Positions 1-64,000 of a stretch of 64,000 nucleotides of DNA are shown here, piece after piece. The translations under genes were made by a program, and so were the position numbers. Under the pieces are notes generated by a model. That model saw nothing but the letters and a program-made list of their open reading frames with translations, searched no databases and was not told where the DNA came from. The first letter of the stretch is position 1. Each line of letters starts with the position of its first letter. Location of the stretch: the IMG/VR virus record IMGVR_UViG_3300020154_000003, positions 248,001-312,000 of that record; one strand, given 5' to 3'.

Positions 1-64
1 TATTCAAATATACGCAAACCAGAGGAAAATGTTACAAAAAAGGCTACTTTTTTATCATCCTGAA

Positions 65-247
65 TTAAGGATGGAGGTAGTAAACAAGGGTGTTAAAGAC
101 AAGAAATGCAGCACCGAATGCTACTAGTATTGAAACCACTATTGAAATTTTTAACGCCCTTGCCCTTGCTTTATTTTTTGCGATCTCCTTCCTCACGTTT
201 CTTTTCAATAAATTGGTATAATAAGATGAACAGGATAAGAGTGACAT
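65..247 (-). CDS. small hypothetical membrane protein
   Basis: 60-aa ORF with basic stretch then hydrophobic C-terminal helix; TATTTATA motif 32 nt upstream. Confidence 0.5.
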   Translation of the reverse strand: MSLLSCSSYYTNLLKRNVRKEIAKNKARARALKISIVVSILVAFGAAFLVFNTLVYYLHP

Positions 248-289
248 AAAAGCTAATGAATAGGTTTATAAACATTCTTATAAATAGTA

Positions 290-1725
290 AAAGTTTTAGG
301 CAAGTGCATCGACCATTTGGGTTCGCAGCAATGGTCTTGCCTAAAACATAACTGAGAGTTTCTCAGTTTTTCTTTAAATAGTAACCCACGCCTTAATAGT
401 ATAGGTTCGGTTCTTACTCTGTTCGAGCACTGAGTTTTTCAGAACCTACGACTGTTTGTACATCTGCCAGTACGACCCACAGACAAATTACTGGCATCAT
501 GGTATTCCAATGGCTCTCACGTTCGCCAATCCTCTCTTCCCTCTCTTTTGCTTGGCCATCATGACGATGGTTTTCATTCTGACAAGGATCAAGGTCGCTA
601 CAATACTTACGGGTTTGTAGGGCATATTGCAAGCCCCTTGCAACACGACCGAGTTTTTTTAGAGATAGATAGAAATGCTTACTTATGTGTTCAAGTTCGG
701 CATCCCCGTGTGGCAGCTTTGCAATCCGTACTTCACGATGAATGAGACCGTGGAGCAAAGTTTTCTCTTTAAGTCGCTAACCATGCGACAGCCAGTCTTA
801 TTTTCAATGTCACGATCTAAAGGATGTTTAACAGTCGATCTTAATGGGTATTTCAAGGTTCCTGACTTCATCCACTACTACGAACCCTTTTTCGTAACCA
901 TGACATTCAAAAAAACAGCAACTACACAGAAGGTTTTTTAATGTTGTTTCACTCAATCAGCAGCTATACAACTGTGTAGTCCCTTACGTTATCCCCCTTA
1001 TCATCAGTGTGGCCACACGGATTTACGGTTGGTTCCCATATCAGTTTACCGTTCAAAAATCATTATGTTGTGATCAGCCATCGAGTACTTTTATCCACCA
1101 ACGCCACTCTATGTATTGGCGCACAACTTTGGCTGGCTATGGTCACCATCTTAAAATCACAACATTAAATAACATGTGGTCAGGGATTATGGCATCTCGC
1201 TTGCAGTGCCAAACTTGCGGATAATCCTCCCCTCCACAATGAGATAATAAATTGACGAATGATCGAGATTTATATAGCCGCGAAGTAGAACAACGCTCTC
1301 TTTCTGTGCTGCGCATTTATCGCCAATTTAAAATAAAAAATTAAGTCTCATCACTACAGTTGTAATGAGATTGTCGTAACTTCCTCTTACTTTCTTCAGA
1401 GCGAGATTTAATATGATCAGAGCGTACTCGCGAAGGAGCGACACATTTAAGCGTTCTAAGACCAGTACCGAAGTACCGACCCAATGAGTAATCACATTAC
1501 GAAACCAACTTTACCAACTTACTGTACGCATACACAGGTGTCATTACTCTGTTTACCAATGTGTGTCGGTGAGCCTCTGCAGCGAGACCCTTGGCTTAAT
1601 TTCTATTTTTTCAAAGAACAATGAGGTGCAGGAAGGTCGGTTATGCCTCCTTTTTCCAATACGTACATTTAAACGTTCATCCTGCAAACCTTGCAGTAAC
1701 CACACCTCCAACCCTATAGGAGTTG
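290..1725 (-). ncRNA. candidate large structured non-coding RNA (family unassigned; boundaries approximate)
   Basis: No ORF resembling neighbouring genes; visibly less AT-rich; many helices that favour the minus strand via G-U pairs (cUUCGg hairpin 1463-1478, 9-bp stem 1346-1370, 9-bp helix 921-929/972-980, hairpin 293-347); follows a tRNA-like element. Confidence 0.6.
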
Positions 1726-1729
1726 TTTG

Positions 1730-1819
1730 TAGGGGTGAGAGGATTCGAACCTCCACTCTTCGGGGCTTCAGTAATGCAACCACAGCCCCGATGTTTTATC
1801 CAGTTAAACTACCTCCCCT
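1730..1819 (-). tRNA. atypical tRNA-like element with extended anticodon arm; no encoded CCA; isotype not assignable
   Basis: Minus strand: D arm GTTT-AACTGGATA-AAAC, T arm GGAGG-TTCGAAT-CCTCT, imperfect acceptor AGGGGAG/CACCCCT, 8-bp stem TCGGGGCT/AGCCCCGA around a 16-nt loop. Confidence 0.75.
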
Positions 1820-1836
1820 GTAATCATATGCAATTA

Positions 1837-1859
1837 TACGGAGAATAATGTGAATTGTT
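1837..1859 (-). promoter_or_regulatory. ECF-type promoter motif AAC-N16-CGTA upstream of the tRNA-like element
   Basis: gtgAAC-16 nt-CGTAtaat on minus strand, 17 nt before the tRNA 5' end. Confidence 0.65.
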
Positions 1860-1863
1860 CACA

Positions 1864-2013
1864 CTATTCAATCTTTTTTCGACAAAATTCTTTATTCGCT
1901 TTTTTCTTTTTGTCAGGGACAACCATAGGTTTGGGCATGATATTAGTTTCACGACTAATTTTTTTAGCCATCTTAAGTCTGTCCAAATTCGTTATGGTTT
2001 TCTTCGTTTTCAA
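1864..2013 (-). CDS. small basic hypothetical protein (49 aa, TTG start; not in ORF track)
   Basis: Read manually: MKTKKTITNLDRLKMAKKISRETNIMPKPMVVPDKKKKANKEFCRKKIE; start overlaps upstream stop (TTGA). Confidence 0.55.
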   Translation of the reverse strand: MKTKKTITNLDRLKMAKKISRETNIMPKPMVVPDKKKKANKEFCRKKIE

Positions 2014-2240
2014 AATCCTATAAATCTATATACTGGAAGTACTGTAAATTGGGAATGTTGCCACCTCTCCGAATTCTCAGCATGAGCCAAAGCCTCTTCC
2101 ACCGTATCAAACTCCTGTTCTTCACGATAATCAGGGCCGTAATTATTCCCTGAAGGATCGGTTAAAGTTAATGTAAATGAACCATTTATTGAGGTTTCAA
2201 TCAGAAACACTAAACGATATTTTGTTACTAAACGCTTCAT
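2010..2240 (-). CDS. hypothetical protein
   Basis: 76-aa ORF in a tightly packed minus-strand run. Confidence 0.65.
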   Translation of the reverse strand: MKRLVTKYRLVFLIETSINGSFTLTLTDPSGNNYGPDYREEQEFDTVEEALAHAENSERWQHSQFTVLPVYRFIGF

Positions 2241-2245
2241 AACTA

Positions 2246-2467
2246 TTAATTAAGTATGACAAAAATCAATGCTTTCGGGTTATATACATTATAACACCAA
2301 TCAATTACTGGCTGTTTCGTTATCCAGTACATCTGTGTTGTTTTCAGATTCGCTTTGCGAAACTCCATGAGCAATTCAAGATCACCGAAGCCTGATTCAA
2401 ACAGGACTTCGTGTGATATTAAAGATGACTTCAAATCTTCGATATTAGCTGGTTCAATATGTTCCAT
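2246..2467 (-). CDS. hypothetical protein
   Basis: 73-aa ORF, co-oriented, short gaps. Confidence 0.65.
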   Translation of the reverse strand: MEHIEPANIEDLKSSLISHEVLFESGFGDLELLMEFRKANLKTTQMYWITKQPVIDWCYNVYNPKALIFVILN

Positions 2468-2476
2468 AACTTTATT

Positions 2477-3565
2477 TTATAAATCGTCATCACTATTATT
2501 AATAAATGGCTTACACCATTTTGGTCTCACAAGAGGCCAAATGTTTCTGCTAATGTCCTTCCCATCCATAAGACTGAACACCAGCTTGGAGTTAGTGCAA
2601 TTCTTAAACACATATTCTGCCATTTCCTTTCTTGAAGAAAAGTTTTGTAACATGACTTCACGGTGTTCCAACATAGCACGTTCGTGGACTTCATTGAATC
2701 GATCCGTAAGTTCTTGCACAGTCTTTTTGATGAACTGGTCAAATTCATCAGGTGTTCTATCCAATAATTCATCGAATGATTTTCCATCTCTCAAATGCTC
2801 CCATACAATCACATTCGAAACGTTAGTTACGATGCTATGCAAACGGCAGTATTCTTCGAACTTCATTTTCACTCTGAATCCGTTGATGAACTTAGCAATA
2901 TATCCTTCACGGTTGGAGTCCTGCACATCCCTTACTTTTTCAAGGTCAGTAAACCCATCGTATCTTTTAACAACTTCAAAACCGATCTCTTCCAAAGGCA
3001 AGTCATTTCCAGTGGTATTGTCAATTACTGCCAACAATACCAGATCATCCTTCCCAAAGTAATCGCAGACAATCCTGTTTTCAGGATAGATGATTTCGAA
3101 CAGATATGTCGCACCTTTGTTCAACTTCTCAAAAGTGTGCTGGTATCTTTCGTACAGAACCTTGTTTGCGTGTTTAGCCTGATCGCTCTCAAAGCTTCCT
3201 CTGGAAGCGATATAAGGCTTGCCATTCAACCAATACAAAATACCCAACGAACCGTCCATCTTTTCGTATAGTTCGAAAGGAAGTGCAGGAATCTGCTCTG
3301 GTGTGTGTTCCTCATAATTGAAAAACTTGATGAATGGTCTAGCGACAATATTCATCTCACCATCAAGGATTAGTCCCCGTGTAAGCAAAGTGATCTCGTT
3401 CCACAATCTTTCGAATTGGGCCTTACGGGTATAGTTGTAGATGTACAGGTCTGCGTTAGGGTGTTTTTGCACCATGACGTATTCCTGAGCCAACATTTCC
3501 TTAAGTAATTCCTTATTCATATTATATACAGCTAGAAACTCACCCGATTTTGCCATCGGGGTCAA
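2477..3565 (-). CDS. T4 Rnl1-like RNA ligase
   Basis: Motif I EKMDGSLG; N-terminal YNYT...RGLILD...ARPFIKFFNY; FEIIYPENRIV; EGYI and RVKMKFEEY motifs. Confidence 0.9.
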   Translation of the reverse strand: MTPMAKSGEFLAVYNMNKELLKEMLAQEYVMVQKHPNADLYIYNYTRKAQFERLWNEITLLTRGLILDGEMNIVARPFIKFFNYEEHTPEQIPALPFELYEKMDGSLGILYWLNGKPYIASRGSFESDQAKHANKVLYERYQHTFEKLNKGATYLFEIIYPENRIVCDYFGKDDLVLLAVIDNTTGNDLPLEEIGFEVVKRYDGFTDLEKVRDVQDSNREGYIAKFINGFRVKMKFEEYCRLHSIVTNVSNVIVWEHLRDGKSFDELLDRTPDEFDQFIKKTVQELTDRFNEVHERAMLEHREVMLQNFSSRKEMAEYVFKNCTNSKLVFSLMDGKDISRNIWPLVRPKWCKPFINNSDDDL

Positions 3566-3568
3566 AAT

Positions 3569-3853
3569 TTATTTTTTTAGTATTGAAAAGCCCTTTTGCT
3601 TCATTTTTGTGGTATATTGCTCAAACGGGACAACCACGATGTCGATATAAGCGTCAATAATTGACACAGGTAAACTTCTCATGGTCGCTGACTTGCCCAA
3701 CCAGATTTTATTGATCTCGTCCAAGCCGATCAATTCAACATACTGCGCGAAATTCCCATCTTTCTTTTTTCGGTAGAGCACATCTTTTACTTTTAATTCA
3801 TATCCCATTGATTGGTATTGTGTTACCAGTACTTTCGTTTTGAATGGTGTCAT
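3569..3853 (-). CDS. hypothetical protein
   Basis: 94-aa ORF abutting the ligase gene. Confidence 0.7.
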   Translation of the reverse strand: MTPFKTKVLVTQYQSMGYELKVKDVLYRKKKDGNFAQYVELIGLDEINKIWLGKSATMRSLPVSIIDAYIDIVVVPFEQYTTKMKQKGFSILKK

Positions 3854-3887
3854 CTTGCACTCCCCGCAGTTTAGAAAATCATGTAAT

Positions 3888-4136
3888 TTATTCGAACATT
3901 TTTAATTGTTTTGATTGATCAGTGTAAAGTTTCTCAATGGTGATTATCCTATCCAGCAACTCATTGGCATCCTCATTACCAGTTGTAATGAAATGTCTGT
4001 CAGCCTTTAATAGAAGTTCCCGTGGCGTATTCTTAATTAAGAAATCATATCTCCGCTTGATTTTGCTCGACAACGTGGCCTGTAGTTCCAACGTTTTAGT
4101 GTATTGTTTCAGCAAATCTACTCCGTACTGTTTCAT
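3888..4136 (-). CDS. hypothetical protein
   Basis: 82-aa ORF with promoter motif upstream. Confidence 0.7.
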   Translation of the reverse strand: MKQYGVDLLKQYTKTLELQATLSSKIKRRYDFLIKNTPRELLLKADRHFITTGNEDANELLDRIITIEKLYTDQSKQLKMFE

Positions 4137-4162
4137 AATAAATAAATACCCACCATCAAATA

Positions 4163-4185
4163 TACGTGTATTTTGTAAATAAGTT
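4163..4185 (-). promoter_or_regulatory. ECF-type promoter motif AAC-N16-CGTA
   Basis: ttgtAAC-16 nt-CGTAtatttg, intergenic; also contains TAnnTTTG. Confidence 0.65.
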
Positions 4186-4187
4186 AC

Positions 4188-4218
4188 AAAAAAAGGGTGA
4201 TATTGCTATCACCCTTTT
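4188..4218 (-). terminator. intrinsic terminator after rIIB-like gene
   Basis: AAAAGGGTGATA-GCAA-TATCACCCTTTT followed by further Ts. Confidence 0.8.
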
Positions 4219-4246
4219 CACAAACAGTACAGAAACAAACAGTATT

Positions 4247-5413
4247 TTATTGGTTCAGGATGGTATTCAAATCAACCAATCTGGATTCAAGTATCTTTTT
4301 GTAATCAAGCTGATTGGGTGCCGATCTCACTCCATTATTTTCTGCTTGTTGGATAGCATCCAGATCACGCTCAACCTGTTCCTTCTCATATGCTGAGTAG
4401 TCGGTTTCGAAGTATGGTTGTTCAAGCACGTCAAAATGAGTACCCTTTTCGTCCTTCGATACATTCAGGACAGCATACGGATAGTATTCAGCAGTCCTCA
4501 TTTTTGTTGACTCGCTGCTCGGAACGTGAATGACATGTGCTGGATTCACGAGTACCATCAATACGGTCTCACCTTGATTGTAGAACCATTTCACATATGG
4601 TGTTGAACCAACGTGTAAACCATTTGAACTACATTCAACCGTATGAGGTTCAAACTGGCGTTCCTTCCTAACTGCTTCTCCCAACATGATTCGGGTTGTG
4701 CCGTTATGCTTGTCGGTATAGACAACTTTATCGGTAGCAGCGTCAATTTTATCAAATAGATCAGATAGGTTACCAACAAATTTAACGTTCTCGTTCAGAT
4801 CAGGGATGACACTATCATCAAGAACGGAATTCATGACGATGTAGGTGTTCTTCGTAGTATCTCTCAATACTGAATAGTTCTTCGGAGATTTTTTGTTCAG
4901 CTTAACCCTCTTATACTTTTCCTGAACATATGCGACCAATTCCGCATCCATCGAGTTTTGGAGTGTTTTCACAACTTTGTAAGCAATGAAATATCCATTA
5001 TCAGTAATGGCGAACTGATATTGCTGCAGAAAATCAAATAACGTTTGGCGAATCTTCACATCTGGATTTAGCATGAGCAACTTCCAAAAATTGACCAGTG
5101 CTTCTGTGGGGAAGTTGTTGTCAATGTATTCCAAAAACGTGTTTACAAGTACTTCAGGAATCGGTTCATTGAAACCTTTCAGGAAGTATTGATCGTTTTC
5201 AGTTTCCAGAAAACCATGTACGACTGCTCGATACATGCGATTTAGACTAGTCAGAAGCGTATTCAATTCTCTTTCACCACCCCTCTTAGCTTCCAGCGCA
5301 AGTTTGAAGAATTCATCGGCCTGAGCCTTCTCTTCAAAGCTTTTTTGGTAAACATTACCATCAATCAAGAGATTGACTACTTTACCAATTTTATTTGCTA
5401 CGATTGTCGCCAT
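4247..5413 (-). CDS. rIIB: rIIB-like protein
   Basis: YFIAYKVV, CSSNGLHVG and VLVNPAHVIHVP...KMRTAEY motifs; directly downstream of rIIA-like gene. Confidence 0.8.
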   Translation of the reverse strand: MATIVANKIGKVVNLLIDGNVYQKSFEEKAQADEFFKLALEAKRGGERELNTLLTSLNRMYRAVVHGFLETENDQYFLKGFNEPIPEVLVNTFLEYIDNNFPTEALVNFWKLLMLNPDVKIRQTLFDFLQQYQFAITDNGYFIAYKVVKTLQNSMDAELVAYVQEKYKRVKLNKKSPKNYSVLRDTTKNTYIVMNSVLDDSVIPDLNENVKFVGNLSDLFDKIDAATDKVVYTDKHNGTTRIMLGEAVRKERQFEPHTVECSSNGLHVGSTPYVKWFYNQGETVLMVLVNPAHVIHVPSSESTKMRTAEYYPYAVLNVSKDEKGTHFDVLEQPYFETDYSAYEKEQVERDLDAIQQAENNGVRSAPNQLDYKKILESRLVDLNTILNQ

Positions 5414-5450
5414 TTTATTATTTTTATAAATTTGTTACAAAGTTACTGCT

Positions 5451-7643
5451 TTATTTTACGTAAACCAACTTAATAAGTTTCATCAATTCAGGGTTTTTTG
5501 TTGCGTCATCCCATTTACTATCAGGAATATTGATGTAGTCCAACATTGTGTTTTTCTCCATCTGCTGTTCCATGTAGGCTAACTCTTTCTCGAAACCTGC
5601 AGTCAATTTATTTTCATCGATTTGAAGCAGTGTAAAGTCAATCGGAAGGTGTTTCTGAGATAAGGATTTAACTTTATTATAGTGATTCTCAACACTTTTA
5701 CTGTACACTTTCAATTTCTTATCAACGGTGGTCAGTGCTTTGTTGAAGAAAAGAGAATTCAAATTCTCATACCTATCAACGAATTTCTTTGCTTGAAGAA
5801 TGGAGATCACCTTATCACGTTTCTTCATGATGAACTTCTTGATGAAGAGTGAATGATGAATTACGTTTTTGAAGTTCTTCACAAATCCCTCATTACCCTT
5901 AGCGATTGCAATGAATTTGATTTTTTTGTTAGAACCTAAAAGATAATCTCTGTAGTTGTTCTTCGTGCTCTTAGCTACGTCCAATTGTTCTGTCAGTTCG
6001 TAATAATTGCTAAGAGTGCGTTCATCATCTTTGAAACCATATACAATAGTCCCTTTGAAATCATGAAGCTGGCGCAGGATCACCCTTGTACGGTCATAAC
6101 CTCCTGCAATCGCATTTACGGGAATTTCGTGATCAAGAAGCACTTCATTCACCACATTCCTCTTCGGGATTTCAAAATATTCAGGTACAACGATGCTATC
6201 GTAGTGTTTCGTTTCTGCTTTGATTACGCCCATCACTTCATCCATAAGCATCATTGCTTCCTTTTCAATTTCAGGGCTGGATGGTAGAACCTTTCCATCA
6301 GATTTTGTGAGAAATACATCTTTCAAAATTTGATCGAACTTCTCATCGTAAGCATCTTTCACAGGTGAGATTGATACGTATACTCCTAACTCTGCTTTTA
6401 AATAAGCTTGTACACGTCTCTTTCTTTTAGTTCCAACAGGAGTGAAGATCAAATTATGCCATTTATGCATCGTTAGAAGTCCACCATCCCAAGTCTCTTT
6501 TCTGTAGCGTTTCTTACCAGTATTACCAATGGTGCGAATGTTAATGAGGGCATCAACAACAGAACTGGCACTCGGAATAAAAGGCAACGCTTTGTATTTC
6601 GGATATACCAACTCGCTACTTTTGGCAATAGTACCGATGAAAATAGATACGTCTTTCTTAGCATCGATAACAAGTCTACCGTATGCGTCTTTGCATTGGT
6701 AGTAATCTTTGATCGTAGAGATATTTTTATGCTGCGCCAACAGCATGTCCTTCAATTCTTGTTTTGCTGCTTCGATCTTCAGCTTGATCATTTTTTTTGT
6801 ATGATCATTATATTCAAGACTCTCACGGGAAGCACCAACGTTGAGTTCACCAATATCGAATCTCAAAGCCACAGGTATACTATGTTCCCTTTCATCAATA
6901 CCAATTGCATTGTAGTCTATAGGGTATGCCACACGTCCCAAACAGATGTGCATTTTGCTGGAATAGTCGTTTCCTCTGTAAAGGAAATTTTGGCCAGTAT
7001 AGATGACGTATTCGTTGATTACCGAGTTACTAAACCCTTCGAAAATCACATTTTCAAAGTAGTAAAGTTGACGGTTGATTTCTCTTTCAAAGTTGTAGAT
7101 GTCACTACCTTTGATCGGAACTTTGACAGTCGTTCCATTGCGTTCAATCGTATCCTCGGTCGAAAGAAGGTCAATGACAGGAGATTTTTGACCTTTGTAA
7201 ATACAGTAATAGTATTTTTTACCGTTGAAGTTGGTAACAATATAGAACGAATCTGTATACGCCAAAGGAGTTTTTCCACCAATACCGAAACCACCGATTT
7301 GGTTGTTATCACCTCTCTTTGTGGTTTTGAAATACTTCGCATAGATGGTAGCGATCCGTTCAGGGGACATACCAACTCCAACATCAATAAATTGAATGTA
7401 GTGTTGGCCATTTTCTTTTATCAGACGAATAACAACAGGCTCATTGATGTTAGCTTCTTTATGAGAATCGAAGCAATTGGATGTGATTTCACGAACGATT
7501 GAGCCGATGGGGTTTGAATAGATGTTTTTCGTAAACATCGCAAAGATCATTTCATCGGAATTTTCGTCAAATCCGAAGGCAATGGATTTTTCAGTGCCTA
7601 TCGATTCTACTGTTTCTTCTGAGAATGCGGTATTGAGTTTCAT
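5451..7643 (-). CDS. rIIA: rIIA-like protein (N-terminal GHKL ATPase)
   Basis: IYSNPIGSIVREITSNCFDSH, DVGVGMS, TKRGDNNQIGGFGIGGK, GELNVGASRESLEY. Confidence 0.85.
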   Translation of the reverse strand: MKLNTAFSEETVESIGTEKSIAFGFDENSDEMIFAMFTKNIYSNPIGSIVREITSNCFDSHKEANINEPVVIRLIKENGQHYIQFIDVGVGMSPERIATIYAKYFKTTKRGDNNQIGGFGIGGKTPLAYTDSFYIVTNFNGKKYYYCIYKGQKSPVIDLLSTEDTIERNGTTVKVPIKGSDIYNFEREINRQLYYFENVIFEGFSNSVINEYVIYTGQNFLYRGNDYSSKMHICLGRVAYPIDYNAIGIDEREHSIPVALRFDIGELNVGASRESLEYNDHTKKMIKLKIEAAKQELKDMLLAQHKNISTIKDYYQCKDAYGRLVIDAKKDVSIFIGTIAKSSELVYPKYKALPFIPSASSVVDALINIRTIGNTGKKRYRKETWDGGLLTMHKWHNLIFTPVGTKRKRRVQAYLKAELGVYVSISPVKDAYDEKFDQILKDVFLTKSDGKVLPSSPEIEKEAMMLMDEVMGVIKAETKHYDSIVVPEYFEIPKRNVVNEVLLDHEIPVNAIAGGYDRTRVILRQLHDFKGTIVYGFKDDERTLSNYYELTEQLDVAKSTKNNYRDYLLGSNKKIKFIAIAKGNEGFVKNFKNVIHHSLFIKKFIMKKRDKVISILQAKKFVDRYENLNSLFFNKALTTVDKKLKVYSKSVENHYNKVKSLSQKHLPIDFTLLQIDENKLTAGFEKELAYMEQQMEKNTMLDYINIPDSKWDDATKNPELMKLIKLVYVK
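5457..5479 (-). promoter_or_regulatory. ECF-type promoter motif AAC-N16-CGTA for rIIB, embedded in the rIIA 3' end
   Basis: aAAC-16 nt-CGTAaaat, 43 nt upstream of rIIB start. Confidence 0.5.
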
Positions 7644-7673
7644 TTCTGTTTACTGTTTGTTTGTATGGAGTTA

Positions 7674-7696
7674 TACGTAAACAATGTGAAAAAGTT
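7674..7696 (-). promoter_or_regulatory. ECF-type promoter motif AAC-N16-CGTA upstream of rIIA
   Basis: ttgtAAC-16 nt-CGTAtaac. Confidence 0.7.
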
Positions 7697-8129
7697 ACAA
7701 ATTAATGAATAAATCCTCTTCATACATTCTACTGCCCGGAAGCTGCGTATGAGCGATTATTTTGTCCCGATTCCTAATTAAGTGTTGGTGATTTACCTTA
7801 ATGCAGCTAAACTTAGTTGTCCCCACTGACACATATTGACTATAACCAGACCTCCTAGGCAGGGTAAAAGTCAATTCTCTAAAATCAATAATCTTATGTC
7901 TATGACCAGTTCTTAAACAAATAATATAGGTATCTTCATCTTTGACCCAATTGTCATTAAGAATCAGATACCCTTGACCAAGGCTTAGTAATATGTCCGC
8001 TTCAAGGTCGATCTTTCTACCTATTTTGACAGACAAATAATCCTCGATTTCATCCAAGTATTTATTATCCTCGTATGGATTTCCACCGCTAATTACAACA
8101 TTAATTTTATGTTTTTCTAATGCTGTCAC
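7695..8129 (-). CDS. hypothetical protein
   Basis: 144-aa ORF overlapping neighbour by 4 nt. Confidence 0.75.
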   Translation of the reverse strand: MTALEKHKINVVISGGNPYEDNKYLDEIEDYLSVKIGRKIDLEADILLSLGQGYLILNDNWVKDEDTYIICLRTGHRHKIIDFRELTFTLPRRSGYSQYVSVGTTKFSCIKVNHQHLIRNRDKIIAHTQLPGSRMYEEDLFINL

Positions 8130-8626
8130 AATTTTGCAAGTTCTTCCTTAAGAGACTTCAAATCTTCTTCCAATTTCTTTTTCTTCTCTGTAAGGGCGAG
8201 TTTGAGAACCCTTTTAACGTCCGAAGCTGACGCTTGCCTGCGGCCATTAAGTATCTGCCCTTCAACATCATTGAATGCAGACATCTTGATGACTTCTGAT
8301 TTAATTATTTTAGTACCGTCAGCAGCATAAACTTCCCATTCGAGATCGACATTCACCAACAGTGCTTTGGTACGTGCAGTAACTGCCGGTTTATTTTCTG
8401 TAATCTTGAAAGACTGTAATCTCCAATATGAGATGCCTGACTTTTCACCTTCACGAAGAAACCACTTTGTAGAATTCGTATTGATGAAACTTTTTAACAT
8501 GTCAGAAAGAAACTTAACACCCAATTCAGGAGTCGCTTTAAGTTGTTTCAGTATTTCTCTGCGTTCCTTGTCGATTTCACCAAGTCTCTTTGACAGTCTT
8601 TCAAATGAGGAAATTTTTATTGCCAT
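8126..8626 (-). CDS. hypothetical protein with coiled-coil ends
   Basis: 166-aa ORF. Confidence 0.75.
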   Translation of the reverse strand: MAIKISSFERLSKRLGEIDKERREILKQLKATPELGVKFLSDMLKSFINTNSTKWFLREGEKSGISYWRLQSFKITENKPAVTARTKALLVNVDLEWEVYAADGTKIIKSEVIKMSAFNDVEGQILNGRRQASASDVKRVLKLALTEKKKKLEEDLKSLKEELAKL

Positions 8627-8648
8627 TGTCTGTATTATTTAATTTTTT

Positions 8649-9479
8649 TTACATTCTAATTGATCTTACGTAGTCAATGTGTTCCTTACTCATTGGCACA
8701 CCAGTAAAATTGATTGCCAAGAATACCCGCAAAGCATCTTTGTCAGTTGTGTCTTCATCCAGTTCCACATAAAATAACTGTCGATAGGATAAAAATATAT
8801 GCTGCGCTTCGCTGGACAAATCTGAATAAAGATTACCATGCAAATCCGGGAATTTATCGTTATAGAATTCCCATAACGCATTGAATCTCTGTTTTCCATC
8901 AACTAAGTCTGCGAAAGCTGTGTGTTCAAATTTTCCTTCTTTGATACGGCTTTCAACCCAATCCCATGATCGTCTTCTAAACACGAATTTGCCGATTTCA
9001 ACATGGTTATAAATGGATTCAATCAGCATTTGTTTCTGCTCTAATGTCCATACCAACCCACGCTGGTATTCGACTTCATTCCCCTCACTATCGATGACTG
9101 TAGGGTCTTGACAAACCTCAGGGATTGTTTTTCCGTTCACTGACTCAAAACGTTTGCCTCTATCCCTCGCTTCGACACCACCCCGCCAGAATAGCTGCTC
9201 AATATCTATTGCATAAGCACTAGCCCTTAATTCAGGTTGAAATGGATTAGCACCAATTTCACGGACGCTTTTTCGTACTTCGGTAAGCTTTCTGGTTTGG
9301 AGTTCACGATACCCATGTCTTTCGAAAAAGACTGTATCTCCCTCTACCTTAAGTACTTCAACCAGTTCTTCGCTATCAGGTCGATTAAACGACATACCCT
9401 TCACATAGATGCCATCGCCCTTAATTAAGGGTTTTGCAAGGTATTCGGCTATGAGTTCCGCTTTGGTTTTTGCTTTCAT
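8649..9479 (-). CDS. DUF262 (GmrSD N-terminal, ParB/Srx-like) domain protein
   Basis: YQRGLVWT...QKQMLIESIY...IGKFVF, LVDGKQRFNAL, FLAINFTGVPM. Confidence 0.8.
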   Translation of the reverse strand: MKAKTKAELIAEYLAKPLIKGDGIYVKGMSFNRPDSEELVEVLKVEGDTVFFERHGYRELQTRKLTEVRKSVREIGANPFQPELRASAYAIDIEQLFWRGGVEARDRGKRFESVNGKTIPEVCQDPTVIDSEGNEVEYQRGLVWTLEQKQMLIESIYNHVEIGKFVFRRRSWDWVESRIKEGKFEHTAFADLVDGKQRFNALWEFYNDKFPDLHGNLYSDLSSEAQHIFLSYRQLFYVELDEDTTDKDALRVFLAINFTGVPMSKEHIDYVRSIRM

Positions 9480-9488
9480 ATGATATTA

Positions 9489-9511
9489 TACGTAAATTGA
9501 CGTAAAATGTT
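9489..9511 (-). promoter_or_regulatory. ECF-type promoter motif AAC-N16-CGTA (divergent pair, left)
   Basis: aAAC-16 nt-CGTAtaat, 9 nt before DUF262 ATG. Confidence 0.7.
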
Positions 9512-9544
9512 TGAGATTAGCAAGTTAATAACTTGTTTGAACGT

Positions 9545-9567
9545 AACAAATTATTCTCATATACGTA
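9545..9567 (+). promoter_or_regulatory. ECF-type promoter motif AAC-N16-CGTA (divergent pair, right)
   Basis: gtAAC-16 nt-CGTAtaat, 12 nt before ATG at 9580. Confidence 0.7.
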
Positions 9568-9579
9568 TAATACTTTATC

Positions 9580-9945
9580 ATGTTCACAAAACAGCAAAAA
9601 GACGAACTGCTCTGTCGCATTGAGATCAGGAAGGATACAATTGAAGAGGATTTGGATAGTGCTGATGCATTTGAGGCTATACCTGATGCACTCGATAAAC
9701 TCAGAGAAAAGATTCTTTACGATTCTAAAGACTTCAGTGAGGCTGAAAAAAAGTGGATGATTGAGGAATTAGACAATCAATTGGGGGTCTCAGTACGTGA
9801 TGATCATCAAATCAGGGGAGCAATTACTAAAATTAAGAACTTACCCAACCCTGAACTTAAGGAACGAGAAGCATACCTGAATAACATTAATGAAGTATTG
9901 GGTTTGGATGAAAACGTACTTAAAGAAAAGCGTAAAAAAAGATAA
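9580..9945 (+). CDS. hypothetical protein
   Basis: 121-aa ORF opening a plus-strand island. Confidence 0.75.
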   Translation: MFTKQQKDELLCRIEIRKDTIEEDLDSADAFEAIPDALDKLREKILYDSKDFSEAEKKWMIEELDNQLGVSVRDDHQIRGAITKIKNLPNPELKEREAYLNNINEVLGLDENVLKEKRKKR

Positions 9946-9948
9946 AAT

Positions 9949-10569
9949 ATGGAAGACAAGAAATCAACTTTAGGCTCATTGTTGCTTGAAGAATTGAAAA
10001 AAACTCGTGAGGAATTGGGTAACATTTATTATCACTTATTCGCCATCAAAGGTGAAAAGGATTTGAGTGAAGTACTGGAAGTGTATTACGCTCTATCAAA
10101 GGAAAATCCAGAAAATTGGTTCGCCTCATTCCATAAGTCCATGAGACAAACAGATTTCTTTCAAGACTGCACGGTGTCAATATCTAACCCAACGATTACC
10201 GATGAAGAGCGGATAGAATTACAGACACTTAGTGCTGATTACCATAAGACTGATAAGCATCTCTCTCAATTTGAAAATGGATTGCTAGAAGCACTCCCTA
10301 CTCCTGATGACCCAACATACAAGGAGAGGTATAACAGCTATGTCGATACTTATCGACTTAAGTTTCGAGAATTCTTTCCTCAAGAAAAAATAAACAGGAG
10401 AAGGGAACTGATAAAAAAACTGCGAAACAAAGAAGAACATTCTATAAGTGGACATTTGGATTCAATTCTTTGGCTGACTATTGCCAATGATCAAAATGGT
10501 TTATTATATTTGACCATCGACCATGTTTTCAGCGAGTACGATTACAAGAAAAAACATAAACTAGTATAA
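9949..10569 (+). CDS. hypothetical protein
   Basis: 206-aa ORF. Confidence 0.8.
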   Translation: MEDKKSTLGSLLLEELKKTREELGNIYYHLFAIKGEKDLSEVLEVYYALSKENPENWFASFHKSMRQTDFFQDCTVSISNPTITDEERIELQTLSADYHKTDKHLSQFENGLLEALPTPDDPTYKERYNSYVDTYRLKFREFFPQEKINRRRELIKKLRNKEEHSISGHLDSILWLTIANDQNGLLYLTIDHVFSEYDYKKKHKLV

Positions 10570-10571
10570 CA

Positions 10572-11114
10572 ATGGAATTCGTGTATGATGATGGCGGTAG
10601 AGAAGCCGCAGGTTACAAAGGTGATGCTGGTGATTGTGTGTGTAGAGCAATCACAATTGTTACAGGACTTCCATATAAGGAAGTTTATGATCGACTTGCA
10701 GAGGGGAACGCTACACAACGAAAAGGCAAACGAGCAAAGTCAAAAGATGGTGTTCGCACTGCTGCCAAAGGAATCAATACCAATCGTAAATGGTTTAAAG
10801 ATTATATGCAGTCATTGGGATTCAAATGGGTTCCCACTATGCTGGTCGGTCAAGGATGTAAGGTGCATTTGTGCAAAGAAGAATTACCAAAGGGTAAGTT
10901 AATCGTTGCAGTGAGCAAACATTACACTGTCGTTATCGATGGTGTAATTCATGATACACATAACCCATCTGAACGTGGTGTTACTGTGTATCCTCCAACT
11001 TACCCAAAGGATCAATTACCAAAGGGAGCATATTGGATGGAGAATGGAAATGGTTGGGCGTATGCCCCTCAACGTTGTGTGTACGGATATTACTACAGAG
11101 ATGAAAATAATTAG
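10572..11114 (+). CDS. conserved-looking phage protein with possible papain-like Cys-His-Asp triad
   Basis: GDCVCRAITI ... SKHYTVVIDGVIHDT. Confidence 0.6.
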   Translation: MEFVYDDGGREAAGYKGDAGDCVCRAITIVTGLPYKEVYDRLAEGNATQRKGKRAKSKDGVRTAAKGINTNRKWFKDYMQSLGFKWVPTMLVGQGCKVHLCKEELPKGKLIVAVSKHYTVVIDGVIHDTHNPSERGVTVYPPTYPKDQLPKGAYWMENGNGWAYAPQRCVYGYYYRDENN

Positions 11115-11547
11115 AAAGCCAAAGAAGGTTGCCGTTAAGAAACCAAAATACCAATCATTGGAGAGGGTATTACGTGATACGTATACCAACTGGACAGCAA
11201 CACACTCTGTTGAAGCGTATGATATTGACTTCAATAAGGTACAGACTTCTGATTTGATAACGCTATACAGAAATTTGACTCTATTCACTTACTGGATAGG
11301 TGATCTTAAAGTTAGTTCACCTGACTTAGAGCGAGAAGCATATTTACACGTTCTTGCTTCAGTTATTGATGTTAAATTTAATGAAATGGATGCTAAGTCA
11401 ATAAAAAACAAAACTTTTTTAGAGAATAGACCAGTACTTATAAGTAAGCTGAAGGCTATACTTGCAACCAGAGAACACATACCGAACAAAAAACAAGCGA
11501 AGGAAATAAGAAGAAAAAAAGCACAAGGAAAATTTATTGTAGACTAA
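11101..11547 (+). CDS. hypothetical protein (start moved to ATG 11101)
   Basis: The longer track ORF overlaps the upstream gene by 164 nt; ATG at 11101 gives 148 aa. Confidence 0.7.
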   Translation: MKIIRKPKKVAVKKPKYQSLERVLRDTYTNWTATHSVEAYDIDFNKVQTSDLITLYRNLTLFTYWIGDLKVSSPDLEREAYLHVLASVIDVKFNEMDAKSIKNKTFLENRPVLISKLKAILATREHIPNKKQAKEIRRKKAQGKFIVD

Positions 11548-11554
11548 ACCAGAG

Positions 11555-11767
11555 ATGCCAGCAATCGTAGAAAGAGCAAAGTGGGACGTGCTCGTTAAAA
11601 TGTTCCAGTACCTGTATTACGCCAAGCTAAGAAAAGAACAAGTTAAAAAGGTTGATTACCTTTTCAAGTTCGGAAAACATAAAGAAGTTGCAGAAAAAGT
11701 GTGGGAGTGCTTTTTCGTTCAAAACCTTGAATGGCCACACGAAATGTATAATGAAGTTTTCAAATAA
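11555..11767 (+). CDS. hypothetical protein
   Basis: 70-aa ORF. Confidence 0.65.
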   Translation: MPAIVERAKWDVLVKMFQYLYYAKLRKEQVKKVDYLFKFGKHKEVAEKVWECFFVQNLEWPHEMYNEVFK

Positions 11768-11775
11768 AAAATCCC

Positions 11776-12165
11776 TTAGGACTTTTTCGTTATGTATTGA
11801 ACCATTGCCAGCCAGATCGCTTCCTTCTTTGTATCTGCTGTGACCTCCACAAACATCTCAGTACCTAGAAATTCAACAACAAATACATTTCTACCATCGA
11901 TGTGGAATGTTACACCATCCTTCGCCTCAAGCATTTCAAGGGCATCCATCAATTCCCTATAATCCTCATGATAGACCAATTTTGCACCATGCTTGTAAAC
12001 CCTAGATTTTCCTAGCTTGATAAATTCAGCAAAAGTATCCACTGATTTCAATCGCCAGTACCCGTAATTTATTCCATTCGGACGTTCATGTTCTGGATTA
12101 ACGCTTGAAATGTATTCATAACCAAGATAATTCGCGATCATCTTGTTGCCTTCTGTATGGTTCAT
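11776..12165 (-). CDS. hypothetical protein (possibly phage ABA-sandwich-like)
   Basis: GNKMIANYLG...YHEDYRELMDALE...KEAIWLAMVQY pattern. Confidence 0.6.
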   Translation of the reverse strand: MNHTEGNKMIANYLGYEYISSVNPEHERPNGINYGYWRLKSVDTFAEFIKLGKSRVYKHGAKLVYHEDYRELMDALEMLEAKDGVTFHIDGRNVFVVEFLGTEMFVEVTADTKKEAIWLAMVQYITKKS

Positions 12166-12305
12166 TATTTTCTTTTTAAAACGATAATTATTCCGATAGA
12201 TAATCCGATGAGTGCTCCTATAAACGTCCCTAGAACGCCAAAGAAAGAGCCAAAAACAGCCCCACCAGCACTACATGAGATCGGGGTGCTAAAAATTATA
12301 TTCAT
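12165..12305 (-). CDS. 46-aa glycine-zipper membrane peptide (not in ORF track)
   Basis: MNIIFSTPISCSAGGAVFGSFFGVLGTFIGALIGLSIGIIIVLKRK; TAATG coupling to the next gene. Confidence 0.65.
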   Translation of the reverse strand: MNIIFSTPISCSAGGAVFGSFFGVLGTFIGALIGLSIGIIIVLKRK

Positions 12306-12702
12306 AATCTAAAAAATCTGCGCAATACATTGATATGATGGCGTTATAGTAAACCTGACCTGCTACACTTAACCCACCATTATCGAGCCAATAAGCATCA
12401 CTATCATACAAAACCTGAACCTCAGACAAAAAGTTTTTCCCAAGTTCATAAATTTCAGATGGAAGGTATGTGGAGATGTCCTCCATTTCTAACTTGTCAT
12501 TAACTAAACGCCTTAAATTTTTGACACTACCAGTTAATTCTTCAGGTTTGTGTTCATCACTGATATAACGACCAATCGCACATTTAAGTCCGTGTTCGTT
12601 TTTATATTTTCTATCAGAATTTCGTCTATGTGGGTGTGTTCCATAAAAATAGACCATATCGTTTAAAAAACGTGTTCTTGCTTCCTGCAATGTTTCCATC
12701 AT
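12289..12702 (-). CDS. hypothetical protein
   Basis: 137-aa ORF with KCAIG motif. Confidence 0.75.
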   Translation of the reverse strand: MMETLQEARTRFLNDMVYFYGTHPHRRNSDRKYKNEHGLKCAIGRYISDEHKPEELTGSVKNLRRLVNDKLEMEDISTYLPSEIYELGKNFLSEVQVLYDSDAYWLDNGGLSVAGQVYYNAIISMYCADFLDYEYNF

Positions 12703-13307
12703 ATTTCCTTTGGAGCCACAACTCTGAACCGAGTTAGCAAATTATTGTAGCGATTTTTATAGGTGAGAAACAACTCACTCCAATCATATTTATTCATTAT
12801 TTCCTCGAACAATAGATTACAACATCCATAGTCGTATATCTTGCCCTTCTCTGCCAATTGAATACCATATTCGATGATCCGCATGGCATGGAATAAACTC
12901 TTTCTTCCAAGGCTTAAATCATAGTCCTTTTCGACAGTCAATTTCTTTTTGGCCTTAACCCAACTGTTGGATGATTTTGCTCGAAGGGAATATCTTAATT
13001 TAGTATTGTCTATATTAAAAGAGAATTTTCTTTTCTCTAACAAGATGAATTGAGAATCCAGAAACTGACATTCAATAGCAGATATTTCATGCTCATCAAG
13101 CCGTTGCTGATGTTCCTCCGGGGTGTAAAAATTGATGTTAATTAGATTGTCGGAAAACTGCTTATTGACCTTATTTGTGGTCACTACAATGAAATCGTAA
13201 TCCGACTGCTTTGTGATATTCCCATACACCCTTGACCCGTATACGTAGACTGCAACCACCTCTTTTTCAGATAATTTGGCTTTGGTCAGGATGGTGTGTA
13301 AATTCAT
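12699..13307 (-). CDS. Pol-beta-superfamily nucleotidyltransferase
   Basis: YVYGSRVYGN...SDYDF (GS + DxD); ATG at 13307 preferred over GTG 13313. Confidence 0.8.
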   Translation of the reverse strand: MNLHTILTKAKLSEKEVVAVYVYGSRVYGNITKQSDYDFIVVTTNKVNKQFSDNLININFYTPEEHQQRLDEHEISAIECQFLDSQFILLEKRKFSFNIDNTKLRYSLRAKSSNSWVKAKKKLTVEKDYDLSLGRKSLFHAMRIIEYGIQLAEKGKIYDYGCCNLLFEEIMNKYDWSELFLTYKNRYNNLLTRFRVVAPKEI

Positions 13308-13316
13308 ACCCACTTT

Positions 13317-13339
13317 TACGTAAAACTTGGGAAATTGTT
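13317..13339 (-). promoter_or_regulatory. ECF-type promoter motif AAC-N16-CGTA
   Basis: aAAC-16 nt-CGTAaaag in the gap before the nucleotidyltransferase. Confidence 0.6.
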
Positions 13340-13666
13340 TTATTTTTGAAGGTCTTTCCAGTACTTAAACATTTTCTCGATTTTATTGATAATTGTCTCA
13401 TCATCGATCCAAAGAGTAAGCATCATAACCACTTTATCAATATCTTCTAAGCTATAAATAAGTTCCTTATCTGGATGACGAAGTGGTTTATTATCATTAC
13501 CATCTTGAACAAAAATCCCATCATTAAATCTCCAATTAGTGTCACCGACAGTCAATGTTAAACCATTTAATCCATTGATCTCCGTTAATTCACCACCTAG
13601 GTTTATAAGGTCTTCATCCTCATCTTCAAAGTATTCGTCTTCAAATTCAAAATCGTCCTCTTCCAT
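13340..13666 (-). CDS. acidic hypothetical protein
   Basis: N-terminus EEDDFEFEDEYFEDEDED; C-terminus paralogous to that of 13692-14141 (LxLxIDDE). Confidence 0.75.
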   Translation of the reverse strand: MEEDDFEFEDEYFEDEDEDLINLGGELTEINGLNGLTLTVGDTNWRFNDGIFVQDGNDNKPLRHPDKELIYSLEDIDKVVMMLTLWIDDETIINKIEKMFKYWKDLQK

Positions 13667-13691
13667 TTATCCATACCAAAACAAATAAAAA

Positions 13692-14141
13692 TTATTTAGC
13701 AATCTCCCCTTCTCGCCATTTTGAAAATGTTTCATCCATTTCCAATCTGGTTTTTTCATCATCAATTCCTAGCGTAAGAAGTCCAACAAGACTTTGAATG
13801 TCTTTTAGTGAGTATCTTGTTTGGTTCATTTTTTCATCGTATGTCGGTTCTTTAATCTTAGGTTTACTGCCTTCCCTAATGAAACGTTCAAACGCTTCAA
13901 GCTGAAGTTGATACTCTCTTTCATCTTGCTGTTTTTTCTGTTTTACTTCCTCGTGTCCACTTTTAAGATAATGGGCAGGGATGCCAGCAACTTTGGATAT
14001 TTGTTCCAGAAAATATGCGGTAATTTTAGTATGTTCATCCATGTATTCGGAAATCTTAAAATCTCCAGTTGCAGGATCAACACCAACAAGATATTGTGGC
14101 ACCTTTGCCTTCATCCAATGCTTATAATACTCTTCTCCCAT
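13692..14141 (-). CDS. hypothetical protein
   Basis: 149-aa ORF. Confidence 0.75.
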   Translation of the reverse strand: MGEEYYKHWMKAKVPQYLVGVDPATGDFKISEYMDEHTKITAYFLEQISKVAGIPAHYLKSGHEEVKQKKQQDEREYQLQLEAFERFIREGSKPKIKEPTYDEKMNQTRYSLKDIQSLVGLLTLGIDDEKTRLEMDETFSKWREGEIAK

Positions 14142-14612
14142 TTAATCTGGTTGTGATAATGGTGATGTACCGAAAGTACTGGCTTGGGCTTTTCTTATTT
14201 CGTCAAGTTTGTCTGGTGAATACCACTCATTCCCTTTAGGATTTACCTCAGGATTTTTGCTGCATGGTTCACATATTGATCTTATCCAACCATTAGTACG
14301 TCCAACATTTTGATTAGTACCGCAGTTTTCGCATATACTATAAGAGAAGTCTTCCACAAACCCAATTATACCACTTATGTATTCGTCACCACCTTCAAAA
14401 TAAATTCTAAGACCTCCGAATTTTTCTTTGATTGTTGAAATGGTGAATTCTAACGGAGGATTATTGCCGTACCGAGATTTCCATTCCAAGTAGCGTTGAA
14501 TTTTAAGTAACGCTCTGTCGAGCAATCCAACCCATCCATTACCACAGCTAATACCGTAGTGTAATTGAAGCATGGATTTGTATTTCTCTTGTAGTTCCTC
14601 AGTTGTTTTCAT
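14142..14612 (-). CDS. conserved-type phage protein with Zn ribbon
   Basis: GWVGLL...IKEKFGGLRIY...ICENCG...SICEPC. Confidence 0.75.
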   Translation of the reverse strand: MKTTEELQEKYKSMLQLHYGISCGNGWVGLLDRALLKIQRYLEWKSRYGNNPPLEFTISTIKEKFGGLRIYFEGGDEYISGIIGFVEDFSYSICENCGTNQNVGRTNGWIRSICEPCSKNPEVNPKGNEWYSPDKLDEIRKAQASTFGTSPLSQPD

Positions 14613-14623
14613 TGATGTAAAAT

Positions 14624-14854
14624 TTAATAATCAAATACTTTTACGACATTCCATCCCTTTGGAACATAGACTTTCATTTTACCAACACCGCTCATATCTG
14701 GATACCTGTACTTACAACGAACAAGATATTCATAACCTCTATCTTCGATTACCTTACCAAAGAAGCGATAGTTTCCGTATTTCTTCACATCTTCCTCAGA
14801 TTGAGTACCCATTTTGGAAACTGCCTGTGTCGGATGATAAAACATTATATACAT
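14624..14854 (-). CDS. hypothetical protein
   Basis: 76-aa ORF. Confidence 0.65.
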   Translation of the reverse strand: MYIMFYHPTQAVSKMGTQSEEDVKKYGNYRFFGKVIEDRGYEYLVRCKYRYPDMSGVGKMKVYVPKGWNVVKVFDY

Positions 14855-14857
14855 TTT

Positions 14858-15871
14858 TTATTTTTTCCTCTTTTTACTTGGTTTCGATTTATGTTCTGAA
14901 ATCATAATTGGTTCTTTAATTATGATTTTCTCACGACCCCTATCAATAAAGGTCTTCACATTTTCGTTGTTGATTTCATGTGCCTTCTCATTCAATGTTT
15001 CCAGTACCACATCAAGGGTAAGGTTACAATAATCGTCAATCCAATCTCCAACGTAGTAAAGTCTTCGTGAATTTTCCATCACCCCGAATAAGATAGGGTC
15101 TTTGTCCCTTTTCTCTTTTTCCTCTTTAGTGAGGTTGGTTGCATCGTTATTAGGATCGTAATGTAAAATTACGTAGTTGTCGAACACGAACGTTAAATCC
15201 AATTTCTCCTTCACATCCAGAATCTTGGTAGGGATAGGCTTGATGAAGTTTTTCATCCAAGTTAGCTTTAATTTATTATCCCTGTCAGTTTTTCTGTAAA
15301 AATCAACTACTTGCTGCTCAGTCAAATAAAGATTCAAACCGTATGCCACCAACTGAGCCTCAGACTTAGCAGCAGTAAGTCTACCCTTCAATTGTTCCAC
15401 CAGAGAAACCTGACCTGCTTTCTGAGCATTGTTGATCGCTGTTTCATAGTGAATTGCAATGTCTGTCAAGGTTTTCAATTCGTTCAAATTAGTAGCTAGG
15501 CTCGTAAAGAATTCAATGATTGTCATTGCCTTCTTTCTTTCAAGTTGAACGGCCTCTTTTTGCTTCTGTTTTTCTTCCCTCTTAGTTCGCCACTTTTTAA
15601 ATAATCTTGAAATCAGGCTCTCTTTCTTCGGGGTAGAATCCGTATTTCCAATAATATAGGTATTCAACCCGGATGTACCAGTAGCTGTGTTCCATGAAAT
15701 AACATTACCCATCGACCAGTCCTCGCTTGGCACTGCTAGTCCATCGCTAATCGCAATACCACTAACTTGGGAACTTTTAAGTTCCACAGATTCACCAACT
15801 TTGTACTTGGGAAGATTCTTGTCAATTTCGAATCTTTCGAAGACTTCTAATTTATCATTATGTGTTACCAT
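14858..15871 (-). CDS. hypothetical protein
   Basis: 337-aa ORF with C-terminal DPILFG...LYYVGDWIDDYCNLTL block. Confidence 0.8.
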   Translation of the reverse strand: MVTHNDKLEVFERFEIDKNLPKYKVGESVELKSSQVSGIAISDGLAVPSEDWSMGNVISWNTATGTSGLNTYIIGNTDSTPKKESLISRLFKKWRTKREEKQKQKEAVQLERKKAMTIIEFFTSLATNLNELKTLTDIAIHYETAINNAQKAGQVSLVEQLKGRLTAAKSEAQLVAYGLNLYLTEQQVVDFYRKTDRDNKLKLTWMKNFIKPIPTKILDVKEKLDLTFVFDNYVILHYDPNNDATNLTKEEKEKRDKDPILFGVMENSRRLYYVGDWIDDYCNLTLDVVLETLNEKAHEINNENVKTFIDRGREKIIIKEPIMISEHKSKPSKKRKK

Positions 15872-15883
15872 GAGTAATATTTT

Positions 15884-16270
15884 TTATTTTGTTACTGCTT
15901 TACTGCCATCGAAATATCCTTCCGTGGTATCGATGAAAATAGGCGTTTTGAACATTTCAATCTTATCTGGATTTTCATCAAAAGCATTATTGCTCTTTAC
16001 TGGTGAAACTCCTTCCGCAGTTGACAATGTTATGTGTGGGAATTTGTTCTTTGATTTAGGATTTTCCACTAATAAAGCGTCTACCTGATCGGTTGTTATT
16101 CTACCAATGATTGGTAAGTTTACCTTGTTACCTAATTCAATATTATCACCATTCTTAGGTCTGAACTCTATCGTTGAGTGGTGATAAAACGTGTTAGGGT
16201 GTACGGGAGGAAACATACCCTTTAACTTAGAGACGTTGTCTACAAATAATGCGTGATAATTGATGTTCAT
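15884..16270 (-). CDS. 2H phosphoesterase (cyclic phosphodiesterase-like)
   Basis: Two Hx(S/T) motifs, HHSTIEF and FPHITLS, about 60 aa apart in a 128-aa protein. Confidence 0.7.
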   Translation of the reverse strand: MNINYHALFVDNVSKLKGMFPPVHPNTFYHHSTIEFRPKNGDNIELGNKVNLPIIGRITTDQVDALLVENPKSKNKFPHITLSTAEGVSPVKSNNAFDENPDKIEMFKTPIFIDTTEGYFDGSKAVTK

Positions 16271-16279
16271 ATAATTAAT

Positions 16280-16771
16280 CTAACCGTATAATCTTTCTTC
16301 CCAAATTACTCTCATATGCTTGCTGAATTCCTCAAAAGTTTCATAGAACGGAACGTTGTAATAATTACAAGTAAATTCAACATTACCTCTCCTATAAAAT
16401 CCCTCAGGACAGCAAACAAATAATTTATTTTCTTTGGCAGTTAGCCCAAGTTCAGCGAGTGTTATTGGTGATTTTGTATTAGGGTCAAAATACATGACCA
16501 CATAATCTGCCAATTCAAGACCTGATAATTCCCATCCAACTTGGTAGGCAAACTCAGGATTATTTACTGATTGCTCCCATGACGAGTCCCAATCCAGTCT
16601 TCTAGGATTTAGAAAATTTATCTCTAAATCTTCGTACTGAGTGACAAACTTATCTTGCCAATTTTCAGCTTTTCCCATCTCAATAGAACCAGCAAGAAAT
16701 ACGGTTATACCTCCATTTCTATTCATTCTGGAGGTAAAATCGTTCTTATTTGTTGGTCTAATAACTACCAT
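16280..16771 (-). CDS. nucleoside 2-deoxyribosyltransferase-like protein
   Basis: VFLAGSIEMG...NWQ...LNPRR...QVGWEL...SPITLAELG...VCCPEGFYRRGNV. Confidence 0.8.
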   Translation of the reverse strand: MVVIRPTNKNDFTSRMNRNGGITVFLAGSIEMGKAENWQDKFVTQYEDLEINFLNPRRLDWDSSWEQSVNNPEFAYQVGWELSGLELADYVVMYFDPNTKSPITLAELGLTAKENKLFVCCPEGFYRRGNVEFTCNYYNVPFYETFEEFSKHMRVIWEERLYG

Positions 16772-17205
16772 TATTGTTTCTCTACATACTTGTCATGTTC
16801 CATATAATCGATTGTCACAGGCATGAAACCTGAGTCCAATGCCATCGCAACTAACCATTTGATGTTTGGCAATACTTCACCTCTATATAAGCTATCAACC
16901 CATAAAGTAACAACTTCTTCTTCAGTAGTTGTTTGAAGTGCTTCAAGATCACCAAACGCCACGTAACAGAACACATCAAAATTGCTATTTTTCATTAGCG
17001 CAAAATATCGCCATTCATTATGAATATGACCAGTTTCTTCTCTGAATTCCCTGATCATGGCTTCGTGTGGTGCTTCACCTTCTTCAATCTTACCTCCGAT
17101 ACCATTCAATTTACCTGCCTGCCAATCAGGCTTTGTTTTCTTAATTAAGGCTACCCTTTTCTTATCTTCTGAAAAATAGAACCCTAAAACATATTGTTTT
17201 GCCAT
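16771..17205 (-). CDS. Nudix hydrolase
   Basis: Nudix box GGKIEEGEAPHEAMIREFREETG. Confidence 0.9.
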   Translation of the reverse strand: MAKQYVLGFYFSEDKKRVALIKKTKPDWQAGKLNGIGGKIEEGEAPHEAMIREFREETGHIHNEWRYFALMKNSNFDVFCYVAFGDLEALQTTTEEEVVTLWVDSLYRGEVLPNIKWLVAMALDSGFMPVTIDYMEHDKYVEKQ

Positions 17206-17206
17206 A

Positions 17207-17392
17207 TTAAATATAATCGTTTAAGTCGTCAAACATTGGATTTTCATCTTCCTCCACGGGTGCTTGACAATTGTAACAAATATAAGAATTTTCTTGATTC
17301 CCAACATAGATATTGTCGGAAATTTCATAGTTTGTTAACTTTCTCTCACATTCTGAACATTTATGTTCTTTCGTTTCGTCATTCATATCCAT
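17207..17392 (-). CDS. small Zn-finger-like protein
   Basis: CSEC...CYNC. Confidence 0.6.
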   Translation of the reverse strand: MDMNDETKEHKCSECERKLTNYEISDNIYVGNQENSYICYNCQAPVEEDENPMFDDLNDYI

Positions 17393-17654
17393 GTTCGATC
17401 CTCCATTGTTTTATAATCGATAGTATTGTTGATTTTGGAACCAGATCACATTTATTTGTTATTTCCTCAATTCGATTAGCAGGAATGTCGTAATGTGGCC
17501 TCGGTTTGCTGTTTTTTATTTTTTTATTTTTGTAATGGAAAAAATGTCTTCCGATACTTAAATCATCAGCCATTTTGTGAAGATTTTGCAAGCTGTATGG
17601 TAAACAAATGAGATGTCTACCACCATCACACAAATATTTTAGTCTTTCTTCCAA
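17379..17654 (-). CDS. DUF4031-like protein
   Basis: LHKMADDLSIGRHFFH...RPHYDIP. Confidence 0.6.
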   Translation of the reverse strand: MEERLKYLCDGGRHLICLPYSLQNLHKMADDLSIGRHFFHYKNKKIKNSKPRPHYDIPANRIEEITNKCDLVPKSTILSIIKQWRIEHGYE

Positions 17655-17992
17655 AGCAGTAATGGTTTCCCTGAATTTATTTTTGTCTTATGTTCCAATA
17701 CCTTTGGTACTGGCATATCTGAAGGAAATTTATATTGGAATTTATACCCTATGTAGTTGAATAATTCACGTTCATACTCATCCATCTCCAACTCAAATTT
17801 GAGATCAGGATATTGTTTGAAAATATCATTCACCTCCTTTTGAATCAATAACATAACCAAGAACACCGAATGATCGAAGGCATGTTCAACCATCATATCA
17901 TAAGCATTCCATTTAAGAATTAAAGCTTTAAGCTTTTTCTCAGGAGTATTACCTAGTGCTTTGGTTCGGAGGATTGTTGGATATTTTTTCAT
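17639..17992 (-). CDS. hypothetical protein
   Basis: 117-aa ORF overlapping neighbours. Confidence 0.65.
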   Translation of the reverse strand: MKKYPTILRTKALGNTPEKKLKALILKWNAYDMMVEHAFDHSVFLVMLLIQKEVNDIFKQYPDLKFELEMDEYERELFNYIGYKFQYKFPSDMPVPKVLEHKTKINSGKPLLLWKKD

Positions 17993-18167
17993 CTTTTCTA
18001 ACAGGGATATTTTTCTTAACGATGGCTATCCATTCCGCTTTAATTTCATCTTGGATTTCTTCATCAATATCGTCCCAAGCATTTTGCAGCCCACCTCTAT
18101 CCGTAAGGTCGTTCAATATCTCAGTGACAATTTTTTTGGAAAGAATATTAATTTGATTTAACGTCAT
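17949..18167 (-). CDS. hypothetical protein (start moved to ATG 18167)
   Basis: MTLNQINILSKKIV...DRGGLQNAWDDIDEEIQDEI. Confidence 0.65.
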   Translation of the reverse strand: MTLNQINILSKKIVTEILNDLTDRGGLQNAWDDIDEEIQDEIKAEWIAIVKKNIPVRKDEKISNNPPNQSTR

Positions 18168-18169
18168 AT

Positions 18170-18511
18170 TTACTTTGTAATTGTAAAAGGTAATTTCCAT
18201 TTTTCTGACAATCCTTTTAGGTATGCTTCTTGGGTCAATCTTTCCCATTCATGATCGTCACTGAATTTAAAGATTGGAATTTGTAGAGAATCATCAAAAC
18301 TGAAAGTTGCATATGACCTACCTCTAAGGGTTACATGGTCTTCATGGATGATAATACTCTCAGCATTCTGAAGATTGCTATAAACATAAATCCAGTGCAT
18401 TATCGATCCTACTGACTTGTATGGACAATCACTCCACCAACCGGAATAATGTTTAATTGCCGTATTTTGAAAGCGTATTTCTTCTTGGCTTAATTCATCA
18501 TTTTCCTTCAT
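18170..18511 (-). CDS. hypothetical protein
   Basis: 113-aa ORF. Confidence 0.7.
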   Translation of the reverse strand: MKENDELSQEEIRFQNTAIKHYSGWWSDCPYKSVGSIMHWIYVYSNLQNAESIIIHEDHVTLRGRSYATFSFDDSLQIPIFKFSDDHEWERLTQEAYLKGLSEKWKLPFTITK

Positions 18512-19454
18512 ACCAGTACGGTTTACCTTTATGTTTACTATTCAATAGTTTTTTTACTTTCGAATGAAATTTTATGTCTATCCAAATGTCTTTCAAGGTT
18601 TCAACGTTAGTAAGCGTCAATTGTGGTTCTATTTCTTGAATAAGCTTCTCAACTTCCGCATTTCCTTCGTCTGTTTTTCTGAAGTCTATGTACTTCCAAT
18701 AGGAAGCCATGTTAGCATCATAGATTTTATTATTATCCTTAGAATCACGAATCGCCTGATCAATAGGATGTTTTTTACCCCATGCATCTAAGTGTTGGAT
18801 TCTTGCGATATGCGCAGCCCGTTGTTTCGTTGTTGGGATTAGTTTAAATATTTCTTTTCGCCTTTCATCATCCAACAAGAAGAAACAGATTCTGTCCTCA
18901 CTGTATGGTGTGTAATTGAAACCATTTTCCAATGGTGTGCCCCATCCATCCCCACCAAGGGCCATATTCCAATCAGTTCTCCTTTTCTCCCATGCTTTTT
19001 TACCAATCTTTTTTGGCTTATCACACTGATTTTGATAATGATAATCCTCAATTTCGGGCATTGACTCAAATACTTCTCGCAAGTCCTTCTTTTCAGTATA
19101 AAGGAGGATTAAAATTTCTCCTGTTTTAAGAGGTAAAATGTTGATGGAGAAACCAAAATCCACATCCGGGTCTCGCTCATTAGAGATTTTAATGTGTGCC
19201 ATTCTCTTAGCGATATACCGCTCTATACCAAACTGTAAGTTGCCGCCATCTTTCGAAACGAAGTACATTGCTTCGTCATAGATTCCAAATTGATTCTTAT
19301 CAAGGACTTCGAAATATGTTTTAAAGAAAGTTTGATAATACAAATTCTCTGCAACAGGCTTTACCTTATCCCTTAAGCGAATACAGAAACTATGTACTTC
19401 ACTTAATGAAAGAGATTTTTTGAATTTATAACCGTTGTAGATTTTGGTGCTCAT
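18498..19454 (-). CDS. hypothetical protein
   Basis: 318-aa ORF, MSTKIYNGY start, DYHYQNQCDKP block. Confidence 0.8.
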   Translation of the reverse strand: MSTKIYNGYKFKKSLSLSEVHSFCIRLRDKVKPVAENLYYQTFFKTYFEVLDKNQFGIYDEAMYFVSKDGGNLQFGIERYIAKRMAHIKISNERDPDVDFGFSINILPLKTGEILILLYTEKKDLREVFESMPEIEDYHYQNQCDKPKKIGKKAWEKRRTDWNMALGGDGWGTPLENGFNYTPYSEDRICFFLLDDERRKEIFKLIPTTKQRAAHIARIQHLDAWGKKHPIDQAIRDSKDNNKIYDANMASYWKYIDFRKTDEGNAEVEKLIQEIEPQLTLTNVETLKDIWIDIKFHSKVKKLLNSKHKGKPYWYEGK

Positions 19455-19456
19455 GA

Positions 19457-19669
19457 TTATTGCATTGGGATGTTTGGGTATTGTTCTAACATGCTTCTTT
19501 TAACTTTCTGAGCAAGTCTGAAATCCTGTTCACTATCAAAAAGAAAGCTGTAATGGTTTTTATCGTTGTATGATGGGATGCCTTTAAAATTGATTCCCTG
19601 ATTTTTTAGTCTTGTTAAAAATACTCTATGTGAATCTTCGTTTATATTCGCTCTGAATCCTAAAATCAT
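19457..19669 (-). CDS. hypothetical protein
   Basis: 70-aa ORF. Confidence 0.65.
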   Translation of the reverse strand: MILGFRANINEDSHRVFLTRLKNQGINFKGIPSYNDKNHYSFLFDSEQDFRLAQKVKRSMLEQYPNIPMQ

Positions 19670-19699
19670 TTTAATTAAACCTGTTATATTTTTAAATTA

Positions 19700-20179
19700 T
19701 TACATATTACTATTGGAATATTCAGGGTTGCCAGTAACTTCCTCAATCAACCATTCGGGGATGCTGAATTTATCGTCAATACTTTGCAATTCAATTTCAG
19801 CGAGTACTAACCCGCTTTTATGTCCACCAAATACGTCAACCTCCCAACGTGACTTATATACATAAACCACATATCTAACTTTTTCTATTAGCGGAGTTTT
19901 ACAGTATGATAACAACCTATCGATTTCATGAGTTGATGCGACATCATACTCAAATTCATCGACACCTACACTTCCATCGTTTATTTTGATGGTTAAAACA
20001 CCTGCAATACCATCTTGGTTTTCGACTTTCCTAATTCTTACTACTTTAATATCATCAGCATGGAGATACCCTTGAGTGATTTTGGAAATCGATATTGGTT
20101 TGTTAGTCATTCCAATATAATCATTGAATAGATCAAAATTCACCAAAAACTTTCGCTCAATTTCTCTATTTAGGCTCAT
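19700..20179 (-). CDS. CYTH-domain protein (triphosphate tunnel metalloenzyme)
   Basis: EIERKFLV, ITQGYL, VRIR, EFEY, IEKVRY, WEVDVF, LAEIEL, EVTGNPEYSNSN; start moved to ATG 20179. Confidence 0.9.
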   Translation of the reverse strand: MSLNREIERKFLVNFDLFNDYIGMTNKPISISKITQGYLHADDIKVVRIRKVENQDGIAGVLTIKINDGSVGVDEFEYDVASTHEIDRLLSYCKTPLIEKVRYVVYVYKSRWEVDVFGGHKSGLVLAEIELQSIDDKFSIPEWLIEEVTGNPEYSNSNM

Positions 20180-20481
20180 ACAAGGTGTGGTATAATCATT
20201 AGAAGTATTGACACCGTTGTAATAATCCAAAACGGCTTTCTACTTGGATGACAGTGTTTATGGGAGCAGCTAGACTTTTTATGTAGGTAGTACATATAAT
20301 AACCAACTGCAATAGAGGCTAAGTTAAGGATTATCAACACCCCTTCATACTCGTGCATAAACTCGAAATAATGTCCCATCGATGTAAGACCGATCACAAA
20401 ACAAACTACTGGCATTACACAGCATAATGAATGTGCAATTAAGGTGACAAACATTAATGACAATACCGACTTATTATTCAT
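20176..20481 (-). CDS. MerC/MerT-like three-helix membrane protein
   Basis: Three hydrophobic segments; HSLCC in TM1; CSHKHCH loop before TM3. Confidence 0.55.
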   Translation of the reverse strand: MNNKSVLSLMFVTLIAHSLCCVMPVVCFVIGLTSMGHYFEFMHEYEGVLIILNLASIAVGYYMYYLHKKSSCSHKHCHPSRKPFWIITTVSILLMIIPHLV

Positions 20482-20485
20482 TTTT

Positions 20486-21469
20486 TTAACGACTACCGAA
20501 CCCTATAGATTTTCCTCCAAACTTCTTTGAATTAGGACGTTCTTCGTTCAATTCTTTCAACGTCTTTATTACTTCCTCGAACGGATTTCCTTGAATAACC
20601 GTTGAGACTATTAATTCACGTAAGTGAGCAATAGACATTTTCTCTGTTTGCTTAACCCATTCATCCAAATTTATCGCAGCAATATCGTGAGGCTTCAAAG
20701 TCTTCTCGAAATAATATTTCCTCACTTCATCATTAGGAAGTGTAATTTCATATCTTTTATCGAAACGCGATGGTCTATTGATAATACGTTCGCCAAGTTC
20801 CTCAGGGAAGTTAGTGGTGGCAAGATAAACGATGTTATCCATCTGATTCATTCCGTCAAGAATGTTTAATAGCAGCGTTTCAGTTGCTTTGCCTGCATTG
20901 AACAGTCCATCAATGTCTTCAATGATTGTAACAATTTTACGGTTGCGCTCAACCACTTTGAAAGTCGAATGCATGAAGTTGCTGTAGAACTGTACATCTT
21001 CAGGAGTTTCAATTCTAAAAACAACACCAGATTCTTTTTCAATAAGATGTTTTACAATAAGTTGTATGATGTGTGACTTTCCGCAACCGGGGCTACCATA
21101 CATTAAAACACCTCGTTTATACGTCAAACCGTACTCTGTAAATTTCTCACCATTCTCCCAAAAACTAACAATGTCTTTAAGAATGCTTTTAGTTTCAGGC
21201 ATAGGAAGTTCCAAAATACTGTCAGTACTGTGACCCATTTTTCTGACAAAGTATTTCTCCTGTCGTTGATCATATCCAATACTATAAAATCCTGTTGGAA
21301 TTTTATTTGCTAGTTGAACTTGATACTCTGGATAATAAATTCCTCCACCGTGAGTACTCCACTGAATATATTTTGGGGTTTCTAATACTATCTCTTTATC
21401 TTCTGGAACGCTTGGTTCACTATTACCGTAATTATAATTATCTGCTTGATCAATCGTCTCTACTCTCAT
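20486..21469 (-). CDS. AAA+ ATPase
   Basis: Walker A GSPGCGKS, Walker B IIEDID, ATTN and R-finger RPSRFD. Confidence 0.9.
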   Translation of the reverse strand: MRVETIDQADNYNYGNSEPSVPEDKEIVLETPKYIQWSTHGGGIYYPEYQVQLANKIPTGFYSIGYDQRQEKYFVRKMGHSTDSILELPMPETKSILKDIVSFWENGEKFTEYGLTYKRGVLMYGSPGCGKSHIIQLIVKHLIEKESGVVFRIETPEDVQFYSNFMHSTFKVVERNRKIVTIIEDIDGLFNAGKATETLLLNILDGMNQMDNIVYLATTNFPEELGERIINRPSRFDKRYEITLPNDEVRKYYFEKTLKPHDIAAINLDEWVKQTEKMSIAHLRELIVSTVIQGNPFEEVIKTLKELNEERPNSKKFGGKSIGFGSR

Positions 21470-21472
21470 GCT

Positions 21473-21928
21473 TTACTTAATAAATTTTAAAATTAATTCT
21501 TTAACATTTTCTCCGCACAGACCGTCAATGGAATCACAAAGAACAAAGTTTGGTACTTTTTTAGATTTTAAATTTAAGTCATCAAAGGCAACCCATTTTT
21601 CAGGTTTATGTTCATTTAAATAAGTGCTAATTTGGTGTATCCTATTTATTTCAAGATCAAACATTTTCACATTTTCATTTGAGATCATACCAACGGGCTT
21701 TTTTATTATCCCATTCCATTCGAAAATCTCCCCTATTTGTTCCAATGTCCAATACAATCGCCAATCTGAGGATAGAACCAGATCAGCATCAGTTTCTCGT
21801 AAAATTTCGTTAAGAACTTCAACACATTTAGGATTCATGCGGTAGATACTACCCCACTTTGTTTCTTCGCGCTTCCCACACTCATCAGTTGCCAGTGGGC
21901 CATCAATATCTACAAAAATTAATTTCAT
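21473..21928 (-). CDS. HAD-superfamily phosphatase (Swiss-Army-Knife RNA-repair HAD type)
   Basis: FVDIDGPL, LVLSSDWR, WVAFDDL. Confidence 0.8.
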   Translation of the reverse strand: MKLIFVDIDGPLATDECGKREETKWGSIYRMNPKCVEVLNEILRETDADLVLSSDWRLYWTLEQIGEIFEWNGIIKKPVGMISNENVKMFDLEINRIHQISTYLNEHKPEKWVAFDDLNLKSKKVPNFVLCDSIDGLCGENVKELILKFIK

Positions 21929-21958
21929 GTTGTGTGTTCGTAAACCTATGAATAAAAG

Positions 21959-22156
21959 TTAAACATTGCAAACTTTTCTAAAAAATGCAGTATAATATAT
22001 TTTTTTATCTTTTAGGTAATTGCCCCTTAAATAGACATCAAGATTGATAGCCAATACGGTGAAATATTGATCGTTTGGCCCACATAGAACATGTACGTCC
22101 ATCTGAAAGAATTCTCGTCTTTTAACTGACAATTCAACTGCTTGCGGTAGTGTCAT
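21959..22156 (-). CDS. hypothetical protein
   Basis: 65-aa ORF. Confidence 0.6.
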   Translation of the reverse strand: MTLPQAVELSVKRREFFQMDVHVLCGPNDQYFTVLAINLDVYLRGNYLKDKKIYYTAFFRKVCNV

Positions 22157-22461
22157 CTTATGCTGGCAAAGTCAATTGTCTGAACCAATGCCTTTAGTAA
22201 AGCCTTATCGAATTCTTTCCTGAATACCACAGGAATTTCATTTTCGTATAAGTTAGGTTGCTCTCCGGGTTTGATGGCACATAAGTGAATAGTAGTACAC
22301 CATTCTTCATCAAATCGGTAGCCATCCCAACGACCGCTTTCAAATTCAACAATTTCATAGTTCAAAGCTTTCAAAAAAGTGAGTACTGATTCTAGGCTCA
22401 GAATATCAAAACGATATGTCTCACGGTTTATGTTTTTTTTGCTGGTTTCTTGGGTTTTCAT
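22153..22461 (-). CDS. hypothetical protein
   Basis: 102-aa ORF with ATGA overlaps. Confidence 0.7.
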   Translation of the reverse strand: MKTQETSKKNINRETYRFDILSLESVLTFLKALNYEIVEFESGRWDGYRFDEEWCTTIHLCAIKPGEQPNLYENEIPVVFRKEFDKALLKALVQTIDFASIR

Positions 22462-22856
22462 ACTAAGTAGTTTAAGAATTTTTGGGGTAAGAATACATTT
22501 TCCAATTGAACGGCATCCTTAAATAAGGGTGCTACATCCTTGTGTTTTAAGCCAGCTAGGCCAGTGCCAATTTCGGTCACGAGAAACTTGTACTTTGGGT
22601 TGTTTTTTGCAAATTTTATAAACCTCTCGACATGGGGCTGTATTTGGTCTATACGCAACGTTTGAATGTGGCGATCCTTGGTAGGTATACCGTAAGTACG
22701 TCCCATTAAACCTGAAGCCTGACCATATACGGCACCCCATTTTCTTTGAGCAGTCAAAGCAGCACCACGGCTATGTGCGCCACGTAGATTAGAACCGAAA
22801 ACGAATATTTCATCGTCCTCTAAATTTACTATATGTTCAGGGGTAACTCGATTCAT
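22458..22856 (-). CDS. macro-domain-like phage protein
   Basis: EIFVFGSNLRGAHSRGAA...TYGIPT...FLVTEIGTGLAG. Confidence 0.7.
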   Translation of the reverse strand: MNRVTPEHIVNLEDDEIFVFGSNLRGAHSRGAALTAQRKWGAVYGQASGLMGRTYGIPTKDRHIQTLRIDQIQPHVERFIKFAKNNPKYKFLVTEIGTGLAGLKHKDVAPLFKDAVQLENVFLPQKFLNYLV

Positions 22857-23254
22857 GATTTCCTATGTTTTACGCTTACTGCATCTATATCCCCTGCAAC
22901 ATTGCCACACTTAACCGATGTCGCGTCAATATCGCCACCAACGTCCCCACACACTACCGAAGTAGCATCCACCTTACCATGTACATTACCAACAATTTCA
23001 CAGCTAGTGCAATCCAATTTAGCCAACTCACCTTCCCATTTAATATGGACTGTATTACTAATTATATTGTCAACGATAACTTTTCCATCAACAATAATTC
23101 TTCTGTTTACGACAGAAACGTTTTTTCCCTCAACATCATAGGATACACCATCAATAGTTATTTTATTCATAAAGTTATCGAAATAGTTATTTAATTTTTT
23201 GAATTTGCTTTTTACCTTCTTTACAAGAGTGTCGTATGTATCGTTAATATTCAT
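22853..23254 (-). CDS. beta-solenoid repeat protein (bactofilin-like C-terminus)
   Basis: Repeats of G(N/D)VxG(K/D)(V/I)DA(T/V)SVxC. Confidence 0.65.
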   Translation of the reverse strand: MNINDTYDTLVKKVKSKFKKLNNYFDNFMNKITIDGVSYDVEGKNVSVVNRRIIVDGKVIVDNIISNTVHIKWEGELAKLDCTSCEIVGNVHGKVDATSVVCGDVGGDIDATSVKCGNVAGDIDAVSVKHRKS

Positions 23255-23257
23255 ATT

Positions 23258-23635
23258 TCATTTTATAATAATGTCGAATTCGAATCTGTGATCATAAAAA
23301 TTATCTCTGACATGCTCAACTTCTAAGTTTCTTACTTCCGATTCAAATGATTCCTTGAAGTACGCCATGTAGTCAATTCCTTTTTTTATGTCCAAATAGT
23401 TGTTTGTTTCCTTAAGGTAACTTATCTGGTCATTAATTTTGCGAATAATGTCTCGTATTGTGTTGTAATTCCGTCTTGCTTTAATGATTTCACAAATACC
23501 ATTATCTTTAAGATAAAGTACATACTCTGAATTAATCAGAACCGAAAACTCTACCTTGCTTCGTATCATAGACGTATTACGAAATGATTTATGAATCTCA
23601 TTCTCGTGTATATATGAAACTTTAATCTCCTTCAC
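23258..23635 (-). CDS. hypothetical protein
   Basis: 125-aa ORF. Confidence 0.7.
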   Translation of the reverse strand: MKEIKVSYIHENEIHKSFRNTSMIRSKVEFSVLINSEYVLYLKDNGICEIIKARRNYNTIRDIIRKINDQISYLKETNNYLDIKKGIDYMAYFKESFESEVRNLEVEHVRDNFYDHRFEFDIIIK

Positions 23636-24242
23636 GACTCAATATTTTAAGTGCCTTCAAATATTGTTTTTCACCAAATCCCGTTCTGTTTTTGCAGTGT
23701 ACAAAATTCTTTCTTTGTTCATAAAGCATGTCCGAATCGTCATCGAGTATGACATAAGTTGAAAGAGTACACTTCGCTTTTTCCTTACGCACATATTCCC
23801 CATCCCACTGCCAATGTGCAAAATTATGTTTGATACGATAATACCACTCAATTTCACAACCTCTCGGTATTGTGACACCACGATCTGATTTCAATCTGAT
23901 CAATTGGTTCATGTTGCTGCCGTACCGACTAGATTCGGCATTAACTCTCAAATCCCCTCTGAAGTCTGGTGTAATTCCAATAACTTCTCCTTCCATTTTT
24001 CTCAACTTCCACATCCCTCTCATTGCCTTGAGACCTGCATGTCGCCATGTGGAAGACACCACTATTTTAGCACCTGTTTCCCGTATCAATCGGTTTAACA
24101 ATTCCTGAGCAATTGGGTCAAATAATTGACCGTATTTGTCACGGGGAACTTGCTTCTTATGTTTTTTAAACCAAGTTTTATAGTAGCGTTGTGAATTCAG
24201 AACACCATCAATATCTAAGAAAATTATTTTAATTTTCTCCAC
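23622..24242 (-). CDS. HAD-superfamily phosphatase (Swiss-Army-Knife RNA-repair HAD type), second copy
   Basis: FLDIDGVLN, IVVSSTWR, RGCEI, YVILDDDSDM. Confidence 0.85.
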   Translation of the reverse strand: MEKIKIIFLDIDGVLNSQRYYKTWFKKHKKQVPRDKYGQLFDPIAQELLNRLIRETGAKIVVSSTWRHAGLKAMRGMWKLRKMEGEVIGITPDFRGDLRVNAESSRYGSNMNQLIRLKSDRGVTIPRGCEIEWYYRIKHNFAHWQWDGEYVRKEKAKCTLSTYVILDDDSDMLYEQRKNFVHCKNRTGFGEKQYLKALKILSREGD

Positions 24243-24245
24243 AGA

Positions 24246-24395
24246 TCAATGAGTAATAGCTTTTGCAATCGCTTTCTTTTTAACCTTGCTTTTATCTGAA
24301 ACGTTTAAATCGTTATATTCAGAATCAGTTAATATATCGCCCATACGGTAACTTTTACCATTAGAAGCTTTGAATGATTGTTTTGCTACGTACAT
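24246..24395 (-). CDS. small hypothetical protein (49 aa, not in ORF track)
   Basis: MYVAKQSFKASNGKSYRMGDILTDSEYNDLNVSDKSKVKKKAIAKAITH fills the gap. Confidence 0.55.
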   Translation of the reverse strand: MYVAKQSFKASNGKSYRMGDILTDSEYNDLNVSDKSKVKKKAIAKAITH

Positions 24396-24415
24396 TGTTG
24401 TTTTTGTTTGCTGCT

Positions 24416-24631
24416 TTAAATTATTCTTGACCCATCAGCCTTTGCCCCTATGAAAGCATAAGAAGATGTATAACGATCATTGTCATCAGGCTCACTCCCA
24501 ACCTCAAAACTTATTGTTTTGAGTTCAACTTTATGATGCGTTTTAAAGTGGTCTATTAAAATTTTTTCAACATCAGTTCTAGTCAACTTGATGTGTACCT
24601 TATCTACGATTTCCATATTATTCGCGTCCAA
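24416..24631 (-). CDS. hypothetical protein
   Basis: 71-aa ORF. Confidence 0.65.
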   Translation of the reverse strand: MDANNMEIVDKVHIKLTRTDVEKILIDHFKTHHKVELKTISFEVGSEPDDNDRYTSSYAFIGAKADGSRII

Positions 24632-24833
24632 ATTTTACTTTAAGTCCGTCCTGTGTCGCAATGATACCTAGAATTTTTTCTCCGGGTCGTTTGTTAACTG
24701 CATGTGCAATAAAGGGTTTCAACACTTCCCATGAAAACTCACTAATGACACCACCCTCAGCCTCACGCTTAAACTGTTCATCAGAAACACTTGCTTCCAA
24801 CGATTTGTAAATTTTTTGTACTATTTTATCCAT
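24618..24833 (-). CDS. hypothetical protein (start moved to ATG 24833)
   Basis: MDKIVQKIYKSLE...; longer form overlaps the upstream gene. Confidence 0.6.
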   Translation of the reverse strand: MDKIVQKIYKSLEASVSDEQFKREAEGGVISEFSWEVLKPFIAHAVNKRPGEKILGIIATQDGLKVKFGRE

Positions 24834-25165
24834 AAAAAGGTATAATATAATGTCATTATATGTATCAACTGATCCAATCCAATTACCGTCCAGAACCAGT
24901 ACCAATTTTGTTTTTTGTAAAAAAACGATGTTGTTTTACTAGTAACGAAATCAGTGCATAAATGTAAGAAACTATTCAACAATAACCAAAGAGTAAATGT
25001 TACAAAGTTCTCGAAAATAAAGAAAGTTGAAAGACCGAGTGCTATCGTATAGGCAACAATATGGACGGAGAGCCAATAAAAGCTTTTACTCTTATTATCA
25101 CCCATTTGTCTGGTCTGGCAAACGAAGTCAGCAAAGAAGTGGCCTACAAAAATGAATCCTAGCAT
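24821..25165 (-). CDS. DUF3307 family membrane protein
   Basis: GHFFADFVCQT...NKSKS...HIVAY...HLCTDFV...GLDQLIH. Confidence 0.8.
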   Translation of the reverse strand: MLGFIFVGHFFADFVCQTRQMGDNKSKSFYWLSVHIVAYTIALGLSTFFIFENFVTFTLWLLLNSFLHLCTDFVTSKTTSFFYKKQNWYWFWTVIGLDQLIHIMTLYYTFLWIK

Positions 25166-25548
25166 TATTTTGAAGGTTTATTTTGTTTATAATATTCTTG
25201 CATTTCTTCCAAACTATTGATGTGTTTGGGGACGATTTGGTTCAACCCTTTTGCAAATTCAGCCCATTTGTAGTTATCCCCATCCATTACAAAGTGATCA
25301 ACCGATGAAGAAAACCCTCTACTTATTACGCGAGTAGAAGGATACTCAGCCATCTTTTTTATGGCATTGATAAAATCTACCGCAGGATCGCCAGACTTAA
25401 ATTTGATGACCTTCTCCTTGCCCTTCTTACTATCTGCTGTCATTGTGCTCACATGCAGTTCTATAGCCTTGTATGACGATTGATCGCCATCATCATAGTC
25501 TATATTTAAGAATAGCTGGTAATATTCTTTTGGTTTACTCTTTGCCAC
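25165..25548 (-). CDS. hypothetical protein
   Basis: 127-aa ORF. Confidence 0.75.
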   Translation of the reverse strand: MAKSKPKEYYQLFLNIDYDDGDQSSYKAIELHVSTMTADSKKGKEKVIKFKSGDPAVDFINAIKKMAEYPSTRVISRGFSSSVDHFVMDGDNYKWAEFAKGLNQIVPKHINSLEEMQEYYKQNKPSK

Positions 25549-25888
25549 GTTTGATAATTGTTAACATTTTTTCCGAATACCCACCATCAATAGACATTTT
25601 CCTATGAATTGAAAATGCCCACTTAAGAAGTTCATCACTGGAATTATCAACCCGCTTATACACGGGTTCTTTCCTTAATTTAGGATTGGTAGCCAATCCG
25701 TATAGTGGAGTACCGTCACAGTCACGAAGATGGGCCACAACATAAAGTCTTAACCCCGGTTCACCATTCTCATCCGTCACTTCTACCAAAGATTCGAGTG
25801 GTATGTTGTGGGAAATGGTTAAGTTGTTCTCTTTTAAGGTTTTACCGTTGTTTTCAACGACATCACCAAGAAATACTATGTTTTTCAT
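25535..25888 (-). CDS. hypothetical protein
   Basis: 117-aa ORF, HLRDCDGTPLY block. Confidence 0.75.
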   Translation of the reverse strand: MKNIVFLGDVVENNGKTLKENNLTISHNIPLESLVEVTDENGEPGLRLYVVAHLRDCDGTPLYGLATNPKLRKEPVYKRVDNSSDELLKWAFSIHRKMSIDGGYSEKMLTIIKRGKE

Positions 25889-25899
25889 ATGTCAGAATA

Positions 25900-25922
25900 T
25901 ACGGATTTTGCGGTTAATTGTT
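25900..25922 (-). promoter_or_regulatory. ECF-type promoter motif AAC-N16-CGTA (second divergent pair, left)
   Basis: acAAC-16 nt-CGTAtatt, 11 nt before ATG 25888. Confidence 0.65.
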
Positions 25923-25930
25923 GTAAACAT

Positions 25931-25953
25931 AACAAAATTCTCTATTTATCGTA
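25931..25953 (+). promoter_or_regulatory. ECF-type promoter motif AAC-N16-CGTA (second divergent pair, right)
   Basis: atAAC-16 nt-CGTAtata, 9 nt before ATG 25963. Confidence 0.65.
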
Positions 25954-25962
25954 TATAAGGGC

Positions 25963-26223
25963 ATGAAAACAATAGATTTACTCAAAAACTTATATCATAA
26001 CTACCGCCAGAAACGGTTGTCAAATGTTGACAAACTGCGTTGGCTTGGTGGAATGGAAGCATACCTTATTGAATTAGGATTTCTTCAAGTTGGTGGGTTT
26101 CCGTTTGACTTTAAAAGGTCAGTCCTACTGAAGTTTTGGGTGATCAAAATAACTGTAAGAGAGAATTATGAAGAATTCATAATCCGTCATGTGAAGGAGG
26201 CTATAAATGGTAAAGCTATTTAG
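25963..26223 (+). CDS. hypothetical protein
   Basis: 86-aa ORF. Confidence 0.65.
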   Translation: MKTIDLLKNLYHNYRQKRLSNVDKLRWLGGMEAYLIELGFLQVGGFPFDFKRSVLLKFWVIKITVRENYEEFIIRHVKEAINGKAI

Positions 26224-26425
26224 AAAATGGTTTAGCAATTGGAGTGATTGGGAACTTATCGCTGAAAACGTACCATACATTAAAACCGTTATTGAAACTC
26301 AGTTCCACGGTGAAATAAGTATCACACCTAAATCGGTAATTGTCGATATTTACCAGAAAAAAAACAAAAAAACTTCCAAAGTCAAACGTAAAATCGTTGA
26401 AAAACGAGTTTATCGCAAGTTCTGA
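26207..26425 (+). CDS. hypothetical protein
   Basis: 72-aa ORF. Confidence 0.65.
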   Translation: MVKLFRKWFSNWSDWELIAENVPYIKTVIETQFHGEISITPKSVIVDIYQKKNKKTSKVKRKIVEKRVYRKF

Positions 26426-26528
26426 AGTTTATTTTATTCAAACTTTGTATATTATTCATGATTTCCATATTATTGCAATAGGTCAGTAGGCCGATTCAAT
26501 TATAATTTTATCGTACTTAACGATATAC

Positions 26529-26948
26529 ATGGAAATTAAGGATGCAATAGCTGAAGCACATAAAACAGCAGTAGAAAAAGGATTCTGGAAAACAGACTGG
26601 AACCTTGGAGAGAAATTAATGCTCATCACCTCCGAACTCGGAGAAGCCCTTGAAGCAGTTCGCACAGGAAAAGAAATCAACCGAACACAATTCGATCTTG
26701 AAATACAGGAGGCTTGGGAAAATTTCAGTACCAAATCAGCCACCCCTATCACATTTGAAGAATACACAAGCAAATTCGTAAAATCATTCGAAAACAATAT
26801 CAAAGATTCATTTGAAGATGAAATGGCTGATGCCGCTATTAGACTATTTGATTTGGCAGGTAAGATGAATGTTGATTTGGATTATCACATCCGTAAAAAA
26901 ATGGATTACAATAAAACCAGAGCAATACTTCACGGGAAGAAATTTTAA
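26529..26948 (+). CDS. MazG-like nucleotide pyrophosphohydrolase
   Basis: KLMLITSELGEALEAVR...EDEMADAAIRLFDL...KMDYN. Confidence 0.85.
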   Translation: MEIKDAIAEAHKTAVEKGFWKTDWNLGEKLMLITSELGEALEAVRTGKEINRTQFDLEIQEAWENFSTKSATPITFEEYTSKFVKSFENNIKDSFEDEMADAAIRLFDLAGKMNVDLDYHIRKKMDYNKTRAILHGKKF

Positions 26949-26978
26949 TATAACACCAAATCAAAGTAGGACAACATA

Positions 26979-29900
26979 ATGGCGATAAAAACAATTGCGC
27001 ATTTAGCAGATATACATATTCGTAAATCAACAGTCAGACATGATGAATATAGAGAAGTTTTCAACAACTTAGTTCAATCACTAAGAAATGAAAAACCTGA
27101 TCGTATTGTCATTGTCGGTGACTTATTTCATGACTACAATAAAATTGAAGGCGAGTTATTAATACTCGCTTCCAAATTTGTAAATGCACTTGCTAAAATA
27201 GCACCAGTTATTATCACTCGTGGCAACCATGATATTCTACGGTCAGCACTAAATCGAGTTGATTCAATTGAAGCTTTAATTAATGCAATTGACAATCCCA
27301 ATGTCAAATTCTATAATGAAACAGGGTTCTTTGTAGACGAGAACGTTGTATGGTGCGTATGGAAGCATGGTGAGAAAAAGAATAGTCCTTGGAGTGGAAG
27401 CGTTATTAAGGAACCTTCTAAAACATACATCGATCTTTACCACGATCCAGTTAACGGATGTGTGAACGCTGATGGGTTTGAATTCAACAGCAAAACGTAC
27501 AGATCATTAAGTAGTTTTGAAGGGGATTATTCTTTTTTTGGTGATATACACAAACACCAGTACCTGAACGAAACAAAAACTAAAGCTTACTCAGGCTCAC
27601 TAATCGCTCAGAATTTTTCTGAAGGTGACGATGAATTTCACGGTTATATATTATGGGATATTGCCAATGGGACAAACAGGGACATTTCTATACAAAATAA
27701 TTACAAGTTTTCAACAGTAATTGTCAACAGATTCACTGATTTTGATAGTTTAAATGTTTACATTCCAAATCCGGGTATATATAATTTTCTGCGAGTTAAA
27801 TGGCAGACACTACCAGCAATAAAAAATACTGAGAATGAAGATAAGTTGAATAAACATCTTCAGGAACGCTATTCCCCTGTTTACATTAAACACAAAACAG
27901 AATTTGTCGAAGAGGACAAAATTGACATTCAGGAGGCGGGGACTATTGACAATATCACTAAAAGAGAAGTTTTACACCCCATCTTCACAGAGTATCTACA
28001 AAAAATAGGTTTAGAGGAAGACGTTATTGCGGACGTTATAAAACTTGATCAAGAAATTGAAAGCAGAATTCAGATTGAGGACTTAACCAACATTCAGTGG
28101 TCGATTGTCAAATTTTCTGGCAGACACTTCCGCAATATTAAAGAAATTAATATTGATTGGCGAAATAAAAACGGTATTTACCAAATTACTGGCGAGAATA
28201 CTGCAGGTAAGTCATCCATCATTCAACTATTGTCTTACATACTTTATGGTAAAACGCTAGAGACTGATAAGTCAAAAAAATTTGGAGATTCGCGATTCGT
28301 CAACAATAGAATATCGACAAATTCTTGTGAAGGCTATCTGGTTATTAACTGTAATGGTGAACACTATGGTATCAAAAGAACTACTACCCTTGAATTTAAT
28401 AAAAAGGGTGAAATGAAGGGTTCGCCAACTGTAGTATCATATTATAAATTAAGTGACCCTGATGAACCTTTATCCAACGATAATGACATCACTTCCTTAA
28501 ACGAAGAAGAAAGGAAAAGTACGCAGCGCAGAATTGATGAAATCATCGGTACGTATGATAACTTCACACGTATTATTTTAACTACTGCAGATACCCTTAA
28601 TTCAATATTAGGTACTGAAAGTGCAGACTTCATAGATTCAATACTCAATGACTCTGGCCTAGATATTTTCGATCTTCGTCTAACTGAATTTAAAAAATAT
28701 CGCAAAGAACTTATAGCTAATGATAGAATTAGCTGCAATCTGGATACTGAAGAAAGTGCCATCACATATCTGCAAAACCAAAGTGCGGAATATGGTAAAA
28801 GAATTTCCACCCATATAAATGAGGGTAAAGCGATTCTTGCAAAAATAGAATTAGTGGATAAAGAAAAGGAACGACTTTCTCAAACCATGCATCAAATCGA
28901 CCCATCAATAGCTTCCTTGAACGTTGCAGCTATAAATGCAGAGATTACACAACATAAGAGAAATATTGCAACATTGGATGATGAGAAAGCAAACATCGAA
29001 GCCAGCATTGCTAAATTAAAAGAAACTTATGATGCGGACACATTAACTAAATTAGTTGAGAAACGAGAATCACATCGGAGCGATGAATTTAAATTAAGGA
29101 CTGAGATTAACAATCTTAAGCTTCAGTCTGAACAAATTTTGTCCAAGCAACATAGGGCAAATGGTGACATTGAATTACTTAAAAGAGAAGGTGCTTCTAA
29201 AAAGCAAGAAATCTTAGCATTAAAAGACAGTAAAAATTGTCCAACCTGCGGTCAACTTAAAACTGAGGATTCGCTTAATCACATCCAAGCCAGCATTAAG
29301 GAGAAAGAAACCTACATGTTTGGCATCGTTGATAAGATCAAGGCAAAACAAAAGGAAAAAGAATCTTTCTCTGGTGAAATTGATGGGATAAAATATTCCA
29401 TTGCTGCCATCGAACAGCAAATTGCAGAAAATTCTATTGGGTTTGAATCCATATTGGTTCAGATAGGTAATTTAAATAATGAAAAATTAGAGGTTGAAAG
29501 GCGAATAAGACTCGCAGAAGAATTGAAGGGCTTTCCTATTCGGTATGAGAACCTTGATCTCAAAATCAAGTCTCTTGAAGATAAATTAGTTAGATTCAAT
29601 GAACTTAAAGTAAAAATCGAAGAGAATGATAAAATCAAATTAGAGATCGGAACACTCAATGATAAATTGAATGATTTAAAACGTGACCATCAAGAAGTCA
29701 ATAATTTGATAGGGAAGTTCAATAATGACATCTTGTTTAATGATCGTCAAATTGCTCAAAAGACTGAGTTGATACGGAAATACAAAGAACAGGTAAAACA
29801 GGACACCGTTATGAGCATTTACGAAAAATGTGTTCATAGAGATGGAATTCCAACTCAAATTTTAACCAAAATTCTCCTACCCAAAATAAATGCTTCATTA

Positions 29901-30293
29901 GCCAATCTATTGAACTCTGTTGACTTCGATGTTTGGTTGGATGAGACTGACCTTAAGCTAAAAATGTCTTATTCTAGGCAACCTAATGCAGTGATAGACT
30001 GCATGGGAGGTTCTGGTAAGGAAAGAACATTTTCAAGTATCTCACTGAAGGTAGCATTGAACGAAATTAACACAAAATCCAAACCAACGATATTTATGTT
30101 GGATGAGGTAATGGGTAAATTAAAAGGTGAGAGTGTCACCGAATTCCTTGAATTTTTAGGAATTATCAAAACAAGGGTAAATAAGATGATTGTGATTGAA
30201 CAAAATCATGAGATCAATCCAGATTATGTTATCCACGCAGCCATTGACAATAATGGGGTGTCCACAATAAATTTATTAGATGAAGAATCTTGA
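26979..30293 (+). CDS. fused SbcD/Mre11 nuclease and SbcC/Rad50 SMC ATPase
   Basis: ADIHIR, GDLFH, GNHD, GDIH phosphoesterase motifs; Walker A GENTAGKS; Zn hook CPTCG within coiled coil; signature GSGKE and Walker B FMLDE. Confidence 0.9.
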   Translation: MAIKTIAHLADIHIRKSTVRHDEYREVFNNLVQSLRNEKPDRIVIVGDLFHDYNKIEGELLILASKFVNALAKIAPVIITRGNHDILRSALNRVDSIEALINAIDNPNVKFYNETGFFVDENVVWCVWKHGEKKNSPWSGSVIKEPSKTYIDLYHDPVNGCVNADGFEFNSKTYRSLSSFEGDYSFFGDIHKHQYLNETKTKAYSGSLIAQNFSEGDDEFHGYILWDIANGTNRDISIQNNYKFSTVIVNRFTDFDSLNVYIPNPGIYNFLRVKWQTLPAIKNTENEDKLNKHLQERYSPVYIKHKTEFVEEDKIDIQEAGTIDNITKREVLHPIFTEYLQKIGLEEDVIADVIKLDQEIESRIQIEDLTNIQWSIVKFSGRHFRNIKEINIDWRNKNGIYQITGENTAGKSSIIQLLSYILYGKTLETDKSKKFGDSRFVNNRISTNSCEGYLVINCNGEHYGIKRTTTLEFNKKGEMKGSPTVVSYYKLSDPDEPLSNDNDITSLNEEERKSTQRRIDEIIGTYDNFTRIILTTADTLNSILGTESADFIDSILNDSGLDIFDLRLTEFKKYRKELIANDRISCNLDTEESAITYLQNQSAEYGKRISTHINEGKAILAKIELVDKEKERLSQTMHQIDPSIASLNVAAINAEITQHKRNIATLDDEKANIEASIAKLKETYDADTLTKLVEKRESHRSDEFKLRTEINNLKLQSEQILSKQHRANGDIELLKREGASKKQEILALKDSKNCPTCGQLKTEDSLNHIQASIKEKETYMFGIVDKIKAKQKEKESFSGEIDGIKYSIAAIEQQIAENSIGFESILVQIGNLNNEKLEVERRIRLAEELKGFPIRYENLDLKIKSLEDKLVRFNELKVKIEENDKIKLEIGTLNDKLNDLKRDHQEVNNLIGKFNNDILFNDRQIAQKTELIRKYKEQVKQDTVMSIYEKCVHRDGIPTQILTKILLPKINASLANLLNSVDFDVWLDETDLKLKMSYSRQPNAVIDCMGGSGKERTFSSISLKVALNEINTKSKPTIFMLDEVMGKLKGESVTEFLEFLGIIKTRVNKMIVIEQNHEINPDYVIHAAIDNNGVSTINLLDEES

Positions 30294-30517
30294 TTATGAG
30301 TAAAACGTATAAAAAAACAACACCAAGACTAGAAGCAAAAATTGTTAAGGTATCAACCAATGAAGTTATTTTCACCTGTCCAACAAATAGTATGGACGTT
30401 CACCAGTACTTCAGAAATGATTTTATCGATCAAATAATGAAACAAACCTTTGGAGCACAGACTGAAAAGATCGGTGATGTGCTGGTAGTTATTGATCAAT
30501 ATTACCAGTATAGTTAA
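30293..30517 (+). CDS. hypothetical protein
   Basis: Follows the SbcDC fusion with almost no gap. Confidence 0.6.
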   Translation: MMSKTYKKTTPRLEAKIVKVSTNEVIFTCPTNSMDVHQYFRNDFIDQIMKQTFGAQTEKIGDVLVVIDQYYQYS

Positions 30518-30520
30518 TCT

Positions 30521-30730
30521 ATGAAGCAACACATTAAGCCAGTACTGTTATTCATCACTAAGTTTTTAGCGTATAGCATATTATCCTTCTTGTTACTTTT
30601 CGGATTGTTCTGCTTTAGGGGTAAATCAATTACGTTCACTGAATTTGTTCTGAATATGCTCCCTATATGGGGTTTAAGCATAGTTGCTACTATTTACGCC
30701 TTGGCGATTATGTATATTGCCAAAAAATAG
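30521..30730 (+). CDS. small two-helix membrane protein
   Basis: Two hydrophobic segments. Confidence 0.65.
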   Translation: MKQHIKPVLLFITKFLAYSILSFLLLFGLFCFRGKSITFTEFVLNMLPIWGLSIVATIYALAIMYIAKK

Positions 30731-31225
30731 TTACAATCTTTCCATGTACAAGGTCATGTCGTGAGGGGCAGGTATGTTACCTCCAAAATAAGGCCATAAC
30801 AGATATTTGAACAAAACTTTATCTTCCTGCTTTGGCACTCTCACGGTATGTGTATATCCCTTACCATAGAAAACGTAAACATAAGCTGACTCGATGTCTT
30901 CAATCGAGCATTCAAACGTTTCTTCAGGCTTTATTGTGGCCAACACACTTGCAGCCATTCTTTCACCGTGGTTATAGGTGTAAGTAACAATCTCAATATT
31001 TTGACCGTCAGTACATCTCCATCCAATCCTTGCAGATTGGTTATGATGAAAATACGTGGTTGAGAAACCAAACAATTTATTGATGTCATAATTATCATTG
31101 GTCTTAAGATCATAAAGACATGAAACACTGAATTTGGCTCTTACCTTAATTTTCTTCTTGAAAGTAATCCCAAAATGAAGTCCTCTACAATCGTGTTGAC
31201 CCTTTTTTATAACGTATTTCTTCAT
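30731..31225 (-). CDS. hypothetical beta-rich protein
   Basis: DINKLFGFS...HHNQSARIGWR...YLLWPYFGGN. Confidence 0.75.
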   Translation of the reverse strand: MKKYVIKKGQHDCRGLHFGITFKKKIKVRAKFSVSCLYDLKTNDNYDINKLFGFSTTYFHHNQSARIGWRCTDGQNIEIVTYTYNHGERMAASVLATIKPEETFECSIEDIESAYVYVFYGKGYTHTVRVPKQEDKVLFKYLLWPYFGGNIPAPHDMTLYMERL

Positions 31226-31449
31226 TGCTGCGCTTTTTTCTCCTTACGTTTTCTTAACCATCTCTTTAATGGATTACCGAGAGGTGAAAACCAGATTATT
31301 GCTGCAAACAATGCTACTGCTACAGTGATGCCTAATATTGTCTGTGCTAATGAGCCATCAGGTATGATATGCACTAAGGCGACCCAAATACCAAAACCTA
31401 CAACGATTTTAATAACTTCCTTAATGTCGTTTTTTGTTACTTTTTCCAT
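31222..31449 (-). CDS. small two-helix membrane protein
   Basis: Two hydrophobic segments and a basic tail. Confidence 0.7.
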   Translation of the reverse strand: MEKVTKNDIKEVIKIVVGFGIWVALVHIIPDGSLAQTILGITVAVALFAAIIWFSPLGNPLKRWLRKRKEKKAQQ

Positions 31450-31484
31450 ATTCTTTGATTTATATATAAATACAGAAAGAGCAT

Positions 31485-31514
31485 AAAAAAACCTGAACCG
31501 CTATGGTTCAGGTT
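31485..31514 (-). terminator. intrinsic terminator
   Basis: AACCTGAACC-ATAGC-GGTTCAGGTT followed by Ts. Confidence 0.8.
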
Positions 31515-31542
31515 AAAACGAAACAAACCCAATTATAAAATC

Positions 31543-32280
31543 TTATACTACGACTAACTTCAATACTAAGTCCATGACTACGCTCACATCAGCCCTGCAA
31601 TAGGTCGCAATATTGTTTAATTTAGTGATCTCATCGTCAGTGTGGTTCCAGAAATAGTCGCCAAGATTACTTCCATTAACAGTCCCTTGCTTAGATGAAG
31701 GAATACCTAAAAATTCAGCAATAGTATCTAATGACATGATCTTACTAGTACCCATTTTCCAGTCTTTCATTGTATCAGTCACTTTAGCCTCCCAAGGTTT
31801 GGCATCAATAGCATTTTTAAGTACTATAGGTATTTTGATGCCGTATTTGATCATTCTTTTCATCAAGAAAGGAATGTCATATTCGAGAATATTATGACCT
31901 ACCAAATTGATGTTAGCGTTATTTTGATAAGCCTTATCCAATTGACCTTGAAATTTTTCAAGTATTTCCTTCTCGTTAATTGACTTGATATTATATATCT
32001 TTTTTACAGGGGCACCTGTTTGATCAAATTCAATAAACCCAAAAGCAACACAGACTACCCTAGCATATTCCGGGAATAGTGCCGCCTTTGTGAGGTAGAT
32101 TTCTTCATCTGTTACGGTTTCACCAGCTTTCAATGCATCAGCATAGAATTTTGCGGCTACTCTTTTCCAATTCTCAAGGCTTCTACATGCAGTAAAATCT
32201 TGAAAAGTTTTAAACTCTCTTACGGTTTCTATATCGAAAAATAACATGTTGGGGATTTTATTAGAGGTGTAATTTTGCAT
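31543..32280 (-). CDS. DEDD 3'-5' exonuclease (PolB exonuclease-like)
   Basis: FFDIETV, GHNILEYDIPF, YCRADV. Confidence 0.85.
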   Translation of the reverse strand: MQNYTSNKIPNMLFFDIETVREFKTFQDFTACRSLENWKRVAAKFYADALKAGETVTDEEIYLTKAALFPEYARVVCVAFGFIEFDQTGAPVKKIYNIKSINEKEILEKFQGQLDKAYQNNANINLVGHNILEYDIPFLMKRMIKYGIKIPIVLKNAIDAKPWEAKVTDTMKDWKMGTSKIMSLDTIAEFLGIPSSKQGTVNGSNLGDYFWNHTDDEITKLNNIATYCRADVSVVMDLVLKLVVV

Positions 32281-32310
32281 ACTTTATATCTTATATGCAA
32301 ATATAACATT

Positions 32311-32730
32311 TTAATTCACTCCTGAAAATAATAATACGTGAGATTTTCCTTTTTTATCCACACAAATAGATAAATATTGACCAAATTCATCCTGAACGGC
32401 CATGCTTGTTTGTAGGGATTTTTTTCTCCAATAATAAATAACAGGATTGTCAAGAGTAATTATATGTTGAATAATATTATCAACCACTCTTTTGAGTTGC
32501 ATTTTATAGAGATAATCGAAATTGATTGTGTATTTCTTTTTTGAATCAATTAATTCGACTTCAGCAACATAAAAAATTTGAGAGTCACTTTGCTGTATGT
32601 AAATGTTTTTAACGATGCCGCACTTATTATTGATGAATTTGAATTCTTTGTTGTGTAAGCCAGATATTAGTACTGTATTACCCGTTTCAATTCTATCAAT
32701 TTCTTCATGTGTGCCAAACGTTAATTTCAT
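32311..32730 (-). CDS. hypothetical protein
   Basis: 139-aa ORF. Confidence 0.7.
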   Translation of the reverse strand: MKLTFGTHEEIDRIETGNTVLISGLHNKEFKFINNKCGIVKNIYIQQSDSQIFYVAEVELIDSKKKYTINFDYLYKMQLKRVVDNIIQHIITLDNPVIYYWRKKSLQTSMAVQDEFGQYLSICVDKKGKSHVLLFSGVN

Positions 32731-33068
32731 TTAAAAATGTAGTCCATCAATTTTGTCCAAAATGATCTCTTTTTAGAGAGTGCTTGTTCTTCCATTTTCA
32801 ACAATTCATCAAAACTTTTTTGACTAGTTTCAAATGAAACTTCCTTTTTGGTTTCTATTTCTTCAGCCAGCATCTCCCCATTATTGAGTACTTCTTCTAT
32901 TAAATACTTCTTTTGGTATTCAAAAGCTACCTGATCTGCCAATCTTTCCCGCTCAAACTCTTCTAACTCCTTATCGATCAACTCATCGAATTTCTTACCA
33001 ATTTCCTGAGGATTAGCGTTAAGTTCGGTAAGTTCCTTGTTTATTTTTTTATCAAATTGATTTTCCAT
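32727..33068 (-). CDS. hypothetical acidic protein
   Basis: 113-aa ORF. Confidence 0.75.
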   Translation of the reverse strand: MENQFDKKINKELTELNANPQEIGKKFDELIDKELEEFERERLADQVAFEYQKKYLIEEVLNNGEMLAEEIETKKEVSFETSQKSFDELLKMEEQALSKKRSFWTKLMDYIFK

Positions 33069-33681
33069 GCAACAACTCTTCTAGTCTTTTCATGTCCCCA
33101 TCGATAGCTTTACCTTGTTCTTCAACAACTTCAATTGGTTTAGCTGGTGCTTCAGTATTATCTACTGACGCTTCTTCTTCCACTTCACCAACACTTTCCT
33201 CCGTAGTTACAGTAACAGCTTCTGTTTTTTCATGCTTGATGGTTTTCAAATTTTCAATCTCTTTGCTTAGAGACATTTGAATTTGCACCATTCTATCACG
33301 CATTTCTTGCAGTTCCTTTTCTTTCTCTTTAATCTTGACCTGAATGGCATTGTTCCGTTCTATTATATCAATAGCAAACAATAATAACTCATCAAAATCT
33401 GCAGCAAATTCTTCCGAATTATTTACGAGTTTAATTACTTTTCCGTTACCATTCTCACTAACCAACACACATCCATAAGTATTCATAGTCATATCATGTG
33501 CCCAATCCTTGGGTACACCTAAGTACAACTCGTAACTTTGTGTTTCAACATTTAAATCCAGCTTCCAGAAATACTGTTCTATTGGGCTTAAAATGTCTTT
33601 AAATTTTATAATTCTATTTTCAAGAAAATATTTTGTCAGTTGACCAATATCCTCTTGGGAAAACTTGCTCGTGTCTATCAT
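33052..33681 (-). CDS. hypothetical coiled-coil protein
   Basis: 209-aa ORF. Confidence 0.75.
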   Translation of the reverse strand: MIDTSKFSQEDIGQLTKYFLENRIIKFKDILSPIEQYFWKLDLNVETQSYELYLGVPKDWAHDMTMNTYGCVLVSENGNGKVIKLVNNSEEFAADFDELLLFAIDIIERNNAIQVKIKEKEKELQEMRDRMVQIQMSLSKEIENLKTIKHEKTEAVTVTTEESVGEVEEEASVDNTEAPAKPIEVVEEQGKAIDGDMKRLEELLHGKSI

Positions 33682-33873
33682 TTAAATTAAGTAGGCTATA
33701 AAAACTCCAACTGATAGCCAAAGTAGAACCCTACCAATATTACCCAATATATATACCGTTTCAATATTGTATCTAATTCTCCTGACTAAACGATAAAAAA
33801 ACATGAATCCACAATTTAGCAGATACACTGTGCTTAATATGAATAAAAATTGGTAGAGTTCAACAAAGTCCAT
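33682..33873 (-). CDS. small membrane protein
   Basis: Two hydrophobic segments. Confidence 0.7.
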   Translation of the reverse strand: MDFVELYQFLFILSTVYLLNCGFMFFYRLVRRIRYNIETVYILGNIGRVLLWLSVGVFIAYLI

Positions 33874-34148
33874 TATCCAGCTTGGGTTTCAGATGCAGGT
33901 GAGTTAGCCTTGTTAGGCTCAGATGCGAGTTCTTGCTTCGGAGCAGCTTCAGGGAAGTAAATATCCATAAGCTTTACCGATTCAATCAACACAACGTTTT
34001 TCTTCACTAATTCAGTGAGTTTTTCGATGCGTTCCTTATGTGAATAAATTGTATCATTTTCAACTATTCTCCTTATTTCCGCTTCGTTAAAATAACGTTC
34101 ATTACGCAGTTCGTTTACTGCGTCTATTTTGATGATTTTTAAGTCCAT
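33873..34148 (-). CDS. hypothetical protein
   Basis: 91-aa ORF. Confidence 0.7.
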   Translation of the reverse strand: MDLKIIKIDAVNELRNERYFNEAEIRRIVENDTIYSHKERIEKLTELVKKNVVLIESVKLMDIYFPEAAPKQELASEPNKANSPASETQAG

Positions 34149-34220
34149 TTTCTATATTTTCCAGCTAAAATTATTTAAGCTGTAAATTTAGAATAATTTA
34201 CATTAAATCCAAACCTTTTT

Positions 34221-34724
34221 TTACTTTTCTAGTAATTTTTTTTTTGATTCCAAACACTGATCGAAAACCTTGTATAAGTCAGCTAATACTTTCATTATAC
34301 TTTTTTGTTTTTTAGGATATATACTGAAAATATCATCCCAAAATGACATGTATGATTTGATTGTTGGTAATGGGTCTAAGTTATAGAACTGCAGGGTGAA
34401 ATACTCATAAAAGTATTCTCTTAATTTATCTGTATTCTTGAATATAATTCCTTCAATTTCGAATTCAGCTACAACTTTATTAAAGGCCCAATTGAAATGT
34501 CCCTTGATGTCTTCTTCCTTATGTAAATACTCCTTACCGAAGTAAGTGGTGTGTGCATAACAAATTAAGTTAATAACGAAATCTCTGTAAAGTTCAACTC
34601 TCTCCTTGACCATGTTGTTCGCCTTTAACTCTTTCATTACCTCGTACTCGTTGTTAAAAATTTCATTATCCTTATAGACCTTCTCTATTCTAACTTTGTT
34701 ATTATTGTTTTTCATATCCTCCAA
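34221..34724 (-). CDS. hypothetical protein
   Basis: 167-aa ORF. Confidence 0.75.
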   Translation of the reverse strand: MEDMKNNNNKVRIEKVYKDNEIFNNEYEVMKELKANNMVKERVELYRDFVINLICYAHTTYFGKEYLHKEEDIKGHFNWAFNKVVAEFEIEGIIFKNTDKLREYFYEYFTLQFYNLDPLPTIKSYMSFWDDIFSIYPKKQKSIMKVLADLYKVFDQCLESKKKLLEK

Positions 34725-34908
34725 TATTTACATTGCAGTTATTTACTAATGATAATTCTATACCAAAATCACATTCAAGCAATTTGTGTAATTATAAATT
34801 TTTTACGCGAGAAAAGAACGACAATAACATAATTTATTTATACTAAATCTGAACGTTTTCATATAGTATTGTTTAAATATAAATACTTGATTAATGAGTG
34901 AAGGGAAT

Positions 34909-34932
34909 AAAAAAAGGTGCCGAAGCACCTTT
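34909..34932 (-). terminator. intrinsic terminator after thioredoxin
   Basis: AAGGTGC-TTCG-GCACCTT followed by a T run. Confidence 0.85.
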
Positions 34933-34954
34933 AAATGTTTTTTATAAAAAAAAA

Positions 34955-35281
34955 TTATTTTAAGATGTTTTTTATTTTTTCATCAAAAAATGATTTTGGT
35001 GCTGCACCTGAATGACGCATAACGACTTCGTTGTTTTTCAACACAACAAACGTTGGAATACTACGGACACCGTACTTACTTGCAGATTCTTTATGCAAGT
35101 CAACATTTACTTTAACTACTTTCATTTGCTCTTGATATGTATCTGCAAGTTGTTCAATGACAGGCATAACCATTTTACAAGGGCCACACCAATCAGCATA
35201 AAAGTCGATAAAGACTGGTTGATTTGATTCACTAACAATCGATATTAATTCTTCCGAACTAACGTTTTGTACTTTACTCAT
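34955..35281 (-). CDS. trxA: thioredoxin
   Basis: DFYADWCGPCK, VKVNVD, YGVRSIPT. Confidence 0.95.
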   Translation of the reverse strand: MSKVQNVSSEELISIVSESNQPVFIDFYADWCGPCKMVMPVIEQLADTYQEQMKVVKVNVDLHKESASKYGVRSIPTFVVLKNNEVVMRHSGAAPKSFFDEKIKNILK

Positions 35282-35294
35282 TTAATTAACAAAT

Positions 35295-37919
35295 TTAGAA
35301 TTTAACTGATTTTTTTGTGTTAACGAAATCTTTTGAATTGTAGCCCATTAAATGCTCCATCTTTTTTAAGTTTTCATTGATCACACCTTTGGCTTCGCCT
35401 GTAGACTTTTTAGTTTTAACTACAGTATTCTCAACCAAATAAAAATCAAATTCGTTCACAATATCTGCAAAGTTTTTATTTTCATTAATTTTTTGAGTGT
35501 ACTTATTTCCTAAACCTTCAAGATTTAGTTTGTAACCTTCGTTAACTGATTCAACTTCAGCTACATCATCTACAACAAATTCAACTAATTTGTTCTTACC
35601 GAAATCGTCAGTGTATTTACCAGTAAATGATTCGTTGTTGTAACCTTTTTTGAACTTATTATCTTGTTCAACTGCGTTACCGCTTTCTGTTGGTTGAGTT
35701 TCTTTGTTGTACATAGGCATATCTTCTCTGTATTTCATTTTTTCTTGTCTTAATTTATATTGGTCTTCACCCATATCTTGTTTAAGTCTATCTTCAAATC
35801 TGTCTGAAGGTTTGTTATCATAAACGATGTTGTGCATACCATCACCTCTATTCATAGCTAATGCTAACATTTCGTCTTTAGTTAAGTTTCTCTTAGGAAT
35901 TTCATTACCTTGAGCATTGGCTGAGTCACCAACGTTTTTCAAACCAGCATCTTTAGGTTGAATTTTAGCAAGTGCTGCCTTTTCAATTTCTTCAGCAGTC
36001 AGAGCATCCTTTTGGACTTTATCCAAATCTTGTTCAATATAAAATTCATCAGGATTAGGATACACTTCAGCTTGCTTAAGTGCATCAGACTGTGCCATGT
36101 CTTTCTTAGTTAAAGCAGCAGTTTCTTTATTAATTTTTTCTTTATTCAACATTGACGGTGTTTTTCTTTCTTCGTTCATATTCGTAGATTTTTTTATTGA
36201 TTCGGTTACTGGTTGTGTCCCATCTGCGGGTACACCACTCACATTTAATTCTTCGCTATCCATTGTTTTTGCCATTGAGGTTTCAGGTGTGTTCACCATC
36301 GAATCCGCTCTGTCATCAAGCATACTTGACTCTGCCACATTGTTAGCTGTTGTACTTTTCACTAAATTAAGAATATCTTTTGGATTTCTTCCCTTCAATT
36401 GTGGAAAATCATTAACGAAATTCTTAGCTAATGCTTTAATCTCTTCTTCAGCTTTATTTAAATCAGGGAATAAAAGTTTTCCTAATTCAAGGAACACGTT
36501 ATCATCACCTGACTCTAAAGGAGAATTTTCTGCTACAGGCTGTTGAAACTGTTTTGTATTATCAACGTGTGGTTTGTTATCAGCAAACGTAGGCTGATCT
36601 TCAACCTTTCCGGTGGTTGCTCTATCTGTATAGATTTTAACTAACTCCTGATATTCTGGCATTCCATTCAATTCCTGATTTTCACCAGCCATTCTTTGTA
36701 ACTGTCTTAAGATTTGTTCAGCATGTTGTTTGATGCTGACAGCTTCATTAATAGGTTCATCATTTATCATTTGACCTAACTCATTAAGACCTTCAGCCAG
36801 TCTAACATACTTTTTCAAACCTTCAGGATTGGTTAGATAATCTTGATCCAACGCTTCCTTCAATACACTACTCTTAATGATCGAACCGCCATGCCAAAGT
36901 GGAGTATCAAGTACTTTCTTTCTCTTTCCGGGGAACGGGCCAACGAATGCACCACTACTAGCAGATGTTGTTGTTTCAGTCAATTCACCTTCACCCAATG
37001 CTGGCACACCATCAAATTTCATTTCATCAGATGCAAAGTCAGCCATGCTTCCATCAGTAACTTCAGCAGGAACACCTTTAACACCATTCTTAACTGCCAC
37101 GTACCAAGGCATTTTTTCATATTTCAAACCGTCAGCAAATTTTGCTGCAGTTTCTTGATTTTTTTCTTGAGGGATATTTGGAGAAATAACACCTACAGCG
37201 ACTTTCTTAGATTTATCAACAATATATGTGTCATTCTTACTTGCCTTATGGGTGTTCAACGGTGCTGATGGTTGTCCTAAACCAAACAATTCGTTGATTT
37301 CCTCATCAGCATCCTCAGATGCTTTTTTCATTTGCGCTGCAATATCGTCATCACCTTCTTCTTCATGGTGATCGCCCAATTCTTTCTTCACCTTATCCAA
37401 AGCAGCAGTGTCGCCCTTTATATCTGACATTTTTTTGTCTCTCTGTAAAACTTTAGCATCATCGTCCTTCTTCACATCGTCAACCTTATCTTGAAGTTTT
37501 CTTTCAAGTTCTTCTGAACCTTCCTGACCTCTTCTTTTCTTATTAATCGCTTTTGTATTTTTATATTTTTGCAAGTAGCCAGCATCATTCAACACATACT
37601 CATTGAAAAGAATATTCATGATTGTTTCATTCCAATGGTATCCATAGGTTTCTTCCGCATCCTGCTTAAGATCGTTATAGATATTTGAAAGATATTCATC
37701 AGTGTATACTAATGTTTCCATCTTAGCGAGATTAAAAATCTTCTTTTTTAAAGATTCTTTTTTCTCGTTAACGTTATTATTGTTGTTTTCTGCCATGTTC
37801 TTCATATTTAAACCTACTTTACGCATTTCTTTGGAAAAACCACCATCAATTTTCTTCCCCAAAGTAGATGGGGTTTTCATAGTTGGTTTGAAATTCTTAA
37901 AATTAAAATCGTCAGCCAT
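35295..37919 (-). CDS. large acidic/charged protein, probably virion or head-assembly related
   Basis: 874 aa, E/K/D/N-rich, ETTTSASSGAFVGP motif; function inferred from context only. Confidence 0.75.
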   Translation of the reverse strand: MADDFNFKNFKPTMKTPSTLGKKIDGGFSKEMRKVGLNMKNMAENNNNNVNEKKESLKKKIFNLAKMETLVYTDEYLSNIYNDLKQDAEETYGYHWNETIMNILFNEYVLNDAGYLQKYKNTKAINKKRRGQEGSEELERKLQDKVDDVKKDDDAKVLQRDKKMSDIKGDTAALDKVKKELGDHHEEEGDDDIAAQMKKASEDADEEINELFGLGQPSAPLNTHKASKNDTYIVDKSKKVAVGVISPNIPQEKNQETAAKFADGLKYEKMPWYVAVKNGVKGVPAEVTDGSMADFASDEMKFDGVPALGEGELTETTTSASSGAFVGPFPGKRKKVLDTPLWHGGSIIKSSVLKEALDQDYLTNPEGLKKYVRLAEGLNELGQMINDEPINEAVSIKQHAEQILRQLQRMAGENQELNGMPEYQELVKIYTDRATTGKVEDQPTFADNKPHVDNTKQFQQPVAENSPLESGDDNVFLELGKLLFPDLNKAEEEIKALAKNFVNDFPQLKGRNPKDILNLVKSTTANNVAESSMLDDRADSMVNTPETSMAKTMDSEELNVSGVPADGTQPVTESIKKSTNMNEERKTPSMLNKEKINKETAALTKKDMAQSDALKQAEVYPNPDEFYIEQDLDKVQKDALTAEEIEKAALAKIQPKDAGLKNVGDSANAQGNEIPKRNLTKDEMLALAMNRGDGMHNIVYDNKPSDRFEDRLKQDMGEDQYKLRQEKMKYREDMPMYNKETQPTESGNAVEQDNKFKKGYNNESFTGKYTDDFGKNKLVEFVVDDVAEVESVNEGYKLNLEGLGNKYTQKINENKNFADIVNEFDFYLVENTVVKTKKSTGEAKGVINENLKKMEHLMGYNSKDFVNTKKSVKF

Positions 37920-38131
37920 TATCTACCTATCTCATTTTGCCAAACACCCTTACGTACCCACATGAATTTATACAAATCCGTAAGTGCATCTTTGACCAGT
38001 TTGTTCGTTTCCTTCTTTAAATCACCGTTTTTCATGGATTCTTTAAAGTGCTTTGCAAGTTCATCCTTTAACACAGTTTTGATCTCCTTTCGGATCAAAT
38101 CTTTTACCTCGGATATACTCAAATTAGCCAT
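37919..38131 (-). CDS. hypothetical protein (start moved to ATG 38131)
   Basis: MANLSISEVKDLI...; TATTTATA motif lies upstream of this start. Confidence 0.7.
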   Translation of the reverse strand: MANLSISEVKDLIRKEIKTVLKDELAKHFKESMKNGDLKKETNKLVKDALTDLYKFMWVRKGVWQNEIGR

Positions 38132-38222
38132 ACTGATATTACATTTTTTATAAATACTCAAAAAGTATTAAAAAAAGCCCATCTTTTGAATGGACTTCCC
38201 TTTAATTTATGGCAAACTAATC

Positions 38223-38969
38223 TTATTTAAGTATCAAACCACCCACGAGAACTCCAGCCCCAAATATGACAATTTTGCCACCAGTACTTTTACTTAAATT
38301 ACCTAATTTCATCCAGAATGTCGGTTTAACATTCTCTCTGGTCAATTCTTTGATTGCGTAACTGTTAATATCATAAACCTTATAGTACGGGTTGCTATTG
38401 GTCACAGTGAATGCAATGGGATAACCTTCCTTCTTATCATCCTTCCAATGAAACTCGATAAATTGAGTGTTTGGCAATTCAAACTTTCTGAACTCCAATG
38501 AAGGCAATTTCACTCCGTAAGGTTGTACGTTATTGACTGCAATCTCATATTTGATAGAATCACTATCAGTCGAAAATTGAATTGTACTGTCATTTTCTAC
38601 AATTGGCTTATTATTAATCAAGCCATCGAGTTTCAGACCCATTTCAATTAAGGCAGCACTGATCACTGTATTGTCCTTGCTGATTTGTTCAATTCTGCGC
38701 ACCAATTCTTGCTGGTTTTTAGTCAATACGATTTTATCGTCCTTCAAGTCCTTAATATCCGTTTGAAGAGTAAGCTTTTCGTATACCCATTCCTTTTCCT
38801 TATTCTGGTAAGTCTTAAGGGTATCAGTTAAAGCTACTTGTAGATTTTTATTAAGAAGATGTTTGTTGTTGTGTTTTTCGATTTGCCAGAAGTGATATGC
38901 ACCACCTCCCAAAAGGAGTAGTGTAAGAACAAGTATGATTATTGTCTTACCATCAAGATTTAGTTTCAT
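38223..38969 (-). CDS. membrane-anchored coiled-coil protein (spanin-like candidate)
   Basis: N-terminal TM helix, coiled coil, C-terminal hydrophobic helix. Confidence 0.6.
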   Translation of the reverse strand: MKLNLDGKTIIILVLTLLLLGGGAYHFWQIEKHNNKHLLNKNLQVALTDTLKTYQNKEKEWVYEKLTLQTDIKDLKDDKIVLTKNQQELVRRIEQISKDNTVISAALIEMGLKLDGLINNKPIVENDSTIQFSTDSDSIKYEIAVNNVQPYGVKLPSLEFRKFELPNTQFIEFHWKDDKKEGYPIAFTVTNSNPYYKVYDINSYAIKELTRENVKPTFWMKLGNLSKSTGGKIVIFGAGVLVGGLILK

Positions 38970-39012
38970 TGGTTTTATACTTTTTTATAAATACCAACCA
39001 ACTGAAAATCTG

Positions 39013-39234
39013 TTAGTTTACAACCAATTCAATTATGAGATTTTGTTTATCAATTTTTAGAATGTTTTGGTCTTTGCAACATTCAACGAACCTAGGATGC
39101 TCCATTTTCAGAGCAATTAAAACAGAGTTGAACAATTTTTTATCTGCTTCGTGATTCTTCTTATCTGGATGGCGAACAACAATTTTGCCCTTTGTAAAAA
39201 ATTTCTCAATGTAGTTTGAAACTAGTGACATCAT
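39013..39234 (-). CDS. hypothetical protein
   Basis: 73-aa ORF. Confidence 0.65.
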   Translation of the reverse strand: MMSLVSNYIEKFFTKGKIVVRHPDKKNHEADKKLFNSVLIALKMEHPRFVECCKDQNILKIDKQNLIIELVVN

Positions 39235-39710
39235 TAAAATTCGTTTTGGATTTGTAATTCATTATCTCTCCAGTACTTATAGAAATCATTAAAATAAGCC
39301 TGAACCTTCTTTATAATTTCATCATTATCAGGATTCGTAGGATCGAAACCTTCAAGATACTTTATATCTACTTTTTTGTCCTTTTCATCAGGAGCAACAA
39401 TGTAAGAAAATAACAACTGGCCGTTGATTTTACCAGCCCAAAACACTGCATTATCATATACTTCCAAGGGTTGAAATTCGATATTAACGTTATCATCCTG
39501 AAAGTAATTCAGCATTTTTTCCTGCTCACGATCAATTTCAGCTTGACTCAAAGTTCTAGCACCGTCAGTAGCCTCGTTCAACTTTCTCATAACACCCATC
39601 ATGTCCCTCATAGACATTTCCTGTACTGGTTGTTTTTTATATCCCATTACACGACCATATCTATCTGTGGTTTGTGTTATTTTATCCAGAATGTTATTCT
39701 TCATGATCAT
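39234..39710 (-). CDS. hypothetical protein
   Basis: 158-aa ORF. Confidence 0.75.
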   Translation of the reverse strand: MIMKNNILDKITQTTDRYGRVMGYKKQPVQEMSMRDMMGVMRKLNEATDGARTLSQAEIDREQEKMLNYFQDDNVNIEFQPLEVYDNAVFWAGKINGQLLFSYIVAPDEKDKKVDIKYLEGFDPTNPDNDEIIKKVQAYFNDFYKYWRDNELQIQNEF

Positions 39711-39722
39711 AAATACTTTTCC

Positions 39723-40379
39723 TTATACAAAAATATTTAACTCCTTTAGGAATCTTTTAAAGTCAAAGGATGGATTTAAATCAGTATAATCCGAATTGTA
39801 GTTCGATCTTGTTAGAATACCATTGAAATTAATGGCATTTTCCTGTATTACGTAGCTTCCAAAGCAATCCTGAGTTATACCGTAGTTTCGGCACAAGTAA
39901 ATGCAAAGATTTACACAAGTCTTAAATTGCTCTTCAGTGTACGTTTCCCAATACCTGTTATTTTTCCACAATTTTTCAGAAACAATGCTTTCGTCACATT
40001 CCTCATTTATCCAATTGACATATGTGTTTCTGTCATAGTCGAAGAAGACCATACCCATATTTTCAAGTTGCACAGTAATGGCCTTTTTATCGATCTCCTT
40101 AACACCCATAAATTCGCTGTAGTATTGCGGATCGAAGTGCTGAAACACCCTCCCATCCCTACGAATAGTGAACATTGGCCATTTTTTACTTAGTCCGAAA
40201 TCCTTCTTTCTCAGTCTCAAAATATGATTACTACCAGCCCTCAGGCTACCACCCAATATGATTTGGCTCTTCTTTGTCTTAACCGCATGGAAGTTTTTAG
40301 CCTCGATTTTATGTGTTTTTCGGTCAATTTCGAACATTGCGCTCTTTTCCTCAACCCCGAATGGAATATTACTGTTCAT
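39723..40379 (-). CDS. Amidase_2/T7-lysozyme-fold protein lacking apparent Zn ligands
   Basis: FTIRRDGRVFQHFDPQY, AITVQLENMG, YTEEQ, DLNPSFD scaffold, but no His at the usual ligand positions. Confidence 0.65.
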   Translation of the reverse strand: MNSNIPFGVEEKSAMFEIDRKTHKIEAKNFHAVKTKKSQIILGGSLRAGSNHILRLRKKDFGLSKKWPMFTIRRDGRVFQHFDPQYYSEFMGVKEIDKKAITVQLENMGMVFFDYDRNTYVNWINEECDESIVSEKLWKNNRYWETYTEEQFKTCVNLCIYLCRNYGITQDCFGSYVIQENAINFNGILTRSNYNSDYTDLNPSFDFKRFLKELNIFV

Positions 40380-40402
40380 AGGAATAAATACCCGTTTATT
40401 GT

Positions 40403-40425
40403 AACTTTTAGTGTGATTTTACGTA
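40403..40425 (+). promoter_or_regulatory. ECF-type promoter motif AAC-N16-CGTA
   Basis: ttgtAAC-16 nt-CGTAtaat, 20 nt before ATG 40446. Confidence 0.75.
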
Positions 40426-40445
40426 TAATTCAATAAAAGCAAATT

Positions 40446-41417
40446 ATGAAAATTTTAACCACATTAGCTATTATCTTTACACTTAATTTAGGATTTGCCC
40501 AAACACAGCAAGTTATCCTTGATAGGACTGGTGAGGATATGTTTACCAGTATGAAACACTCGGTTCAACATGACCGTCTGTTTGCAGGTGACAAAAAGGG
40601 TCAAATTTCCGTAATTGATGCTAAACAAGGTCGGTTGATAAATACCGTAAAAGTCGGTAAATCGCAAGGAACCATCCACCTTGACAATATTGGAGCCTTG
40701 GGAGCCTTTTCTGACAATTCTCAGATGATTCGATTTTTCAATCAGAAAACATTGAAAGTAGTGGACAGTGTTCAAATGCCAAAAGTTACTTCATATATAA
40801 TCTACTCAGTGTGGTTTACTGAGCATAGCGTCCTAGTCGGTAATAACGAAAAGAATTACAGGTACGACCTAGTTACTCGCAAGTTGACACCAGCACCGGA
40901 ATTAGACAGTTACCGCATACTGGACTACTCACTCACCGAAGATAAATTGCTGCTTGGATTTTGGGATAAATCAATTCCGGGGGATGGAAATAAAATCAAC
41001 ACTCTTTACATTGCCAAAGGAACGAAGCTGTATGATAAACAACTGATGTATTCATCCTCGGAAGTTATTAATGCTCAAACCGGAGCGTACATGATGGAAC
41101 ATGGTACTAAAATTGTTGTTCTCGACAAGTCTGGCATCAACATAGTACATTTCAATAACAAGTCAGGCATTGCCGTTCCGAATGCTCAAATACGTGCCAT
41201 TGCGAAACTGGATGATATGAACTTGTTCTACTCCGTGCGCACAAAGGATTTAATACATAGTTTGAAATCCTATAATACAAGCTACAAAGAAAATCGTTTA
41301 GACCTCGCTTTGAAGTATGCATCATACAATGATAACATCTTCAAGACGAATTCAGATAAAATCTACGTACTGAATTCGTATGACGGTACAAAAACACGTA
41401 TAATTGTAATTCAATAA
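40446..41417 (+). CDS. secreted beta-propeller-like protein
   Basis: Signal peptide (MKILTTLAIIFTLNLGFAQ) and repeated four-strand units. Confidence 0.7.
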   Translation: MKILTTLAIIFTLNLGFAQTQQVILDRTGEDMFTSMKHSVQHDRLFAGDKKGQISVIDAKQGRLINTVKVGKSQGTIHLDNIGALGAFSDNSQMIRFFNQKTLKVVDSVQMPKVTSYIIYSVWFTEHSVLVGNNEKNYRYDLVTRKLTPAPELDSYRILDYSLTEDKLLLGFWDKSIPGDGNKINTLYIAKGTKLYDKQLMYSSSEVINAQTGAYMMEHGTKIVVLDKSGINIVHFNNKSGIAVPNAQIRAIAKLDDMNLFYSVRTKDLIHSLKSYNTSYKENRLDLALKYASYNDNIFKTNSDKIYVLNSYDGTKTRIIVIQ

Positions 41418-41428
41418 TTCTTAAAGTT

Positions 41429-41929
41429 ATGGTGGAGATTGAAGCTGCGCCCTACATTTATGTGGATGGTAACGAGCAGGTTAAGAAAGAACTTTACAGC
41501 AACTACTTTGACGTTTCACATTTAGGTAACATCAAAGGAGAACGACCGATCATGGGTATTGGATTTTGGGAAACGACCCACGGTTATGCCAGCCGCTTAA
41601 AGGAGTGGGAAGAGCACGAGAAGAACGTTTACTTCGAAGGGTGGACTTGCAAAGACATGCGGCTCTGGCAAGTATTTACGAATAAAGATGGGGTTGGAGT
41701 AGTATTCGAAATTAACTCTTACTACATCACCATTGGAGATAAAGAATACCATTTTCCAGTACTGCCTGAGACTATCGATGATCTGATCAACGATTTTAAG
41801 AGGGTCGGAGTCAAATTGTTCTGGAAAGAATCAATAGTGAATAAGTTCGGTTACGAAAACCTTAATTCCGATAAACGGACGGTGGAATACCATAAAATTA
41901 TGAATGGCATAAGGAAGGAAAATGAATAA
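41429..41929 (+). CDS. hypothetical protein
   Basis: 166-aa ORF. Confidence 0.75.
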   Translation: MVEIEAAPYIYVDGNEQVKKELYSNYFDVSHLGNIKGERPIMGIGFWETTHGYASRLKEWEEHEKNVYFEGWTCKDMRLWQVFTNKDGVGVVFEINSYYITIGDKEYHFPVLPETIDDLINDFKRVGVKLFWKESIVNKFGYENLNSDKRTVEYHKIMNGIRKENE

Positions 41930-42768
41930 TGCAGGTCTTAAAAATAGGTAGTAGAAAATTTGATACGAGCGATAACTGGAAGGTATTTCATCCGAACGGT
42001 AAACACATGTTTACCACAAGTAAAAGAAAAGCTGATTGGTACTTGCGCAAGGCAGGGGCAAAGTTGATCGGTGAGAACGAAATTCAATTAACCAAAACTC
42101 CAAAAGGCGAGGGTTTTCATGAATCAGAAATATTCGGTTTAACTCCTAGAGTAAATCAATGTGTTGTTTGCGGTGAAGAAGATAACTTGCAAAGGCACCA
42201 TGTGGTTCCATATCACTATCGAAAGTTCATGCCATTGGATTACAAGTCACGTAATCACCATGACGTAGTGTTGATCTGCAGGAAGCACCATGAGCAATAC
42301 GAAGAAATCGCTAAGGAGTATAAGGCTCAAATAGCAAAGGTCTATAACGTAAAAACTATAGAACAGCTAAACTATGAGTACATCACAACAGTAATTGACA
42401 GGTTGCGATTGAAGTTTAAAATTAGTAAGTTGCTCACAACAATCATCGATGACTACAATCACATCCCTACGAACAAGATTGAGGTGATCGCCAAAGAATT
42501 AAGCACCCTGTTAAGATTTGATGTATTGAATTCAACGTTCGATCAACTTGAAAAGATTAACAAGAAGTTGCGTAAGCATATTGAAAAAGAGAAAACTGCT
42601 GTGATGCATGTTAACGATTATTATCACGGTAATCTTGTCGTCAAGCAATTCACTAAGCACGAAGACTTCGAAATTTTCGTTAGGGGATGGAGAACACACT
42701 TTGTACAAACGATGAATCCTCAATTCTTGCCTTTGGGATGGTCAATAGATTTTAGATGTAAACGATAA
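41929..42768 (+). CDS. HNH-like Zn-binding nuclease resembling the EXD2 C-terminal domain
   Basis: KRKADWYL, NQCVVCG...HHVVPYHYRKFMP...HDVVLICRKHH, WRTHFVQTMNPQFLPLGWS. Confidence 0.7.
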   Translation: MQVLKIGSRKFDTSDNWKVFHPNGKHMFTTSKRKADWYLRKAGAKLIGENEIQLTKTPKGEGFHESEIFGLTPRVNQCVVCGEEDNLQRHHVVPYHYRKFMPLDYKSRNHHDVVLICRKHHEQYEEIAKEYKAQIAKVYNVKTIEQLNYEYITTVIDRLRLKFKISKLLTTIIDDYNHIPTNKIEVIAKELSTLLRFDVLNSTFDQLEKINKKLRKHIEKEKTAVMHVNDYYHGNLVVKQFTKHEDFEIFVRGWRTHFVQTMNPQFLPLGWSIDFRCKR

Positions 42769-43148
42769 TGCAGCCAATCTACGTCAATGGTAATGGGAAG
42801 CATCAATTCAGACTTAACGTTATGTATGTGACCAACGGTGTAGATTATTTATCTGAATCAAGGAAAAATTATTTAGACAACGTTGGAGCCTTCATCGATG
42901 ATGACCCCTATCGATATGAATGTGCTATATTTTATTTCGAAATAGGAATAAAAAAATGGTTTTCTAATTTTGAATGGAAGCGCATACGAGAACACTATCC
43001 CCTAGGGAAATTAATTAGGGATGATGATGGTGTTGCTACGAGACAGTTATATACTCACCTTATGGAATTTAGGAATCTGGATGGAGCACTAGACTATTGG
43101 GAGAAATTCGTTGTACAAGAGAAAAATTACAAATTTTGGTATTGCTGA
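42768..43148 (+). CDS. hypothetical protein
   Basis: 126-aa ORF, TAATG coupling. Confidence 0.7.
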   Translation: MQPIYVNGNGKHQFRLNVMYVTNGVDYLSESRKNYLDNVGAFIDDDPYRYECAIFYFEIGIKKWFSNFEWKRIREHYPLGKLIRDDDGVATRQLYTHLMEFRNLDGALDYWEKFVVQEKNYKFWYC

Positions 43149-43151
43149 TTG

Positions 43152-43183
43152 ACCAAATCCGGTAAGATTTGGTTATTTTTTTT
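43152..43183 (+). terminator. intrinsic terminator ending a plus-strand island
   Basis: ACCAAATC-CGGTAA-GATTTGGT then TATTTTTTTT. Confidence 0.75.
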
Positions 43184-43904
43184 CATCCCGTTTTGCTCTA
43201 AACATTTCCTTCACCTCATCCAAAGTATATGACTTCATATTGTCTTTATTTTCTTCAAAATCATATTGAATGTCTTCCAGCCGCTTGATTGTGCCATCTC
43301 GCATATCAGGGCTACCATGCCAGCTAATTTCGTGTAGGATCGCATCGATTAAATCGAATAGTCTGATACCATCTAGCTTTGCAACGTGCGTAGGAACGTA
43401 TTTATGTGGTGGTTCCACGGTAGTATCATGAAAAAAGAAATCCACCTTAGTGTTTATCCTCAATTTATGATCTTTTAGGGTTGAAAGTGACGTGAATGCG
43501 ATACCATAAGGTATATTTTCTCCGTCCTCATCCTTTTCCTTAATTAAGTGAAACCCGAAATAGGGGTGGAAATCAAACGGATCATTAATTTCATACTTCC
43601 ACAAGTCTGGTACATGGTAAACTTCCAAATACTCGCTCTGATGATCATCAGCTTCATCGGGAGAAACTTCTTTCAAAAAATCCTGATAGAAGACTTCGAA
43701 ATCAAAGAACCCTAATGAATGAGCAAAGATGTGATTAATAATATCTTTTTGTTGATACAACATGTCAATCAAATGGCCAAAGGTGAAATTATCATCCAAC
43801 TCTACATTCGATGAAAGAAATTTCAATAATTCTGTTGGTGGAAGAGTATCAATCGTATTGTTAGAATTGGTATATTCCAACTTATCATTAAATAATTTTA
43901 TCAT
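43173..43904 (-). CDS. hypothetical protein
   Basis: 243-aa ORF, LFDLIDAILHEISWHGSP block. Confidence 0.8.
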   Translation of the reverse strand: MIKLFNDKLEYTNSNNTIDTLPPTELLKFLSSNVELDDNFTFGHLIDMLYQQKDIINHIFAHSLGFFDFEVFYQDFLKEVSPDEADDHQSEYLEVYHVPDLWKYEINDPFDFHPYFGFHLIKEKDEDGENIPYGIAFTSLSTLKDHKLRINTKVDFFFHDTTVEPPHKYVPTHVAKLDGIRLFDLIDAILHEISWHGSPDMRDGTIKRLEDIQYDFEENKDNMKSYTLDEVKEMFRAKRDEKK

Positions 43905-44422
43905 TTGAATGTTCCTTTTAAACCCATTTCTTTTTGCATATACAACATTACTTCCGCATTTCCCATCGCATCATCAACCGGATGATGAGTGTGTTGGGTT
44001 TTTCGAAGATGTTTCCACTTCGAATAAAGATCACCAGTTAAACCAGCATACATATCCCCTATTCGTCTACCAGAAAATCCGAAAGGATTTTTATCGATAA
44101 AAGTATGAAAATAGTAATTTATCCATTGCCAATCAAAACAGGGGTTGTCTGAAACAAATACTGGATGTCCTTTTGAGTTTTCTTTGATCCATTCAGCGAA
44201 CTGCGCCATAACATCAACTGGTTCATCAAATGTTTTATGTGTCTCGCGACTAAACCCTGATATTTTCAATGCCTCTGGAATCCAAAATTCAGATATTGGT
44301 TTGGTCTGTCCGTAAAATGTCTTACTCAATGTTGGTTCAACTACAACTGCCCCAAAAGAAACCATCGAGTATTTAAAAGGTATTGGCCCATCAGCCTCAA
44401 CGTCTACAACGATAAAACTCAT
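43901..44422 (-). CDS. DEDDh 3'-5' exonuclease
   Basis: VDVEADGP, SDNPCFDWQW, THHPVDDAMGNA. Confidence 0.85.
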   Translation of the reverse strand: MSFIVVDVEADGPIPFKYSMVSFGAVVVEPTLSKTFYGQTKPISEFWIPEALKISGFSRETHKTFDEPVDVMAQFAEWIKENSKGHPVFVSDNPCFDWQWINYYFHTFIDKNPFGFSGRRIGDMYAGLTGDLYSKWKHLRKTQHTHHPVDDAMGNAEVMLYMQKEMGLKGTFK

Positions 44423-44595
44423 ATATAACCTTTCATTTCTCTAAGTTTATAACATACCATCACCTTGCAAGGGTCAATTGTTGTTATCTGTATGAATTCA
44501 ACCATAGCTAAACCTCCAAGCCAACCATTTATCTGTTCTTCAATAGATTGTGGTGTTGTCTTTTTTTCAAAAGTAAAAACTTTTACTTTGTACAT
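44419..44595 (-). CDS. small hypothetical protein (58 aa, not in ORF track)
   Basis: MYKVKVFTFEKKTTPQSIEEQINGWL...; overlaps both neighbours. Confidence 0.55.
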   Translation of the reverse strand: MYKVKVFTFEKKTTPQSIEEQINGWLGGLAMVEFIQITTIDPCKVMVCYKLREMKGYI

Positions 44596-44906
44596 AATAT
44601 TTCTTTACACAAGTTTTTTAAATCATTTTCTCGTTGGGTACGATAGAAGTTCCCCGGTATACCCTTAATTACATTAATAGGATCGAACCTTTTACCTATT
44701 TCACTTTTAATAAGACTATCGGTTGGATTGCTGATAGTTTTATCAAGTTGCATGGCGACAGCTAAAGGGCAAAATTTATGATTCTTCTCATCATAATTAA
44801 CCGTATCGAAGATCAGCATGTCAATATTATCGACTATCCTCTGAAGTTCTTCTTTTGATAGTAATGAAAGTCTTTGTTTCATCACTTTATATCTCTCATC
44901 AACCAT
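44583..44906 (-). CDS. hypothetical protein
   Basis: 107-aa ORF with FCPLAVA. Confidence 0.7.
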   Translation of the reverse strand: MVDERYKVMKQRLSLLSKEELQRIVDNIDMLIFDTVNYDEKNHKFCPLAVAMQLDKTISNPTDSLIKSEIGKRFDPINVIKGIPGNFYRTQRENDLKNLCKEILCTK

Positions 44907-44909
44907 TTG

Positions 44910-45236
44910 TTAATTATCAGAAGAAGGTAAATAATATCTACCACCTTTAATCCATTCTTGATGCCTTGCAATTACCGTATCAAGATAATTTGGATTATGA
45001 ATTCTGATGGCATTACCACGTTTCTTTTCAAACGTATAATCATTTGTATCCCATTGGCGCAAATACCACCACTCATCATCGAATTGGTACTGAACAAAGT
45101 ACCTGTCATAAGTTTCCAAATACTCTAATCTGTATTGTTTACGAAGTTTCTCCCTCTCGATTTCTTCAGGGGATTTAATGAGAATAACCTCCCTCTTTTT
45201 AAAGAGAAAGGATAATAATTTTTTAATCTTTAACAT
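44910..45236 (-). CDS. hypothetical protein
   Basis: 108-aa ORF. Confidence 0.7.
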   Translation of the reverse strand: MLKIKKLLSFLFKKREVILIKSPEEIEREKLRKQYRLEYLETYDRYFVQYQFDDEWWYLRQWDTNDYTFEKKRGNAIRIHNPNYLDTVIARHQEWIKGGRYYLPSSDN

Positions 45237-45471
45237 ATCTTGCCAAGAAAATTTCTATTTGAATGTTAATTTGTTTAACAAGCAAAACAGTTGAAGTTAT
45301 AAATGCGATTGCAGTGTAGATCATTAAGAATATCATCACTATGGCAATAAGCCAAGTAATGAAAACACTTTTAAAAATGACTGCAAGAATCGATAAGAAA
45401 CAAAGGGCACCGAAGTGCCCAAGCATTAAAATATTACTATATTTTTCAACTTTATTGATTTTACTACCCAT
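45223..45471 (-). CDS. small membrane protein
   Basis: Two hydrophobic segments. Confidence 0.65.
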   Translation of the reverse strand: MGSKINKVEKYSNILMLGHFGALCFLSILAVIFKSVFITWLIAIVMIFLMIYTAIAFITSTVLLVKQINIQIEIFLARYVKD

Positions 45472-46201
45472 TAACTACGAGTTCGTCTTGAACTATTGGA
45501 ATAATTTGATGTCCTACGACAATTTTCTTCGTAATGATAATGTTTTTATTCCAATAATGCAACATTCCAGTCTTAGGATGTTGTAAAAAATCTATCCAAT
45601 TGCGCTGATAATGTTTTTTATACACTATACCGTTTTGTATTTTGTACTCTTTACTAGCCATCATATCCTCATTTACTGCCTCTGGAGAGGTTTTTTGAGG
45701 TTTCCAGTAATAATCACCCATTGTATCCTTAACTATCCAGTACCCCTTTATTTTTTCGTATTTGGCGATCATTTCTCCTGTCTTTTTCTCTGAAAGCTTA
45801 TGTTTTTTAGCAAATTCAAGAACGGCTTTCTTATCATAATCAATCCATACGGTATCTTTAAAATTCAGCTTGCCCGTAAAATTGTATCGCTTAGTTTTCA
45901 GATTAATCAAATCTCGGCTTACTGCTATCCATCTTAATTCATTGACTCTGGTGGTGTCGATTCTTGAGCCATCAGCAGTGATGAGTGGTGTGCTATCGGT
46001 TTGCTCAGGCACTGCATGATACACAGTACCAACTACATTCTTGTATATAATTTGATATTCGTATATCGGTACTTTTTTTGTAATTGTTACTTTAGTTTCA
46101 AATTTAACATCATTCATTTCATGTGCATCAGATGGCATGTAACCTGTCGTGACACCAGTAAGAAAGAATAATATTATTGTTAAAATTAAATTTTTTTTCA
46201 T
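45464..46201 (-). CDS. secreted 3D-domain (MltA-like double-psi barrel) protein
   Basis: Signal peptide; TVYHAVPEQTDSTPLITADG, WIAVSRDL, VKDTMG, IDFL. Confidence 0.75.
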   Translation of the reverse strand: MKKNLILTIILFFLTGVTTGYMPSDAHEMNDVKFETKVTITKKVPIYEYQIIYKNVVGTVYHAVPEQTDSTPLITADGSRIDTTRVNELRWIAVSRDLINLKTKRYNFTGKLNFKDTVWIDYDKKAVLEFAKKHKLSEKKTGEMIAKYEKIKGYWIVKDTMGDYYWKPQKTSPEAVNEDMMASKEYKIQNGIVYKKHYQRNWIDFLQHPKTGMLHYWNKNIIITKKIVVGHQIIPIVQDELVVNG

Positions 46202-46253
46202 AAACTTTTCGGTTTTTATAAATTTATTTTCGCAAAGGTAAAGTATAAATATG

Positions 46254-46280
46254 AAAAAAGGGTAGGAAATTCCCCACCCT
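46254..46280 (-). terminator. probable intrinsic terminator after patatin
   Basis: GGGTGGGGAA/TTTCCTACCC hairpin followed by Ts. Confidence 0.5.
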
Positions 46281-46334
46281 CATCTATTATCGCTTTTTCC
46301 GCGCTAAAAACAAAGAAAAAAACCTTACGTAAGT

Positions 46335-47291
46335 TTATTTTTTACCCAAATATTCTATTCTATTTACATTCTTCGCAGTTTGAAATCCTTCTCTATACCA
46401 TTCAAGCATCTGTCTTTTATCAAACATTAAACTATTATTTGTTATTTTTCTTGGTAACCAAAATACTCTGACTTTGATTCCTTTTTCTTCCGCATACTCA
46501 TCAATTTTTTTAATCAAATCTCCGTCTTTAAACTCAATATCATAACGCATAGCATCGACAGTTCTTTCAACGTTGTGTATAAAATCTTTTACGAATGGTC
46601 TTTGTTTAAATGTTTTTGGTCTCTCTCTATGCATAATAATATCAACTTCATCGCAACCAGAATCCAACACTTTATAGAATGGTGCTAATTCCGTTAAACC
46701 ACCATCTGTCCACTCACCAATATACCATCTTTGATCTTCAACATCGTACCAAGGCTTTCTATGTAATGACATAACAAAAGGAGCATTAGCTGAACACCAA
46801 ACCCAATCTTTAAAATCTTCAAAACTTTGAGTGAGCGAAGAAAAGAATTCAATCTTTGATGGATAGGCATTTATATTTACAGTCCCAACAATCACTTCCT
46901 TTTGTAATTTTTTCAACAAATTGAAATGCTCTTCAGTGAAAAATTTATCTATGGTCTTTCGCAACTGATTTGTCGTTGCCAATGTGTTCAACGTTTCCTT
47001 TCTACCGAAAAATCTCATCATCAAAACATAAAGAATTGCCATCTCATTCAATTCACCATTTTTTTTAAATGTTTTTGGTCTAAGAAATTTTCTATCGAAG
47101 ATGTCATCTTGAACCACTGATGTATATGCTTGTCTTAATACTTTAAACTCTTTAAGAGCAACCAGTGAACTCATCAATGCACCAGTTGAGATACCAGCAA
47201 CAATGTCATAATCGTTATTAAGTGCCGCTAAAGTCCCTGCACCATATGCGCCCATTGCGCCACCTCCAGAAATGATTAAACCTTTTTTCAT
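46335..47291 (-). CDS. patatin-like phospholipase
   Basis: SGGGAMG oxyanion loop, GISTG nucleophile, TDGG. Confidence 0.9.
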   Translation of the reverse strand: MKKGLIISGGGAMGAYGAGTLAALNNDYDIVAGISTGALMSSLVALKEFKVLRQAYTSVVQDDIFDRKFLRPKTFKKNGELNEMAILYVLMMRFFGRKETLNTLATTNQLRKTIDKFFTEEHFNLLKKLQKEVIVGTVNINAYPSKIEFFSSLTQSFEDFKDWVWCSANAPFVMSLHRKPWYDVEDQRWYIGEWTDGGLTELAPFYKVLDSGCDEVDIIMHRERPKTFKQRPFVKDFIHNVERTVDAMRYDIEFKDGDLIKKIDEYAEEKGIKVRVFWLPRKITNNSLMFDKRQMLEWYREGFQTAKNVNRIEYLGKK

Positions 47292-47299
47292 AAAAAAAC

Positions 47300-50200
47300 T
47301 TAAACTATATATGTCGAATTATCTACAAAAGTGCCCACCTGTAATGTAACACTTGCCGTAGGATTTTTACCATATACTGTACCAACCAATACTATATTAC
47401 CACTACCATATATTGATTCTTCAATCCCTGATGGTATGATTCGTGTACCACCTTGAATACTTATTAATCCTGCATTACAATGTAGACGTAGACCACCATG
47501 ATCACCTGCGTTTATGTTCTCGATTCTATCACAGTTAATATGCACCTTGCTACCTGCCCAACGAGTAATGATATACATTGATGGTGATTGACCCATTGTT
47601 GTTACTTCTTGTGCCTGAATAGTTAATTTACCTTGATAGTTATCAAACCAAACGGCAGGTGCAACGTTAGGGGTTGAAGTGGTACTAGTATTTATAATAC
47701 GGTTAGCTTTTATTTGCATGTTATCATCTGTCGATCCAATTGTATTAATGGAAATTGGTGTTGAAGAACCACTAATAATATTCGCGTTGACAGTTAATTT
47801 TAAAGCCCCATCCGAAGCAACACCTGACTGTCCTATATGTCTAATTGTATTCGTAGTGATATTAACAGTACCAGAAGAATTTGATGTGGTGCTAATCTCA
47901 TTAGCCACGATGTTTACTACTGCTCCAGCGTTAGTTATCGCAATTGAGCCATTGATTTTTCTAACTTTAATATTGATGAATGCTGCCGCACTAACACTAA
48001 GATTTCTAAATTCACCATCACCAAGTATTGAAAAATCAACTGCAGAAGAAACATTAAAATCAGTCAATTTTGCACCAATTAAATTAAAATCAATATAATT
48101 ATAGAAGGTTGAAAGAGTTTCACTGTAACTTCCCGGTAAAACATAAATAACACATCTGTTAGTTGAAGTTGCAACTCCTGCAGTATTCATTGCACTCAAA
48201 GCCGCAGCAACAGTTAAATATGGTTTACTTGATTTTCCAACCTCACCAGTACTATCGTTACCGTTCTTAGCAACATATACAATATTACTGTATGTAGCCA
48301 CAAGTGATGATTGTGCTACCTTACGAACTATTTTATTTGCGGAATTCCAACTAAGCAAATCATCATTACCACCACTACTTGGTGTTGTGAAGACTGCTAA
48401 TGATGGAACTGCAACAGTGTCCACATATGTTGTGCCTGTTAACTTAATTAACTGTCCACCAATGATTGCTGATCTAACGTTGCCTGAAGCAATATTATGA
48501 TTTTGTCCACCAAGGATTGCTGAATTATTAGCTAATGCTCCGTGACCTATAGTTTGGGCTGCTGTATTCTGTGAAAAGTTGAATGCGGTATTACCCAATG
48601 CGTAAACAGAACGTAATCCTGATGTTATTGGATTGATACCTAATCCGGTATTCATTCCTAAACCTTGTCCTCCAGCGAATGCGCTAGTACCGTGAGCAAA
48701 AGTTGAAAACCCAATTGCAAATCCGTTAGTACTATATGCTCTAGCACCAGTACCAAATCCAAAAGAAGTACTACCAGTTGCACTAGTGCCACCATTACCA
48801 CCTGCAATTGAAAAATTGTCCGCTAATACAGCATTCATTGCAAATGAATTCGTTTTAGCGTAACCAGTTCCTTGGCCAAAGCCAAAAGAATAATTTCCAA
48901 CCCTGATATTATTACCAAAAGAAACAGATGAAGTTCCAGAAGCAACACCACCAGAATTACCAACTACAAGTGACGATGTGCCCGCAGTACCAGTTCTACT
49001 TCCAATTGTTACCGAAACTGTTGACGGATCAAATACAAGATTGCTACTACCACCGAAACCAGTATTTGTTCTATATTGTATTGCGTTCAATGGTAATGCT
49101 GCCAATGCTCTCAGGCCAATTCTTTCAACAGCACCTGTTGATGTATTTCTTACTAGAATTTGATCAGTACTACCTGAGGCGGGTACAGCAGAAAGATTTA
49201 ATGTTGGTGTGGTAAGTACGTTTGAAACATAGGTTAATCCAGCACCACCGCCTAAAGCACCTGCATTATTTATTTGCACTTGACCATTTGAACCTGCAGG
49301 ACTGAAATTTAATTTAATAACACGATTCAATCCCACAGATGATGTGATTGTTTGAATATTACTTCCACCACTAACCATCAACACACCACTATCAGGCATC
49401 GATAAAACGCCACCACTATTTCCGTTAATGCTGAAAGAAATACCTCCACCACCTGTTGAAGATATTGTTTTACTATCAATTCCAATGACGTGACCAGCAC
49501 CATCCAATTGGATACTTTGTATTACTGTTTGTCCCGTATTATTAACATCACCCTGAGTTGAAGTGTCTGGGTGTGTCCATGCAGCACTTGAAAGAGATGA
49601 TACGTGTCCAGCATCGTCTAGTTGTACGTTTTGAATAAACGTGAAGCCTGTATTGTTAACGCTTGCTTGTGAAGACGTATCAGGGTGTGTCCATGCCGAT
49701 GTTGTAGCACCAGTTACGTGGCCAAAACCGTCAAACTTCAATTGTTGAACATAAGTTCTTCCTGTACCATTTACATTGGCTTGTGAAGATGTGTCTGCGT
49801 GAGAAAATGTGAAAGAGACTCTATTAGGAGGGATATTACCTGAAAAGACACCACCACCAGTCAAACCAACCCCGGCTGTCGCGGTAATACCACTAATAAT
49901 CTGTGGCTTATTCGTTAATTCAGTATAATCACTAACATTACTTGCGGTACTACCAGTACTTATCTGAAGTAATAAAAACTCACCAGTTGATTTATTGTAA
50001 TTGTAACGGGCAAATACGTTCGTTCCAACGTTAGGATCACCAGATGCATCTAAAACAAGTACATTCGTATTGTCGAGAATCGGTATGGTAATACCGGATG
50101 TTCCTGATGTTGGGGTTGAGCCAGTTAATGCATTACGTGAAGCTATGTTTGGCACCCTAACATCGCGTAGATCACCGATTAATGACCATTCTGAGGGTAC

Positions 50201-50341
50201 AAAAGTATCTGATGTCTCTGATTTGGCTTTATATACAAAGCCGTTATATTCGACATATTCCTTTGCCTCATATACTCTATTTTCGTGTTCCAGTAAAGCA
50301 TCTCTACCCGGAATCAACCTTAATGCACTTTTTTCTGCCAT
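47300..50341 (-). CDS. tail fibre / receptor-binding protein with probable C-terminal beta-helix
   Basis: G/S/T/N-rich; three 38-aa HxDTSxQ...DxxGHV repeats; YadA-like small repeats; VYVAKNGNDSTG...PYLTV...VLPGSY beta-helix entry motif. Confidence 0.75.
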   Translation of the reverse strand: MAEKSALRLIPGRDALLEHENRVYEAKEYVEYNGFVYKAKSETSDTFVPSEWSLIGDLRDVRVPNIASRNALTGSTPTSGTSGITIPILDNTNVLVLDASGDPNVGTNVFARYNYNKSTGEFLLLQISTGSTASNVSDYTELTNKPQIISGITATAGVGLTGGGVFSGNIPPNRVSFTFSHADTSSQANVNGTGRTYVQQLKFDGFGHVTGATTSAWTHPDTSSQASVNNTGFTFIQNVQLDDAGHVSSLSSAAWTHPDTSTQGDVNNTGQTVIQSIQLDGAGHVIGIDSKTISSTGGGGISFSINGNSGGVLSMPDSGVLMVSGGSNIQTITSSVGLNRVIKLNFSPAGSNGQVQINNAGALGGGAGLTYVSNVLTTPTLNLSAVPASGSTDQILVRNTSTGAVERIGLRALAALPLNAIQYRTNTGFGGSSNLVFDPSTVSVTIGSRTGTAGTSSLVVGNSGGVASGTSSVSFGNNIRVGNYSFGFGQGTGYAKTNSFAMNAVLADNFSIAGGNGGTSATGSTSFGFGTGARAYSTNGFAIGFSTFAHGTSAFAGGQGLGMNTGLGINPITSGLRSVYALGNTAFNFSQNTAAQTIGHGALANNSAILGGQNHNIASGNVRSAIIGGQLIKLTGTTYVDTVAVPSLAVFTTPSSGGNDDLLSWNSANKIVRKVAQSSLVATYSNIVYVAKNGNDSTGEVGKSSKPYLTVAAALSAMNTAGVATSTNRCVIYVLPGSYSETLSTFYNYIDFNLIGAKLTDFNVSSAVDFSILGDGEFRNLSVSAAAFINIKVRKINGSIAITNAGAVVNIVANEISTTSNSSGTVNITTNTIRHIGQSGVASDGALKLTVNANIISGSSTPISINTIGSTDDNMQIKANRIINTSTTSTPNVAPAVWFDNYQGKLTIQAQEVTTMGQSPSMYIITRWAGSKVHINCDRIENINAGDHGGLRLHCNAGLISIQGGTRIIPSGIEESIYGSGNIVLVGTVYGKNPTASVTLQVGTFVDNSTYIV
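49460..49804 (-). repeat. three tandem 114-nt (38-aa) repeats within the tail fibre
   Basis: Repeat His codons at 49799, 49685 and 49571 (114-nt period). Confidence 0.85.
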
Positions 50342-50408
50342 AAAAATCTCGTTTCTTTCACTATAAATACCGTGAAAGACTTCATTTTTTTAGACAAAAA
50401 GAAATTAA

Positions 50409-51533
50409 TTACCCTTGCAGACTTTCAATTATGTTTTTTGCTTCATTATAAGTAACCATTGCGTATCTTTTGTTGCCAGATACCTTGAATGCACCCAAAT
50501 GGCCTAGTTCGTTATAAAAATCTTGAATGATTCTGGATGAGTATTGAGCACCTTTGCTTTTAGTAATTAAAATTAATTTGGTCACACTAATAACGACATC
50601 ATCTGGCTGTATCTCACCATTTTTGTAGACAAGCTTCAGAAGGTATTCATATTTCTCTCTTTTCTTCAAGATGGGATCAAGTTTCGATTCAACTTCATAA
50701 AAAGACTTATGCTCATATAATTCTCTGAAAAAGATACCTGCAATAATCAACAACTCCGATCCTATTGAAATAATTAAAAATAATAGTATCGATTCAAAAT
50801 CAGCCTCTTTATTTGATTCTATTTCCTCTTTCTCGCTATTCTTCAAACCATCCAGCCTAGTAGCTAAATTTTTTTCTATCAAAGTTAGGTTATTTTGTTT
50901 TTCTTGGATGGACTTTTCATTAGCGTCAATAAGGGCATTATAATCGTTTCTAACGCTACGGTAATTGAGAGGTGTATTATCACGTTTCTCTCTTAAAACT
51001 TTGTTAGAGGCTCTCAAATCCTCAATTTCAAGCTGAATAGGCTCCTTAGACTTGATAGCTATCATAGTGAGGCTATCAGCTACTGATTTTGTGCTTTGTA
51101 TGACGATTTCATTTTTCGAACCACTAACCTTGGAGAAATTTATTCCACCATTGACAGAAAAATAAAAACTTGCACCGAAAATTAGAACACTGAACGTAAA
51201 TAAACTGATTACCGAAGTTGTAAAGAGATTGAAGGAACTCTGTATGAACTCTGCAGAGAATATTTTAAATACATTTCGTTTAACATATTCAACACCAACT
51301 AGAATGGCGATAGTTAGAAATATACCTAACAATTGAAATATGAATGAATCCGCTAAATGTTGTGAAATTGTTTCCTGTAATGCTGGATTCAATAAAAAAA
51401 ATGCAAAAAATATCGCACCTGCGTTTCCTAAAAAAGATAGCGTAAATAAACCCTTATCTAAACCTTTAAAATTGATTTCAAAACTTTTATCCCTGATTTT
51501 CGTTTTGAGTTGCTTATATTTTTGTATGTCCAT
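50409..51533 (-). CDS. multi-pass membrane protein with coiled coil
   Basis: Three N-terminal TM segments, coiled coil, fourth TM. Confidence 0.75.
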   Translation of the reverse strand: MDIQKYKQLKTKIRDKSFEINFKGLDKGLFTLSFLGNAGAIFFAFFLLNPALQETISQHLADSFIFQLLGIFLTIAILVGVEYVKRNVFKIFSAEFIQSSFNLFTTSVISLFTFSVLIFGASFYFSVNGGINFSKVSGSKNEIVIQSTKSVADSLTMIAIKSKEPIQLEIEDLRASNKVLREKRDNTPLNYRSVRNDYNALIDANEKSIQEKQNNLTLIEKNLATRLDGLKNSEKEEIESNKEADFESILLFLIISIGSELLIIAGIFFRELYEHKSFYEVESKLDPILKKREKYEYLLKLVYKNGEIQPDDVVISVTKLILITKSKGAQYSSRIIQDFYNELGHLGAFKVSGNKRYAMVTYNEAKNIIESLQG

Positions 51534-51536
51534 ATA

Positions 51537-51923
51537 TTAATCTCCGGGTTCTAAGGTATCATTCGAAATTCTTTTAAGATTTTGATCCCTTTCTTTCAGT
51601 TTTTCCATAACCAACTTATTATTGTCACGAAGCTTTTCCAAATACGGGATCAATCGATCAGCGTCTTCCGGGTTCATCAAAAAAGTATCCCAATCACCGT
51701 ATCTTGACCTATAACCAAAAATGTACTTAATGGCCACCCAAATTCTTTTAAAGAATCCATTATACTCCGTCAAATGGATCGATACATCCATACAGTCTTC
51801 ATAAATCGCACCCTCAATACCAGTAATATCCTCGCGCTCTTCTGAGCAATAAGTAAATACAATTTGATGTTCAACTGACGAACATTCACATATTAAAACT
51901 TCGGTTTTATTCATTTCGGTCAT
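51537..51923 (-). CDS. hypothetical protein
   Basis: LICECSSVEHQI...FKRIWVAIKYIFGYRSRYGDWD. Confidence 0.75.
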   Translation of the reverse strand: MTEMNKTEVLICECSSVEHQIVFTYCSEEREDITGIEGAIYEDCMDVSIHLTEYNGFFKRIWVAIKYIFGYRSRYGDWDTFLMNPEDADRLIPYLEKLRDNNKLVMEKLKERDQNLKRISNDTLEPGD

Positions 51924-52055
51924 TTTTTCAGATAGAGTACATTAAACAATGCAAATTTGTCACAAATTACAACAAATATATGCTAAAATTCGAATTGGTA
52001 CAACATTTATAGATATTTCTTCAGAAATAACATTTATAATAAATACATAAAAATT

Positions 52056-52463
52056 ATGAACTTAATTAAACACAAAACACCCCTATTTGACCTGCTTTTG
52101 AGCGATATTTTTAATGAAAATGAAACTGTCGCCAAATCATTTGAAACAGTTTATACGCCACTCGGTGACGTACTGGAAACTGACGAGCAATATCTCATAG
52201 AATTGATGCTTCCGGGCTTTACTAAAAGCGATGTGAAAATCGACCTTCAAGATAATGTGCTTACAGTAAGTGGTGAGAGAAAAAAAGGTGAAGTGAAATA
52301 TAATAGACAGGAAAGCTATTATGGTAAAATCAAAAAACTATACACCTTACCAAATCATATTAGTGTTGACGACATTAAAGCTAAATTCGAGAACGGTGTT
52401 TTAAAACTCACTATTCCGAAAGACGTTAAAAAGCTGCAAGCAAATTCAATTGAGATCGAATAA
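52056..52463 (+). CDS. Hsp20/alpha-crystallin small heat-shock protein
   Basis: DVLETDEQY.IELMLPGF.KSDV.I, LTVSGER, AKFENGVLKLTIPK. Confidence 0.92.
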   Translation: MNLIKHKTPLFDLLLSDIFNENETVAKSFETVYTPLGDVLETDEQYLIELMLPGFTKSDVKIDLQDNVLTVSGERKKGEVKYNRQESYYGKIKKLYTLPNHISVDDIKAKFENGVLKLTIPKDVKKLQANSIEIE

Positions 52464-52467
52464 AGTA

Positions 52468-52498
52468 GGAGGGGGAACACCCCTCTTTACTGTTTTTT
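52468..52498 (+). terminator. probable terminator after Hsp20
   Basis: GAGGGG-GAACA-CCCCTC followed by T-rich tract. Confidence 0.55.
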
Positions 52499-53059
52499 AA
52501 GTTTCTTATGAAGCTTGCTTTTGGTGTAGTTGATTTTATTTGAGACCGTAGAACTGGTCAAAGAGTATACTTGTCCAATTTCATTATGTGAGTAACCCTC
52601 AACATACTTCATCTTAATCATACGTTCAGATTCATGGTCAAGATCGGAGGTTATATAATTAAGTGTGTTATCTGTTGCAAATTTCTCTTCAAAATTATCC
52701 TGACAGGGTATTTCAATGAAATGATTTTTATCAATATCCTCAATCTGATTGTAAACGAAATGTTCTGTTCTATTAGAGAGTTTATTTTTAAAATTTATTG
52801 TAGTATTCTCAGCAATAGTTAAAACCCATGTTTTGAAATTTGACTTATCGGAATCGTATTCTTTCAAATTAGATAGCATCTTCACCACAGTATCCGATGT
52901 CAAATCTTCTGAATCTTCGTTTGTTAATTTGAATTTTTTCTTGATATGTTTTTTTATTTCCTCCGTATAGTAGGAATACAACTCATTATTCGCTTTGGAA
53001 TTATTATCGTTTAGTATAGAATTTAAAAGTTCTACATCTCTATCTTGTCTTGAAATCAT
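52487..53059 (-). CDS. ECF-family RNA polymerase sigma factor
   Basis: Region 2 EDLTSD..VK.......YD....NFKTWVLTIAEN; region 4 MKYVEGYSHNEIG....TVSNKINY.K.KL. Confidence 0.9.
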   Translation of the reverse strand: MISRQDRDVELLNSILNDNNSKANNELYSYYTEEIKKHIKKKFKLTNEDSEDLTSDTVVKMLSNLKEYDSDKSNFKTWVLTIAENTTINFKNKLSNRTEHFVYNQIEDIDKNHFIEIPCQDNFEEKFATDNTLNYITSDLDHESERMIKMKYVEGYSHNEIGQVYSLTSSTVSNKINYTKSKLHKKLKKQ

Positions 53060-53082
53060 TAATCATAAACACTAACTTAAAA

Positions 53083-54117
53083 TTATCTGACGCATAAAAA
53101 ATCATCGTCCACCAAATGTCTCGCTTTTTTAATTTCTGCGATGACAGCACTCACTCCATTGTTTCTTTTTAATTCGTCTAAATCATACATAACTGGTTTA
53201 CCCTTTTTATCAAGTATTACTTTACCAGTTTTGTCAACCGCTTTCACATCTAGTTTAACTATCTTAACTTTATGCTCACAATCATAATAAATTGCTTGCA
53301 GTTGGGTATATAGTTTCATTGCGTTCTTCCACGCATCGGGGTCTAAGATAACAATAATATCTGGCTTTTTCTCTTTTATCTTGAAAAAAAGTTTCTCACC
53401 CAAAACCTTACCAAGCATCGTTATTGTATTAACTGGGAAACTCAAATAATCAAATGGCCCTTCGACCAAATATACGGTTGAGTCCCAATCAATATAACCT
53501 TCATTAAAGATGATTGAGTCCTTGCTAGACTTTAAATTATCATAGGGAGGCTTCATCCATTTAAGATATGCTCTCCCCACGAAATAATTTATCCTTCCAT
53601 TCGCATCAAATGAAGGTATTATAATTCTCTTTTTATACCTGCCCTCAACACAAAACCCAATCCTGTATTTAAGTATTGTGTCATACGTCATCTGTCTATC
53701 GTAAATAAGGTAGTTATACGCCTCGACATGATCAGGATTGGATGGATTCATATCTGCAAATGATATGAACTCAGTAGGCAATTCGACGTTTTGTATGACA
53801 ATTTTTTCCTCTACATCGATCAGGGAATCGAAATTATTCTCAACGTATTCTTTATAATCTCTTTCATCCTCGAAATTTCCTTTTTCAGAGATCAAATAAG
53901 ATAGGTCGCCAGAAAAATATGGATTATCACACTTCCAACATCTAAACTTCTTTTTACGAAGATTTATTTCAAGATTAAATTTTCCATCGGGTTCAGATAA
54001 GCTTTCACTCTCCTGACACCTATGGCAATTTACTTGAATTTGTTCGTTACCTTCATTCCGAACATCATCGTAAATTCGTTTGATTATTGTGGTTAATTCA
54101 TCCCACTCGTGTTTCAT
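53083..54117 (-). CDS. DNA primase (Zn-binding + TOPRIM)
   Basis: CHRC...CWKC; RIIIPSFDANG..YFVGR; LVEGPFD; LDPDA. Confidence 0.88.
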   Translation of the reverse strand: MKHEWDELTTIIKRIYDDVRNEGNEQIQVNCHRCQESESLSEPDGKFNLEINLRKKKFRCWKCDNPYFSGDLSYLISEKGNFEDERDYKEYVENNFDSLIDVEEKIVIQNVELPTEFISFADMNPSNPDHVEAYNYLIYDRQMTYDTILKYRIGFCVEGRYKKRIIIPSFDANGRINYFVGRAYLKWMKPPYDNLKSSKDSIIFNEGYIDWDSTVYLVEGPFDYLSFPVNTITMLGKVLGEKLFFKIKEKKPDIIVILDPDAWKNAMKLYTQLQAIYYDCEHKVKIVKLDVKAVDKTGKVILDKKGKPVMYDLDELKRNNGVSAVIAEIKKARHLVDDDFLCVR

Positions 54118-54196
54118 ATATTTTAAAAAGCAAATGCTTTGACGTTAATCAAAGCATTAAAAGTACGTAAAATTCAAACAATAAACAAACTAAAAT

Positions 54197-54697
54197 TTAG
54201 CCCCAATGTTTGTACTGTACATAATCATGTAGATACGGAAATGTTTGTAAAAACATATCCAAAACTCCATTACGGAATTGCGGATTTGAGAAGGCTACCT
54301 GTTTAAAAGGTGTATTATACTTATTTCTACCAGTATAAACGTTCTCAAAGTGCTTGTACAATTCGATAACCTTTTCCTTTTCTGATTCACCAGAATCGAA
54401 CCTAGGCATATTCACCCCTCCATTGCTTCTAAGTGCGTTATTTTCTTGGGTCAAAAGAAGAATTTTATTCTCCATTTCTTCAACCTGCTGATTCAATGCA
54501 TTTAGTTGTTGTTCTAACCATCTCGAAGCCTTGTCTTCATCTGCAACAGGAGAAATCATCTCTTCAGTTGCCACTTCTTGTTGATTTTCATCCGGTTCTT
54601 CCAAACCAGTACCTTTAAGAAGGTCATTAACCTTCTTTTTCGCTTCCTTTATTTTTTCTTCGTCAACGGTGCTCACCGCAGATTTTTTTTTAGCCAT
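54197..54697 (-). CDS. hypothetical coiled-coil protein
   Basis: 166-aa ORF. Confidence 0.75.
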   Translation of the reverse strand: MAKKKSAVSTVDEEKIKEAKKKVNDLLKGTGLEEPDENQQEVATEEMISPVADEDKASRWLEQQLNALNQQVEEMENKILLLTQENNALRSNGGVNMPRFDSGESEKEKVIELYKHFENVYTGRNKYNTPFKQVAFSNPQFRNGVLDMFLQTFPYLHDYVQYKHWG

Positions 54698-54709
54698 TGT
54701 AATTATAAT

Positions 54710-56155
54710 TTAAATAATATTATGTGAGAACTCAGCAACCAATCCGTTATCTTTCGCATATAGGAATGCTATTGCTGATTTCATACTCATATATCCTTTT
54801 CTGTTATGCCAATCATCAGTTCCACTCAGCGATGGCAATATTCTTACCGTAAAACCTTGAAATTCTTGTACATCCAAATATTTGGTTGTTTTTCGAGAGT
54901 GGAAGTGACCCAAATGCATTTGTCTACATTTTGTTTTAGCCCACAGATCAGGTTTTTCAGTTGCCATGATCAATCCCAATTCTTGATGCTTCTCTTCATT
55001 ACCGTGAGTAAATCCGATCAGGTTAATACCGTAAACATGGTACTTTCTTTGTGTTGCATCATTATTGATTGTGACATTCGTAGACTTATGATAATAAGCT
55101 TGCAATACACATCCCAAATAGTACACTGTTTGATAATCATGGTTACCACTAACCATCATTACTTTTACAGGCGCAATTGCAGATAATTTATTGATGTTTT
55201 CAATCAACAAATCCTTTGCTTTCTGAAACATTTGTTGCCATCTTGAGTCAACTCTTTGATCAGTACCTGCAGTAGTCTTATTCAACATGTTATCGATGTT
55301 GAATAAATCATTACCTACTGGAAGTAGTATTTCTTCGATTTCATCTTTATAATGTGCAACGTGTGAAAGGAGTTTTTCAACAGATTCGTTGTATCGCTGA
55401 ATAGCAATTTTTGTGTCGTAGTTTTCACCGCTTTCATCTTCCCAAGCCAATTTACCAATATGAAGATCAGGGAGTGAAAGTTCCAACATATACTTCTTTC
55501 CTTGTGCAGAATGAGGTTTAGTCAGATATGAAAGGTCGGGAGCATTATCACGAATGTTAACCAAGAAATTTTCCCACACTCGTTGTTCTTCTTGGGTGCG
55601 AATTCTTGATAAGAATAATTTAACTTGGAAGTTCTGGAAAGTTGCGGGGTCAGTAGTTGTTTGAACTGGTTTACCGTTTTCATCGTACTCAGTCTTTTTC
55701 AACTTCATGGTAACATCCCATTTGTTGGCAATTTCTTTGTCGATTTTCCAAACATTAAGATCAATATCTGCTGCCTTAACTAATTGTTCAGCAGTCTTGA
55801 TAATCTCATTACCTCTATAATCAACTTCTATCGTATTATCGGTTTTTGTTTGATGTGTTTGTTCTTTTTCGATGATTGTTTCGCCACCAAGTAAACCGTC
55901 ATCACCACTCTCTTCAAGAATCTCTTTCTTGAGATCATCAAATTGATTTGATATAAATGAGTTGTATTTTTTTATGAATTTGTCGTATATTTCTTTTTCT
56001 TCAGGAGTTGTTGGAGTTGATCCTCTTAAAGTTCTAAGAAATCTTTCTGGTCTTTTATAGAATATACAAGCTTGGGTTAGTGTGGTGTCATTTAATGCTG
56101 CGTGATCTATGATTTTGATGCCTGCAAGTAATCTAATTATAAGCGTTTCTAACAT
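54710..56155 (-). CDS. calcineurin-like metallophosphoesterase with N-terminal extension (start moved to ATG 56155)
   Basis: LPDLHIGK, GNDLFN, GNHD, GFTHG, HLGHFH. Confidence 0.85.
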   Translation of the reverse strand: MLETLIIRLLAGIKIIDHAALNDTTLTQACIFYKRPERFLRTLRGSTPTTPEEKEIYDKFIKKYNSFISNQFDDLKKEILEESGDDGLLGGETIIEKEQTHQTKTDNTIEVDYRGNEIIKTAEQLVKAADIDLNVWKIDKEIANKWDVTMKLKKTEYDENGKPVQTTTDPATFQNFQVKLFLSRIRTQEEQRVWENFLVNIRDNAPDLSYLTKPHSAQGKKYMLELSLPDLHIGKLAWEDESGENYDTKIAIQRYNESVEKLLSHVAHYKDEIEEILLPVGNDLFNIDNMLNKTTAGTDQRVDSRWQQMFQKAKDLLIENINKLSAIAPVKVMMVSGNHDYQTVYYLGCVLQAYYHKSTNVTINNDATQRKYHVYGINLIGFTHGNEEKHQELGLIMATEKPDLWAKTKCRQMHLGHFHSRKTTKYLDVQEFQGFTVRILPSLSGTDDWHNRKGYMSMKSAIAFLYAKDNGLVAEFSHNII

Positions 56156-56227
56156 TCGTTTCTTTGTTGAATAAGATAATTTTCTCTCGTTCGTAAATAA
56201 AAATAGTATTTTATTACCAAACAAGCA

Positions 56228-56536
56228 TTATTTGAAATATGTATTATTTTCTTTTAAAAACTTAAATGTTTCCTCATACTTTTTACAAAGTTCAAGAAAT
56301 CCAATTTCCTCTTCCAATGAAAAAGAAAACCATTCGCCAGTTTTTTTGAACGGGCTATAATAATTCTTTAAAGTTGTTTCGAGAAGATGTGGGTTTTCGC
56401 TTTCAAAGACATGTATGATACTAATGTTCTCTGCATTGCCAGTCTGATGCTGCTTACGCCTCTTGTGAGGATTTTTGCTCACTCCTATCTTATAGCATCC
56501 ACTTTCATCGGATTGCATTAAATACACATATTTCAA
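56228..56536 (-). CDS. GIY-YIG family (T5orf172-like) protein
   Basis: YVYLM...YKIGVSKNPHKRRKQHQTGN...GEWF. Confidence 0.8.
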   Translation of the reverse strand: MKYVYLMQSDESGCYKIGVSKNPHKRRKQHQTGNAENISIIHVFESENPHLLETTLKNYYSPFKKTGEWFSFSLEEEIGFLELCKKYEETFKFLKENNTYFK

Positions 56537-56571
56537 ATTTTAGGTATGTTACAAAAGCAATAATAGTTAAA

Positions 56572-57186
56572 CTATTTAACAATTCCAAGCACCTTTAATC
56601 CTGAAAATCCTACCACATACGCATCAGACATATCATAGCTGGTCTCTTTCACCGCGCCACTCTTCTTATACATCCACTTAATTTGAGGCTCCATTTTCGA
56701 GACTTTATGCCATAGGTAAACCTTCTTATCCACGTCCTTCGGGAAGCTTAACGTTTCCTTAACTTTGCCCTTAACTTTCTTAACTTTAACTAATTCAGGA
56801 CAGAATAACTTTCTTGAATTATACACAGAAATCAGGTAAGGTGGTACTCCAAAAATTTCTTTAAGAATATAACAAGCAATCCCATTGAAAGCCAGTAATT
56901 TAGCTGTAGTTTCAATATTAACGGGAGTGTTCATCAAAGGTGCCTCCACAAAAATATTCTTTATGGTGCAGTTATATTCCTTTTCTACTCGCTCTCTAAA
57001 TAAGTGTACATATTGTTTAAATATGTCAGCCTTATCCAAATACCTAACTTCTTCAGGTACATTTTTATTCGTTTCCAACTTTAAATGCCTCAATTCCACG
57101 AGTTTACCCCGCTCATCCCATAATGCCATACCGACATTAGTTGTTGAGATGTCCAACGACCATGAATATTCTAACTCAGTACCCAT
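56572..57186 (-). CDS. RuvC-like Holliday junction resolvase
   Basis: LDISTTNVG, IFVEAP, DMSDAY. Confidence 0.8.
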   Translation of the reverse strand: MGTELEYSWSLDISTTNVGMALWDERGKLVELRHLKLETNKNVPEEVRYLDKADIFKQYVHLFRERVEKEYNCTIKNIFVEAPLMNTPVNIETTAKLLAFNGIACYILKEIFGVPPYLISVYNSRKLFCPELVKVKKVKGKVKETLSFPKDVDKKVYLWHKVSKMEPQIKWMYKKSGAVKETSYDMSDAYVVGFSGLKVLGIVK

Positions 57187-57192
57187 CCTTAA

Positions 57193-57396
57193 TTAATTAC
57201 CGTTTAGCTTATCAATTTGCTTCTGCAACTCTTTAGGGTCGCTTAGGTAAAGCTTAATTAAGTCTTCGATCACGCCACCAATTTTTCTTTTGCTGCCCAT
57301 ACAATACTTTTTCATTCTCGCATGGAGTGCGCCATCAATAATTACTGACTTAGATTTTTGATCGTCTTTCAGTGTGTTTTTTACTAATTCTTCCAT
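57193..57396 (-). CDS. small ribbon-helix-helix-like DNA-binding protein
   Basis: KSVIID.ALHARMKKYC......IGGVIEDLIKLYL. Confidence 0.65.
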   Translation of the reverse strand: MEELVKNTLKDDQKSKSVIIDGALHARMKKYCMGSKRKIGGVIEDLIKLYLSDPKELQKQIDKLNGN

Positions 57397-57479
57397 TTTT
57401 CATATTTATTACAATCAGATGATTTTATAATAAATACTAAAAATTTAGAAAAAAGAATAAAAATTTATAAGATTTTCTC

Positions 57480-58262
57480 TTAAAAATCCAAACTAAATTG
57501 GACTGTTCTAAATATTGTTGAATCCTTCGCAATAGGGTTGTTTAACTTACCCACAGCAACAAGATTATTATTATCGTCAAACACACCCACTTCACTGATT
57601 TGTACGGGGCTTGTGCTATCCCAAGTTGGGTTTGTTGTTGAATTATATTGATTCAAAGGCAATACAATTGAAATATCTGTTGTGTAAGCAATCGCTTGAA
57701 TTTCACTCCTAACATTACCAAAGAAGAAAGCTTCTTCTCCAAATGCTAATTTATTTGTATCGCCACTCAGGGCACTTGGATAATTTAAATAATCTAACGT
57801 ATAGGTCTCAGCATCATTGATCTCTTGAACGCCAATAGTTACTATGGTAGCAGAATTAAATGCAGCCTTAGGTATAGTTGTGCCTGAAAAAGATTCATAA
57901 CCATCTAATTGATTGGTCAAATCAAGAATTTTCCATCCATCCACATCAGGAGTGACCGTTGATCCAGTACCATCTACAATTTGAGCAACGCCAAAGAATT
58001 TAGTAGCTGACCAACCTTCACCCGTTTGTCCTGAAGCAATGTCTAAGGTATTTTTCATAAATGGGAAGAGAGACCCATCAGGAACAATAATGCTCAACGT
58101 CTTATTCACCAAAGAATTCGTTTCCAATTTCTCAATGTAATTACAATGAATACTAGGCGAATAACCATAAGATTTTCCTAATTCATATGCATTGGCAGTA
58201 CCGCCAGTAACTGAGTTATCTCCTAGTAAGTATGTAAAAAATATTGTTTTACCTAAACTCAT
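57480..58262 (-). CDS. putative virion structural (baseplate/tail) protein
   Basis: C-terminal VQISEVGVFDDNNNLVAVGKLNNPIAKD; S/T/G-rich; structural context. Confidence 0.65.
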   Translation of the reverse strand: MSLGKTIFFTYLLGDNSVTGGTANAYELGKSYGYSPSIHCNYIEKLETNSLVNKTLSIIVPDGSLFPFMKNTLDIASGQTGEGWSATKFFGVAQIVDGTGSTVTPDVDGWKILDLTNQLDGYESFSGTTIPKAAFNSATIVTIGVQEINDAETYTLDYLNYPSALSGDTNKLAFGEEAFFFGNVRSEIQAIAYTTDISIVLPLNQYNSTTNPTWDSTSPVQISEVGVFDDNNNLVAVGKLNNPIAKDSTIFRTVQFSLDF

Positions 58263-58264
58263 AA

Positions 58265-59851
58265 TTATGAATTATTTACAAATGTAACTGAACCATCAGT
58301 CAAGGTTATTTCTACCGTATCAGTTAACGTATTGTTAGGTGCTGGTACAAAATTATCAGTAACAACAATTGTGTATGTTCCAGTACCCAAATTACTGAAG
58401 ACATTTGATGCTTGACTAACGCCACCATTAATCGAATAAACTGGTTCAACAGCATTGCTAACGAATACAGTGATTTTACCATCGCTGACGCTAGATGATG
58501 TTGGATTGTTAATAACAAATGACATGTTAAACATATTGTTAACTGGCTCACAAGCAGATAAGTTGAAGCCAATCGTGGCTCTAGGTAGTGTCCAGTTTCT
58601 ATTCGATTTATATGTCATGGCGAATAACAATTCCTGATCTTCGATAACAAAAATCTTAAGATCATTGAAAACTTTCCCAACTACGTTTCCAAATCTGTCA
58701 ACCAGATCATGATACGTTGCAGTCAATCCGCTCAACACTTTTGGTGTGCTGTCACAACTCAACTTCAAACCAATAGTCCCACCAGTTTCATAATGCCACA
58801 TGATTGTTGGTAGTTCCAGCACCGGAGTATCTTCAAAAAGTCCTTCACCATAATGATTTGATGGAGATGCATTGGTGAAATGGATAATACCAATTTTTTT
58901 TATCTCCGGGGTTAAACGTTCTATGTAACGAACAAACCCACCAAAGCTTTTAGTATAATATTGTGAATAATTTCTATCTGTCGATGCAACACCTGCAACT
59001 TCCTCAGTAAAAACAATCGCCATATTCCAAACTGGAACATCTCTAACTGGACATATACAGTTCTCCAAAAATGCAATCACACTTTCTTCAATGAAATCAG
59101 TTACATATGGTGCGCTATAATATGTTTGAATTGAATCACCGCTAATTTCTCTATTGTTATTGTTTGGATACAAAAATGCTCCTGCAGCTATCGATCCTCC
59201 TTCACCATTGAAGTTAGGAAGTGGTTTATCAACAGTCACAACTAAATTATCTGTGCTCAAAGCACCTGAAATCTTGTTTTCTATTTTATACCAAATATAA
59301 GGTACAGCCTCACTCACTGTCGGACTGACAGTTCCACCGCTTATCAATGGATTTGACCATTTTACAAGTAAATAATCACCAATTACAGGTTCTGTAATAT
59401 TTGCCAAATAAGTTGGTGATTTTCTGATGGTTAACGTGGTTCCACCTGCTACTGTTGCAATGTTTATCTGCATGTCAGCCTGTTTCATTGTGAATGAATC
59501 GGTCAACAGCGTTGCGGATGTGCCAGTTATTGAGAAGAATCCACGTTCAGTAGCACTATTTGTTAAAATATTAGTGTTCGAAACAACGGTAGGTAGTGCA
59601 GTATATATTGTTTCCTCATCATCGCTATTCTGTAGAATATGCGAAATAAAAGTCGGATTATTGTCCTTTGGCCTGAGAATATTGGCCATAAACGCATCAA
59701 AACTGATGTCATTATTAAACCCATAGTCAATCTCACTATCACCAACAGCCCACTTAGTCATGGTCAATTTACCTTGTGAAAGTAATTGTCTACCAACATT
59801 CGTTAATTTAATGTTAATTACCGTAGGGTTATTTTTTAGTATGAAAGACAT
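58265..59851 (-). CDS. putative virion structural protein with C-terminal Ig-like/SprB-like repeat
   Basis: INIKLTNVGRQLLSQG...WAVGDSEIDY N-terminus; YSINGG...NVFSNLGTGTYTIVVTD C-terminus. Confidence 0.7.
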   Translation of the reverse strand: MSFILKNNPTVINIKLTNVGRQLLSQGKLTMTKWAVGDSEIDYGFNNDISFDAFMANILRPKDNNPTFISHILQNSDDEETIYTALPTVVSNTNILTNSATERGFFSITGTSATLLTDSFTMKQADMQINIATVAGGTTLTIRKSPTYLANITEPVIGDYLLVKWSNPLISGGTVSPTVSEAVPYIWYKIENKISGALSTDNLVVTVDKPLPNFNGEGGSIAAGAFLYPNNNNREISGDSIQTYYSAPYVTDFIEESVIAFLENCICPVRDVPVWNMAIVFTEEVAGVASTDRNYSQYYTKSFGGFVRYIERLTPEIKKIGIIHFTNASPSNHYGEGLFEDTPVLELPTIMWHYETGGTIGLKLSCDSTPKVLSGLTATYHDLVDRFGNVVGKVFNDLKIFVIEDQELLFAMTYKSNRNWTLPRATIGFNLSACEPVNNMFNMSFVINNPTSSSVSDGKITVFVSNAVEPVYSINGGVSQASNVFSNLGTGTYTIVVTDNFVPAPNNTLTDTVEITLTDGSVTFVNNS

Positions 59852-59870
59852 ATATTTTTTAAATAAATAC

Positions 59871-60812
59871 TTACTCCTTTAATTTTAACGCTGCGGCTGT
59901 TTCACATATTTCATTGACATAGAAGCTTGAGCAGTACATGTTACTTACATACGACAAATCTTCATCGAATGGCGATTTTGCAATGAAATCACCTTTATAA
60001 AACATATGTGATCTATCATTTTCGGTAACACCTGCATTATGATAGATATTATTACTTTCTAGTTCAGATACTGGCGAAGTTGCCCAACAAAACGACAATT
60101 CATCAATTATTTCCGTATCCAGACCCATCAACCAAATATTCCACAACAATGCCCACATATCAGCAGTCCACGATTGTATTGGTGATTGAACTGCGTTCTT
60201 CTCAGAGGTTACCAACATTGTTTTATATAAAATGTTACAATCTCGTTCCACTTTATTCCAGAAATCGTATGATAAATTAAAATTTGAAGTAAATAAGTAC
60301 TGAGCACCACCGGACATTTCTTGGTTGTTGATTACATGTGTTGGATTGATTCCCACTACTCGACACATTTTTTCTAATAACCCTAAACCCTTTTCTCTAA
60401 TATATGCTGCACCGATATACGACCTAGTATCGGACACGTATATTTTTCTTTTGTCAATATAATCTTTCAAGTTTGGTATTTTTGTAAATATTACATCGCA
60501 GTCCATATATAAAACTGCTTTATTTTGTAATATGTCTGCGTATTCTCCAGTATATAATTGTTTAATTATATGAGGTCTAAGACTAGGTAAATATAATCTT
60601 TGAGACAAGTCCCTCGTATCTGGGAGAAAAATTACTCTAGCATCAGTAGTTTCTTTAAACTCAATTGCTTTTTCATTTATCCCAATTTTAGGATTATAAC
60701 CAAATAGTATAATAGTTTTATCTTCAATTCCAAATTTTTTGAAATTGTGCATTTGAACTTGTAGTTGCCAAACGTAGTAATCTGTATCTGGTTGAGCAGT
60801 TAAAAACTTCAT
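59871..60812 (-). CDS. GT-A glycosyltransferase resembling HPAT/SGT1-type protein O-glycosyltransferases
   Basis: DxD (YMDCDVIF); N-terminal YYVWQLQVQMHNF; WTADMWALLWN; IYHNAG. Confidence 0.65.
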   Translation of the reverse strand: MKFLTAQPDTDYYVWQLQVQMHNFKKFGIEDKTIILFGYNPKIGINEKAIEFKETTDARVIFLPDTRDLSQRLYLPSLRPHIIKQLYTGEYADILQNKAVLYMDCDVIFTKIPNLKDYIDKRKIYVSDTRSYIGAAYIREKGLGLLEKMCRVVGINPTHVINNQEMSGGAQYLFTSNFNLSYDFWNKVERDCNILYKTMLVTSEKNAVQSPIQSWTADMWALLWNIWLMGLDTEIIDELSFCWATSPVSELESNNIYHNAGVTENDRSHMFYKGDFIAKSPFDEDLSYVSNMYCSSFYVNEICETAAALKLKE

Positions 60813-60826
60813 ATTCTATTGATTAA

Positions 60827-62239
60827 TTATACTGTAAGAGGCAGCTTAGAAGAAGACACACCAATACTTCCAGATAAAGTATCAAGTGATGCGTGATCCG
60901 AAATATTCCATGTAATTCCTCCATTATTAGAGTATAAATACGATTTATTTAGAACTGTAGCACCAACAAATATTAACATACCTATGTGAGAGTCATCAGG
61001 GCTTTCAATTTGTGAGAATGAACTTCCAGCGGTGCCTGCTCCCAATATATCTTCAATAGGTTGTGTTATTGTCCAAGTTGCCCCATTATCAGTAGACCTA
61101 CAAATATTTAATTTTGATGAACTTCCAATAGGTTTAGCTTGCAATACTAAAGTACCATCAGAAAGTACTACCAATCCAGTATAGTTCATACCTGCTGGCG
61201 ATGTAGCTAACGTAGTCCATGTCAATCCACCATCGGTAGTATTAATTAAAACATCTGAAGTAGAACTACCGCCATTTGTTCTAATCATCCAACCAAATCC
61301 ACTAGTATTTATTGAAAGTGAAGAGAAAGTCGATGATGGACTACCTAGACCAGTTGTCAAACTACCAGTAATATTTGTCCAAGTTACACCACCATTAACA
61401 GTTTTAATTAAACAAGACGTGAAAGGGCCGGGGTAATGATACAAACCATATCCTATAGAAGCATTTGCGAAATGCCATTCTTGAACAGCCATAAGAAGAC
61501 CCGGAAAAGTTACTACACTCCAACTATCCCCACCATTAGTTGATCGGTAGATATTATTACTCACCGTAGGGCCAGCCATCAATAAATTTTCTGTTACTGC
61601 GTATACGCTAATAATATTACTAACACCTGCAGGTTTATTAGTCCAAGTAGTACCACCATCAGTAGTTTTCATAAACCCATCATACGTACTATTAATAACG
61701 TAACCAGTTAAATTACGGAATGATCCCCGATATGCTGATGTAGTCATACCCGGAATTGTAATTTCGCTCCAATTAGCACCTCCATCAGCAGTTTTTAACA
61801 TTTTTCCTCCAATTGTAGGCGAACCAAATCCTAACCAGTAATAAACTGGTGGTGGTAAGGTTGTTGTGGTCGTAGTGGTTGTCGTTGTTGTGGTCGTAGT
61901 TGTAGTTGTGGTGGTTGTTGGTGGTAAAATAATTGGACATGCAGTATAATCAATACCAACCGATTGAGTTTTTAATGTAGCTATTTGACCACTAGTGATG
62001 TCTGTAACCAATTCTAAAAATTCATCTCTTCTTGCATAGTATTCAGCATCAGTCATTAAACTAACATCACTTTCATTTATTGCTGGATATATATTAGTAC
62101 TACCAGTAAACGCATTTTTCATATCAAATGAAAAATATGTTGCGCCAGTAGTCGTTACTCCATACCAATCAGTGACACCAGTGATAACACTTTTTATCAG
62201 TACCGACCTTCTATATTCACCGTTTTGTATTATACTCAT
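60827..62239 (-). CDS. Asp-box (BNR) beta-propeller protein with poly-Thr linker; putative virion appendage
   Basis: Repeated (K/R)(S/T)xDGGx(T/S)W motifs; PP-T20-LPPP linker. Confidence 0.8.
   Translation of the reverse strand: MSIIQNGEYRRSVLIKSVITGVTDWYGVTTTGATYFSFDMKNAFTGSTNIYPAINESDVSLMTDAEYYARRDEFLELVTDITSGQIATLKTQSVGIDYTACPIILPPTTTTTTTTTTTTTTTTTTTTLPPPVYYWLGFGSPTIGGKMLKTADGGANWSEITIPGMTTSAYRGSFRNLTGYVINSTYDGFMKTTDGGTTWTNKPAGVSNIISVYAVTENLLMAGPTVSNNIYRSTNGGDSWSVVTFPGLLMAVQEWHFANASIGYGLYHYPGPFTSCLIKTVNGGVTWTNITGSLTTGLGSPSSTFSSLSINTSGFGWMIRTNGGSSTSDVLINTTDGGLTWTTLATSPAGMNYTGLVVLSDGTLVLQAKPIGSSSKLNICRSTDNGATWTITQPIEDILGAGTAGSSFSQIESPDDSHIGMLIFVGATVLNKSYLYSNNGGITWNISDHASLDTLSGSIGVSSSKLPLTV
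61859..61918 (-). repeat. 20 consecutive Thr codons using all four ACN codons
   Basis: Codons read directly from the DNA. Confidence 0.9.
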
Positions 62240-62240
62240 A

Positions 62241-63998
62241 TTATGATGTTATTGGGGTTCTCTCCCCTGAAAAGTTAATAAATAATTGTCCTGTTGGTTG
62301 ATCGATAAATGTCCATGTCGTACCACCATCAGTAGTTCTAAAATATCCGTTATTGGACGTGCTCGGATCAATAATTAAATGACCAGATGCAACACCAATA
62401 TTTTCATCAATGAAATAAAGTGCTGAATATGCACGACCAAGAGTATTAACTGCAGTCCACGTAGTACCACCATCTGTTGATCTAAGTATTTTTGCATCGT
62501 TTCCAGTATAACTCATTATCACGAAAACAATATTATCATCAATAGCCCATACTTGATTAACACCAAATCCATCAGCAGGTAGATTAGCACTAATATCAGT
62601 CCACGTATCGCCACCATCAATTGATTTGTATAATACGTTATCTGTACTCGTGCTATGTGTAAAGTATGCAACATTATTAGATGGTGCGAACGAAAGAGCC
62701 TTAGGTTGGCCAACAGGAGTCGCCAATATTTTAGTCCATGTTGTACCACCATTTGTGGTTTTATAAACGCCTTGATAACCACTATTAAACCCGTGATACC
62801 CTATTGCGTAACCAATATTTAAATCTTTAAAGTGTATACCATTTACAGCCTGACTAACTGCCCCAATAACTAACTCAGATCGAGACCAAGTTACACCGCC
62901 ATCTGTTGATTTTAAAAATCCGTTAGCCCCAACAGCACATAACACATTACTATTTAATGCTAACACAGCCTTAATACCACCACCATTATATCCTGCAGAA
63001 TTTAATGCAGGTCTTCTACTAGTCCATGTAGCACCTCCATCATTTGTTGTAATTATGTGAGGGAATGTTGCGTTTGAAGTAGATATGGTTGCACCCATAA
63101 TACCAACTTGCCCAACAAAACTAACATGACTATATCCAACACTATCAATTGTGGTTTGTGTGTTGACTGAAGTGAAGTTAAGTCCACTATCAATTGATCT
63201 ATATGCTGATTCGTTAGTTGTGTACCCAAAATAATCTGCTGCCCAAAATGATGGTATAGAACCAGCAGGTATTGTTATGGCTTCATTAACTGAGAACGGT
63301 AAAGGAGCGTCAATTATAGCACCGCTATCTGATGCTGTTATGGTGTTAATGTTAAGTGTTAGTGAAGTAGATGCGTCATCACTACTATTAGGACTGTGTG
63401 CGCTCATAGTTATCTGAATTGTCAGAGAATCGCTGCTTAACATAGTGAAGGATGATGAATTGTTTTCAGTACCATCAGTCACTTCGTTCGAATATATCAC
63501 ACTGCCATTCTTTATAATTTCCACTAAATTGCTTGCATCACTATCACCTTCTACCGTTGCAATTTGCCCCAAATCAAACCCTAACGTAAATATTGTTCCG
63601 TTAGATAAACTTGGGGTTATAGCAATTTCATATTCTAAGAATATGTCTGCATTACGATTTCCAGTAGTTGCACCGGAAGAGTATACTCTTTCAATTTCAG
63701 TCATAAAGAATTCATATTCATTAATAACATATTCTTGTTGAACACAAATAATATCATCCCACGCAAATGAAAATGTAGTATCCTGTACTCTTCTAACAAA
63801 TTCACTACCGTCATTACCTAAATGGTTTAATGACTGGTCAAAACTAACTCCCCTTCTATATGGAAATTTTTGCTTAGTAAATGCTGTGTTTCTAACCAGT
63901 ACACCACCTTTCTTTAGAATTATTGTGGCACTTAATAATTGATCTATGAATCTATGGAAAAAGCTATTGAACTTATTGATAAATGGATAAACGTTAGT
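62241..63998 (-). CDS. 5'-truncated large structural protein with C-terminal Asp-box propeller (runs off the window)
   Basis: The frame of track ORF 62241-63704 stays open to the window edge (TNVYPFINKF...VRNTAFTKQKFPYRRG...FFMTEIERVY); about six SxDGGxTW repeats. Confidence 0.8.
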   Translation of the reverse strand, partial: TNVYPFINKFNSFFHRFIDQLLSATIILKKGGVLVRNTAFTKQKFPYRRGVSFDQSLNHLGNDGSEFVRRVQDTTFSFAWDDIICVQQEYVINEYEFFMTEIERVYSSGATTGNRNADIFLEYEIAITPSLSNGTIFTLGFDLGQIATVEGDSDASNLVEIIKNGSVIYSNEVTDGTENNSSSFTMLSSDSLTIQITMSAHSPNSSDDASTSLTLNINTITASDSGAIIDAPLPFSVNEAITIPAGSIPSFWAADYFGYTTNESAYRSIDSGLNFTSVNTQTTIDSVGYSHVSFVGQVGIMGATISTSNATFPHIITTNDGGATWTSRRPALNSAGYNGGGIKAVLALNSNVLCAVGANGFLKSTDGGVTWSRSELVIGAVSQAVNGIHFKDLNIGYAIGYHGFNSGYQGVYKTTNGGTTWTKILATPVGQPKALSFAPSNNVAYFTHSTSTDNVLYKSIDGGDTWTDISANLPADGFGVNQVWAIDDNIVFVIMSYTGNDAKILRSTDGGTTWTAVNTLGRAYSALYFIDENIGVASGHLIIDPSTSNNGYFRTTDGGTTWTFIDQPTGQLFINFSGERTPITS

Positions 63999-64000
63999 AA

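What the first reader, a model, noticed from the sequence alone, without database searches (positions are those of the whole stretch)
1730..1819. Aberrant tRNA with an 8-bp anticodon stem and a 16-nt loop
Seen: canonical D and T arms, but the anticodon arm is TCGGGGCT-GTGGTTGCATTACTGA-AGCCCCGA. The acceptor stem has an A-A mismatch and a 1-nt register shift, and no CCA is encoded. The loop starts CT-GTG-G like tRNA-His and can form an inner GTGGT/ATTAC stem. Inference, three options: a tRNA with a short insert near position 37/38 that is cut and rejoined (an Rnl1-type ligase gene ends about 660 nt upstream on the same strand); a decoy for host anticodon nucleases; or a processing signal for the downstream large RNA.
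Basis: partly seen in the sequence, partly recalled or inferred. Interest (0 to 1): 0.72.

Follow-up and report, generated by a model that had tools for sequence, protein, structure and literature searches.

The report
tRNA-shaped, non-decoding phage RNA element
A soil jumbo phage carries a tRNA-shaped RNA whose anticodon loop is replaced by a long hairpin; it belongs to a small family of such probably non-decoding tRNA look-alikes that sit in front of a large, abundantly expressed, unclassified phage non-coding RNA, and it is probably not an intron-bearing tRNA.

Summary
On the minus strand at 1730-1819 the Rfam tRNA model scores 44.3 bits (gathering score 29), with 22 nt where the 7-nt anticodon loop should be. 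The element is one of a family: orthologues in related soil jumbo-phage contigs (L108, L114, L116) and paralogues (L108, L113) keep the acceptor, D and T arms, with compensatory changes in 11 of 21 pairs. Their anticodon "loops" are hypervariable. In this syntenic slot loop lengths run from 4 to 51 nt, so the short ones cannot be introns. No bulge-helix-bulge motif, EndA-type endonuclease or RtcB was found. The nearby Rnl1-type ligase plus a Pnkp-like kinase is the ordinary phage tRNA-repair pair. The closest relatives (L104-L106) have deleted the element and its tail (about 203 nt), and the window's copy has an irregular acceptor stem. The element starts 5-8 nt after a conserved promoter-like site. 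It precedes about 1.37 kb of conserved non-coding sequence that shows covariation and that three independent soil RNA-seq studies cover. My best reading is a non-decoding tRNA-like module, probably a processing or stability handle, that is dispensable in this sub-lineage. Splicing is unlikely, and a decoy role cannot be excluded.

The parts
1730..1819 (-). tRNA-shaped element. Acceptor 5' strand 1819/1818-1812; D arm 1809-1793; anticodon arm 1791-1760; variable loop 1759-1755; T arm 1754-1738; acceptor 3' strand 1737-1731; discriminator A at 1730.
   Evidence: Rfam RF00005 at 44.3 bits, E = 3.7e-6. ARAGORN with -i. CM R1 at 83.8 bits.
1760..1791 (-). Extended anticodon arm: 8-bp stem (1791-1784 with 1767-1760) and a 16-nt loop. 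A possible inner hairpin lies at 1783-1771, leaving a 3-nt UGA bulge at 1770-1768.
   Evidence: Fold at -17.8 kcal/mol, z = -4.4, 0 of 200 shuffles as stable. GGGGCT/AGCCCC is shared with the orthologue L108:8240.
1621..1729 (-). A ~110-nt 'tail' that travels with the element. It is homologous to L108:8337-8457 and L114:7705-7812, with a long-range helix and a variable middle.
   Evidence: nhmmer E = 1.3e-12 to L108; alignment A4.
1621..1823 (-). Indel block (element plus tail, ~203 nt). It is absent from the closest relatives L104, L105 and L106, where 'AA' joins the flanks.
   Evidence: Alignment and blastn/mafft junctions. No tRNA hit in L104-L106.
1833..1861 (-). Promoter-like site TGAACA-17-TATAAT (10/12). 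The -10 region is conserved in L104-L106. The predicted transcription start is ~5-8 nt before the element.
   Evidence: conservation. The transcription start is inferred, not shown.
1864..1971 (-). Conserved 35-aa basic ORF just upstream of the promoter-like site.
   Evidence: Substitutions against L104 fall in one codon position [1,13,2]. Coordinates. Conserved in all relatives.
2010..2467 (-). Two small protein genes (76 aa at 2010..2240; 73 aa at 2246..2467) with no known family.
   Evidence: Third-position substitution bias [7,5,18] and [14,9,31]. No Pfam hit. Homologue P0002 is 87% identical.
2477..3565 (-). Rnl1-type (T4 RnlA family) RNA ligase.
   Evidence: PF09511, E = 1.1e-16. 5345 homologues at E <= 1e-60, some named 'T4 RnlA family RNA ligase'.
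1346..1620 (-). Conserved non-coding leader ending in a terminator-like hairpin plus T-run (1370->1346).
   Evidence: 70-92% identical to L104, no codon periodicity [20,16,21], frameshifting indels. Terminator scan.
906..1247 (-). Large non-coding RNA, module 1. Homologous to L104, L108:10204-10585 and L107:10043-10188.
   Evidence: nhmmer. 11 of 42 predicted pairs compensatory. Covered by RNA-seq contigs.
212..812 (-). Large non-coding RNA, module 2. Homologous to L104, L114:8779-9356 and L116:4850-5409. Terminator-like hairpins lie at 368->350 and 347->293.
   Evidence: nhmmer E = 1.6e-40 and 2.5e-33. 21 of 84 pairs compensatory, a long-range closing helix, and G.U pairs on the minus strand. 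RNA-seq contigs from 3 studies cover 394-1240. Hairpins.

Best explanation
The element is a tRNA-derived, tRNA-shaped RNA that no longer decodes.

Its acceptor/T-arm stack, D arm and the elbow-forming GG and TTCGAAT loops are kept. Its anticodon loop has been replaced by a freely evolving hairpin. It is one member of a family of such elements found in a clade of soil jumbo phages (host probably Bacteroidota, by inference). They sit in a fixed genomic slot downstream of an Rnl1-ligase gene cluster and upstream of a large, structured, highly expressed non-coding RNA, mixed with ordinary tRNA(CUA) and tRNA-Tyr genes.

Most likely mechanism (inferred, not shown): the element is transcribed from the promoter-like site just upstream, as the first module of a non-coding transcript. 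It is recognised by the tRNA-end-processing machinery (RNase P at its 5' end; RNase Z or exonucleases and the CCA-adding enzyme at its 3' end), which reads only the 12-bp acceptor/T stack and the elbow. It would therefore act as a cleavage or stability handle ('punctuation') for the neighbouring RNA, not as an adaptor in translation.

In the window's sub-lineage the role is dispensable. The sister phages have deleted the element, and the window's copy has an irregular acceptor stem.
For: Shown:
- tRNA-model match with all arms except the loop.
- Orthologues L108:8240, L114:7616 and L116:4526, and paralogues L108:8779 and L113:8557, keep the cloverleaf. 11 of 21 pairs have compensatory changes.
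- Window vs L108:8240 shows compensatory swaps in the T and D stems.
- The loop region is 16-31 nt in these six elements, is unalignable between them, and has no common fold (z from -0.7 to -6.1).
- Other elements in the same slot have loops of 4, ~4, 9, 40 and 51 nt next to normal 7-nt tRNAs.
- The phage also has a 59-nt tRNA-like element with no anticodon arm, at genome 190148-190206.
- The phage already has normal tRNA-Phe(GAA), tRNA-His(GTG) and tRNA-Ser(UGA) genes, so no decoding gap needs filling.
- A promoter-like site (10/12) ends 14 nt before the element and is conserved.
- About 1.37 kb downstream is conserved, non-coding (no codon periodicity, frameshifting indels) and structured. 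RNA-seq contigs from three independent soil studies cover it, while the flanking genes are not covered.
- In L107 an insert-bearing element ends ~5 nt before the conserved core of that RNA.
- Insert-bearing elements were found only in this clade and slot, apart from one candidate (L065:12258), among 72 sources totalling 1.28 Mb.

Established knowledge:
- RNase P measures the acceptor/T stack and the elbow, not the anticodon arm (PMC4919913).
- GOLLD and ROOL RNAs of phages lie near tRNA islands, and some GOLLD RNAs carry linked tRNAs (10.1101/2024.12.08.627333).
Against: - No RNA-level evidence exists for the element itself. The RNA runs gave no contig over 1671-1837, although small RNAs and relatives that lack the element would give that result anyway.
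- The abundantly sequenced part starts near 1240, about 480 nt downstream of the element. A terminator-like hairpin (1370->1346) lies between them, so the element may belong to a separate short transcript.
- The closest relatives make the large RNA locus without any tRNA-like element, so it is not required for that RNA.
- The window's acceptor stem is imperfect, and its retained pairing is only marginally better than chance (p ~ 0.05-0.06).
- Ordinary tRNAs would serve equally well as processing signals, so the reason for keeping non-decoding copies is unexplained.
Confidence: 0.5

Rival explanations
1. Decaying pseudogene. The element is a dead tRNA copy, the last remnant of a tRNA array that once occupied this slot, with an insertion in its anticodon loop and no present function.
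For: - The closest relatives (L104-L106) have deleted it together with its tail.
- The window's acceptor stem has mismatches or a 1-nt register slip, whereas the L108, L114 and L113 copies pair fully.
- Pairing kept after 5 of 8 changes on the 3' strand has p ~ 0.06 by chance, so selection is not demonstrated.
- More distant relatives carry 3-5 tRNA or tRNA-like genes in this slot, against one here and none in L104.
- No RNA-seq contig covers it.
Against: - The cloverleaf is kept across diverged phages (ligase only ~67% identical), with compensatory changes in the D, anticodon and T stems, while the surrounding spacers are not alignable.
- The GGGGCT/AGCCCC stem is identical in the window and L108.
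- The arm is far more stable than shuffles (z = -4.4).
- The T loop and the D-loop GG are intact.
- The element sits directly after a conserved promoter-like site.
Confidence: 0.22
2. Decoy or sponge. The tRNA-shaped body, with a non-cleavable rod in place of the anticodon loop, binds and titrates a host factor that recognises tRNA bodies, such as a tRNA-targeting defence nuclease or toxin, or another tRNA-binding protein.
For: - The body is conserved and the anticodon loop is free to vary.
- The elements are linked to tRNA(CUA) and tRNA-Tyr genes with unusual loops (G at position 33) and to an RNA-repair ligase. That is the kind of neighbourhood associated with conflicts over tRNA cleavage (PMC7824862).
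- Irregular tRNA polycistrons in soil metatranscriptomes are associated with toxin-antitoxin loci, and some are charged but not used in translation (PMC5389517).
Against: - Known anticodon nucleases read the anticodon loop, which is not conserved here.
- No candidate partner was identified.
- The sister lineage lost the element.
- There is no expression evidence for the element.
Confidence: 0.15
3. Intron-bearing tRNA. The insert, lying 5' of U33 of a Phe-like U-GAA-NN half-loop, is cut out by an unidentified endonuclease and the halves are healed and sealed by the phage Pnkp-like kinase and Rnl1 ligase, giving a decoding tRNA.
For: - Four of six family members end the loop with T-GAA-NN directly before the 3' strand of the anticodon stem (window, L114, L116, L108:8779).
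- ARAGORN proposes Phe(GAA) with an intron at 33/34 for three of them.
- An Rnl1-type ligase lies 658 nt upstream, and a Pnkp-like kinase is in the genome.
- Introns are expected to be hypervariable.
Against: - There is no BHB or BHL motif and no conserved structure at the putative junctions.
- The junction would not be at 37/38.
- L113:8557 and L108:8240 do not give a consistent 7-nt remainder.
- For the window, the GAA reading needs a 15-nt excision, while ARAGORN prefers UGA on a 6-bp stem.
- Sister elements have 4-nt loops, which cannot be introns.
- No EndA or RtcB was found.
- Normal tRNA-Phe, tRNA-His and tRNA-Ser genes are already present.
- The ligase is conserved where the element is absent.
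- The acceptor stem is flawed.
Confidence: 0.07

Closest known systems
[quoted passage not shown] 2017, PMC5389517)
   Same: - tRNA-model hits with non-canonical geometry, including 8/4 acceptor/T arrangements.
- Found in clusters, in soil metagenomes and metatranscriptomes, and in phage tRNA arrays.
- Some are charged but not used in translation, and a regulatory non-coding role was proposed.
   Different: - Allo-tRNAs have long variable arms and 7-nt anticodon loops. This element has a 5-nt variable loop, and the abnormality is a 16-31-nt replacement of the anticodon loop.
- The 8/4 reading of the window's copy is only one of three near-equal registers.
tRNAs flanking or embedded in the large ornate phage RNAs GOLLD and ROOL (Weinberg 2009/2017; Kretsch et al., 10.1101/2024.12.08.627333)
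   Same: Phage-encoded, large (>0.5 kb), structured, highly expressed non-coding RNA next to tRNA genes, with tRNA units on the same strand just upstream.
   Different: - The large RNA here matches neither Rfam model nor any other family at E <= 5 in the window, or E <= 1 in eight relatives.
- The adjacent tRNA units in GOLLD are described as ordinary tRNAs, not anticodon-loop-replaced ones.
tRNA-like processing modules such as MALAT1 mascRNA, and mitochondrial tRNA punctuation
   Same: A cloverleaf-like unit attached to a long non-coding transcript and cut out by RNase P and RNase Z. Its anticodon region is not constrained for decoding.
   Different: These are eukaryotic and organellar precedents. 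No cleavage is shown here, and the element lies at the 5' end, not the 3' end, about 480 nt from the abundant RNA.
Archaeal and eukaryal intron-containing tRNAs (BHB motif, EndA, RtcB or Trl1-type ligase)
   Same: Extra nucleotides in the anticodon loop of an otherwise tRNA-like gene, with an Rnl1-type ligase and a polynucleotide kinase encoded by the same genome.
   Different: - No BHB motif and a non-canonical position.
- No splicing endonuclease.
- No conserved mature loop across orthologues.
- Sister elements have loops shorter than 7 nt.
Bacterial Y-RNA-like YrlA tRNA mimics (Chen et al. 2014, PMC4201824)
   Same: Non-decoding RNAs with tRNA-like T and D arms and acceptor, found near RNA-repair ligases and also in phages.
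   Different: - The topology is reversed. In YrlA the RNA ends lie at the anticodon side and the acceptor is closed, whereas here the acceptor holds the ends.
- No YrlA match was found in the window; there were only sub-threshold hits in relatives.
- A Ro60/Rsr gene was not looked for.

Membership tests
Canonical tRNA (Rfam RF00005) | Score above the family's gathering threshold | tested here: met
   44.3 bits against 29, E = 3.7e-6 in 64 kb.
Canonical tRNA (Rfam RF00005) | D arm with GG, and T arm with a TTCRANY loop (elbow) | tested here: met
   GTTT/AAAC stem with loop AACTGGATA; GGAGG/CCTCT stem with loop TTCGAAT.
Canonical tRNA (Rfam RF00005) | 5-bp anticodon stem closed by a 7-nt loop with U33 and an anticodon | tested here: not met
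   22 nt lie between the 5-bp stem strands, forming an 8-bp stem plus a 16-nt loop.
Canonical tRNA (Rfam RF00005) | Fully paired 7-bp acceptor stem with a 2-nt linker to the D stem | tested here: not met
   Two non-canonical pairs in the canonical register, or an A.A mismatch with a 3-nt linker, or an 8/4 register with an A.A mismatch.
Canonical tRNA (Rfam RF00005) | Aminoacylation and use in translation | not testable with these tools
   Needs charging and decoding assays.
BHB-intron tRNA (archaeal/eukaryal type) | Bulge-helix-bulge motif (two 3-nt bulges around a 4-bp helix), or a relaxed bulge-helix-loop motif conserved at the exon-intron junctions | tested here: not met
   The window has one 3-nt bulge, a 5-bp helix and a 3-nt loop. 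L108:8240 has 1-nt bulges. The L114 and L116 inserts are unstructured. No motif is shared.
BHB-intron tRNA (archaeal/eukaryal type) | Splicing endonuclease (EndA, PF01974) available | tested here: not met
   No match in the 366-kb phage genome; the controls ring in 4 archaea. The host genome is unknown.
BHB-intron tRNA (archaeal/eukaryal type) | Orthologues share the mature 7-nt loop while the intron varies | tested here: inconclusive
   Four of six end with T-GAA-NN. L113:8557 and L108:8240 do not fit, and the 5' side is inconsistent.
BHB-intron tRNA (archaeal/eukaryal type) | Spliced product exists | not tested
   The single read-laying run showed no RNA contig over the element. Read-level data were not available.
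Group I intron in a tRNA anticodon loop (bacterial type) | Insert of about 200 nt or more with a P1-P9 core | tested here: not met
   The insert is 13-15 nt, and no intron family matched at E <= 5.
(8/4) tRNAs and allo-tRNAs (Mukai 2017) | 8-bp acceptor plus 4-bp T stem | tested here: inconclusive
   The 8/4 register pairs 7 of 8 plus 4 of 4 positions, with a normal 2-nt linker, at -27.4 kcal/mol. The 7/5 registers give -28.2 and -26.3 kcal/mol.
(8/4) tRNAs and allo-tRNAs (Mukai 2017) | Long variable arm (allo-tRNA, Ser-type) | tested here: not met
   The variable loop is 5 nt, AGAGT.
T4 Rnl1 (RnlA) family RNA ligase (the neighbouring gene) | RNA_lig_T4_1 domain with the KxDG adenylation motif | tested here: met
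   PF09511, E = 1.1e-16. KMDGS is readable in the translated frame. Homologues are named 'T4 RnlA family'.
GOLLD / ROOL large ornate RNAs (the downstream RNA) | Match to the Rfam covariance models | tested here: not met
   No hit at E <= 5 in window 1-2600, or at E <= 1 in L104-L116.
GOLLD / ROOL large ornate RNAs (the downstream RNA) | Large, conserved, non-coding, structured, phage-encoded, next to tRNAs, and expressed | tested here: met
   This is a resemblance in kind only, not membership.

The most novel reading that the evidence does not exclude
The insert-bearing elements are real, decoding phage tRNAs (for example tRNA-Phe(GAA)) carrying short protein-spliced introns 5' of U33. An unrecognised endonuclease removes the introns, and the phage Pnkp-like kinase and Rnl1 ligase reseal the halves. 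That would be a protein-dependent tRNA-splicing pathway in a bacterial virus.
Probability: 0.06. Interest if true: 0.9.

Novelty: new variant of a known kind. Interest (0 to 1): 0.5.

Why it matters
If the reading is right, a clade of soil jumbo phages maintains tRNA-shaped RNAs that are selected for their body and not for decoding, physically linked to a large unclassified non-coding RNA that was the only part of this 5-kb stretch recovered in RNA-seq contigs from three independent soil studies. This would matter in three ways:

- It would extend the known link between phage tRNA islands and large ornate RNAs (GOLLD, ROOL) to a new RNA class.
- It would give a concrete, testable case of tRNA-like punctuation, or possibly decoy function, in phages.
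- It warns that tRNA finders run with intron options will mis-annotate such elements. ARAGORN called this one 'tRNA-Ser' and its orthologues 'tRNA-Phe' or 'tRNA-Leu' with introns.

The downstream RNA is probably the more valuable lead for follow-up.

Tried and rejected
- **Exact-stem pattern search** (TCGGGGCT-N16-AGCCCCGA) in IMG/VR gave 20 loci, all chance hairpins and none tRNA-like.
- **Eighty ligase loci from IMG/VR** (up to 56% identity): no similarity to the element or the non-coding region by blastn or nhmmer. The ligase there follows normal tRNA arrays.
- **Two exact 25-26-mers from the large RNA** in IMG/VR gave nothing.
- **Phage GenBank megablast**: no match.
- **Alternative genetic code**: two tRNA(CUA) genes exist, but standard-code ORFs cover most of the genome and reading TAG as sense adds little, so no other code was used.
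- **Single-sequence folding energy of the large RNA** does not discriminate between strands (z = -1.4 and -1.6). The strand was assigned from covariation and G.U pairs instead.
- **ARAGORN's 'tRNA-Ser(tga) + 13-nt intron'** is rejected: no long variable arm, a 6-bp stem, and a non-canonical junction.
- **tRNA-His reading** (loop starts CT-GTG-G): it is shared only with L108:8240, is absent in L114 and L116, and a normal tRNA-His already exists.
- **Recent insertion of a mobile element** is rejected, because orthologues of the element plus tail occupy the same slot in L108, L114 and L116. Loss in the L104 lineage is the more parsimonious reading.
- **Two contig look-ups** returned no DNA.
Full report
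**1. What is there**

The window is positions 248001-312000 of a 366,038-bp soil jumbo-phage record.

- On the minus strand at 1818/1819 to 1730, the Rfam tRNA model scores 44.3 bits (gathering score 29; E = 3.7e-6 for the whole window). It matches model positions 1-71 but has 22 nt in place of the 7-nt anticodon loop.
- Default ARAGORN finds nothing. With introns allowed it reports 'tRNA-Ser(tga), 13-nt intron'.
- The D arm (GTTT/AAAC, loop with GG) and the T arm (GGAGG/CCTCT, loop TTCGAAT) are canonical.
- The acceptor stem is irregular. There are two non-canonical pairs in the canonical register. The shifted register has an A.A mismatch with a 3-nt linker. An 8/4 acceptor/T-stem reading has one A.A mismatch and a normal linker. 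The three are energetically close.
- No CCA is encoded.

**2. Genomic setting**

All of the following features lie on the minus strand, listed from upstream to downstream.

- An Rnl1-type RNA ligase (2477..3565; PF09511, E = 1.1e-16).
- Two small ORFs of 73 and 76 aa.
- A conserved 35-aa basic ORF (1971..1864).
- A promoter-like site, TGAACA-17-TATAAT, at 1861->1833 (10/12). Its -10 region is conserved in relatives.
- The element, which starts about 14 nt after the -10 hexamer.
- Downstream, about 1.37 kb (1620->250) with no convincing ORF.

Comparison with the relative L104 separates coding from non-coding sequence:

- The flanking ORFs show third-position substitution bias ([14,9,31], [7,5,18], [6,3,19]).
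- The 1.37-kb stretch shows none ([20,16,21], [19,19,21], [15,19,22]).
- It has indels of 1, 2, 5 and 8 nt, yet it is 81-99% identical.

Two modules of this stretch have homologues in further relatives and show covariation on the minus strand:

- Module 2 (812->212): 21 of 84 pairs compensatory, with a long-range closing helix and many G.U pairs.
- Module 1 (1247->906): 11 of 42 pairs compensatory.

RNA-seq contigs from three independent soil studies cover only 394-1240 of the 5 kb laid, with depth 60-77 in run X27, which holds a diverged relative. The DNA-like run X2 covers the whole 5 kb.

No Rfam family, GOLLD and ROOL included, matches at E <= 5 in the window or at E <= 1 in eight relatives. 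The 'downstream large RNA' is therefore real, structured, expressed and unclassified.

**3. Relatives: loss in the nearest, a family in the next nearest**

- *Searches that found no close relatives.* IMG/VR and GenBank phages hold none.
- *How relatives were reached.* I reached syntenic contigs through the protein collection.
- *Nearest relatives.* L104, L105 and L106 have a 76-aa ORF that is 87% identical and a ligase that is 74% identical. They match the window up to 1824 and again from 1620. The ~203 nt between (the element plus a ~110-nt tail) is replaced by 'AA', and no tRNA is detectable in them.
- *Next circle of relatives.* In L107, L108, L109, L113, L114 and L116 the ligase is 66-68% identical. 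The same slot there holds an array: a tRNA(CUA), one or two tRNA-Tyr genes, and several tRNA-model hits with abnormal anticodon regions.
- *Orthologues of the element.* nhmmer aligns the window's element plus tail to L108:8236-8454 (E = 1.3e-12), L114:7613-7789 and L116:4468-4626.
- *Direction of the event.* The element is therefore ancestral to the group and was lost by deletion in the L104 lineage. It is not a recent insertion.

**4. Anatomy of the family**

Six insert-bearing members were compared: the window's element, L108:8240, L114:7616, L116:4526, L108:8779 and L113:8557.

- They give a consensus cloverleaf in which 11 of 21 pairs show compensatory changes. The window's copy supplies most of the broken acceptor pairs.
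- Window vs L108:8240: the 5' acceptor strand and the GGGGCT/AGCCCC stem are identical, and the T and D stems have compensatory swaps.
- L108:8779 vs L113:8557: the acceptor and D arm are identical, and the anticodon and T stems are rebuilt with different pairs.
- The region between the anticodon-stem strands is 21-31 nt (22 nt in the window). It is not alignable between members and has no common fold. Only the window and L108:8240 form a stable rod (z = -4.4 and -6.1). L114 and L116 are essentially unstructured (z = -0.7).
- Other elements in the slot have loops of 4 nt (L107:8942), about 4 nt (L114:7838), 9, 40 and 51 nt.
- A covariance model built from the six members finds insert-bearing hits only in this clade and slot among 1.28 Mb of related phage loci. 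The one exception is a candidate at L065:12258.
- The phage also encodes, elsewhere in its genome, a 59-nt tRNA-like element with no anticodon arm and an encoded ACCA end.

Selection evidently acts on the tRNA body and not on a decoding loop.

**5. The splicing hypothesis**

Points in favour:

- Four of the six loops end with T-GAA-NN immediately before the 3' stem strand, like the 3' part of a tRNA-Phe(GAA) loop.
- An Rnl1-type ligase and a Pnkp-like kinase (genome 105908-106285) are encoded.

Points against:

- There is no BHB or BHL motif and no conserved junction structure.
- The junction would lie 5' of position 33.
- Two members do not give a consistent remainder.
- Sister elements have loops shorter than 7 nt.
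- No EndA-type endonuclease and no RtcB were found.
- The phage already has normal tRNA-Phe, tRNA-His and tRNA-Ser(UGA) genes.
- The ligase is conserved in relatives without the element and in many phages with only normal tRNAs.

Rnl1 plus Pnkp is the classical phage tRNA-repair pair (established knowledge; see also PMC7824862). I put splicing at about 7%.

**6. Most likely mechanism**

I infer, but have not shown, that the element is a non-decoding tRNA-like module transcribed as the first unit of a non-coding transcript. The tRNA-end-processing enzymes would recognise it, because they read the acceptor/T stack and the elbow (PMC4919913). It would then serve as a cleavage or stability handle.

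Points supporting this reading:

- The element's position right after the promoter-like site.
- The tRNA and tRNA-like arrays that precede the large RNA in relatives.
- The L107 element, which ends ~5 nt before the RNA's conserved core.
- The precedent of GOLLD and ROOL, which lie near tRNA islands, and of GOLLD RNAs with linked tRNAs (10.1101/2024.12.08.627333).

Points weakening it:

- About 480 nt and a terminator-like hairpin (1370->1346) lie between the element and the abundantly sequenced part.
- No RNA evidence exists for the element itself.
- The L104 lineage has lost it.
- The window's acceptor stem keeps pairing that is only marginally better than chance (p ~ 0.05-0.06).

A plain pseudogene (about 22%) and a decoy for tRNA-body-binding factors (about 15%) therefore remain live alternatives.

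**7. Comparison with known systems**

- The closest descriptions are the irregular and 8/4 tRNAs and the 'polycistrons of irregular tRNAs' from soil bacteria and phages (PMC5389517).
- The tRNA-associated ornate phage RNAs GOLLD and ROOL are also close.
- So are tRNA-like processing modules of the mascRNA type.

The element fails the defining tests for each of the following:

- A canonical tRNA: the loop and the acceptor.
- A BHB-intron tRNA: the motif and the endonuclease.
- A group I intron tRNA: the size.
- An allo-tRNA: the variable arm.

The downstream RNA fails the GOLLD and ROOL models. I therefore class the finding as a new variant of a known kind (a non-decoding tRNA-like element in a phage tRNA/ncRNA locus), not as a categorically new system.

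**8. Verdict**

- The intron idea is unlikely. The processing-module idea is the best supported, but it is unproven and evidently dispensable in this sub-lineage.
- Interest is moderate (0.5).
- The unclassified, abundantly expressed ~1.4-kb RNA next to the element is the more promising lead.

Noticed in passing
window 212-1620 (minus strand): About 1.37 kb of conserved non-coding sequence. Two modules show covariation (906-1247 and 212-812). RNA-seq contigs from three independent soil studies cover 394-1240, up to 77x depth in one run. No Rfam family matches. This is probably a new large phage non-coding RNA.
   Followed up: partly
window 806-994 (RNA run X27): One RNA-seq contig (279 nt, depth 77) begins and ends with the same 30 nt (806-835), a 249-nt cycle in the assembly graph. 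This could be a tandem repeat in a relative or a circular or permuted RNA form. It is unresolved.
   Followed up: no
window 1611-1700 (run X2): A DNA-like contig joins 1611 to 1700. It skips 88 nt of the tail but keeps the tRNA-like element. This third haplotype suggests the leader region is an indel hotspot.
   Followed up: no
genome G000:C1:190148-190206 (minus strand; outside the window): A 59-nt tRNA-model hit (45.4 bits) with acceptor, D and T arms, no anticodon arm (an 8-nt linker in its place) and an encoded ACCA 3' end.
   Followed up: partly
genome G000:C1:89-126 kb (outside the window): There are 54 tRNA genes. They include two tRNA(CUA), although the standard code fits the genome. 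They also include class-I tRNAs with long variable arms (Met 89 nt, Lys 89, Thr 85, Asn 90) and two tRNAs with 6-nt anticodon loops.
   Followed up: partly
window 1864-1971 (minus strand): A conserved 35-aa lysine-rich ORF (MAKKISRETN...). Its substitutions against L104 fall in one codon position, and it is conserved by nhmmer in all syntenic relatives. It has no known family.
   Followed up: partly
L107:9688, L108:9991, L113:8811, L109:9506: The tRNA-Tyr(GTA) genes in the relatives' slot have the anticodon loop TGGTAAA or TGGTAAG, with G instead of the near-universal U at position 33.
   Followed up: no
L113:7047-7667: A 206-aa HisRS-like gene (PF13393, PF00587) lies directly downstream of the RNA ligase in one relative.
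   Followed up: no
window 4247-7643 (minus strand): A 730-aa HATPase_c protein and a 388-aa protein whose homologues give a faint rIIB hit look like an rIIA/rIIB-like pair. They are conserved upstream of the ligase cluster in all relatives.
   Followed up: no
window 528-542 vs 1731-1745: A 15-nt stretch within RNA module 2 is 87% complementary to the 3' part of the tRNA-like element (T-stem 3' strand plus acceptor 3' strand). This may be chance.
   Followed up: no

What the first reader, a model, noticed from the sequence alone, without database searches (positions are those of the whole stretch)
1837..53059. Window-wide AAC-N16-CGTA promoter motif and a phage-encoded ECF sigma factor
Seen: ten exact AAC-N16-CGTA sites, each oriented toward and within about 45 nt of a gene start: 1837, 4163, 5457, 7674, 9489, 13317 and 25900 on the minus strand; 9545, 25931 and 40403 on the plus strand. 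The best copies read TTGTAAC-N13-TTACGTATAAT. Two are back-to-back divergent pairs. Known: -35 AAC with -10 CGT(A) is the classic ECF promoter form (B. subtilis SigW TGAAAC-N16-CGTA). The window encodes an ECF sigma at 52487-53059. Inference: this sigma, or a host ECF sigma, drives an early/middle regulon including the tRNA-like/ncRNA locus, rIIA/B, DUF262 and the nucleotidyltransferase.
Basis: partly seen in the sequence, partly recalled or inferred. Interest (0 to 1): 0.75.

Follow-up and report, generated by a model that had tools for sequence, protein, structure and literature searches.

The report
Phage-wide ECF-type promoter class
A 366-kb uncultured soil phage, probably of Bacteroidota, carries about fifty copies of a strictly spaced AAC-N16-CGTATAAT promoter of the type read by ECF sigma factors; the same consensus is used by native Flavobacterium promoters, and it is still open whether one of the phage's two ECF sigmas or a host sigma reads it.

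Summary
AAC-N16-CGTA occurs 21 times in the window against 5.1 expected. All ten listed sites exist, and two more good sites were missed (11-33 and 9562-9584, both minus strand). In the whole 366-kb phage genome only the 16-nt spacer is enriched. Of 52 sites scoring above 15 bits, 50 are intergenic and point at a nearby start codon. A, A, C, C, G and T are each near-invariant, and a T-tract follows AAC, so this is an ECF-type promoter. It is conserved in two related 360-370-kb phages, with the spacer shifted to 17 in one of them. The consensus equals that of Flavobacterium psychrophilum ECF-type promoters with mapped transcript starts, including the rpoD promoter.

The window protein is an ECF sigma, but the genome encodes a second, more canonical ECF sigma and a third sigma-like protein, both outside the window. 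It also has two further promoter classes: GTAACCTT-N13-CGTTAA, clustered around the second sigma gene, and a -10-only GTATTTAT. The window sigma is the leading candidate for the motif only by elimination (about 0.4). The second phage sigma (about 0.2) and a host ECF sigma (about 0.25) remain live. No transcript-start data exist for the phage itself.

The parts
11..33 (-). It is followed by TAtaTTTG.
   Evidence: Highest PWM score in the window (35.9 bits), intergenic.
1837..1859 (-). Class 1 promoter upstream of a tRNA-like gene.
   Evidence: 26.1 bits. An Rfam tRNA match lies at 1730-1818(-), starting about 19 nt after CGTA.
1730..1818 (-). tRNA-like gene driven by site 1837.
   Evidence: Rfam RF00005 at 44.3 bits against a gathering score of 29. 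ARAGORN did not call it.
4163..4185 (-). Class 1 promoter upstream of the 82-aa ORF 3888-4136. A class 3 box (GTATTTAT, 4142-4149) lies between promoter and gene.
   Evidence: 21.5 bits. The orthologue in G001 keeps AAC-N16-CGTATAAT.
5457..5479 (-). Class 1 variant (CGTAAAAT) upstream of rIIB (4247-5413), embedded in the end of rIIA.
   Evidence: 15.1 bits. The same ...TTTACGTAAAAT is found upstream of rIIB in G001 and G002. rIIB identified by PHROG.
7674..7696 (-). Class 1 promoter upstream of rIIA (5451-7643).
   Evidence: 30.7 bits. The rIIA orthologues in G001 and G002 carry AAC-N17-CGTATAA(G/T). rIIA matches phrog_612 at 3e-67.
9489..9511 (-). Class 1 promoter upstream of the DUF262/GmrSD_N gene (8649-9479). 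ATG lies 9 nt after CGTA, so the mRNA is probably leaderless.
   Evidence: 30.8 bits. Pfam PF03235.
9562..9584 (-). Second, tandem class 1 site for the same gene. It overlaps the divergent site 9545(+).
   Evidence: 24.4 bits.
9545..9567 (+). Class 1 promoter upstream of ORF 9580-9945, divergent from 9489.
   Evidence: 23.4 bits, ATG 12 nt after CGTA.
13317..13339 (-). Class 1 variant (CGTAAAAG) upstream of the nucleotidyltransferase gene (12699-13313).
   Evidence: 29.4 bits. Gene matches phrog_388. Not conserved at the G001/G002 orthologues.
25900..25922 (-). Class 1 promoter upstream of ORF 25535-25888.
   Evidence: 23.4 bits, ATG 11 nt after CGTA.
25931..25953 (+). Class 1 promoter upstream of ORF 25963-26223, divergent from 25900.
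   Evidence: 21.7 bits. The G001 orthologue has AAC-N17-CGTATAAT.
40403..40425 (+). Class 1 promoter upstream of the DUF5074-like beta-propeller gene 40446-41417.
   Evidence: 25.3 bits. The G001 orthologue has AAC-N17-CGTATAAG. Pfam PF16819 is just below its cut-off.
52487..53059 (-). ECF-family sigma factor 'S300' (190 aa), one of three sigma-like genes of the phage.
   Evidence: PF04542 at 40.4 bits (cut-off 24) and PF07638 at 33.8 bits (cut-off 21.1). TIGR02937 at 79 bits (cut-off 42.9). Best solved homologue is B. subtilis SigW. About 48 metagenomic homologues, many on 130-370-kb contigs.
53083..54117 (-). Primase-like gene immediately upstream of the sigma gene (23-nt gap), probably co-transcribed. 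The same gene order is found in G001 and G002.
   Evidence: Weak DNAG_N hit. Synteny.
54158..54189 (-). Bacteroidota sigmaA-like promoter (TTTG-N20-TACTTTTA) upstream of the primase-sigma pair, followed by a hairpin plus T-run at about 54134-54157.
   Evidence: A TAtaTTTG box is also present upstream of the primase orthologue in G001 and G002. Inference only.

Best explanation
The motif is the core of a phage promoter class ('class 1', consensus wwnnnnAACaTTTT-N7-tTTaCGTATAAT-N5-A). There are about 52 copies in the 366-kb genome and 12 in the window. It is recognised by host core RNA polymerase carrying an ECF-type (group 4) sigma. Region 4 reads AAC and the flanking T-tract at -35. Region 2 reads CGTA at about -13 to -10. 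Transcription starts at the conserved A about 10 nt after CGTA, often the A of the start codon, giving leaderless mRNA. The class serves early/middle functions: rIIA/B, DUF262, nucleases, small ORFs and some tRNA genes. It is one of three phage-specific promoter classes.

The most likely arrangement is one class per sigma-like protein.
- The window sigma S300 is made early, probably from a host sigmaA-type promoter together with the primase-like gene, and reads class 1.
- The second ECF sigma S175 (outside the window) reads, and autoregulates from, class 2 (yGTAACCTT-N13/14-CGTTwA).
- The gp55-like S31 reads the -10-only class 3 (aGTATTTAT) of late genes.
- The S31 operon itself sits behind a weakened class 1 variant (AAG-N16-TGTATAAT).

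Shown: the motif, its spacing, its placement and its conservation; the ECF nature of the proteins; and identity of the consensus with native Flavobacterium ECF-type promoters. Inferred: transcript start position, temporal class, and above all which sigma reads which class.
For: Motif reality and ECF architecture:
- Enrichment, spacing specificity and the top rank in the dyad scan.
- Leave-one-out counts: each of A, A, C, C, G, T gives 47 sites against at most 7 for any substitute.
- T-tract after AAC, and a conserved A 10 nt after CGTA in 42 of 51 sites.
- 50 of 52 sites are intergenic.
- These features match published ECF promoter rules: AAC/CGT, CGTA selectivity and the -35-proximal T-tract (PMC5758882; PMC7776599).

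Functional precedent:
- F. psychrophilum promoters with mapped transcript starts read GTAAC-N16-CGTATAACC (motif SM6, 'SigECF') and TGTAAC-N17-CGTATAACC (rpoD) (PMC9723704 Table S2).

Conservation:
- The class is present in G001 and G002 and at orthologous genes: rIIA, rIIB, DUF5074, orf25963, orf3888.

Not a Bacteroidota sigmaA promoter:
- The host type is TTTG/TAnnTTTG. It occurs separately about 18 times, including at tRNA operons.

Sigma repertoire:
- Three sigma-like genes, all conserved in the relatives.

S175 assigned to class 2:
- A class 2 site lies 40 nt upstream of the S175 gene in G000, and likewise in G001, G002, L064 and L066.
- Class 2 clusters around that gene (bins).
- Class 2 spacing follows the S175 clade, while class 1 spacing does not.

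S31 assigned to class 3:
- Class 3 has no -35 element, and S31 shows only region-2 homology.

Cascade links:
- A sigmaA-like box lies upstream of the primase-S300 pair in all three genomes.
- A class 1-like variant upstream of the S31 operon is conserved in G001.

A host regulon as the sole explanation is weak:
- 401 Bacteroidota genomes have at most 8 pattern matches each, not above control, against 17-23 in each phage genome.
- All sufficiently large viral contigs with several exact copies of the motif also encode their own ECF-like sigma.
Against: - No experiment or transcript-start data exist for this phage. Public runs labelled metatranscriptomic gave only fragmentary contigs.
- The S300-to-class 1 link is by elimination only.
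- The S300 recognition helix reads S-N-K-I-N-Y-T-K where SigW has K-T-R-I-H-R-G-R and AlgU/RpoE have R-S-R-I-F-R-A-R. It therefore lacks the basic residue at the position that specifies the C of AAC (RpoE Arg171 to -31, PMC7776599).
- That helix is invariant in the family, and S300 has no indel between G000 and G001. Even so, class 1 spacing shifts from 16 to 17 at orthologous promoters.
- No class 1 site precedes the S300 gene, so it is not autoregulated, unlike most ECF sigmas.
- Outgroup phage fragments that show only S175-like sigmas carry dense arrays of GTAACCTTTT-N16/17-CGTATAAT. S175-type sigmas can therefore plausibly read the CGTATAAT -10.
- A host sigma with exactly this specificity exists and drives host rpoD constitutively.
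Confidence: 0.4

Rival explanations
1. A host ECF sigma, the one that reads the Flavobacterium SM6 and rpoD promoters, transcribes class 1. The phage has copied a host promoter type that is always on, so class 1 genes are true early genes. The phage sigmas would then serve the other classes: S175 and/or S300 for class 2, S31 for class 3.
For: - The extended consensus is identical to host promoters with mapped transcript starts: GTAAC-N16-CGTATAACC (Band 7 gene, SM6) and TGTAAC-TTTTT-N9-cTTA-CGTATAAC (rpoD). rpoD is expressed in all 32 conditions tested.
- The same promoter lies 33-37 nt upstream of the primary sigma gene in at least 12 sampled Bacteroidota genomes. It also lies upstream of a Band 7 gene in another genome.
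- This model solves the question of who transcribes the first phage genes.
- rIIA/B-type and anti-defence genes are typically early.
- The host uses both N16 and N17.
Against: - Spacing is strict and lineage-specific: G000 has 46 sites at N16 against 3 at N17, and G001 has 38 at N17 against 8 at N16. It shifts in concert at orthologous promoters. That fits a co-evolving phage factor better.
- The host regulon is tiny, with at most a few sites per genome. In F. psychrophilum SM6 activity rises mainly under starvation and is linked to an anti-sigma pair, a poor basis for about 50 strong phage promoters.
- Every sufficiently large phage contig with multiple copies of the motif encodes its own ECF sigma.
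- The actual host is unknown. Pedobacter rpoD lacks the CGTA element.
Confidence: 0.25
2. The second phage ECF sigma, S175 (G000:175356-175919, outside the window), reads class 1, alone or together with class 2. The window sigma S300 reads class 2 or something else. This gives a linear cascade: sigmaA to S300, S300 to class 2 (including S175), S175 to class 1 (including the S31 operon), S31 to class 3.
For: - Every sigma gene would sit behind the promoter class of the previous tier, as in SPO1-type cascades.
- S175 has the canonical AAC-reading helix G-T-V-K-G-T-I-F-N-A-R, aligned to RpoE/AlgU G-T-V-R-S-R-I-F-R-A-R, and a strong Sigma70_r4_2 hit.
- Outgroup phages with only S175-like sigmas use GTAACCTTTT-N16/17-CGTATAAT.
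- S175 region 2 is well conserved, as is the class 1 -10. Its region 4 helix varies (KGTIFN, KAKMHF, KATLHH), as does the class 1 -35 flank. The invariant S300 helix parallels the invariant class 2 -35, yGTAACCTT.
Against: - Class 2 spacing, not class 1 spacing, follows the S175 clades. L064 and L065 have near-identical S175 helices but class 1 spacing of N16 and N17 respectively.
- ECF sigmas are usually autoregulated, which points to S175 reading class 2.
- Only three full genomes are available, so the covariation arguments are weak and confounded by phylogeny.
Confidence: 0.2
3. The sites are housekeeping-sigma promoters (nnAACA-N17-TATAAT read as -35/-10), or non-promoter repeats such as operator or recombination sites.
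For: The downstream half contains TATAAT 17 nt from AACA. A few sites carry TAtaTTTG, the Bacteroidota sigmaA -7 box.
Against: - The invariant positions are AAC and CGT. The T corresponding to -7 of TATAAT is present in only 30 of 51 sites.
- Bacteroidota sigmaA uses TTTG/TAnnTTTG (PMC9723704). TTGnnn-N17-TATAAT is not enriched at any spacing.
- The orientation towards genes, the fixed distance to start codons and the mapped host transcript starts all argue for promoters.
Confidence: 0.05

Closest known systems
Flavobacterium psychrophilum ECF-type promoters (motif SM6) and the rpoD promoter (Guerin et al. 2021, PMC9723704)
   Same: Same consensus, including flanks: GTAAC-N16/17-(t)TA-CGTATAA. 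It has a CGT box at -10 and a T-tract after AAC. The transcript start is mapped about 9-10 nt after CGTA, where the phage sites have a conserved A. The lineage (Bacteroidota) is the probable host phylum.
   Different: It is a cellular regulon of a few promoters per genome, and its sigma has not been identified. Here there are about 50 copies in a 366-kb phage that encodes its own ECF sigmas.
Bacillus subtilis SigW / SigX / SigM / SigV promoters (TGAAAC-N16-CGTA; Gaballa et al. 2018, PMC5758882)
   Same: AAC at -35, CGT(A) at -10, a 16-17-nt spacer, and a -35-proximal T-tract (tGAAACnTTTt). Related sigmas are discriminated by the base after CGT. SigW is the best solved homologue of the window sigma.
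   Different: A Firmicute stress regulon controlled by anti-sigmas. The phage sigma is only distantly related (E = 2.5e-5) and has a different recognition helix. No anti-sigma was seen.
Phage-encoded sigma factors with their own promoter classes: SPO1 gp28 and gp33/34, T4 gp55, phiEco32 gp36 (PMC12276001)
   Same: A phage redirects host core RNAP with its own sigma(s) to temporally ordered promoter classes. The -10-only class 3 (GTATTTAT) parallels T4 late promoters. The sigma genes appear to be placed so that one class switches on the next.
   Different: The known phage sigmas are highly diverged and read idiosyncratic motifs, for example AATGTA for gp36. Here two bona fide ECF sigmas go with textbook AAC/CGT promoters that mimic a host class, in a huge phage of Bacteroidota.
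Streptomyces ECF sigma ShbA driving the principal sigma gene hrdB (PMC12019637; title and abstract only)
   Same: An ECF-type promoter upstream of the housekeeping sigma gene, as found here upstream of Flavobacterium-like rpoD.
   Different: A different phylum and motif. It is relevant only to the host-side observation.

Membership tests
ECF (group 4) sigma-70 family sigma factor (window ORF 52487-53059) | Sigma region 2 domain | tested here: met
   PF04542 at 40.4 bits against a cut-off of 24. In the six-frame search, 42.4 bits.
ECF (group 4) sigma-70 family sigma factor (window ORF 52487-53059) | Sigma region 4 helix-turn-helix domain | tested here: inconclusive
   PF04545 scores 21.8 bits (cut-off 24.1) and PF08281 scores 17.4 bits (cut-off 25.7), both below cut-off. 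Full-length models do cover it: PF07638 at 33.8 bits (cut-off 21.1) and TIGR02937 at 79 bits (cut-off 42.9), residues 23-187. The alignment to SigW runs through the recognition helix.
ECF (group 4) sigma-70 family sigma factor (window ORF 52487-53059) | Small two-domain protein (about 200 aa) without regions 1.1 and 3 | tested here: met
   190 aa. Only r2 and r4/ECF models hit.
ECF (group 4) sigma-70 family sigma factor (window ORF 52487-53059) | Canonical basic residues of the -35 recognition helix (RpoE R171, R173, R176, R178) | tested here: not met
   The helix is S-N-K-I-N-Y-T-K, against K-T-R-I-H-R-G-R in SigW. It is invariant in 15 family members. This is not a defining feature of the family, but it bears on AAC recognition.
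ECF (group 4) sigma-70 family sigma factor (window ORF 52487-53059) | Autoregulatory promoter and a co-transcribed anti-sigma | tested here: not met
   No class 1 or class 2 site upstream. The gene follows a primase-like gene with a 23-nt gap. No anti-sigma-like neighbour was noted. These features are common in ECFs but not obligatory.
ECF (group 4) sigma-70 family sigma factor (window ORF 52487-53059) | Binds core RNAP and directs initiation | not testable with these tools
   Needs biochemistry. The complex prediction with DNA was not run by the tool.
ECF-type promoter | Conserved AAC in the -35 element | tested here: met
   Leave-one-out counts: 47 sites with A, A, C against at most 7 with any other base, which is background level.
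ECF-type promoter | Conserved CGT in the -10 element | tested here: met
   47 sites against at most 5 for substitutes at C, G and T.
ECF-type promoter | Fixed 16-17-nt distance between AAC and CGT | tested here: met
   Only N16 is enriched in G000 and G002, and only N17 in G001.
ECF-type promoter | Located upstream of genes and oriented towards them | tested here: met
   50 of 52 sites are intergenic. Start codons lie 3-53 nt downstream in the window.
ECF-type promoter | Transcript start about 7-10 nt downstream of the -10 element | not testable with these tools
   No RNA 5'-end data for the phage. Indirect support: a conserved A 10 nt after CGTA, and mapped starts at the equivalent place in F. 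psychrophilum.
ECF-type promoter | Activity depends on an ECF sigma | not testable with these tools
   Needs in vitro transcription or reporter assays.
Bacteroidota sigmaA promoter (-33 TTTG / -7 TAnnTTTG) | TAnnTTTG box at -12 to -5, with TTTG 19-21 nt upstream | tested here: not met
   Most class 1 sites have TATAAT-like sequence, not TAnnTTTG. Separate sigmaA-like sites exist, 18 at N19 against about 9 background. A few sites (11-33, 4163, and the tRNA operon promoters) carry both signals.

The most novel reading that the evidence does not exclude
A clade of roughly 360-kb soil phages of Bacteroidota runs a multi-tier sigma cascade built from two true ECF sigmas and a gp55-like factor. Its main early/middle promoter class copies a host ECF promoter type, the one that also drives the host's own rpoD. 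Each sigma gene is wired behind the previous promoter class. The spacer optimum has shifted in concert from 16 to 17 nt at dozens of orthologous promoters between sister phages. That would make this a natural system for studying how sigma and promoter spacing co-evolve, and how a virus hijacks the control circuit of the host's housekeeping sigma.
Probability: 0.3. Interest if true: 0.75.

Novelty: new variant of a known kind. Interest (0 to 1): 0.6.

Why it matters
Phage-encoded sigmas are known, but mostly as highly diverged proteins with idiosyncratic promoters. Transcription of huge uncultured phages is essentially unmapped.

Here the promoter grammar of a 366-kb phage can be read from sequence. 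There are three phage promoter classes plus host-type promoters, and three sigma-like genes. This yields a testable temporal programme and a gene-class annotation for hundreds of unknown ORFs.

The identity of the main class with a native Flavobacterium ECF promoter type, including the rpoD promoter, links phage takeover to a poorly understood host circuit. It also supports a Bacteroidota host.

The concerted 16-to-17 spacer shift between sister phages is a rare natural experiment on promoter-sigma co-evolution. The orthogonal sigma/promoter pairs could be useful parts for Bacteroidota genetics.

Tried and rejected
1. RNA evidence. The look-up of sequencing runs found soil runs, four of them labelled metatranscriptomic. 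Read laying on window 4000-9999 returned only 90-99%-identical fragmentary contigs covering genes and spacers alike. They show no ends and no direction, so they give no transcript-start information.
2. Complex prediction with both sigmas and both promoter DNAs. The tool did not fold protein-DNA jobs, so this is no evidence either way.
3. Megablast of the sigma region against GenBank phages found no match.
4. The residue-to-base code of Todor et al. Both sigmas have K at the RpoE-56 position, which fits -11T. S300 has N or D, and S175 has D, at the RpoE-84 position, with no covariation with the -10 variants. The supplementary dictionary is not held. No assignment was possible.
5. The idea that one factor sets the spacing of both classes, because both are N17 in G001. 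Rejected: L064 has class 2 at N17 but class 1 at N16, and G002, L062 and L066 mix 16 and 17 within class 2.
6. The search for the host sigma behind the SM6/rpoD promoters. Host ECFs are only 20-32% identical to either phage sigma. The ones inspected have AACC-N16-CGTC-type promoters of their own or no promoter. It was not identified.
7. The NCBIfam BldN-family top hit of S175 (99.7 bits) is far below that model's cut-off, and the literature search on it was unproductive.
8. The sigma70-type reading (AACA-N17-TATAAT) was rejected on conservation pattern and host promoter type.

Full report
CONTEXT. The window is bases 248,001-312,000 of a single 366,038-bp IMG/VR virus record (G000). CheckV rates it 100% complete, and its GC content is 36%. 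Public runs that hold it are soil metagenomes. It has no near relative among GenBank phages.

Several features point to a Bacteroidota host:
- There is no Shine-Dalgarno signal: 9.2% of starts have an SD-like 4-mer, against 7.2% background.
- TTTG-N19/20-TAnnTTTG promoters of the Bacteroidota sigmaA type sit in front of tRNA operons in this phage and its relatives (motif as in PMC9723704).
- It has a DUF5074-like protein.
- The nearest cellular homologues of its second sigma are mostly from Pedobacter, Sphingobacteriaceae, Saprospiraceae and Chitinophagaceae.

1. AAC-N16-CGTA occurs 21 times in the window, against 5.1 +/- 2.4 in shuffles. All ten listed sites are there. Spacer length is the cleanest control. 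Genome-wide, the count is 97 at N16 against 24-47 at every other spacer from 10 to 23, and with CGTAT it is 60 against 6-16.

In an unbiased scan of all 3-mer/4-mer dyads in intergenic DNA, AAC/CGTA at N16 ranks first (64 against 6.1). A matrix built from the sites finds 52 sites above 15 bits. Fifty of them are intergenic although only 17% of the genome is intergenic. The other nine exact matches are background. Start codons follow 3-53 nt after CGTA, and both divergent pairs are confirmed.

2. ANATOMY. The consensus is AAC-a-TTTT, seven unconstrained bases, tTTa-CGTATAAT, and a conserved A (42 of 51 sites) 10 nt after the A of CGTA. Leave-one-out counts show that A, A, C and C, G, T are each practically invariant: 47 sites against at most 7 for any substitute, which is background. 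The A of CGTA and the following T and A tolerate some change.

This conservation pattern is that of ECF promoters: AAC at -35, CGT at -10, CGTA selectivity, and a -35-proximal T-tract 'AACnTTTt' (PMC5758882). It is not the pattern of a TTGACA/TATAAT promoter, because the T that would be -7 is present in only 30 of 51 sites. It is also not the Bacteroidota sigmaA type. Many sites have ATG 9-12 nt after CGTA, so the conserved A is often the start codon's A. If the transcript starts there, these mRNAs are leaderless (inference).

3. WHAT THE SITES CONTROL. In the window the downstream genes are:
- rIIA (phrog_612, 3e-67) and rIIB;
- a DUF262/GmrSD_N protein;
- a nucleotidyltransferase;
- a DUF5074-like secreted propeller;
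- several small ORFs;
- at 1837, an Rfam-positive tRNA-like gene at 1730-1818 (44 bits).

Across the genome the sites lie between 44 and 295 kb. None is found in 0-30 kb or 300-366 kb, where a different motif dominates. This fits an early/middle class (inference from gene content).

4. THE REST OF THE TRANSCRIPTION SYSTEM, MOSTLY OUTSIDE THE WINDOW.
(a) The window ORF 52487-53059 (S300) is an ECF sigma. It hits PF04542, PF07638 and TIGR02937 above cut-off, and its best solved homologue is SigW.
(b) A second, more canonical ECF sigma (S175, G000:175356-175919) has r2 at 50 bits and r4_2 at 55 bits and aligns with RpoE, AlgU and SigW.
(c) A third sigma-like ORF (S31, G000:31400-32173, 257 aa) shows only region-2 similarity.
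(d) A second ECF-type motif, yGTAACCTT-N13-cCGTTwA (class 2), has about 32 sites. Twenty-six of them are packed into 150-180 kb among small ORFs around the S175 gene, and one lies 40 nt upstream of it.
(e) A -10-only motif, aGTATTTAT (class 3), is the most enriched 8-mer upstream of genes (46 against 4 expected). It has no -35 element and serves the structural and late blocks. Ten copies lie in the window.
(f) About 18 sigmaA-like TTTG-N19/20-TAnnTTT(G/A) sites exist. One (window 54158-54189) lies upstream of the primase-like gene that precedes S300.

5. RELATIVES. Two IMG/VR genomes, G001 (371.5 kb) and G002 (362.6 kb), carry orthologues of all three sigma-like genes. S300 is 66% and 50% identical, S175 is 38% identical in G001, and S31 is 55% and 47% identical. 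Both genomes carry all three promoter classes. S300 has about 48 metagenomic homologues (46-75% identity), many on 130-370-kb contigs, and no close cellular homologue.

In G001 the class 1 spacer is 17, not 16 (97 against about 33; 38 sites against 8). The shift is seen at orthologous promoters: rIIA, DUF5074, orf25963 and DUF262. Class 2 lies directly upstream of the S175 orthologue in G001, G002, L064 and L066.

6. HOST PRECEDENT. This is the most informative result. The class 1 pattern is not enriched in 401 sampled Bacteroidota genomes: at most 8 matches per genome and not above the reversed-pattern control, against 17-23 per phage genome. One conserved site did recur, however. tTGTAAC-TTTTT-N9-cTTA-CGTATAAc lies 33-37 nt upstream of a 287-aa RpoD-type primary sigma gene in at least 12 genomes.

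The published F. psychrophilum transcript-start map (PMC9723704, Table S2) contains exactly this promoter for rpoD, with a start 31 nt before the ATG and expression in all conditions. Its 'SigECF' motif SM6 includes GTAAC-N16-CGTATAACC (Band 7 gene) and ACAAC-N16-CGTTTATAG (yceA). A Band 7 gene with GTAAC-N16-CGTATAA is also present in a sampled genome.

So a Bacteroidota sigma that reads this very consensus exists, and the motif is a working promoter in that lineage. If the printed 61-mers are -50..+10, the start lies 9-10 nt after CGTA. The responsible host sigma has not been identified, either in the paper or by me.

7. WHICH SIGMA READS CLASS 1? This is not settled.

For S175 reading class 2:
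- Its own promoter is class 2 in every genome examined.
- It sits within the class 2 cluster.
- Class 2 spacing follows the two S175 clades. Clade II, which has a one-residue deletion in region 4 and a shorter linker, is always N17. Clade I is N16 or mixed.
- Class 1 spacing does not follow those clades: L064 is N16, while L065 and G001 are N17.

For S31 reading class 3: class 3 lacks a -35 element, and S31 lacks a recognisable region 4.

It may be made early from the sigmaA-like promoter it shares with the primase-like gene; a -7 box is present there in all three genomes. The S31 operon lies behind a weakened class 1 variant, AAG-N16-TGTATAAT, conserved in G001. That gives a coherent cascade.

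Against S300 reading class 1:
- Its recognition helix (S-N-K-I-N-Y-T-K) lacks the basic residue that specifies the C of AAC in the RpoE code.
- The helix is invariant, and the protein has no indel between G000 and G001, although the class 1 spacer changed.
- Outgroup phage fragments with only S175-like sigmas carry arrays of GTAACCTTTT-N16/17-CGTATAAT: 13 units in 5.5 kb in G411 and 24 in 12 kb in G412. Their sigma genes lie behind sigmaA-type -7 boxes or an AAC-N16-CGTAC site.

My estimates are S300 about 0.4, host SM6-type sigma about 0.25, S175 about 0.2, and other about 0.15.

8. COMPARISON AND NOVELTY. The promoter type is textbook ECF, like SigW, and identical to the Flavobacterium SM6/rpoD type. 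A phage redirecting RNAP with its own sigma is a known kind of system (SPO1, T4 gp55, phiEco32 gp36).

The new elements are:
- two genuine ECF sigmas plus a gp55-like factor, with three readable promoter classes, in a clade of huge uncultured Bacteroidota phages;
- mimicry of a host ECF promoter class that also drives the host housekeeping sigma gene;
- a concerted spacer shift between sister phages.

I found no paper describing this, but the library searched is limited.

9. LIMITS.
- Gene calls are my own crude ORF model.
- The temporal classes, transcript starts and all sigma-promoter assignments are inferences.
- Only three complete genomes were available, so the covariation arguments are weak.
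- The host is unknown.
- RpoE residue numbering was mapped through the AlgU and SigW alignments and the Todor paper.

Noticed in passing
G000:158,000-176,500 and 203,000-208,000 (outside the window): A second ECF-type promoter class, yGTAACCTT-N13-cCGTTwAtATAC, with about 32 copies. They are packed among small ORFs on both strands around a second ECF sigma gene (G000:175356-175919) and lie 40 nt upstream of it. Many spacers contain palindromes: CTTAATTAAG in G000 and CCAGTACTGG in G001. These look like operator sites.
   Followed up: partly
window 4142-4149, 31466-31473, 34879-34886, 38987-38994, 39709-39716, 40384-40391, 50363-50370, 52039-52046, 57430-57437, 59863-59870 (all minus strand): A -10-only motif, aGTATTTAT(nnnnAA), 4-40 nt upstream of many genes. 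It is the most enriched 8-mer upstream of genes genome-wide and is conserved in G001 and G002. It is probably the late promoter class, analogous to T4 TATAAATA.
   Followed up: partly
G000:31400-32173 (outside the window): A third sigma-like ORF (257 aa, region-2 similarity only), conserved in G001 (55%) and G002 (47%). Its 7-gene operon is preceded by AAG-N16-TGTATAAT, a weakened class 1 variant conserved in G001.
   Followed up: partly
G000:89-126 kb, 158 kb, 362 kb (outside the window): The phage encodes 54 tRNA genes, including two with anticodon CTA (amber-reading). G001 has 48 and G002 has 61. The tRNA operons have hybrid promoters, AAC-N16/17-CGTATTTA-N8-TAcaTTTG. These overlay a class 1-like site on a Bacteroidota sigmaA TTTG-N19-TAnnTTTG promoter, and are conserved in all three genomes.
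   Followed up: partly
window 1730-1818 (-): A tRNA-like gene found by Rfam (44.3 bits, 89 nt) but not by ARAGORN, starting about 19 nt after the CGTA of site 1837. The rest of window 1-1700 has only short ORFs and may hold further non-coding genes.
   Followed up: partly
window 9489, 9545, 25900, 25931 and many genome sites: ATG lies 9-12 nt after CGTA, so the conserved A at +10 is often the A of the start codon. These genes are probably expressed as leaderless mRNAs. The genome as a whole shows no Shine-Dalgarno signal.
   Followed up: partly
L088-L099 (12 sampled Bacteroidota genomes) and F. psychrophilum rpoD (PMC9723704, Table S2): The primary sigma gene of Flavobacterium-like bacteria sits behind a conserved ECF-type promoter, tTGTAAC-N17-CGTATAAc, not a sigmaA-type one. 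The mapped transcript start was left unclassified by the authors' algorithm. Pedobacter rpoD keeps TGTAACATTTTCAG but has a TACTTTTG box instead of CGTA.
   Followed up: partly
G001 (IMGVR_UViG_3300032157_000001) against G000, orthologous promoters of rIIA, DUF5074, orf25963, DUF262: A concerted shift of the class 1 spacer from 16 to 17 nt between sister phages. In contig L064, class 1 is N16 while class 2 is N17.
   Followed up: partly
L168 (IMGVR_UViG_3300028734_000038) and L175 (IMGVR_UViG_3300031578_000005): Fragments of other large phages carry dense arrays of ttGTAACCTTTT-N16/17-CGTATAAT units, 13 and 24 respectively. In L168 each unit is followed by the same cttaaacaaacac leader. Both fragments encode S175-like ECF sigmas about 30% identical to S175.
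   Followed up: partly
window 54134-54157 (-): A perfect 9-bp hairpin (ATGCTTTGA/TCAAAGCAT) followed by a T-run lies between the sigmaA-like box and the primase-like gene. It is conserved in G001, and G002 has a different hairpin at the same place. It could be a terminator of the upstream operon or an attenuator.
   Followed up: no
window 26979-30293 (+): A 1104-aa fusion of an Mre11-like phosphoesterase with a Rad50/SbcC-like ATPase (Metallophos plus AAA_23/SMC_N) in one ORF.
   Followed up: no

What the first reader, a model, noticed from the sequence alone, without database searches (positions are those of the whole stretch)
59871..63998. Possible virion O-glycosylation module: HPAT/SGT1-like glycosyltransferase beside Thr/Ser-rich appendage proteins
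Seen: a DxD glycosyltransferase is embedded in the structural block, directly downstream of an Asp-box protein with a PP-T20-LPPP linker. Known: plant GT95 (hydroxyproline arabinosyltransferase) and GT96 (peptidyl-Ser galactosyltransferase) have an N-terminal Y-x-x-W-Q motif, a DxD, and a late W-x-x-E-M-Y motif. This protein has YYVWQ, DCD and WTADMW. Inference: the phage glycosylates a mucin-like stalk on its own virion proteins, perhaps for protease shielding, extension or mucus interaction. This would be an under-described phage system.
Basis: inference. Interest (0 to 1): 0.8.

Follow-up and report, generated by a model that had tools for sequence, protein, structure and literature searches.

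The report
Phage glycosyltransferase paired with poly-threonine stalks
A phage tail-gene cluster encodes an unnamed sugar-adding enzyme right after a tail appendage protein with a run of 20 threonines, and the same pairing recurs in many unrelated phages, so these phages probably coat a stalk on their own particles with sugars, something shown experimentally only for mycobacteriophages.

Summary
Window 59871-60812 (-) encodes a 313-aa soluble GT-A glycosyltransferase with conserved Y12/W15/Q16, D104-x-D106, H258 and W215-W220. It lies 14 nt downstream of a 470-aa protein built as an N-terminal domain, PP-T20-LPPP, then a seven-Asp-box propeller.

The family has no Pfam or NCBIfam name (PHROG 4417, unknown function) but is large: 1029 clusters at 50% identity.

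Three independent lines point to a peptidyl-Thr O-glycosyltransferase that acts on poly-Thr tracts of virion proteins:
- **Synteny.** The gene just upstream of the GT carries a poly-Thr tract in 42/86 loci, against about 1.5% of genes four or more positions away (dereplicated Fisher p = 2e-15). In Gram-positive phages the GT follows tail-tube or capsid genes that end in poly-Thr tails.
- **Cellular homologues.** All three sampled sit in lanthipeptide (RiPP) clusters next to Ser/Thr-rich precursor peptides.
- **Nearest family and fusions.** The nearest named family, by predicted structure and language-model features, is plant/algal HPAT (GT95). Fusion partners are mostly further glycosyltransferases and methyltransferases.

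No glycan has been demonstrated, and the HPAT link is below threshold at HMM level. Only one poly-Thr tract is visible in this window.

The parts
59871..60812 (-). 313-aa soluble GT-A glycosyltransferase (PHROG 4417; no Pfam or NCBIfam name). Conserved Y12, W15, Q16, D104-x-D106, G168-G169, W215..W220..W224, H258-N-A-G261, K273. No membrane segment.
60827..62239 (-). 470-aa appendage protein, the proposed acceptor. It consists of an N-terminal conserved domain, the PP-T20-LPPP linker and a seven-Asp-box YCF48-like beta-propeller.
61937..62239 (-). N-terminal domain of about 100 aa of the 470-aa protein. It is conserved in several poly-Thr proteins of relatives (invariant R10, F44, Y51, Y67, R70, C101). 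It is presumed to be the virion-attachment module, but its fold is unassigned.
61847..61924 (-). PP-T20-LPPP linker (T20 = 61859-61918), the proposed O-glycosylation tract. It uses mixed Thr codons and is T21 in an 85%-identical relative.
60830..61846 (-). C-terminal BNR/Asp-box beta-propeller with seven [ST]x[DN]xGxxW motifs. Its cellular homologues are T9SS-secreted YCF48-related proteins of Bacteroidota and Ignavibacteria.
62241..63998 (-). C-terminal part of a large fibre-like protein whose frame is open to the window end. Its first 86 residues are 74-77% identical to residues ~958-1043 of 1208-1380-aa proteins in relatives. Those relatives carry a poly-Thr tract right after the conserved Cys; here there is none, and a six-Asp-box propeller follows.
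58265..59851 (-). 528-aa conserved protein directly downstream of the GT (19-nt gap). It is 67% identical to residues 1-524 of an 810-aa protein in relative L003, which adds a T19 tract and an extra domain.
57480..58262 (-). 260-aa conserved protein, the last gene of the tightly packed block (2-nt gap). It is 68% identical to its L003 counterpart; function unknown.

Best explanation
The 313-aa protein is a phage-encoded, cytoplasmic, metal-dependent (DxD...H) GT-A glycosyltransferase. It transfers a sugar from a nucleotide-sugar donor onto threonine hydroxyls of poly-Thr tracts in the phage's own structural proteins before or during virion assembly.

In this window the acceptor is the T20 linker (PP-T20-LPPP) joining the N-terminal domain of the 470-aa appendage protein to its distal Asp-box propeller. 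The two genes are co-transcribed in one late tail/baseplate block. The result would be a mucin-like, sugar-coated stalk. The window holds no second glycosyltransferase, so the modification may be a single sugar per Thr.

Shown: the enzyme fold and its conserved catalytic-type residues; the poly-Thr tract; the conserved gene adjacency across many phages; and the peptide-directed context of cellular homologues.

Inferred: that Thr is the acceptor; the sugar and donor; that the 470-aa protein is in the virion; and the benefit (stiffening or extension of the linker, protease protection, altered adhesion or antigenicity).
For: Fold and active site:
- AF2 model with pLDDT 96. PDB neighbours are retaining GT-A enzymes UGGT/GT24, glycogenin and XXYLT1/GT8.
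- D104/D106 are 100% and H258 is 97% conserved.
- No membrane segment or signal peptide.

Linkage to poly-Thr tracts:
- The gene at -1 has a tract with at least 11 of 12 residues S/T/P in 42/86 loci, against 0-4% at distances of four or more genes.
- Dereplicated at 60% GT identity: 15/32 against 6/457, Fisher p = 1.9e-15. 24/34 clusters have a tract within two genes.
- With a relaxed tract definition: 55/86 against 19/805.
- The tract-bearing proteins fall into 29 N-terminal and 57 C-terminal sequence clusters, so the link is to the tract and not to one protein family.
- The trait is spread over the GT tree.
- Reverse test: 5 of 43 random poly-Thr ORFs in IMG/VR have this GT directly downstream.

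Cultured phages:
- The GT follows phiFL1A major tail protein gp50, phiCTP1 tail tube gp18 and SA2 major tail protein, all ending in poly-Thr tails.
- In iLp84 the capsid and tail proteins end in ...TTTTTTTSK, and an Ig-like poly-Thr protein precedes the GT.

Peptide-directed family:
- 3/3 sampled cellular homologues lie in lanthipeptide clusters (LanC-like, LanB, leader peptide, C39-ABC exporter) beside Ser/Thr-rich precursors.
- Atlas neighbours include HPAT and a PqqD(RRE)-HPAT fusion cluster.
- Fusion partners are further glycosyltransferases, methyltransferases and radical-SAM/SPASM domains.

Operon and module:
- Gaps of 1, 14, 19 and 2 nt with no terminator.
- Baseplate wedge and tail-fibre genes flank the GT in relatives.
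Against: - No biochemical or mass-spectrometric evidence exists for any member of this family.
- About a quarter of loci (21/87) have no poly-Thr tract within three genes or 3 kb of the GT, so the acceptor may sometimes be elsewhere or different.
- 88% of sampled poly-Thr ORFs lack this GT nearby, so poly-Thr linkers exist without it.
- One good PDB neighbour (WbbM) is an O-antigen enzyme.
- Virion incorporation of the 470-aa protein rests on synteny only. Its N-terminal domain matched nothing in the PDB.
- No sugar-nucleotide genes are in the visible 64 kb.
Confidence: 0.75

Rival explanations
1. The GT modifies a host envelope glycan (LPS, capsule or teichoic acid) or masks the receptor, for example for superinfection exclusion or progeny release. 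The poly-Thr tracts would be plain flexible spacers that happen to be common in tail-fibre modules.
For: GT8-like GT-A enzymes include LPS and O-antigen enzymes, and WbbM is among the PDB neighbours. Poly-Thr linkers also occur without this GT. 21/87 GT loci lack a nearby tract.
Against: - Enrichment is specific to position -1 (49-64%), not to the structural module as a whole: positions -2 to -6 show 3-15%.
- In Gram-positive siphophages the GT sits between the tail-tube gene and the chaperones, beside core proteins with poly-Thr tails.
- The enzyme is soluble with no membrane segment.
- Cellular homologues are in RiPP clusters, not polysaccharide loci.
Confidence: 0.1
2. The GT glycosylates a peptide or protein other than the adjacent poly-Thr tract, such as another site on a virion protein, a host protein, or a small RiPP-like peptide. 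The adjacency would reflect shared regulation or a chaperone-like role.
For: Cellular homologues act in RiPP clusters on short precursors. Some phage GTs are fused to radical-SAM/SPASM peptide-maturase-like domains. A Cys is enriched just before the tracts.
Against: The only feature shared by the very diverse neighbouring proteins is the tract itself. No small precursor-like ORF is conserved next to the phage GTs.
Confidence: 0.1
3. The GT glycosylates phage DNA (hypermodified bases) to evade restriction, as T4 alpha- and beta-glucosyltransferases do.
For: Phage GTs are classically DNA-modifying. The window also encodes a GmrSD_N-domain protein and a nucleoside 2-deoxyribosyltransferase-like protein.
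Against: - No hydroxymethylase or TET-type genes are in the 64 kb.
- Homologues occur in 36-40-kb temperate siphophages inside the tail operon.
- The fold is GT-A, whereas the T4 enzymes are GT-B (established knowledge).
- The poly-Thr linkage and the RiPP contexts have no explanation under this model.
Confidence: 0.03

Closest known systems
Mycobacteriophage virion glycosylation (Freeman et al. 2023, Cell Host Microbe; known here through citing papers PMC12619734 and PMC10877033)
   Same: Phage-encoded glycosyltransferases decorate the phage's own capsid and tail-tube subunits at Ser/Thr-rich C-terminal extensions. The Gram-positive relatives found here have the same layout: poly-Thr C-terminal tails on capsid and tail-tube proteins with the GT next to them.
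   Different: It is not established that this is the same enzyme family, because no sequence from that study was available for comparison. Here the acceptor is a pure poly-Thr tract, and in this window it is an internal linker of a tail appendage rather than a C-terminal tail. The hosts are Bacteroidota-type and Firmicutes. Nothing is shown experimentally.
Plant/algal hydroxyproline O-arabinosyltransferases (HPAT, CAZy GT95, Pfam PF23452) and the related Ser alpha-galactosyltransferase SGT1 (GT96)
   Same: Initiating peptide O-glycosyltransferases that act on repetitive, proline-flanked hydroxy-amino-acid runs. GT95 is predicted to have a GT-A-like fold (PMC8476585). HPAT is the nearest named family by language-model features and predicted structure: TM 0.74, with 171-178 of 256 shared features. 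HPAT is also the top, though sub-threshold, Pfam family among relatives.
   Different: No significant HMM match. The phage enzyme is soluble, whereas HPATs are Golgi type II membrane proteins (PMC8012813). The acceptor would be Thr, not Hyp, and the donor is unknown. HPATs are described as plant-specific (PMC4738400). GT96 was not tested.
Retaining GT-A enzymes of GT8/GT24 (glycogenin, XXYLT1, UGGT catalytic domain)
   Same: GT-A fold with a DxD motif and a downstream conserved His. These are the best solved-structure neighbours, and several act on proteins or protein-linked glycans.
   Different: TM is only about 0.45-0.5, sequence identity 8-13%, and there is no PF01501 hit.
RiPP (lanthipeptide/glycocin-type) peptide glycosyltransferases
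   Same: Close cellular homologues (E about 1e-92 to 1e-107 to the family profile) sit in lanthipeptide clusters beside Ser/Thr/Cys-rich precursor peptides.
   Different: Those proteins carry a second GT domain and act, presumably, on short exported peptides. The phage enzyme is single-domain and is paired with large structural proteins. The known glycocin enzymes (SunS-type) are GT2 (own knowledge).
Mucin-type O-glycosylated Thr/Pro-rich linkers (animal mucins; linkers of secreted cellulases)
   Same: Dense Thr runs flanked by Pro act as extended, protease-resistant, sugar-coated spacers between globular domains (own knowledge).
   Different: Those are glycosylated in secretory compartments by unrelated enzymes. 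Here the reaction must occur in the bacterial cytoplasm, by a phage enzyme.

Membership tests
PHROG 4417 (phage protein family, function unknown) | Full-length profile match | tested here: met
   E = 1.3e-63, residues 1-304 against profile positions 1-290 of 293
GT-A fold, metal-dependent glycosyltransferase | Rossmann-like GT-A fold | tested here: met
   AF2 pLDDT 96, pTM 0.92. 96 PDB matches at E <= 1e-3, led by GT-A enzymes.
GT-A fold, metal-dependent glycosyltransferase | Conserved DxD motif, plus a downstream His as in GT8 | tested here: met
   D104 and D106 are 100% and H258 is 97% conserved in 80 sequences. That they bind metal is inferred.
HPAT / CAZy GT95 (Pfam PF23452) | Match to PF23452 above the gathering score | tested here: not met
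   No hit for the window protein at E <= 1. 5/43 and 1/80 relatives hit, best E 0.0038.
HPAT / CAZy GT95 (Pfam PF23452) | Structural and feature similarity to HPAT proteins greater than to other GT families | tested here: inconclusive
   Atlas gives TM 0.74 to Chlorophyta HPAT+ShK clusters, against 0.62-0.64 for GT8. Neighbouring phage clusters carry PF23452 in 10-40% of members. The result was replicated with P0092. There is no alignment or E-value, and no HPAT sequence was available for a profile-profile test.
HPAT / CAZy GT95 (Pfam PF23452) | Type II membrane anchor and Golgi localisation | tested here: not met
   The highest 19-residue hydropathy is 0.87, and the N-terminus runs straight into the first strand.
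HPAT / CAZy GT95 (Pfam PF23452) | Transfers L-arabinofuranose from UDP-L-Araf to peptidyl hydroxyproline | not testable with these tools
   Needs an enzyme assay. The likely acceptor here has Thr, not Hyp.
SGT1 / CAZy GT96 | Sequence or structural similarity to peptidyl-Ser alpha-galactosyltransferase | not tested
   No GT96 model or sequence was at hand. The literature says GT95 and GT96 are related (PMC8012813), but one study predicts a novel fold for GT96 (PMC8476585).
GT8 (Pfam PF01501) | Match to PF01501 | tested here: not met
   No hit. Structural TM is about 0.45-0.5 to glycogenin.
Phage virion self-glycosylation system (mycobacteriophage type) | Phage-encoded GT genetically linked to Ser/Thr-rich segments of structural proteins | tested here: met
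   Cultured-phage examples.
Phage virion self-glycosylation system (mycobacteriophage type) | Glycan demonstrated on virion proteins and dependent on the GT | not testable with these tools
   Needs MS or glycostaining of virions and GT mutants.
BNR/Asp-box beta-propeller (for the 470-aa neighbour) | Repeated S-x-D-x-G-x-T-W motifs and a Pfam BNR match | tested here: met
   Seven [ST]x[DN]xGxxW motifs. PF02012 scores 28.1 bits against a cutoff of 27. Sortilin-Vps10 scores 32.8 against 33, which is borderline.
T4-type DNA glucosyltransferase | GT-B fold and co-occurrence with a hydroxymethyl-pyrimidine pathway | tested here: not met
   The fold is GT-A. No such pathway genes are in the window.

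The most novel reading that the evidence does not exclude
A widespread, unrecognised phage 'mucin-type' O-glycosylation cassette, consisting of an HPAT-like initiating glycosyltransferase encoded immediately after its poly-Thr acceptor. It would be used by phages of Bacteroidota-type and Firmicutes hosts to put a dense glycan brush on capsids, tail tubes and tail appendages. In many lineages it would be elaborated by fused elongating GTs (GT2/GT7C, GT6, GT11), methyltransferases or radical-SAM enzymes. The same enzyme clade serves lanthipeptide clusters in bacteria and is the prokaryotic/viral sister of the supposedly plant-specific GT95 family.
Probability: 0.35. Interest if true: 0.9.

Novelty: new variant of a known kind. 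Interest (0 to 1): 0.8.

Why it matters
Virion protein glycosylation in bacteriophages is documented experimentally only for mycobacteriophages (2023), where it alters immune recognition.

If this reading is right, a separate and much more widespread enzyme family does the same job. The family has about 1000 clusters at 50% identity, at least 563 IMG/VR loci, and no name in Pfam or NCBIfam. It would use an easily recognised genetic signature: the GT placed directly after a poly-Thr tract.

That would have several consequences:
- Hundreds of 'hypothetical' phage genes could be re-annotated.
- Poly-Thr tails on capsid and tail-tube proteins of Enterococcus, Staphylococcus, Lactobacillus and Clostridium phages would be flagged as likely glycan carriers. 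This is relevant to phage-therapy pharmacology, mucus adherence and dairy phage biology.
- Glyco-engineers would gain a soluble cytoplasmic peptidyl-Thr O-glycosyltransferase with a trivially simple sequon.
- The 'plant-specific' HPAT family would acquire prokaryotic and viral relatives.

The idea is directly testable in phages already in culture.

Tried and rejected
- **PDB sequence search with the GT.** It gave only spurious TAL-effector repeat hits at E >= 0.003.
- **Family libraries.** Pfam, NCBIfam and PHROGs give no functional name for the GT, the 528-aa protein or the 260-aa protein.
- **HMM bridge to HPAT.** Scanning 43 and 80 family members against Pfam gave only sub-threshold PF23452 hits. 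No eukaryotic HPAT sequence could be obtained through the tools, so no profile-profile comparison was run. A length-shifted search with a fusion protein recovered only prokaryotic and viral fusions.
- **N-terminal domain of the 470-aa protein.** The AF2 model has pLDDT 76 and no PDB match (best E 0.39), so the 'virion anchor' role stays an inference.
- **Atlas query with phiFL1A gp51.** P0092 was used instead.
- **Freeman 2023.** The paper is not held, so comparison with the mycobacteriophage enzymes rests on citing papers.
- **Literature searches.** Searches for phage poly-threonine, phage HPAT or glycosylated Gram-positive phage virions found nothing relevant.
- **Loci without a tract.** In the 21 loci lacking a called tract, six-frame translation of 3 kb on each side found none.
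- **Promoter and terminator scan.** It was uninformative, apart from finding no terminators.
- **Considered and rejected.** DNA glucosylation, and a seroconversion-type membrane GT (see the rival explanations).

Full report
**What is in the window**

Positions 57480-63998 on the minus strand form one tightly packed gene block, with gaps of 1, 14, 19 and 2 nt and no terminator-like site. In transcription order the block contains:
- the C-terminal part of a large protein whose frame is open to the window end (62241-63998);
- a 470-aa protein (60827-62239);
- the 313-aa glycosyltransferase of the finding (59871-60812);
- a 528-aa protein (58265-59851);
- a 260-aa protein (57480-58262).

Downstream follow replication genes: a T5orf172/MUG113 gene, an exonuclease, a primase and a sigma factor. 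The rest of the window is a large lytic-type phage with rIIA/rIIB, RNA ligase and SbcCD.

A 135-kb relative (L003; GT 64% identical) has the same gene order. Just upstream it adds gp25-like and gp6-like baseplate wedge subunits. In Chryseobacterium phage MA9V-3, the nearest cultured relative (40% identity), the gene after the GT has a T4 Gp10_C / tail-fibre domain.

**The observation**

They coincide with the most conserved columns of the family:
- W15, D104, G168, G169 and W224 are invariant in the 43-sequence alignment.
- Y12, Q16, D106 and W220 are at least 90% conserved.
- H258, in an H-N-A-G motif, is 97% conserved. This gives a DxD...H arrangement like that of GT8 enzymes.

The upstream protein reads ...ACPIILPP-T20-LPPP.... 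The tract is written in a mixture of all four Thr codons, so it is maintained at protein level and is not a DNA microsatellite. It is T21 in a relative that is 85% identical in DNA, and T18-T21 in more distant ones. Seven Asp-box-like motifs follow, with BNR/Sortilin/YCF48 Pfam hits.

Two corrections:
- This is the only poly-Thr tract in the 64 kb.
- The '487-aa' second Asp-box protein is really the end of a far larger protein. Its upstream 86 residues are 74-77% identical to residues ~958-1043 of the 1208-1380-aa fibre-like proteins of L003, L007 and L012. Those proteins carry a poly-Thr tract exactly after the conserved Cys, where the window protein has none.

**The enzyme**

It has no Pfam or NCBIfam family. 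Its only label is PHROG 4417, 'unknown function'.

With a 43-sequence alignment, AlphaFold gives a very confident model (pLDDT 96). Foldseek against the PDB returns GT-A enzymes of the retaining GT24/GT8 type: the UGGT catalytic domain, glycogenin and XXYLT1, plus WbbM. The matches are distant (TM about 0.45-0.5, identity 8-13%).

The ESM Atlas comparison places it closer to HPAT-family proteins than to any other named family:
- Neighbouring phage clusters carry PF23452 in 10-40% of members.
- Chlorophyte HPAT+ShK proteins match the predicted structure at TM 0.74, against 0.62-0.64 for GT8.
- Haptophyte HPAT proteins share 171-178 of 256 features.
- A second, distant family member gives the same picture and adds a bacterial PqqD(RRE)-HPAT fusion cluster.

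By HMM, however, PF23452 is only the top sub-threshold family among relatives (best E 0.004) and misses the window protein. 'HPAT-like' is therefore a supported resemblance, not a demonstrated membership. The enzyme also lacks the membrane anchor of plant HPATs (PMC8012813).

**The key test: linkage to poly-Thr tracts**

I collected 87 loci with a homologue (IMG/VR, Logan, GenBank phages, the window), called genes and scored every protein for a 12-residue window with at least 11 S/T/P.

- The gene immediately upstream of the GT on the same strand is positive in 42/86 loci. Positions -2, +1 and +2 are at 8-12%, and genes four or more positions away are at about 1.5%.
- After dereplication at 60% GT identity: 15/32 against 6/457 (Fisher p = 1.9e-15), and 24/34 clusters have a tract within two genes.
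- With a relaxed tract definition: 55/86 against 19/805.
- The tracts are 64% Thr, 13% Ser and 9% Pro, and 83 of 88 are internal linkers.
- The flanking domains fall into 29 N-terminal and 57 C-terminal sequence clusters, so the tract is the common factor.
- The trait is scattered over the GT tree: 17 changes, against about 24 for shuffled labels.
- In the reverse direction, 5 of 43 random IMG/VR ORFs with at least 13 consecutive ACN codons and enough downstream sequence have this GT directly downstream. That is far above any plausible base rate, but it also shows that most poly-Thr ORFs lack the GT nearby.
- About a quarter of GT loci have no tract within 3 kb.

**Cultured Gram-positive phages show the same logic in a different place**

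- In Enterococcus phiFL1A the homologue (gp51) lies between the major tail protein gp50 and the tail chaperones. gp50 ends ...NGTTTTTSTTTTTTSSTTTTTTTQASSK.
- Clostridium phiCTP1 tail tube gp18 ends ...EETTTTTNAPITTTTTTV and is followed by the GT.
- Staphylococcus SA2 major tail protein ends in T9, with an overlapping poly-Thr ORF before the GT.
- In Lactobacillus iLp84 the capsid protein ends ...VPTTTTTTTSK and the tail protein ends ...GETTTTTTTSK. A 126-aa Ig-like poly-Thr protein precedes the GT.
- Iacchus is similar.
- VPE25 has an unannotated poly-Thr-coding stretch between its capsid gene and the GT.

The layout mirrors the only experimentally established case, mycobacteriophages, where glycans sit on the C-termini of capsid and tail-tube subunits (Freeman 2023, as cited in PMC12619734 and PMC10877033).

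**Independent evidence that the family acts on peptides**

An exhaustive profile search finds 1029 clusters at 50% identity, 600 of them at E <= 1e-30. About two thirds of the best 150 are 450-800-aa proteins with this domain at the N-terminus.

Their partner domains are almost all further glycosyltransferases: Glyco_transf_7C in 12, GT2-type in 6, and single cases of GT6, GT25 and GT1. Methyltransferases also occur. A separate search adds GT11 fucosyltransferase and many radical-SAM/SPASM fusions. This fits an initiating enzyme whose product is then extended or modified.

All three cellular two-domain homologues whose contigs I inspected lie in lanthipeptide-type RiPP clusters. These clusters contain LanC-like and LanB dehydratase genes, a Lant_leader_dom precursor, a C39-peptidase ABC exporter and a radical-SAM gene. 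The homologues sit beside precursors with a GG leader and Ser/Thr/Pro/Cys-rich cores. None lies in a polysaccharide locus.

**Mechanism proposed**

The proposed sequence of events:
1. Late in infection the soluble GT uses a cytoplasmic nucleotide sugar and a DxD/His-bound metal.
2. It O-glycosylates the threonines of the PP-T20-LPPP linker of the 470-aa appendage protein.
3. It may also modify other tracts encoded outside the window.
4. This happens before the protein is mounted on the baseplate.

The host's own general O-glycosylation in Bacteroidota is periplasmic (own knowledge) and could not reach cytoplasmically assembled virions. That would explain why the phage carries its own enzyme.

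By analogy with mucins and cellulase linkers, the sugar coat would hold the linker extended and protect it from proteases. Effects on adhesion or antigenicity are possible.

The distal propeller resembles T9SS-secreted YCF48-like proteins of Bacteroidota and Ignavibacteria and a 'glycosylhydrolase' NCBIfam model, below threshold. It is therefore probably a glycan-binding or glycan-cleaving host-recognition module.

Steps shown: fold, conserved residues, tract, adjacency, peptide context of homologues. Steps inferred: acceptor, donor, stoichiometry, virion location, benefit.

**Rivals**

- A host-envelope-modifying GT is disfavoured by the position-specific linkage, the lack of membrane segments and the RiPP contexts.
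- DNA glycosylation is disfavoured by the GT-A fold, the absence of a hydroxymethyl-pyrimidine pathway in the window and the presence of the gene inside tail operons of small temperate phages.
- A peptide target other than the tract cannot be excluded.

**Novelty**

The literature searched links neither HPAT/GT95 nor poly-Thr tracts to phages. It knows virion glycosylation of bacteriophages only from the mycobacteriophage study. I rate this a new variant of a known kind. The general phenomenon has one precedent. The enzyme family, the poly-Thr 'sequon', the breadth across phage groups and the tie to RiPP clusters and HPAT are not described.

Confidence in the central claim is about 0.75. It awaits mass spectrometry, which is feasible in several cultured phages.

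Noticed in passing
window 62241-63998 (-): The ORF listed as 487 aa is the C-terminal part of a much larger protein that runs off the window end. Relatives (L003, L007, L012) have a poly-Thr tract right after a conserved Cys (...C-V/T-...TTTT). In this phage the same junction leads straight into a different domain plus a six-Asp-box propeller, which suggests modular exchange at a fixed joint.
   Followed up: partly
L050:9992-11986, L058:939-2933; proteins P0121-P0179: Many family members are about 660-aa fusions of this GT with a radical-SAM + SPASM domain (peptide-maturase-like; weak similarity to spiro-SPASM, ScmF and anaerobic sulfatase maturase). What the radical-SAM part does to the sugar or the peptide is unknown.
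   Followed up: partly
L212:3825-5573, L213:3411-5156, L214:6237-7889: Cellular two-domain homologues of the GT lie in lanthipeptide-type clusters (LanC-like, LanB, C39-ABC exporter, leader-domain precursor). Their Ser/Thr-rich precursors are, for example, L213:3014-3268 and L214:9219-9476. These look like undescribed glycosylated RiPPs.
   Followed up: partly
poly-Thr proteins near the GT in L001-L086; window 61937-61939 (Cys101): A Cys lies within 10 residues before the tract in 32/69 non-identical proteins, against 18% expected for random windows. It is invariant (C101) in the N-terminal domain family of the window's 470-aa protein.
   Followed up: partly
L088:5753-5900 (Enterococcus phage VPE25); L089:5667-5930 (Staphylococcus phage SA2): A poly-Thr-coding stretch lies in an unannotated 'intergenic' region after the VPE25 capsid gene. 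A poly-Thr ORF overlaps the end of the SA2 major tail protein gene. Both may be frameshift or read-through extensions that append glycosylation tracts.
   Followed up: no
L007, L008, L009: Some relatives, including contigs of more than 350 kb, carry two tandem paralogous copies of the GT.
   Followed up: no
L003:4439-8581: The 1380-aa poly-Thr fibre-like protein of the 135-kb relative ends in a HINT/intein-like domain (Pfam PT-HINT and Intein_splicing, below threshold).
   Followed up: no
L001:9606-11995 (Chryseobacterium phage MA9V-3): Three consecutive proteins (117, 245 and 428 aa) upstream of the GT share a homologous N-terminal segment of about 50 aa. Two of them continue with poly-Thr tracts and different C-terminal domains.
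   Followed up: partly
window 1-57000: The phage also encodes a GmrSD_N-domain protein, a nucleoside 2-deoxyribosyltransferase-like protein, two HAD_SAK_2 'Swiss-army-knife' RNA-repair domains with an RNA ligase, a patatin-like phospholipase, thioredoxin, HSP20, an ECF-type sigma factor and rIIA/rIIB. Exact coordinates of several were not resolved, because the scan was run on pooled proteins.
   Followed up: no
window 58265-59851 (-) vs L003:10970-13402: The 528-aa protein downstream of the GT corresponds to the first 524 residues of an 810-aa protein in L003. That protein continues with a T19 tract and an extra domain. Related phages therefore differ in how many appendages carry poly-Thr extensions: four tracts in L003 against one seen here.
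   Followed up: partly
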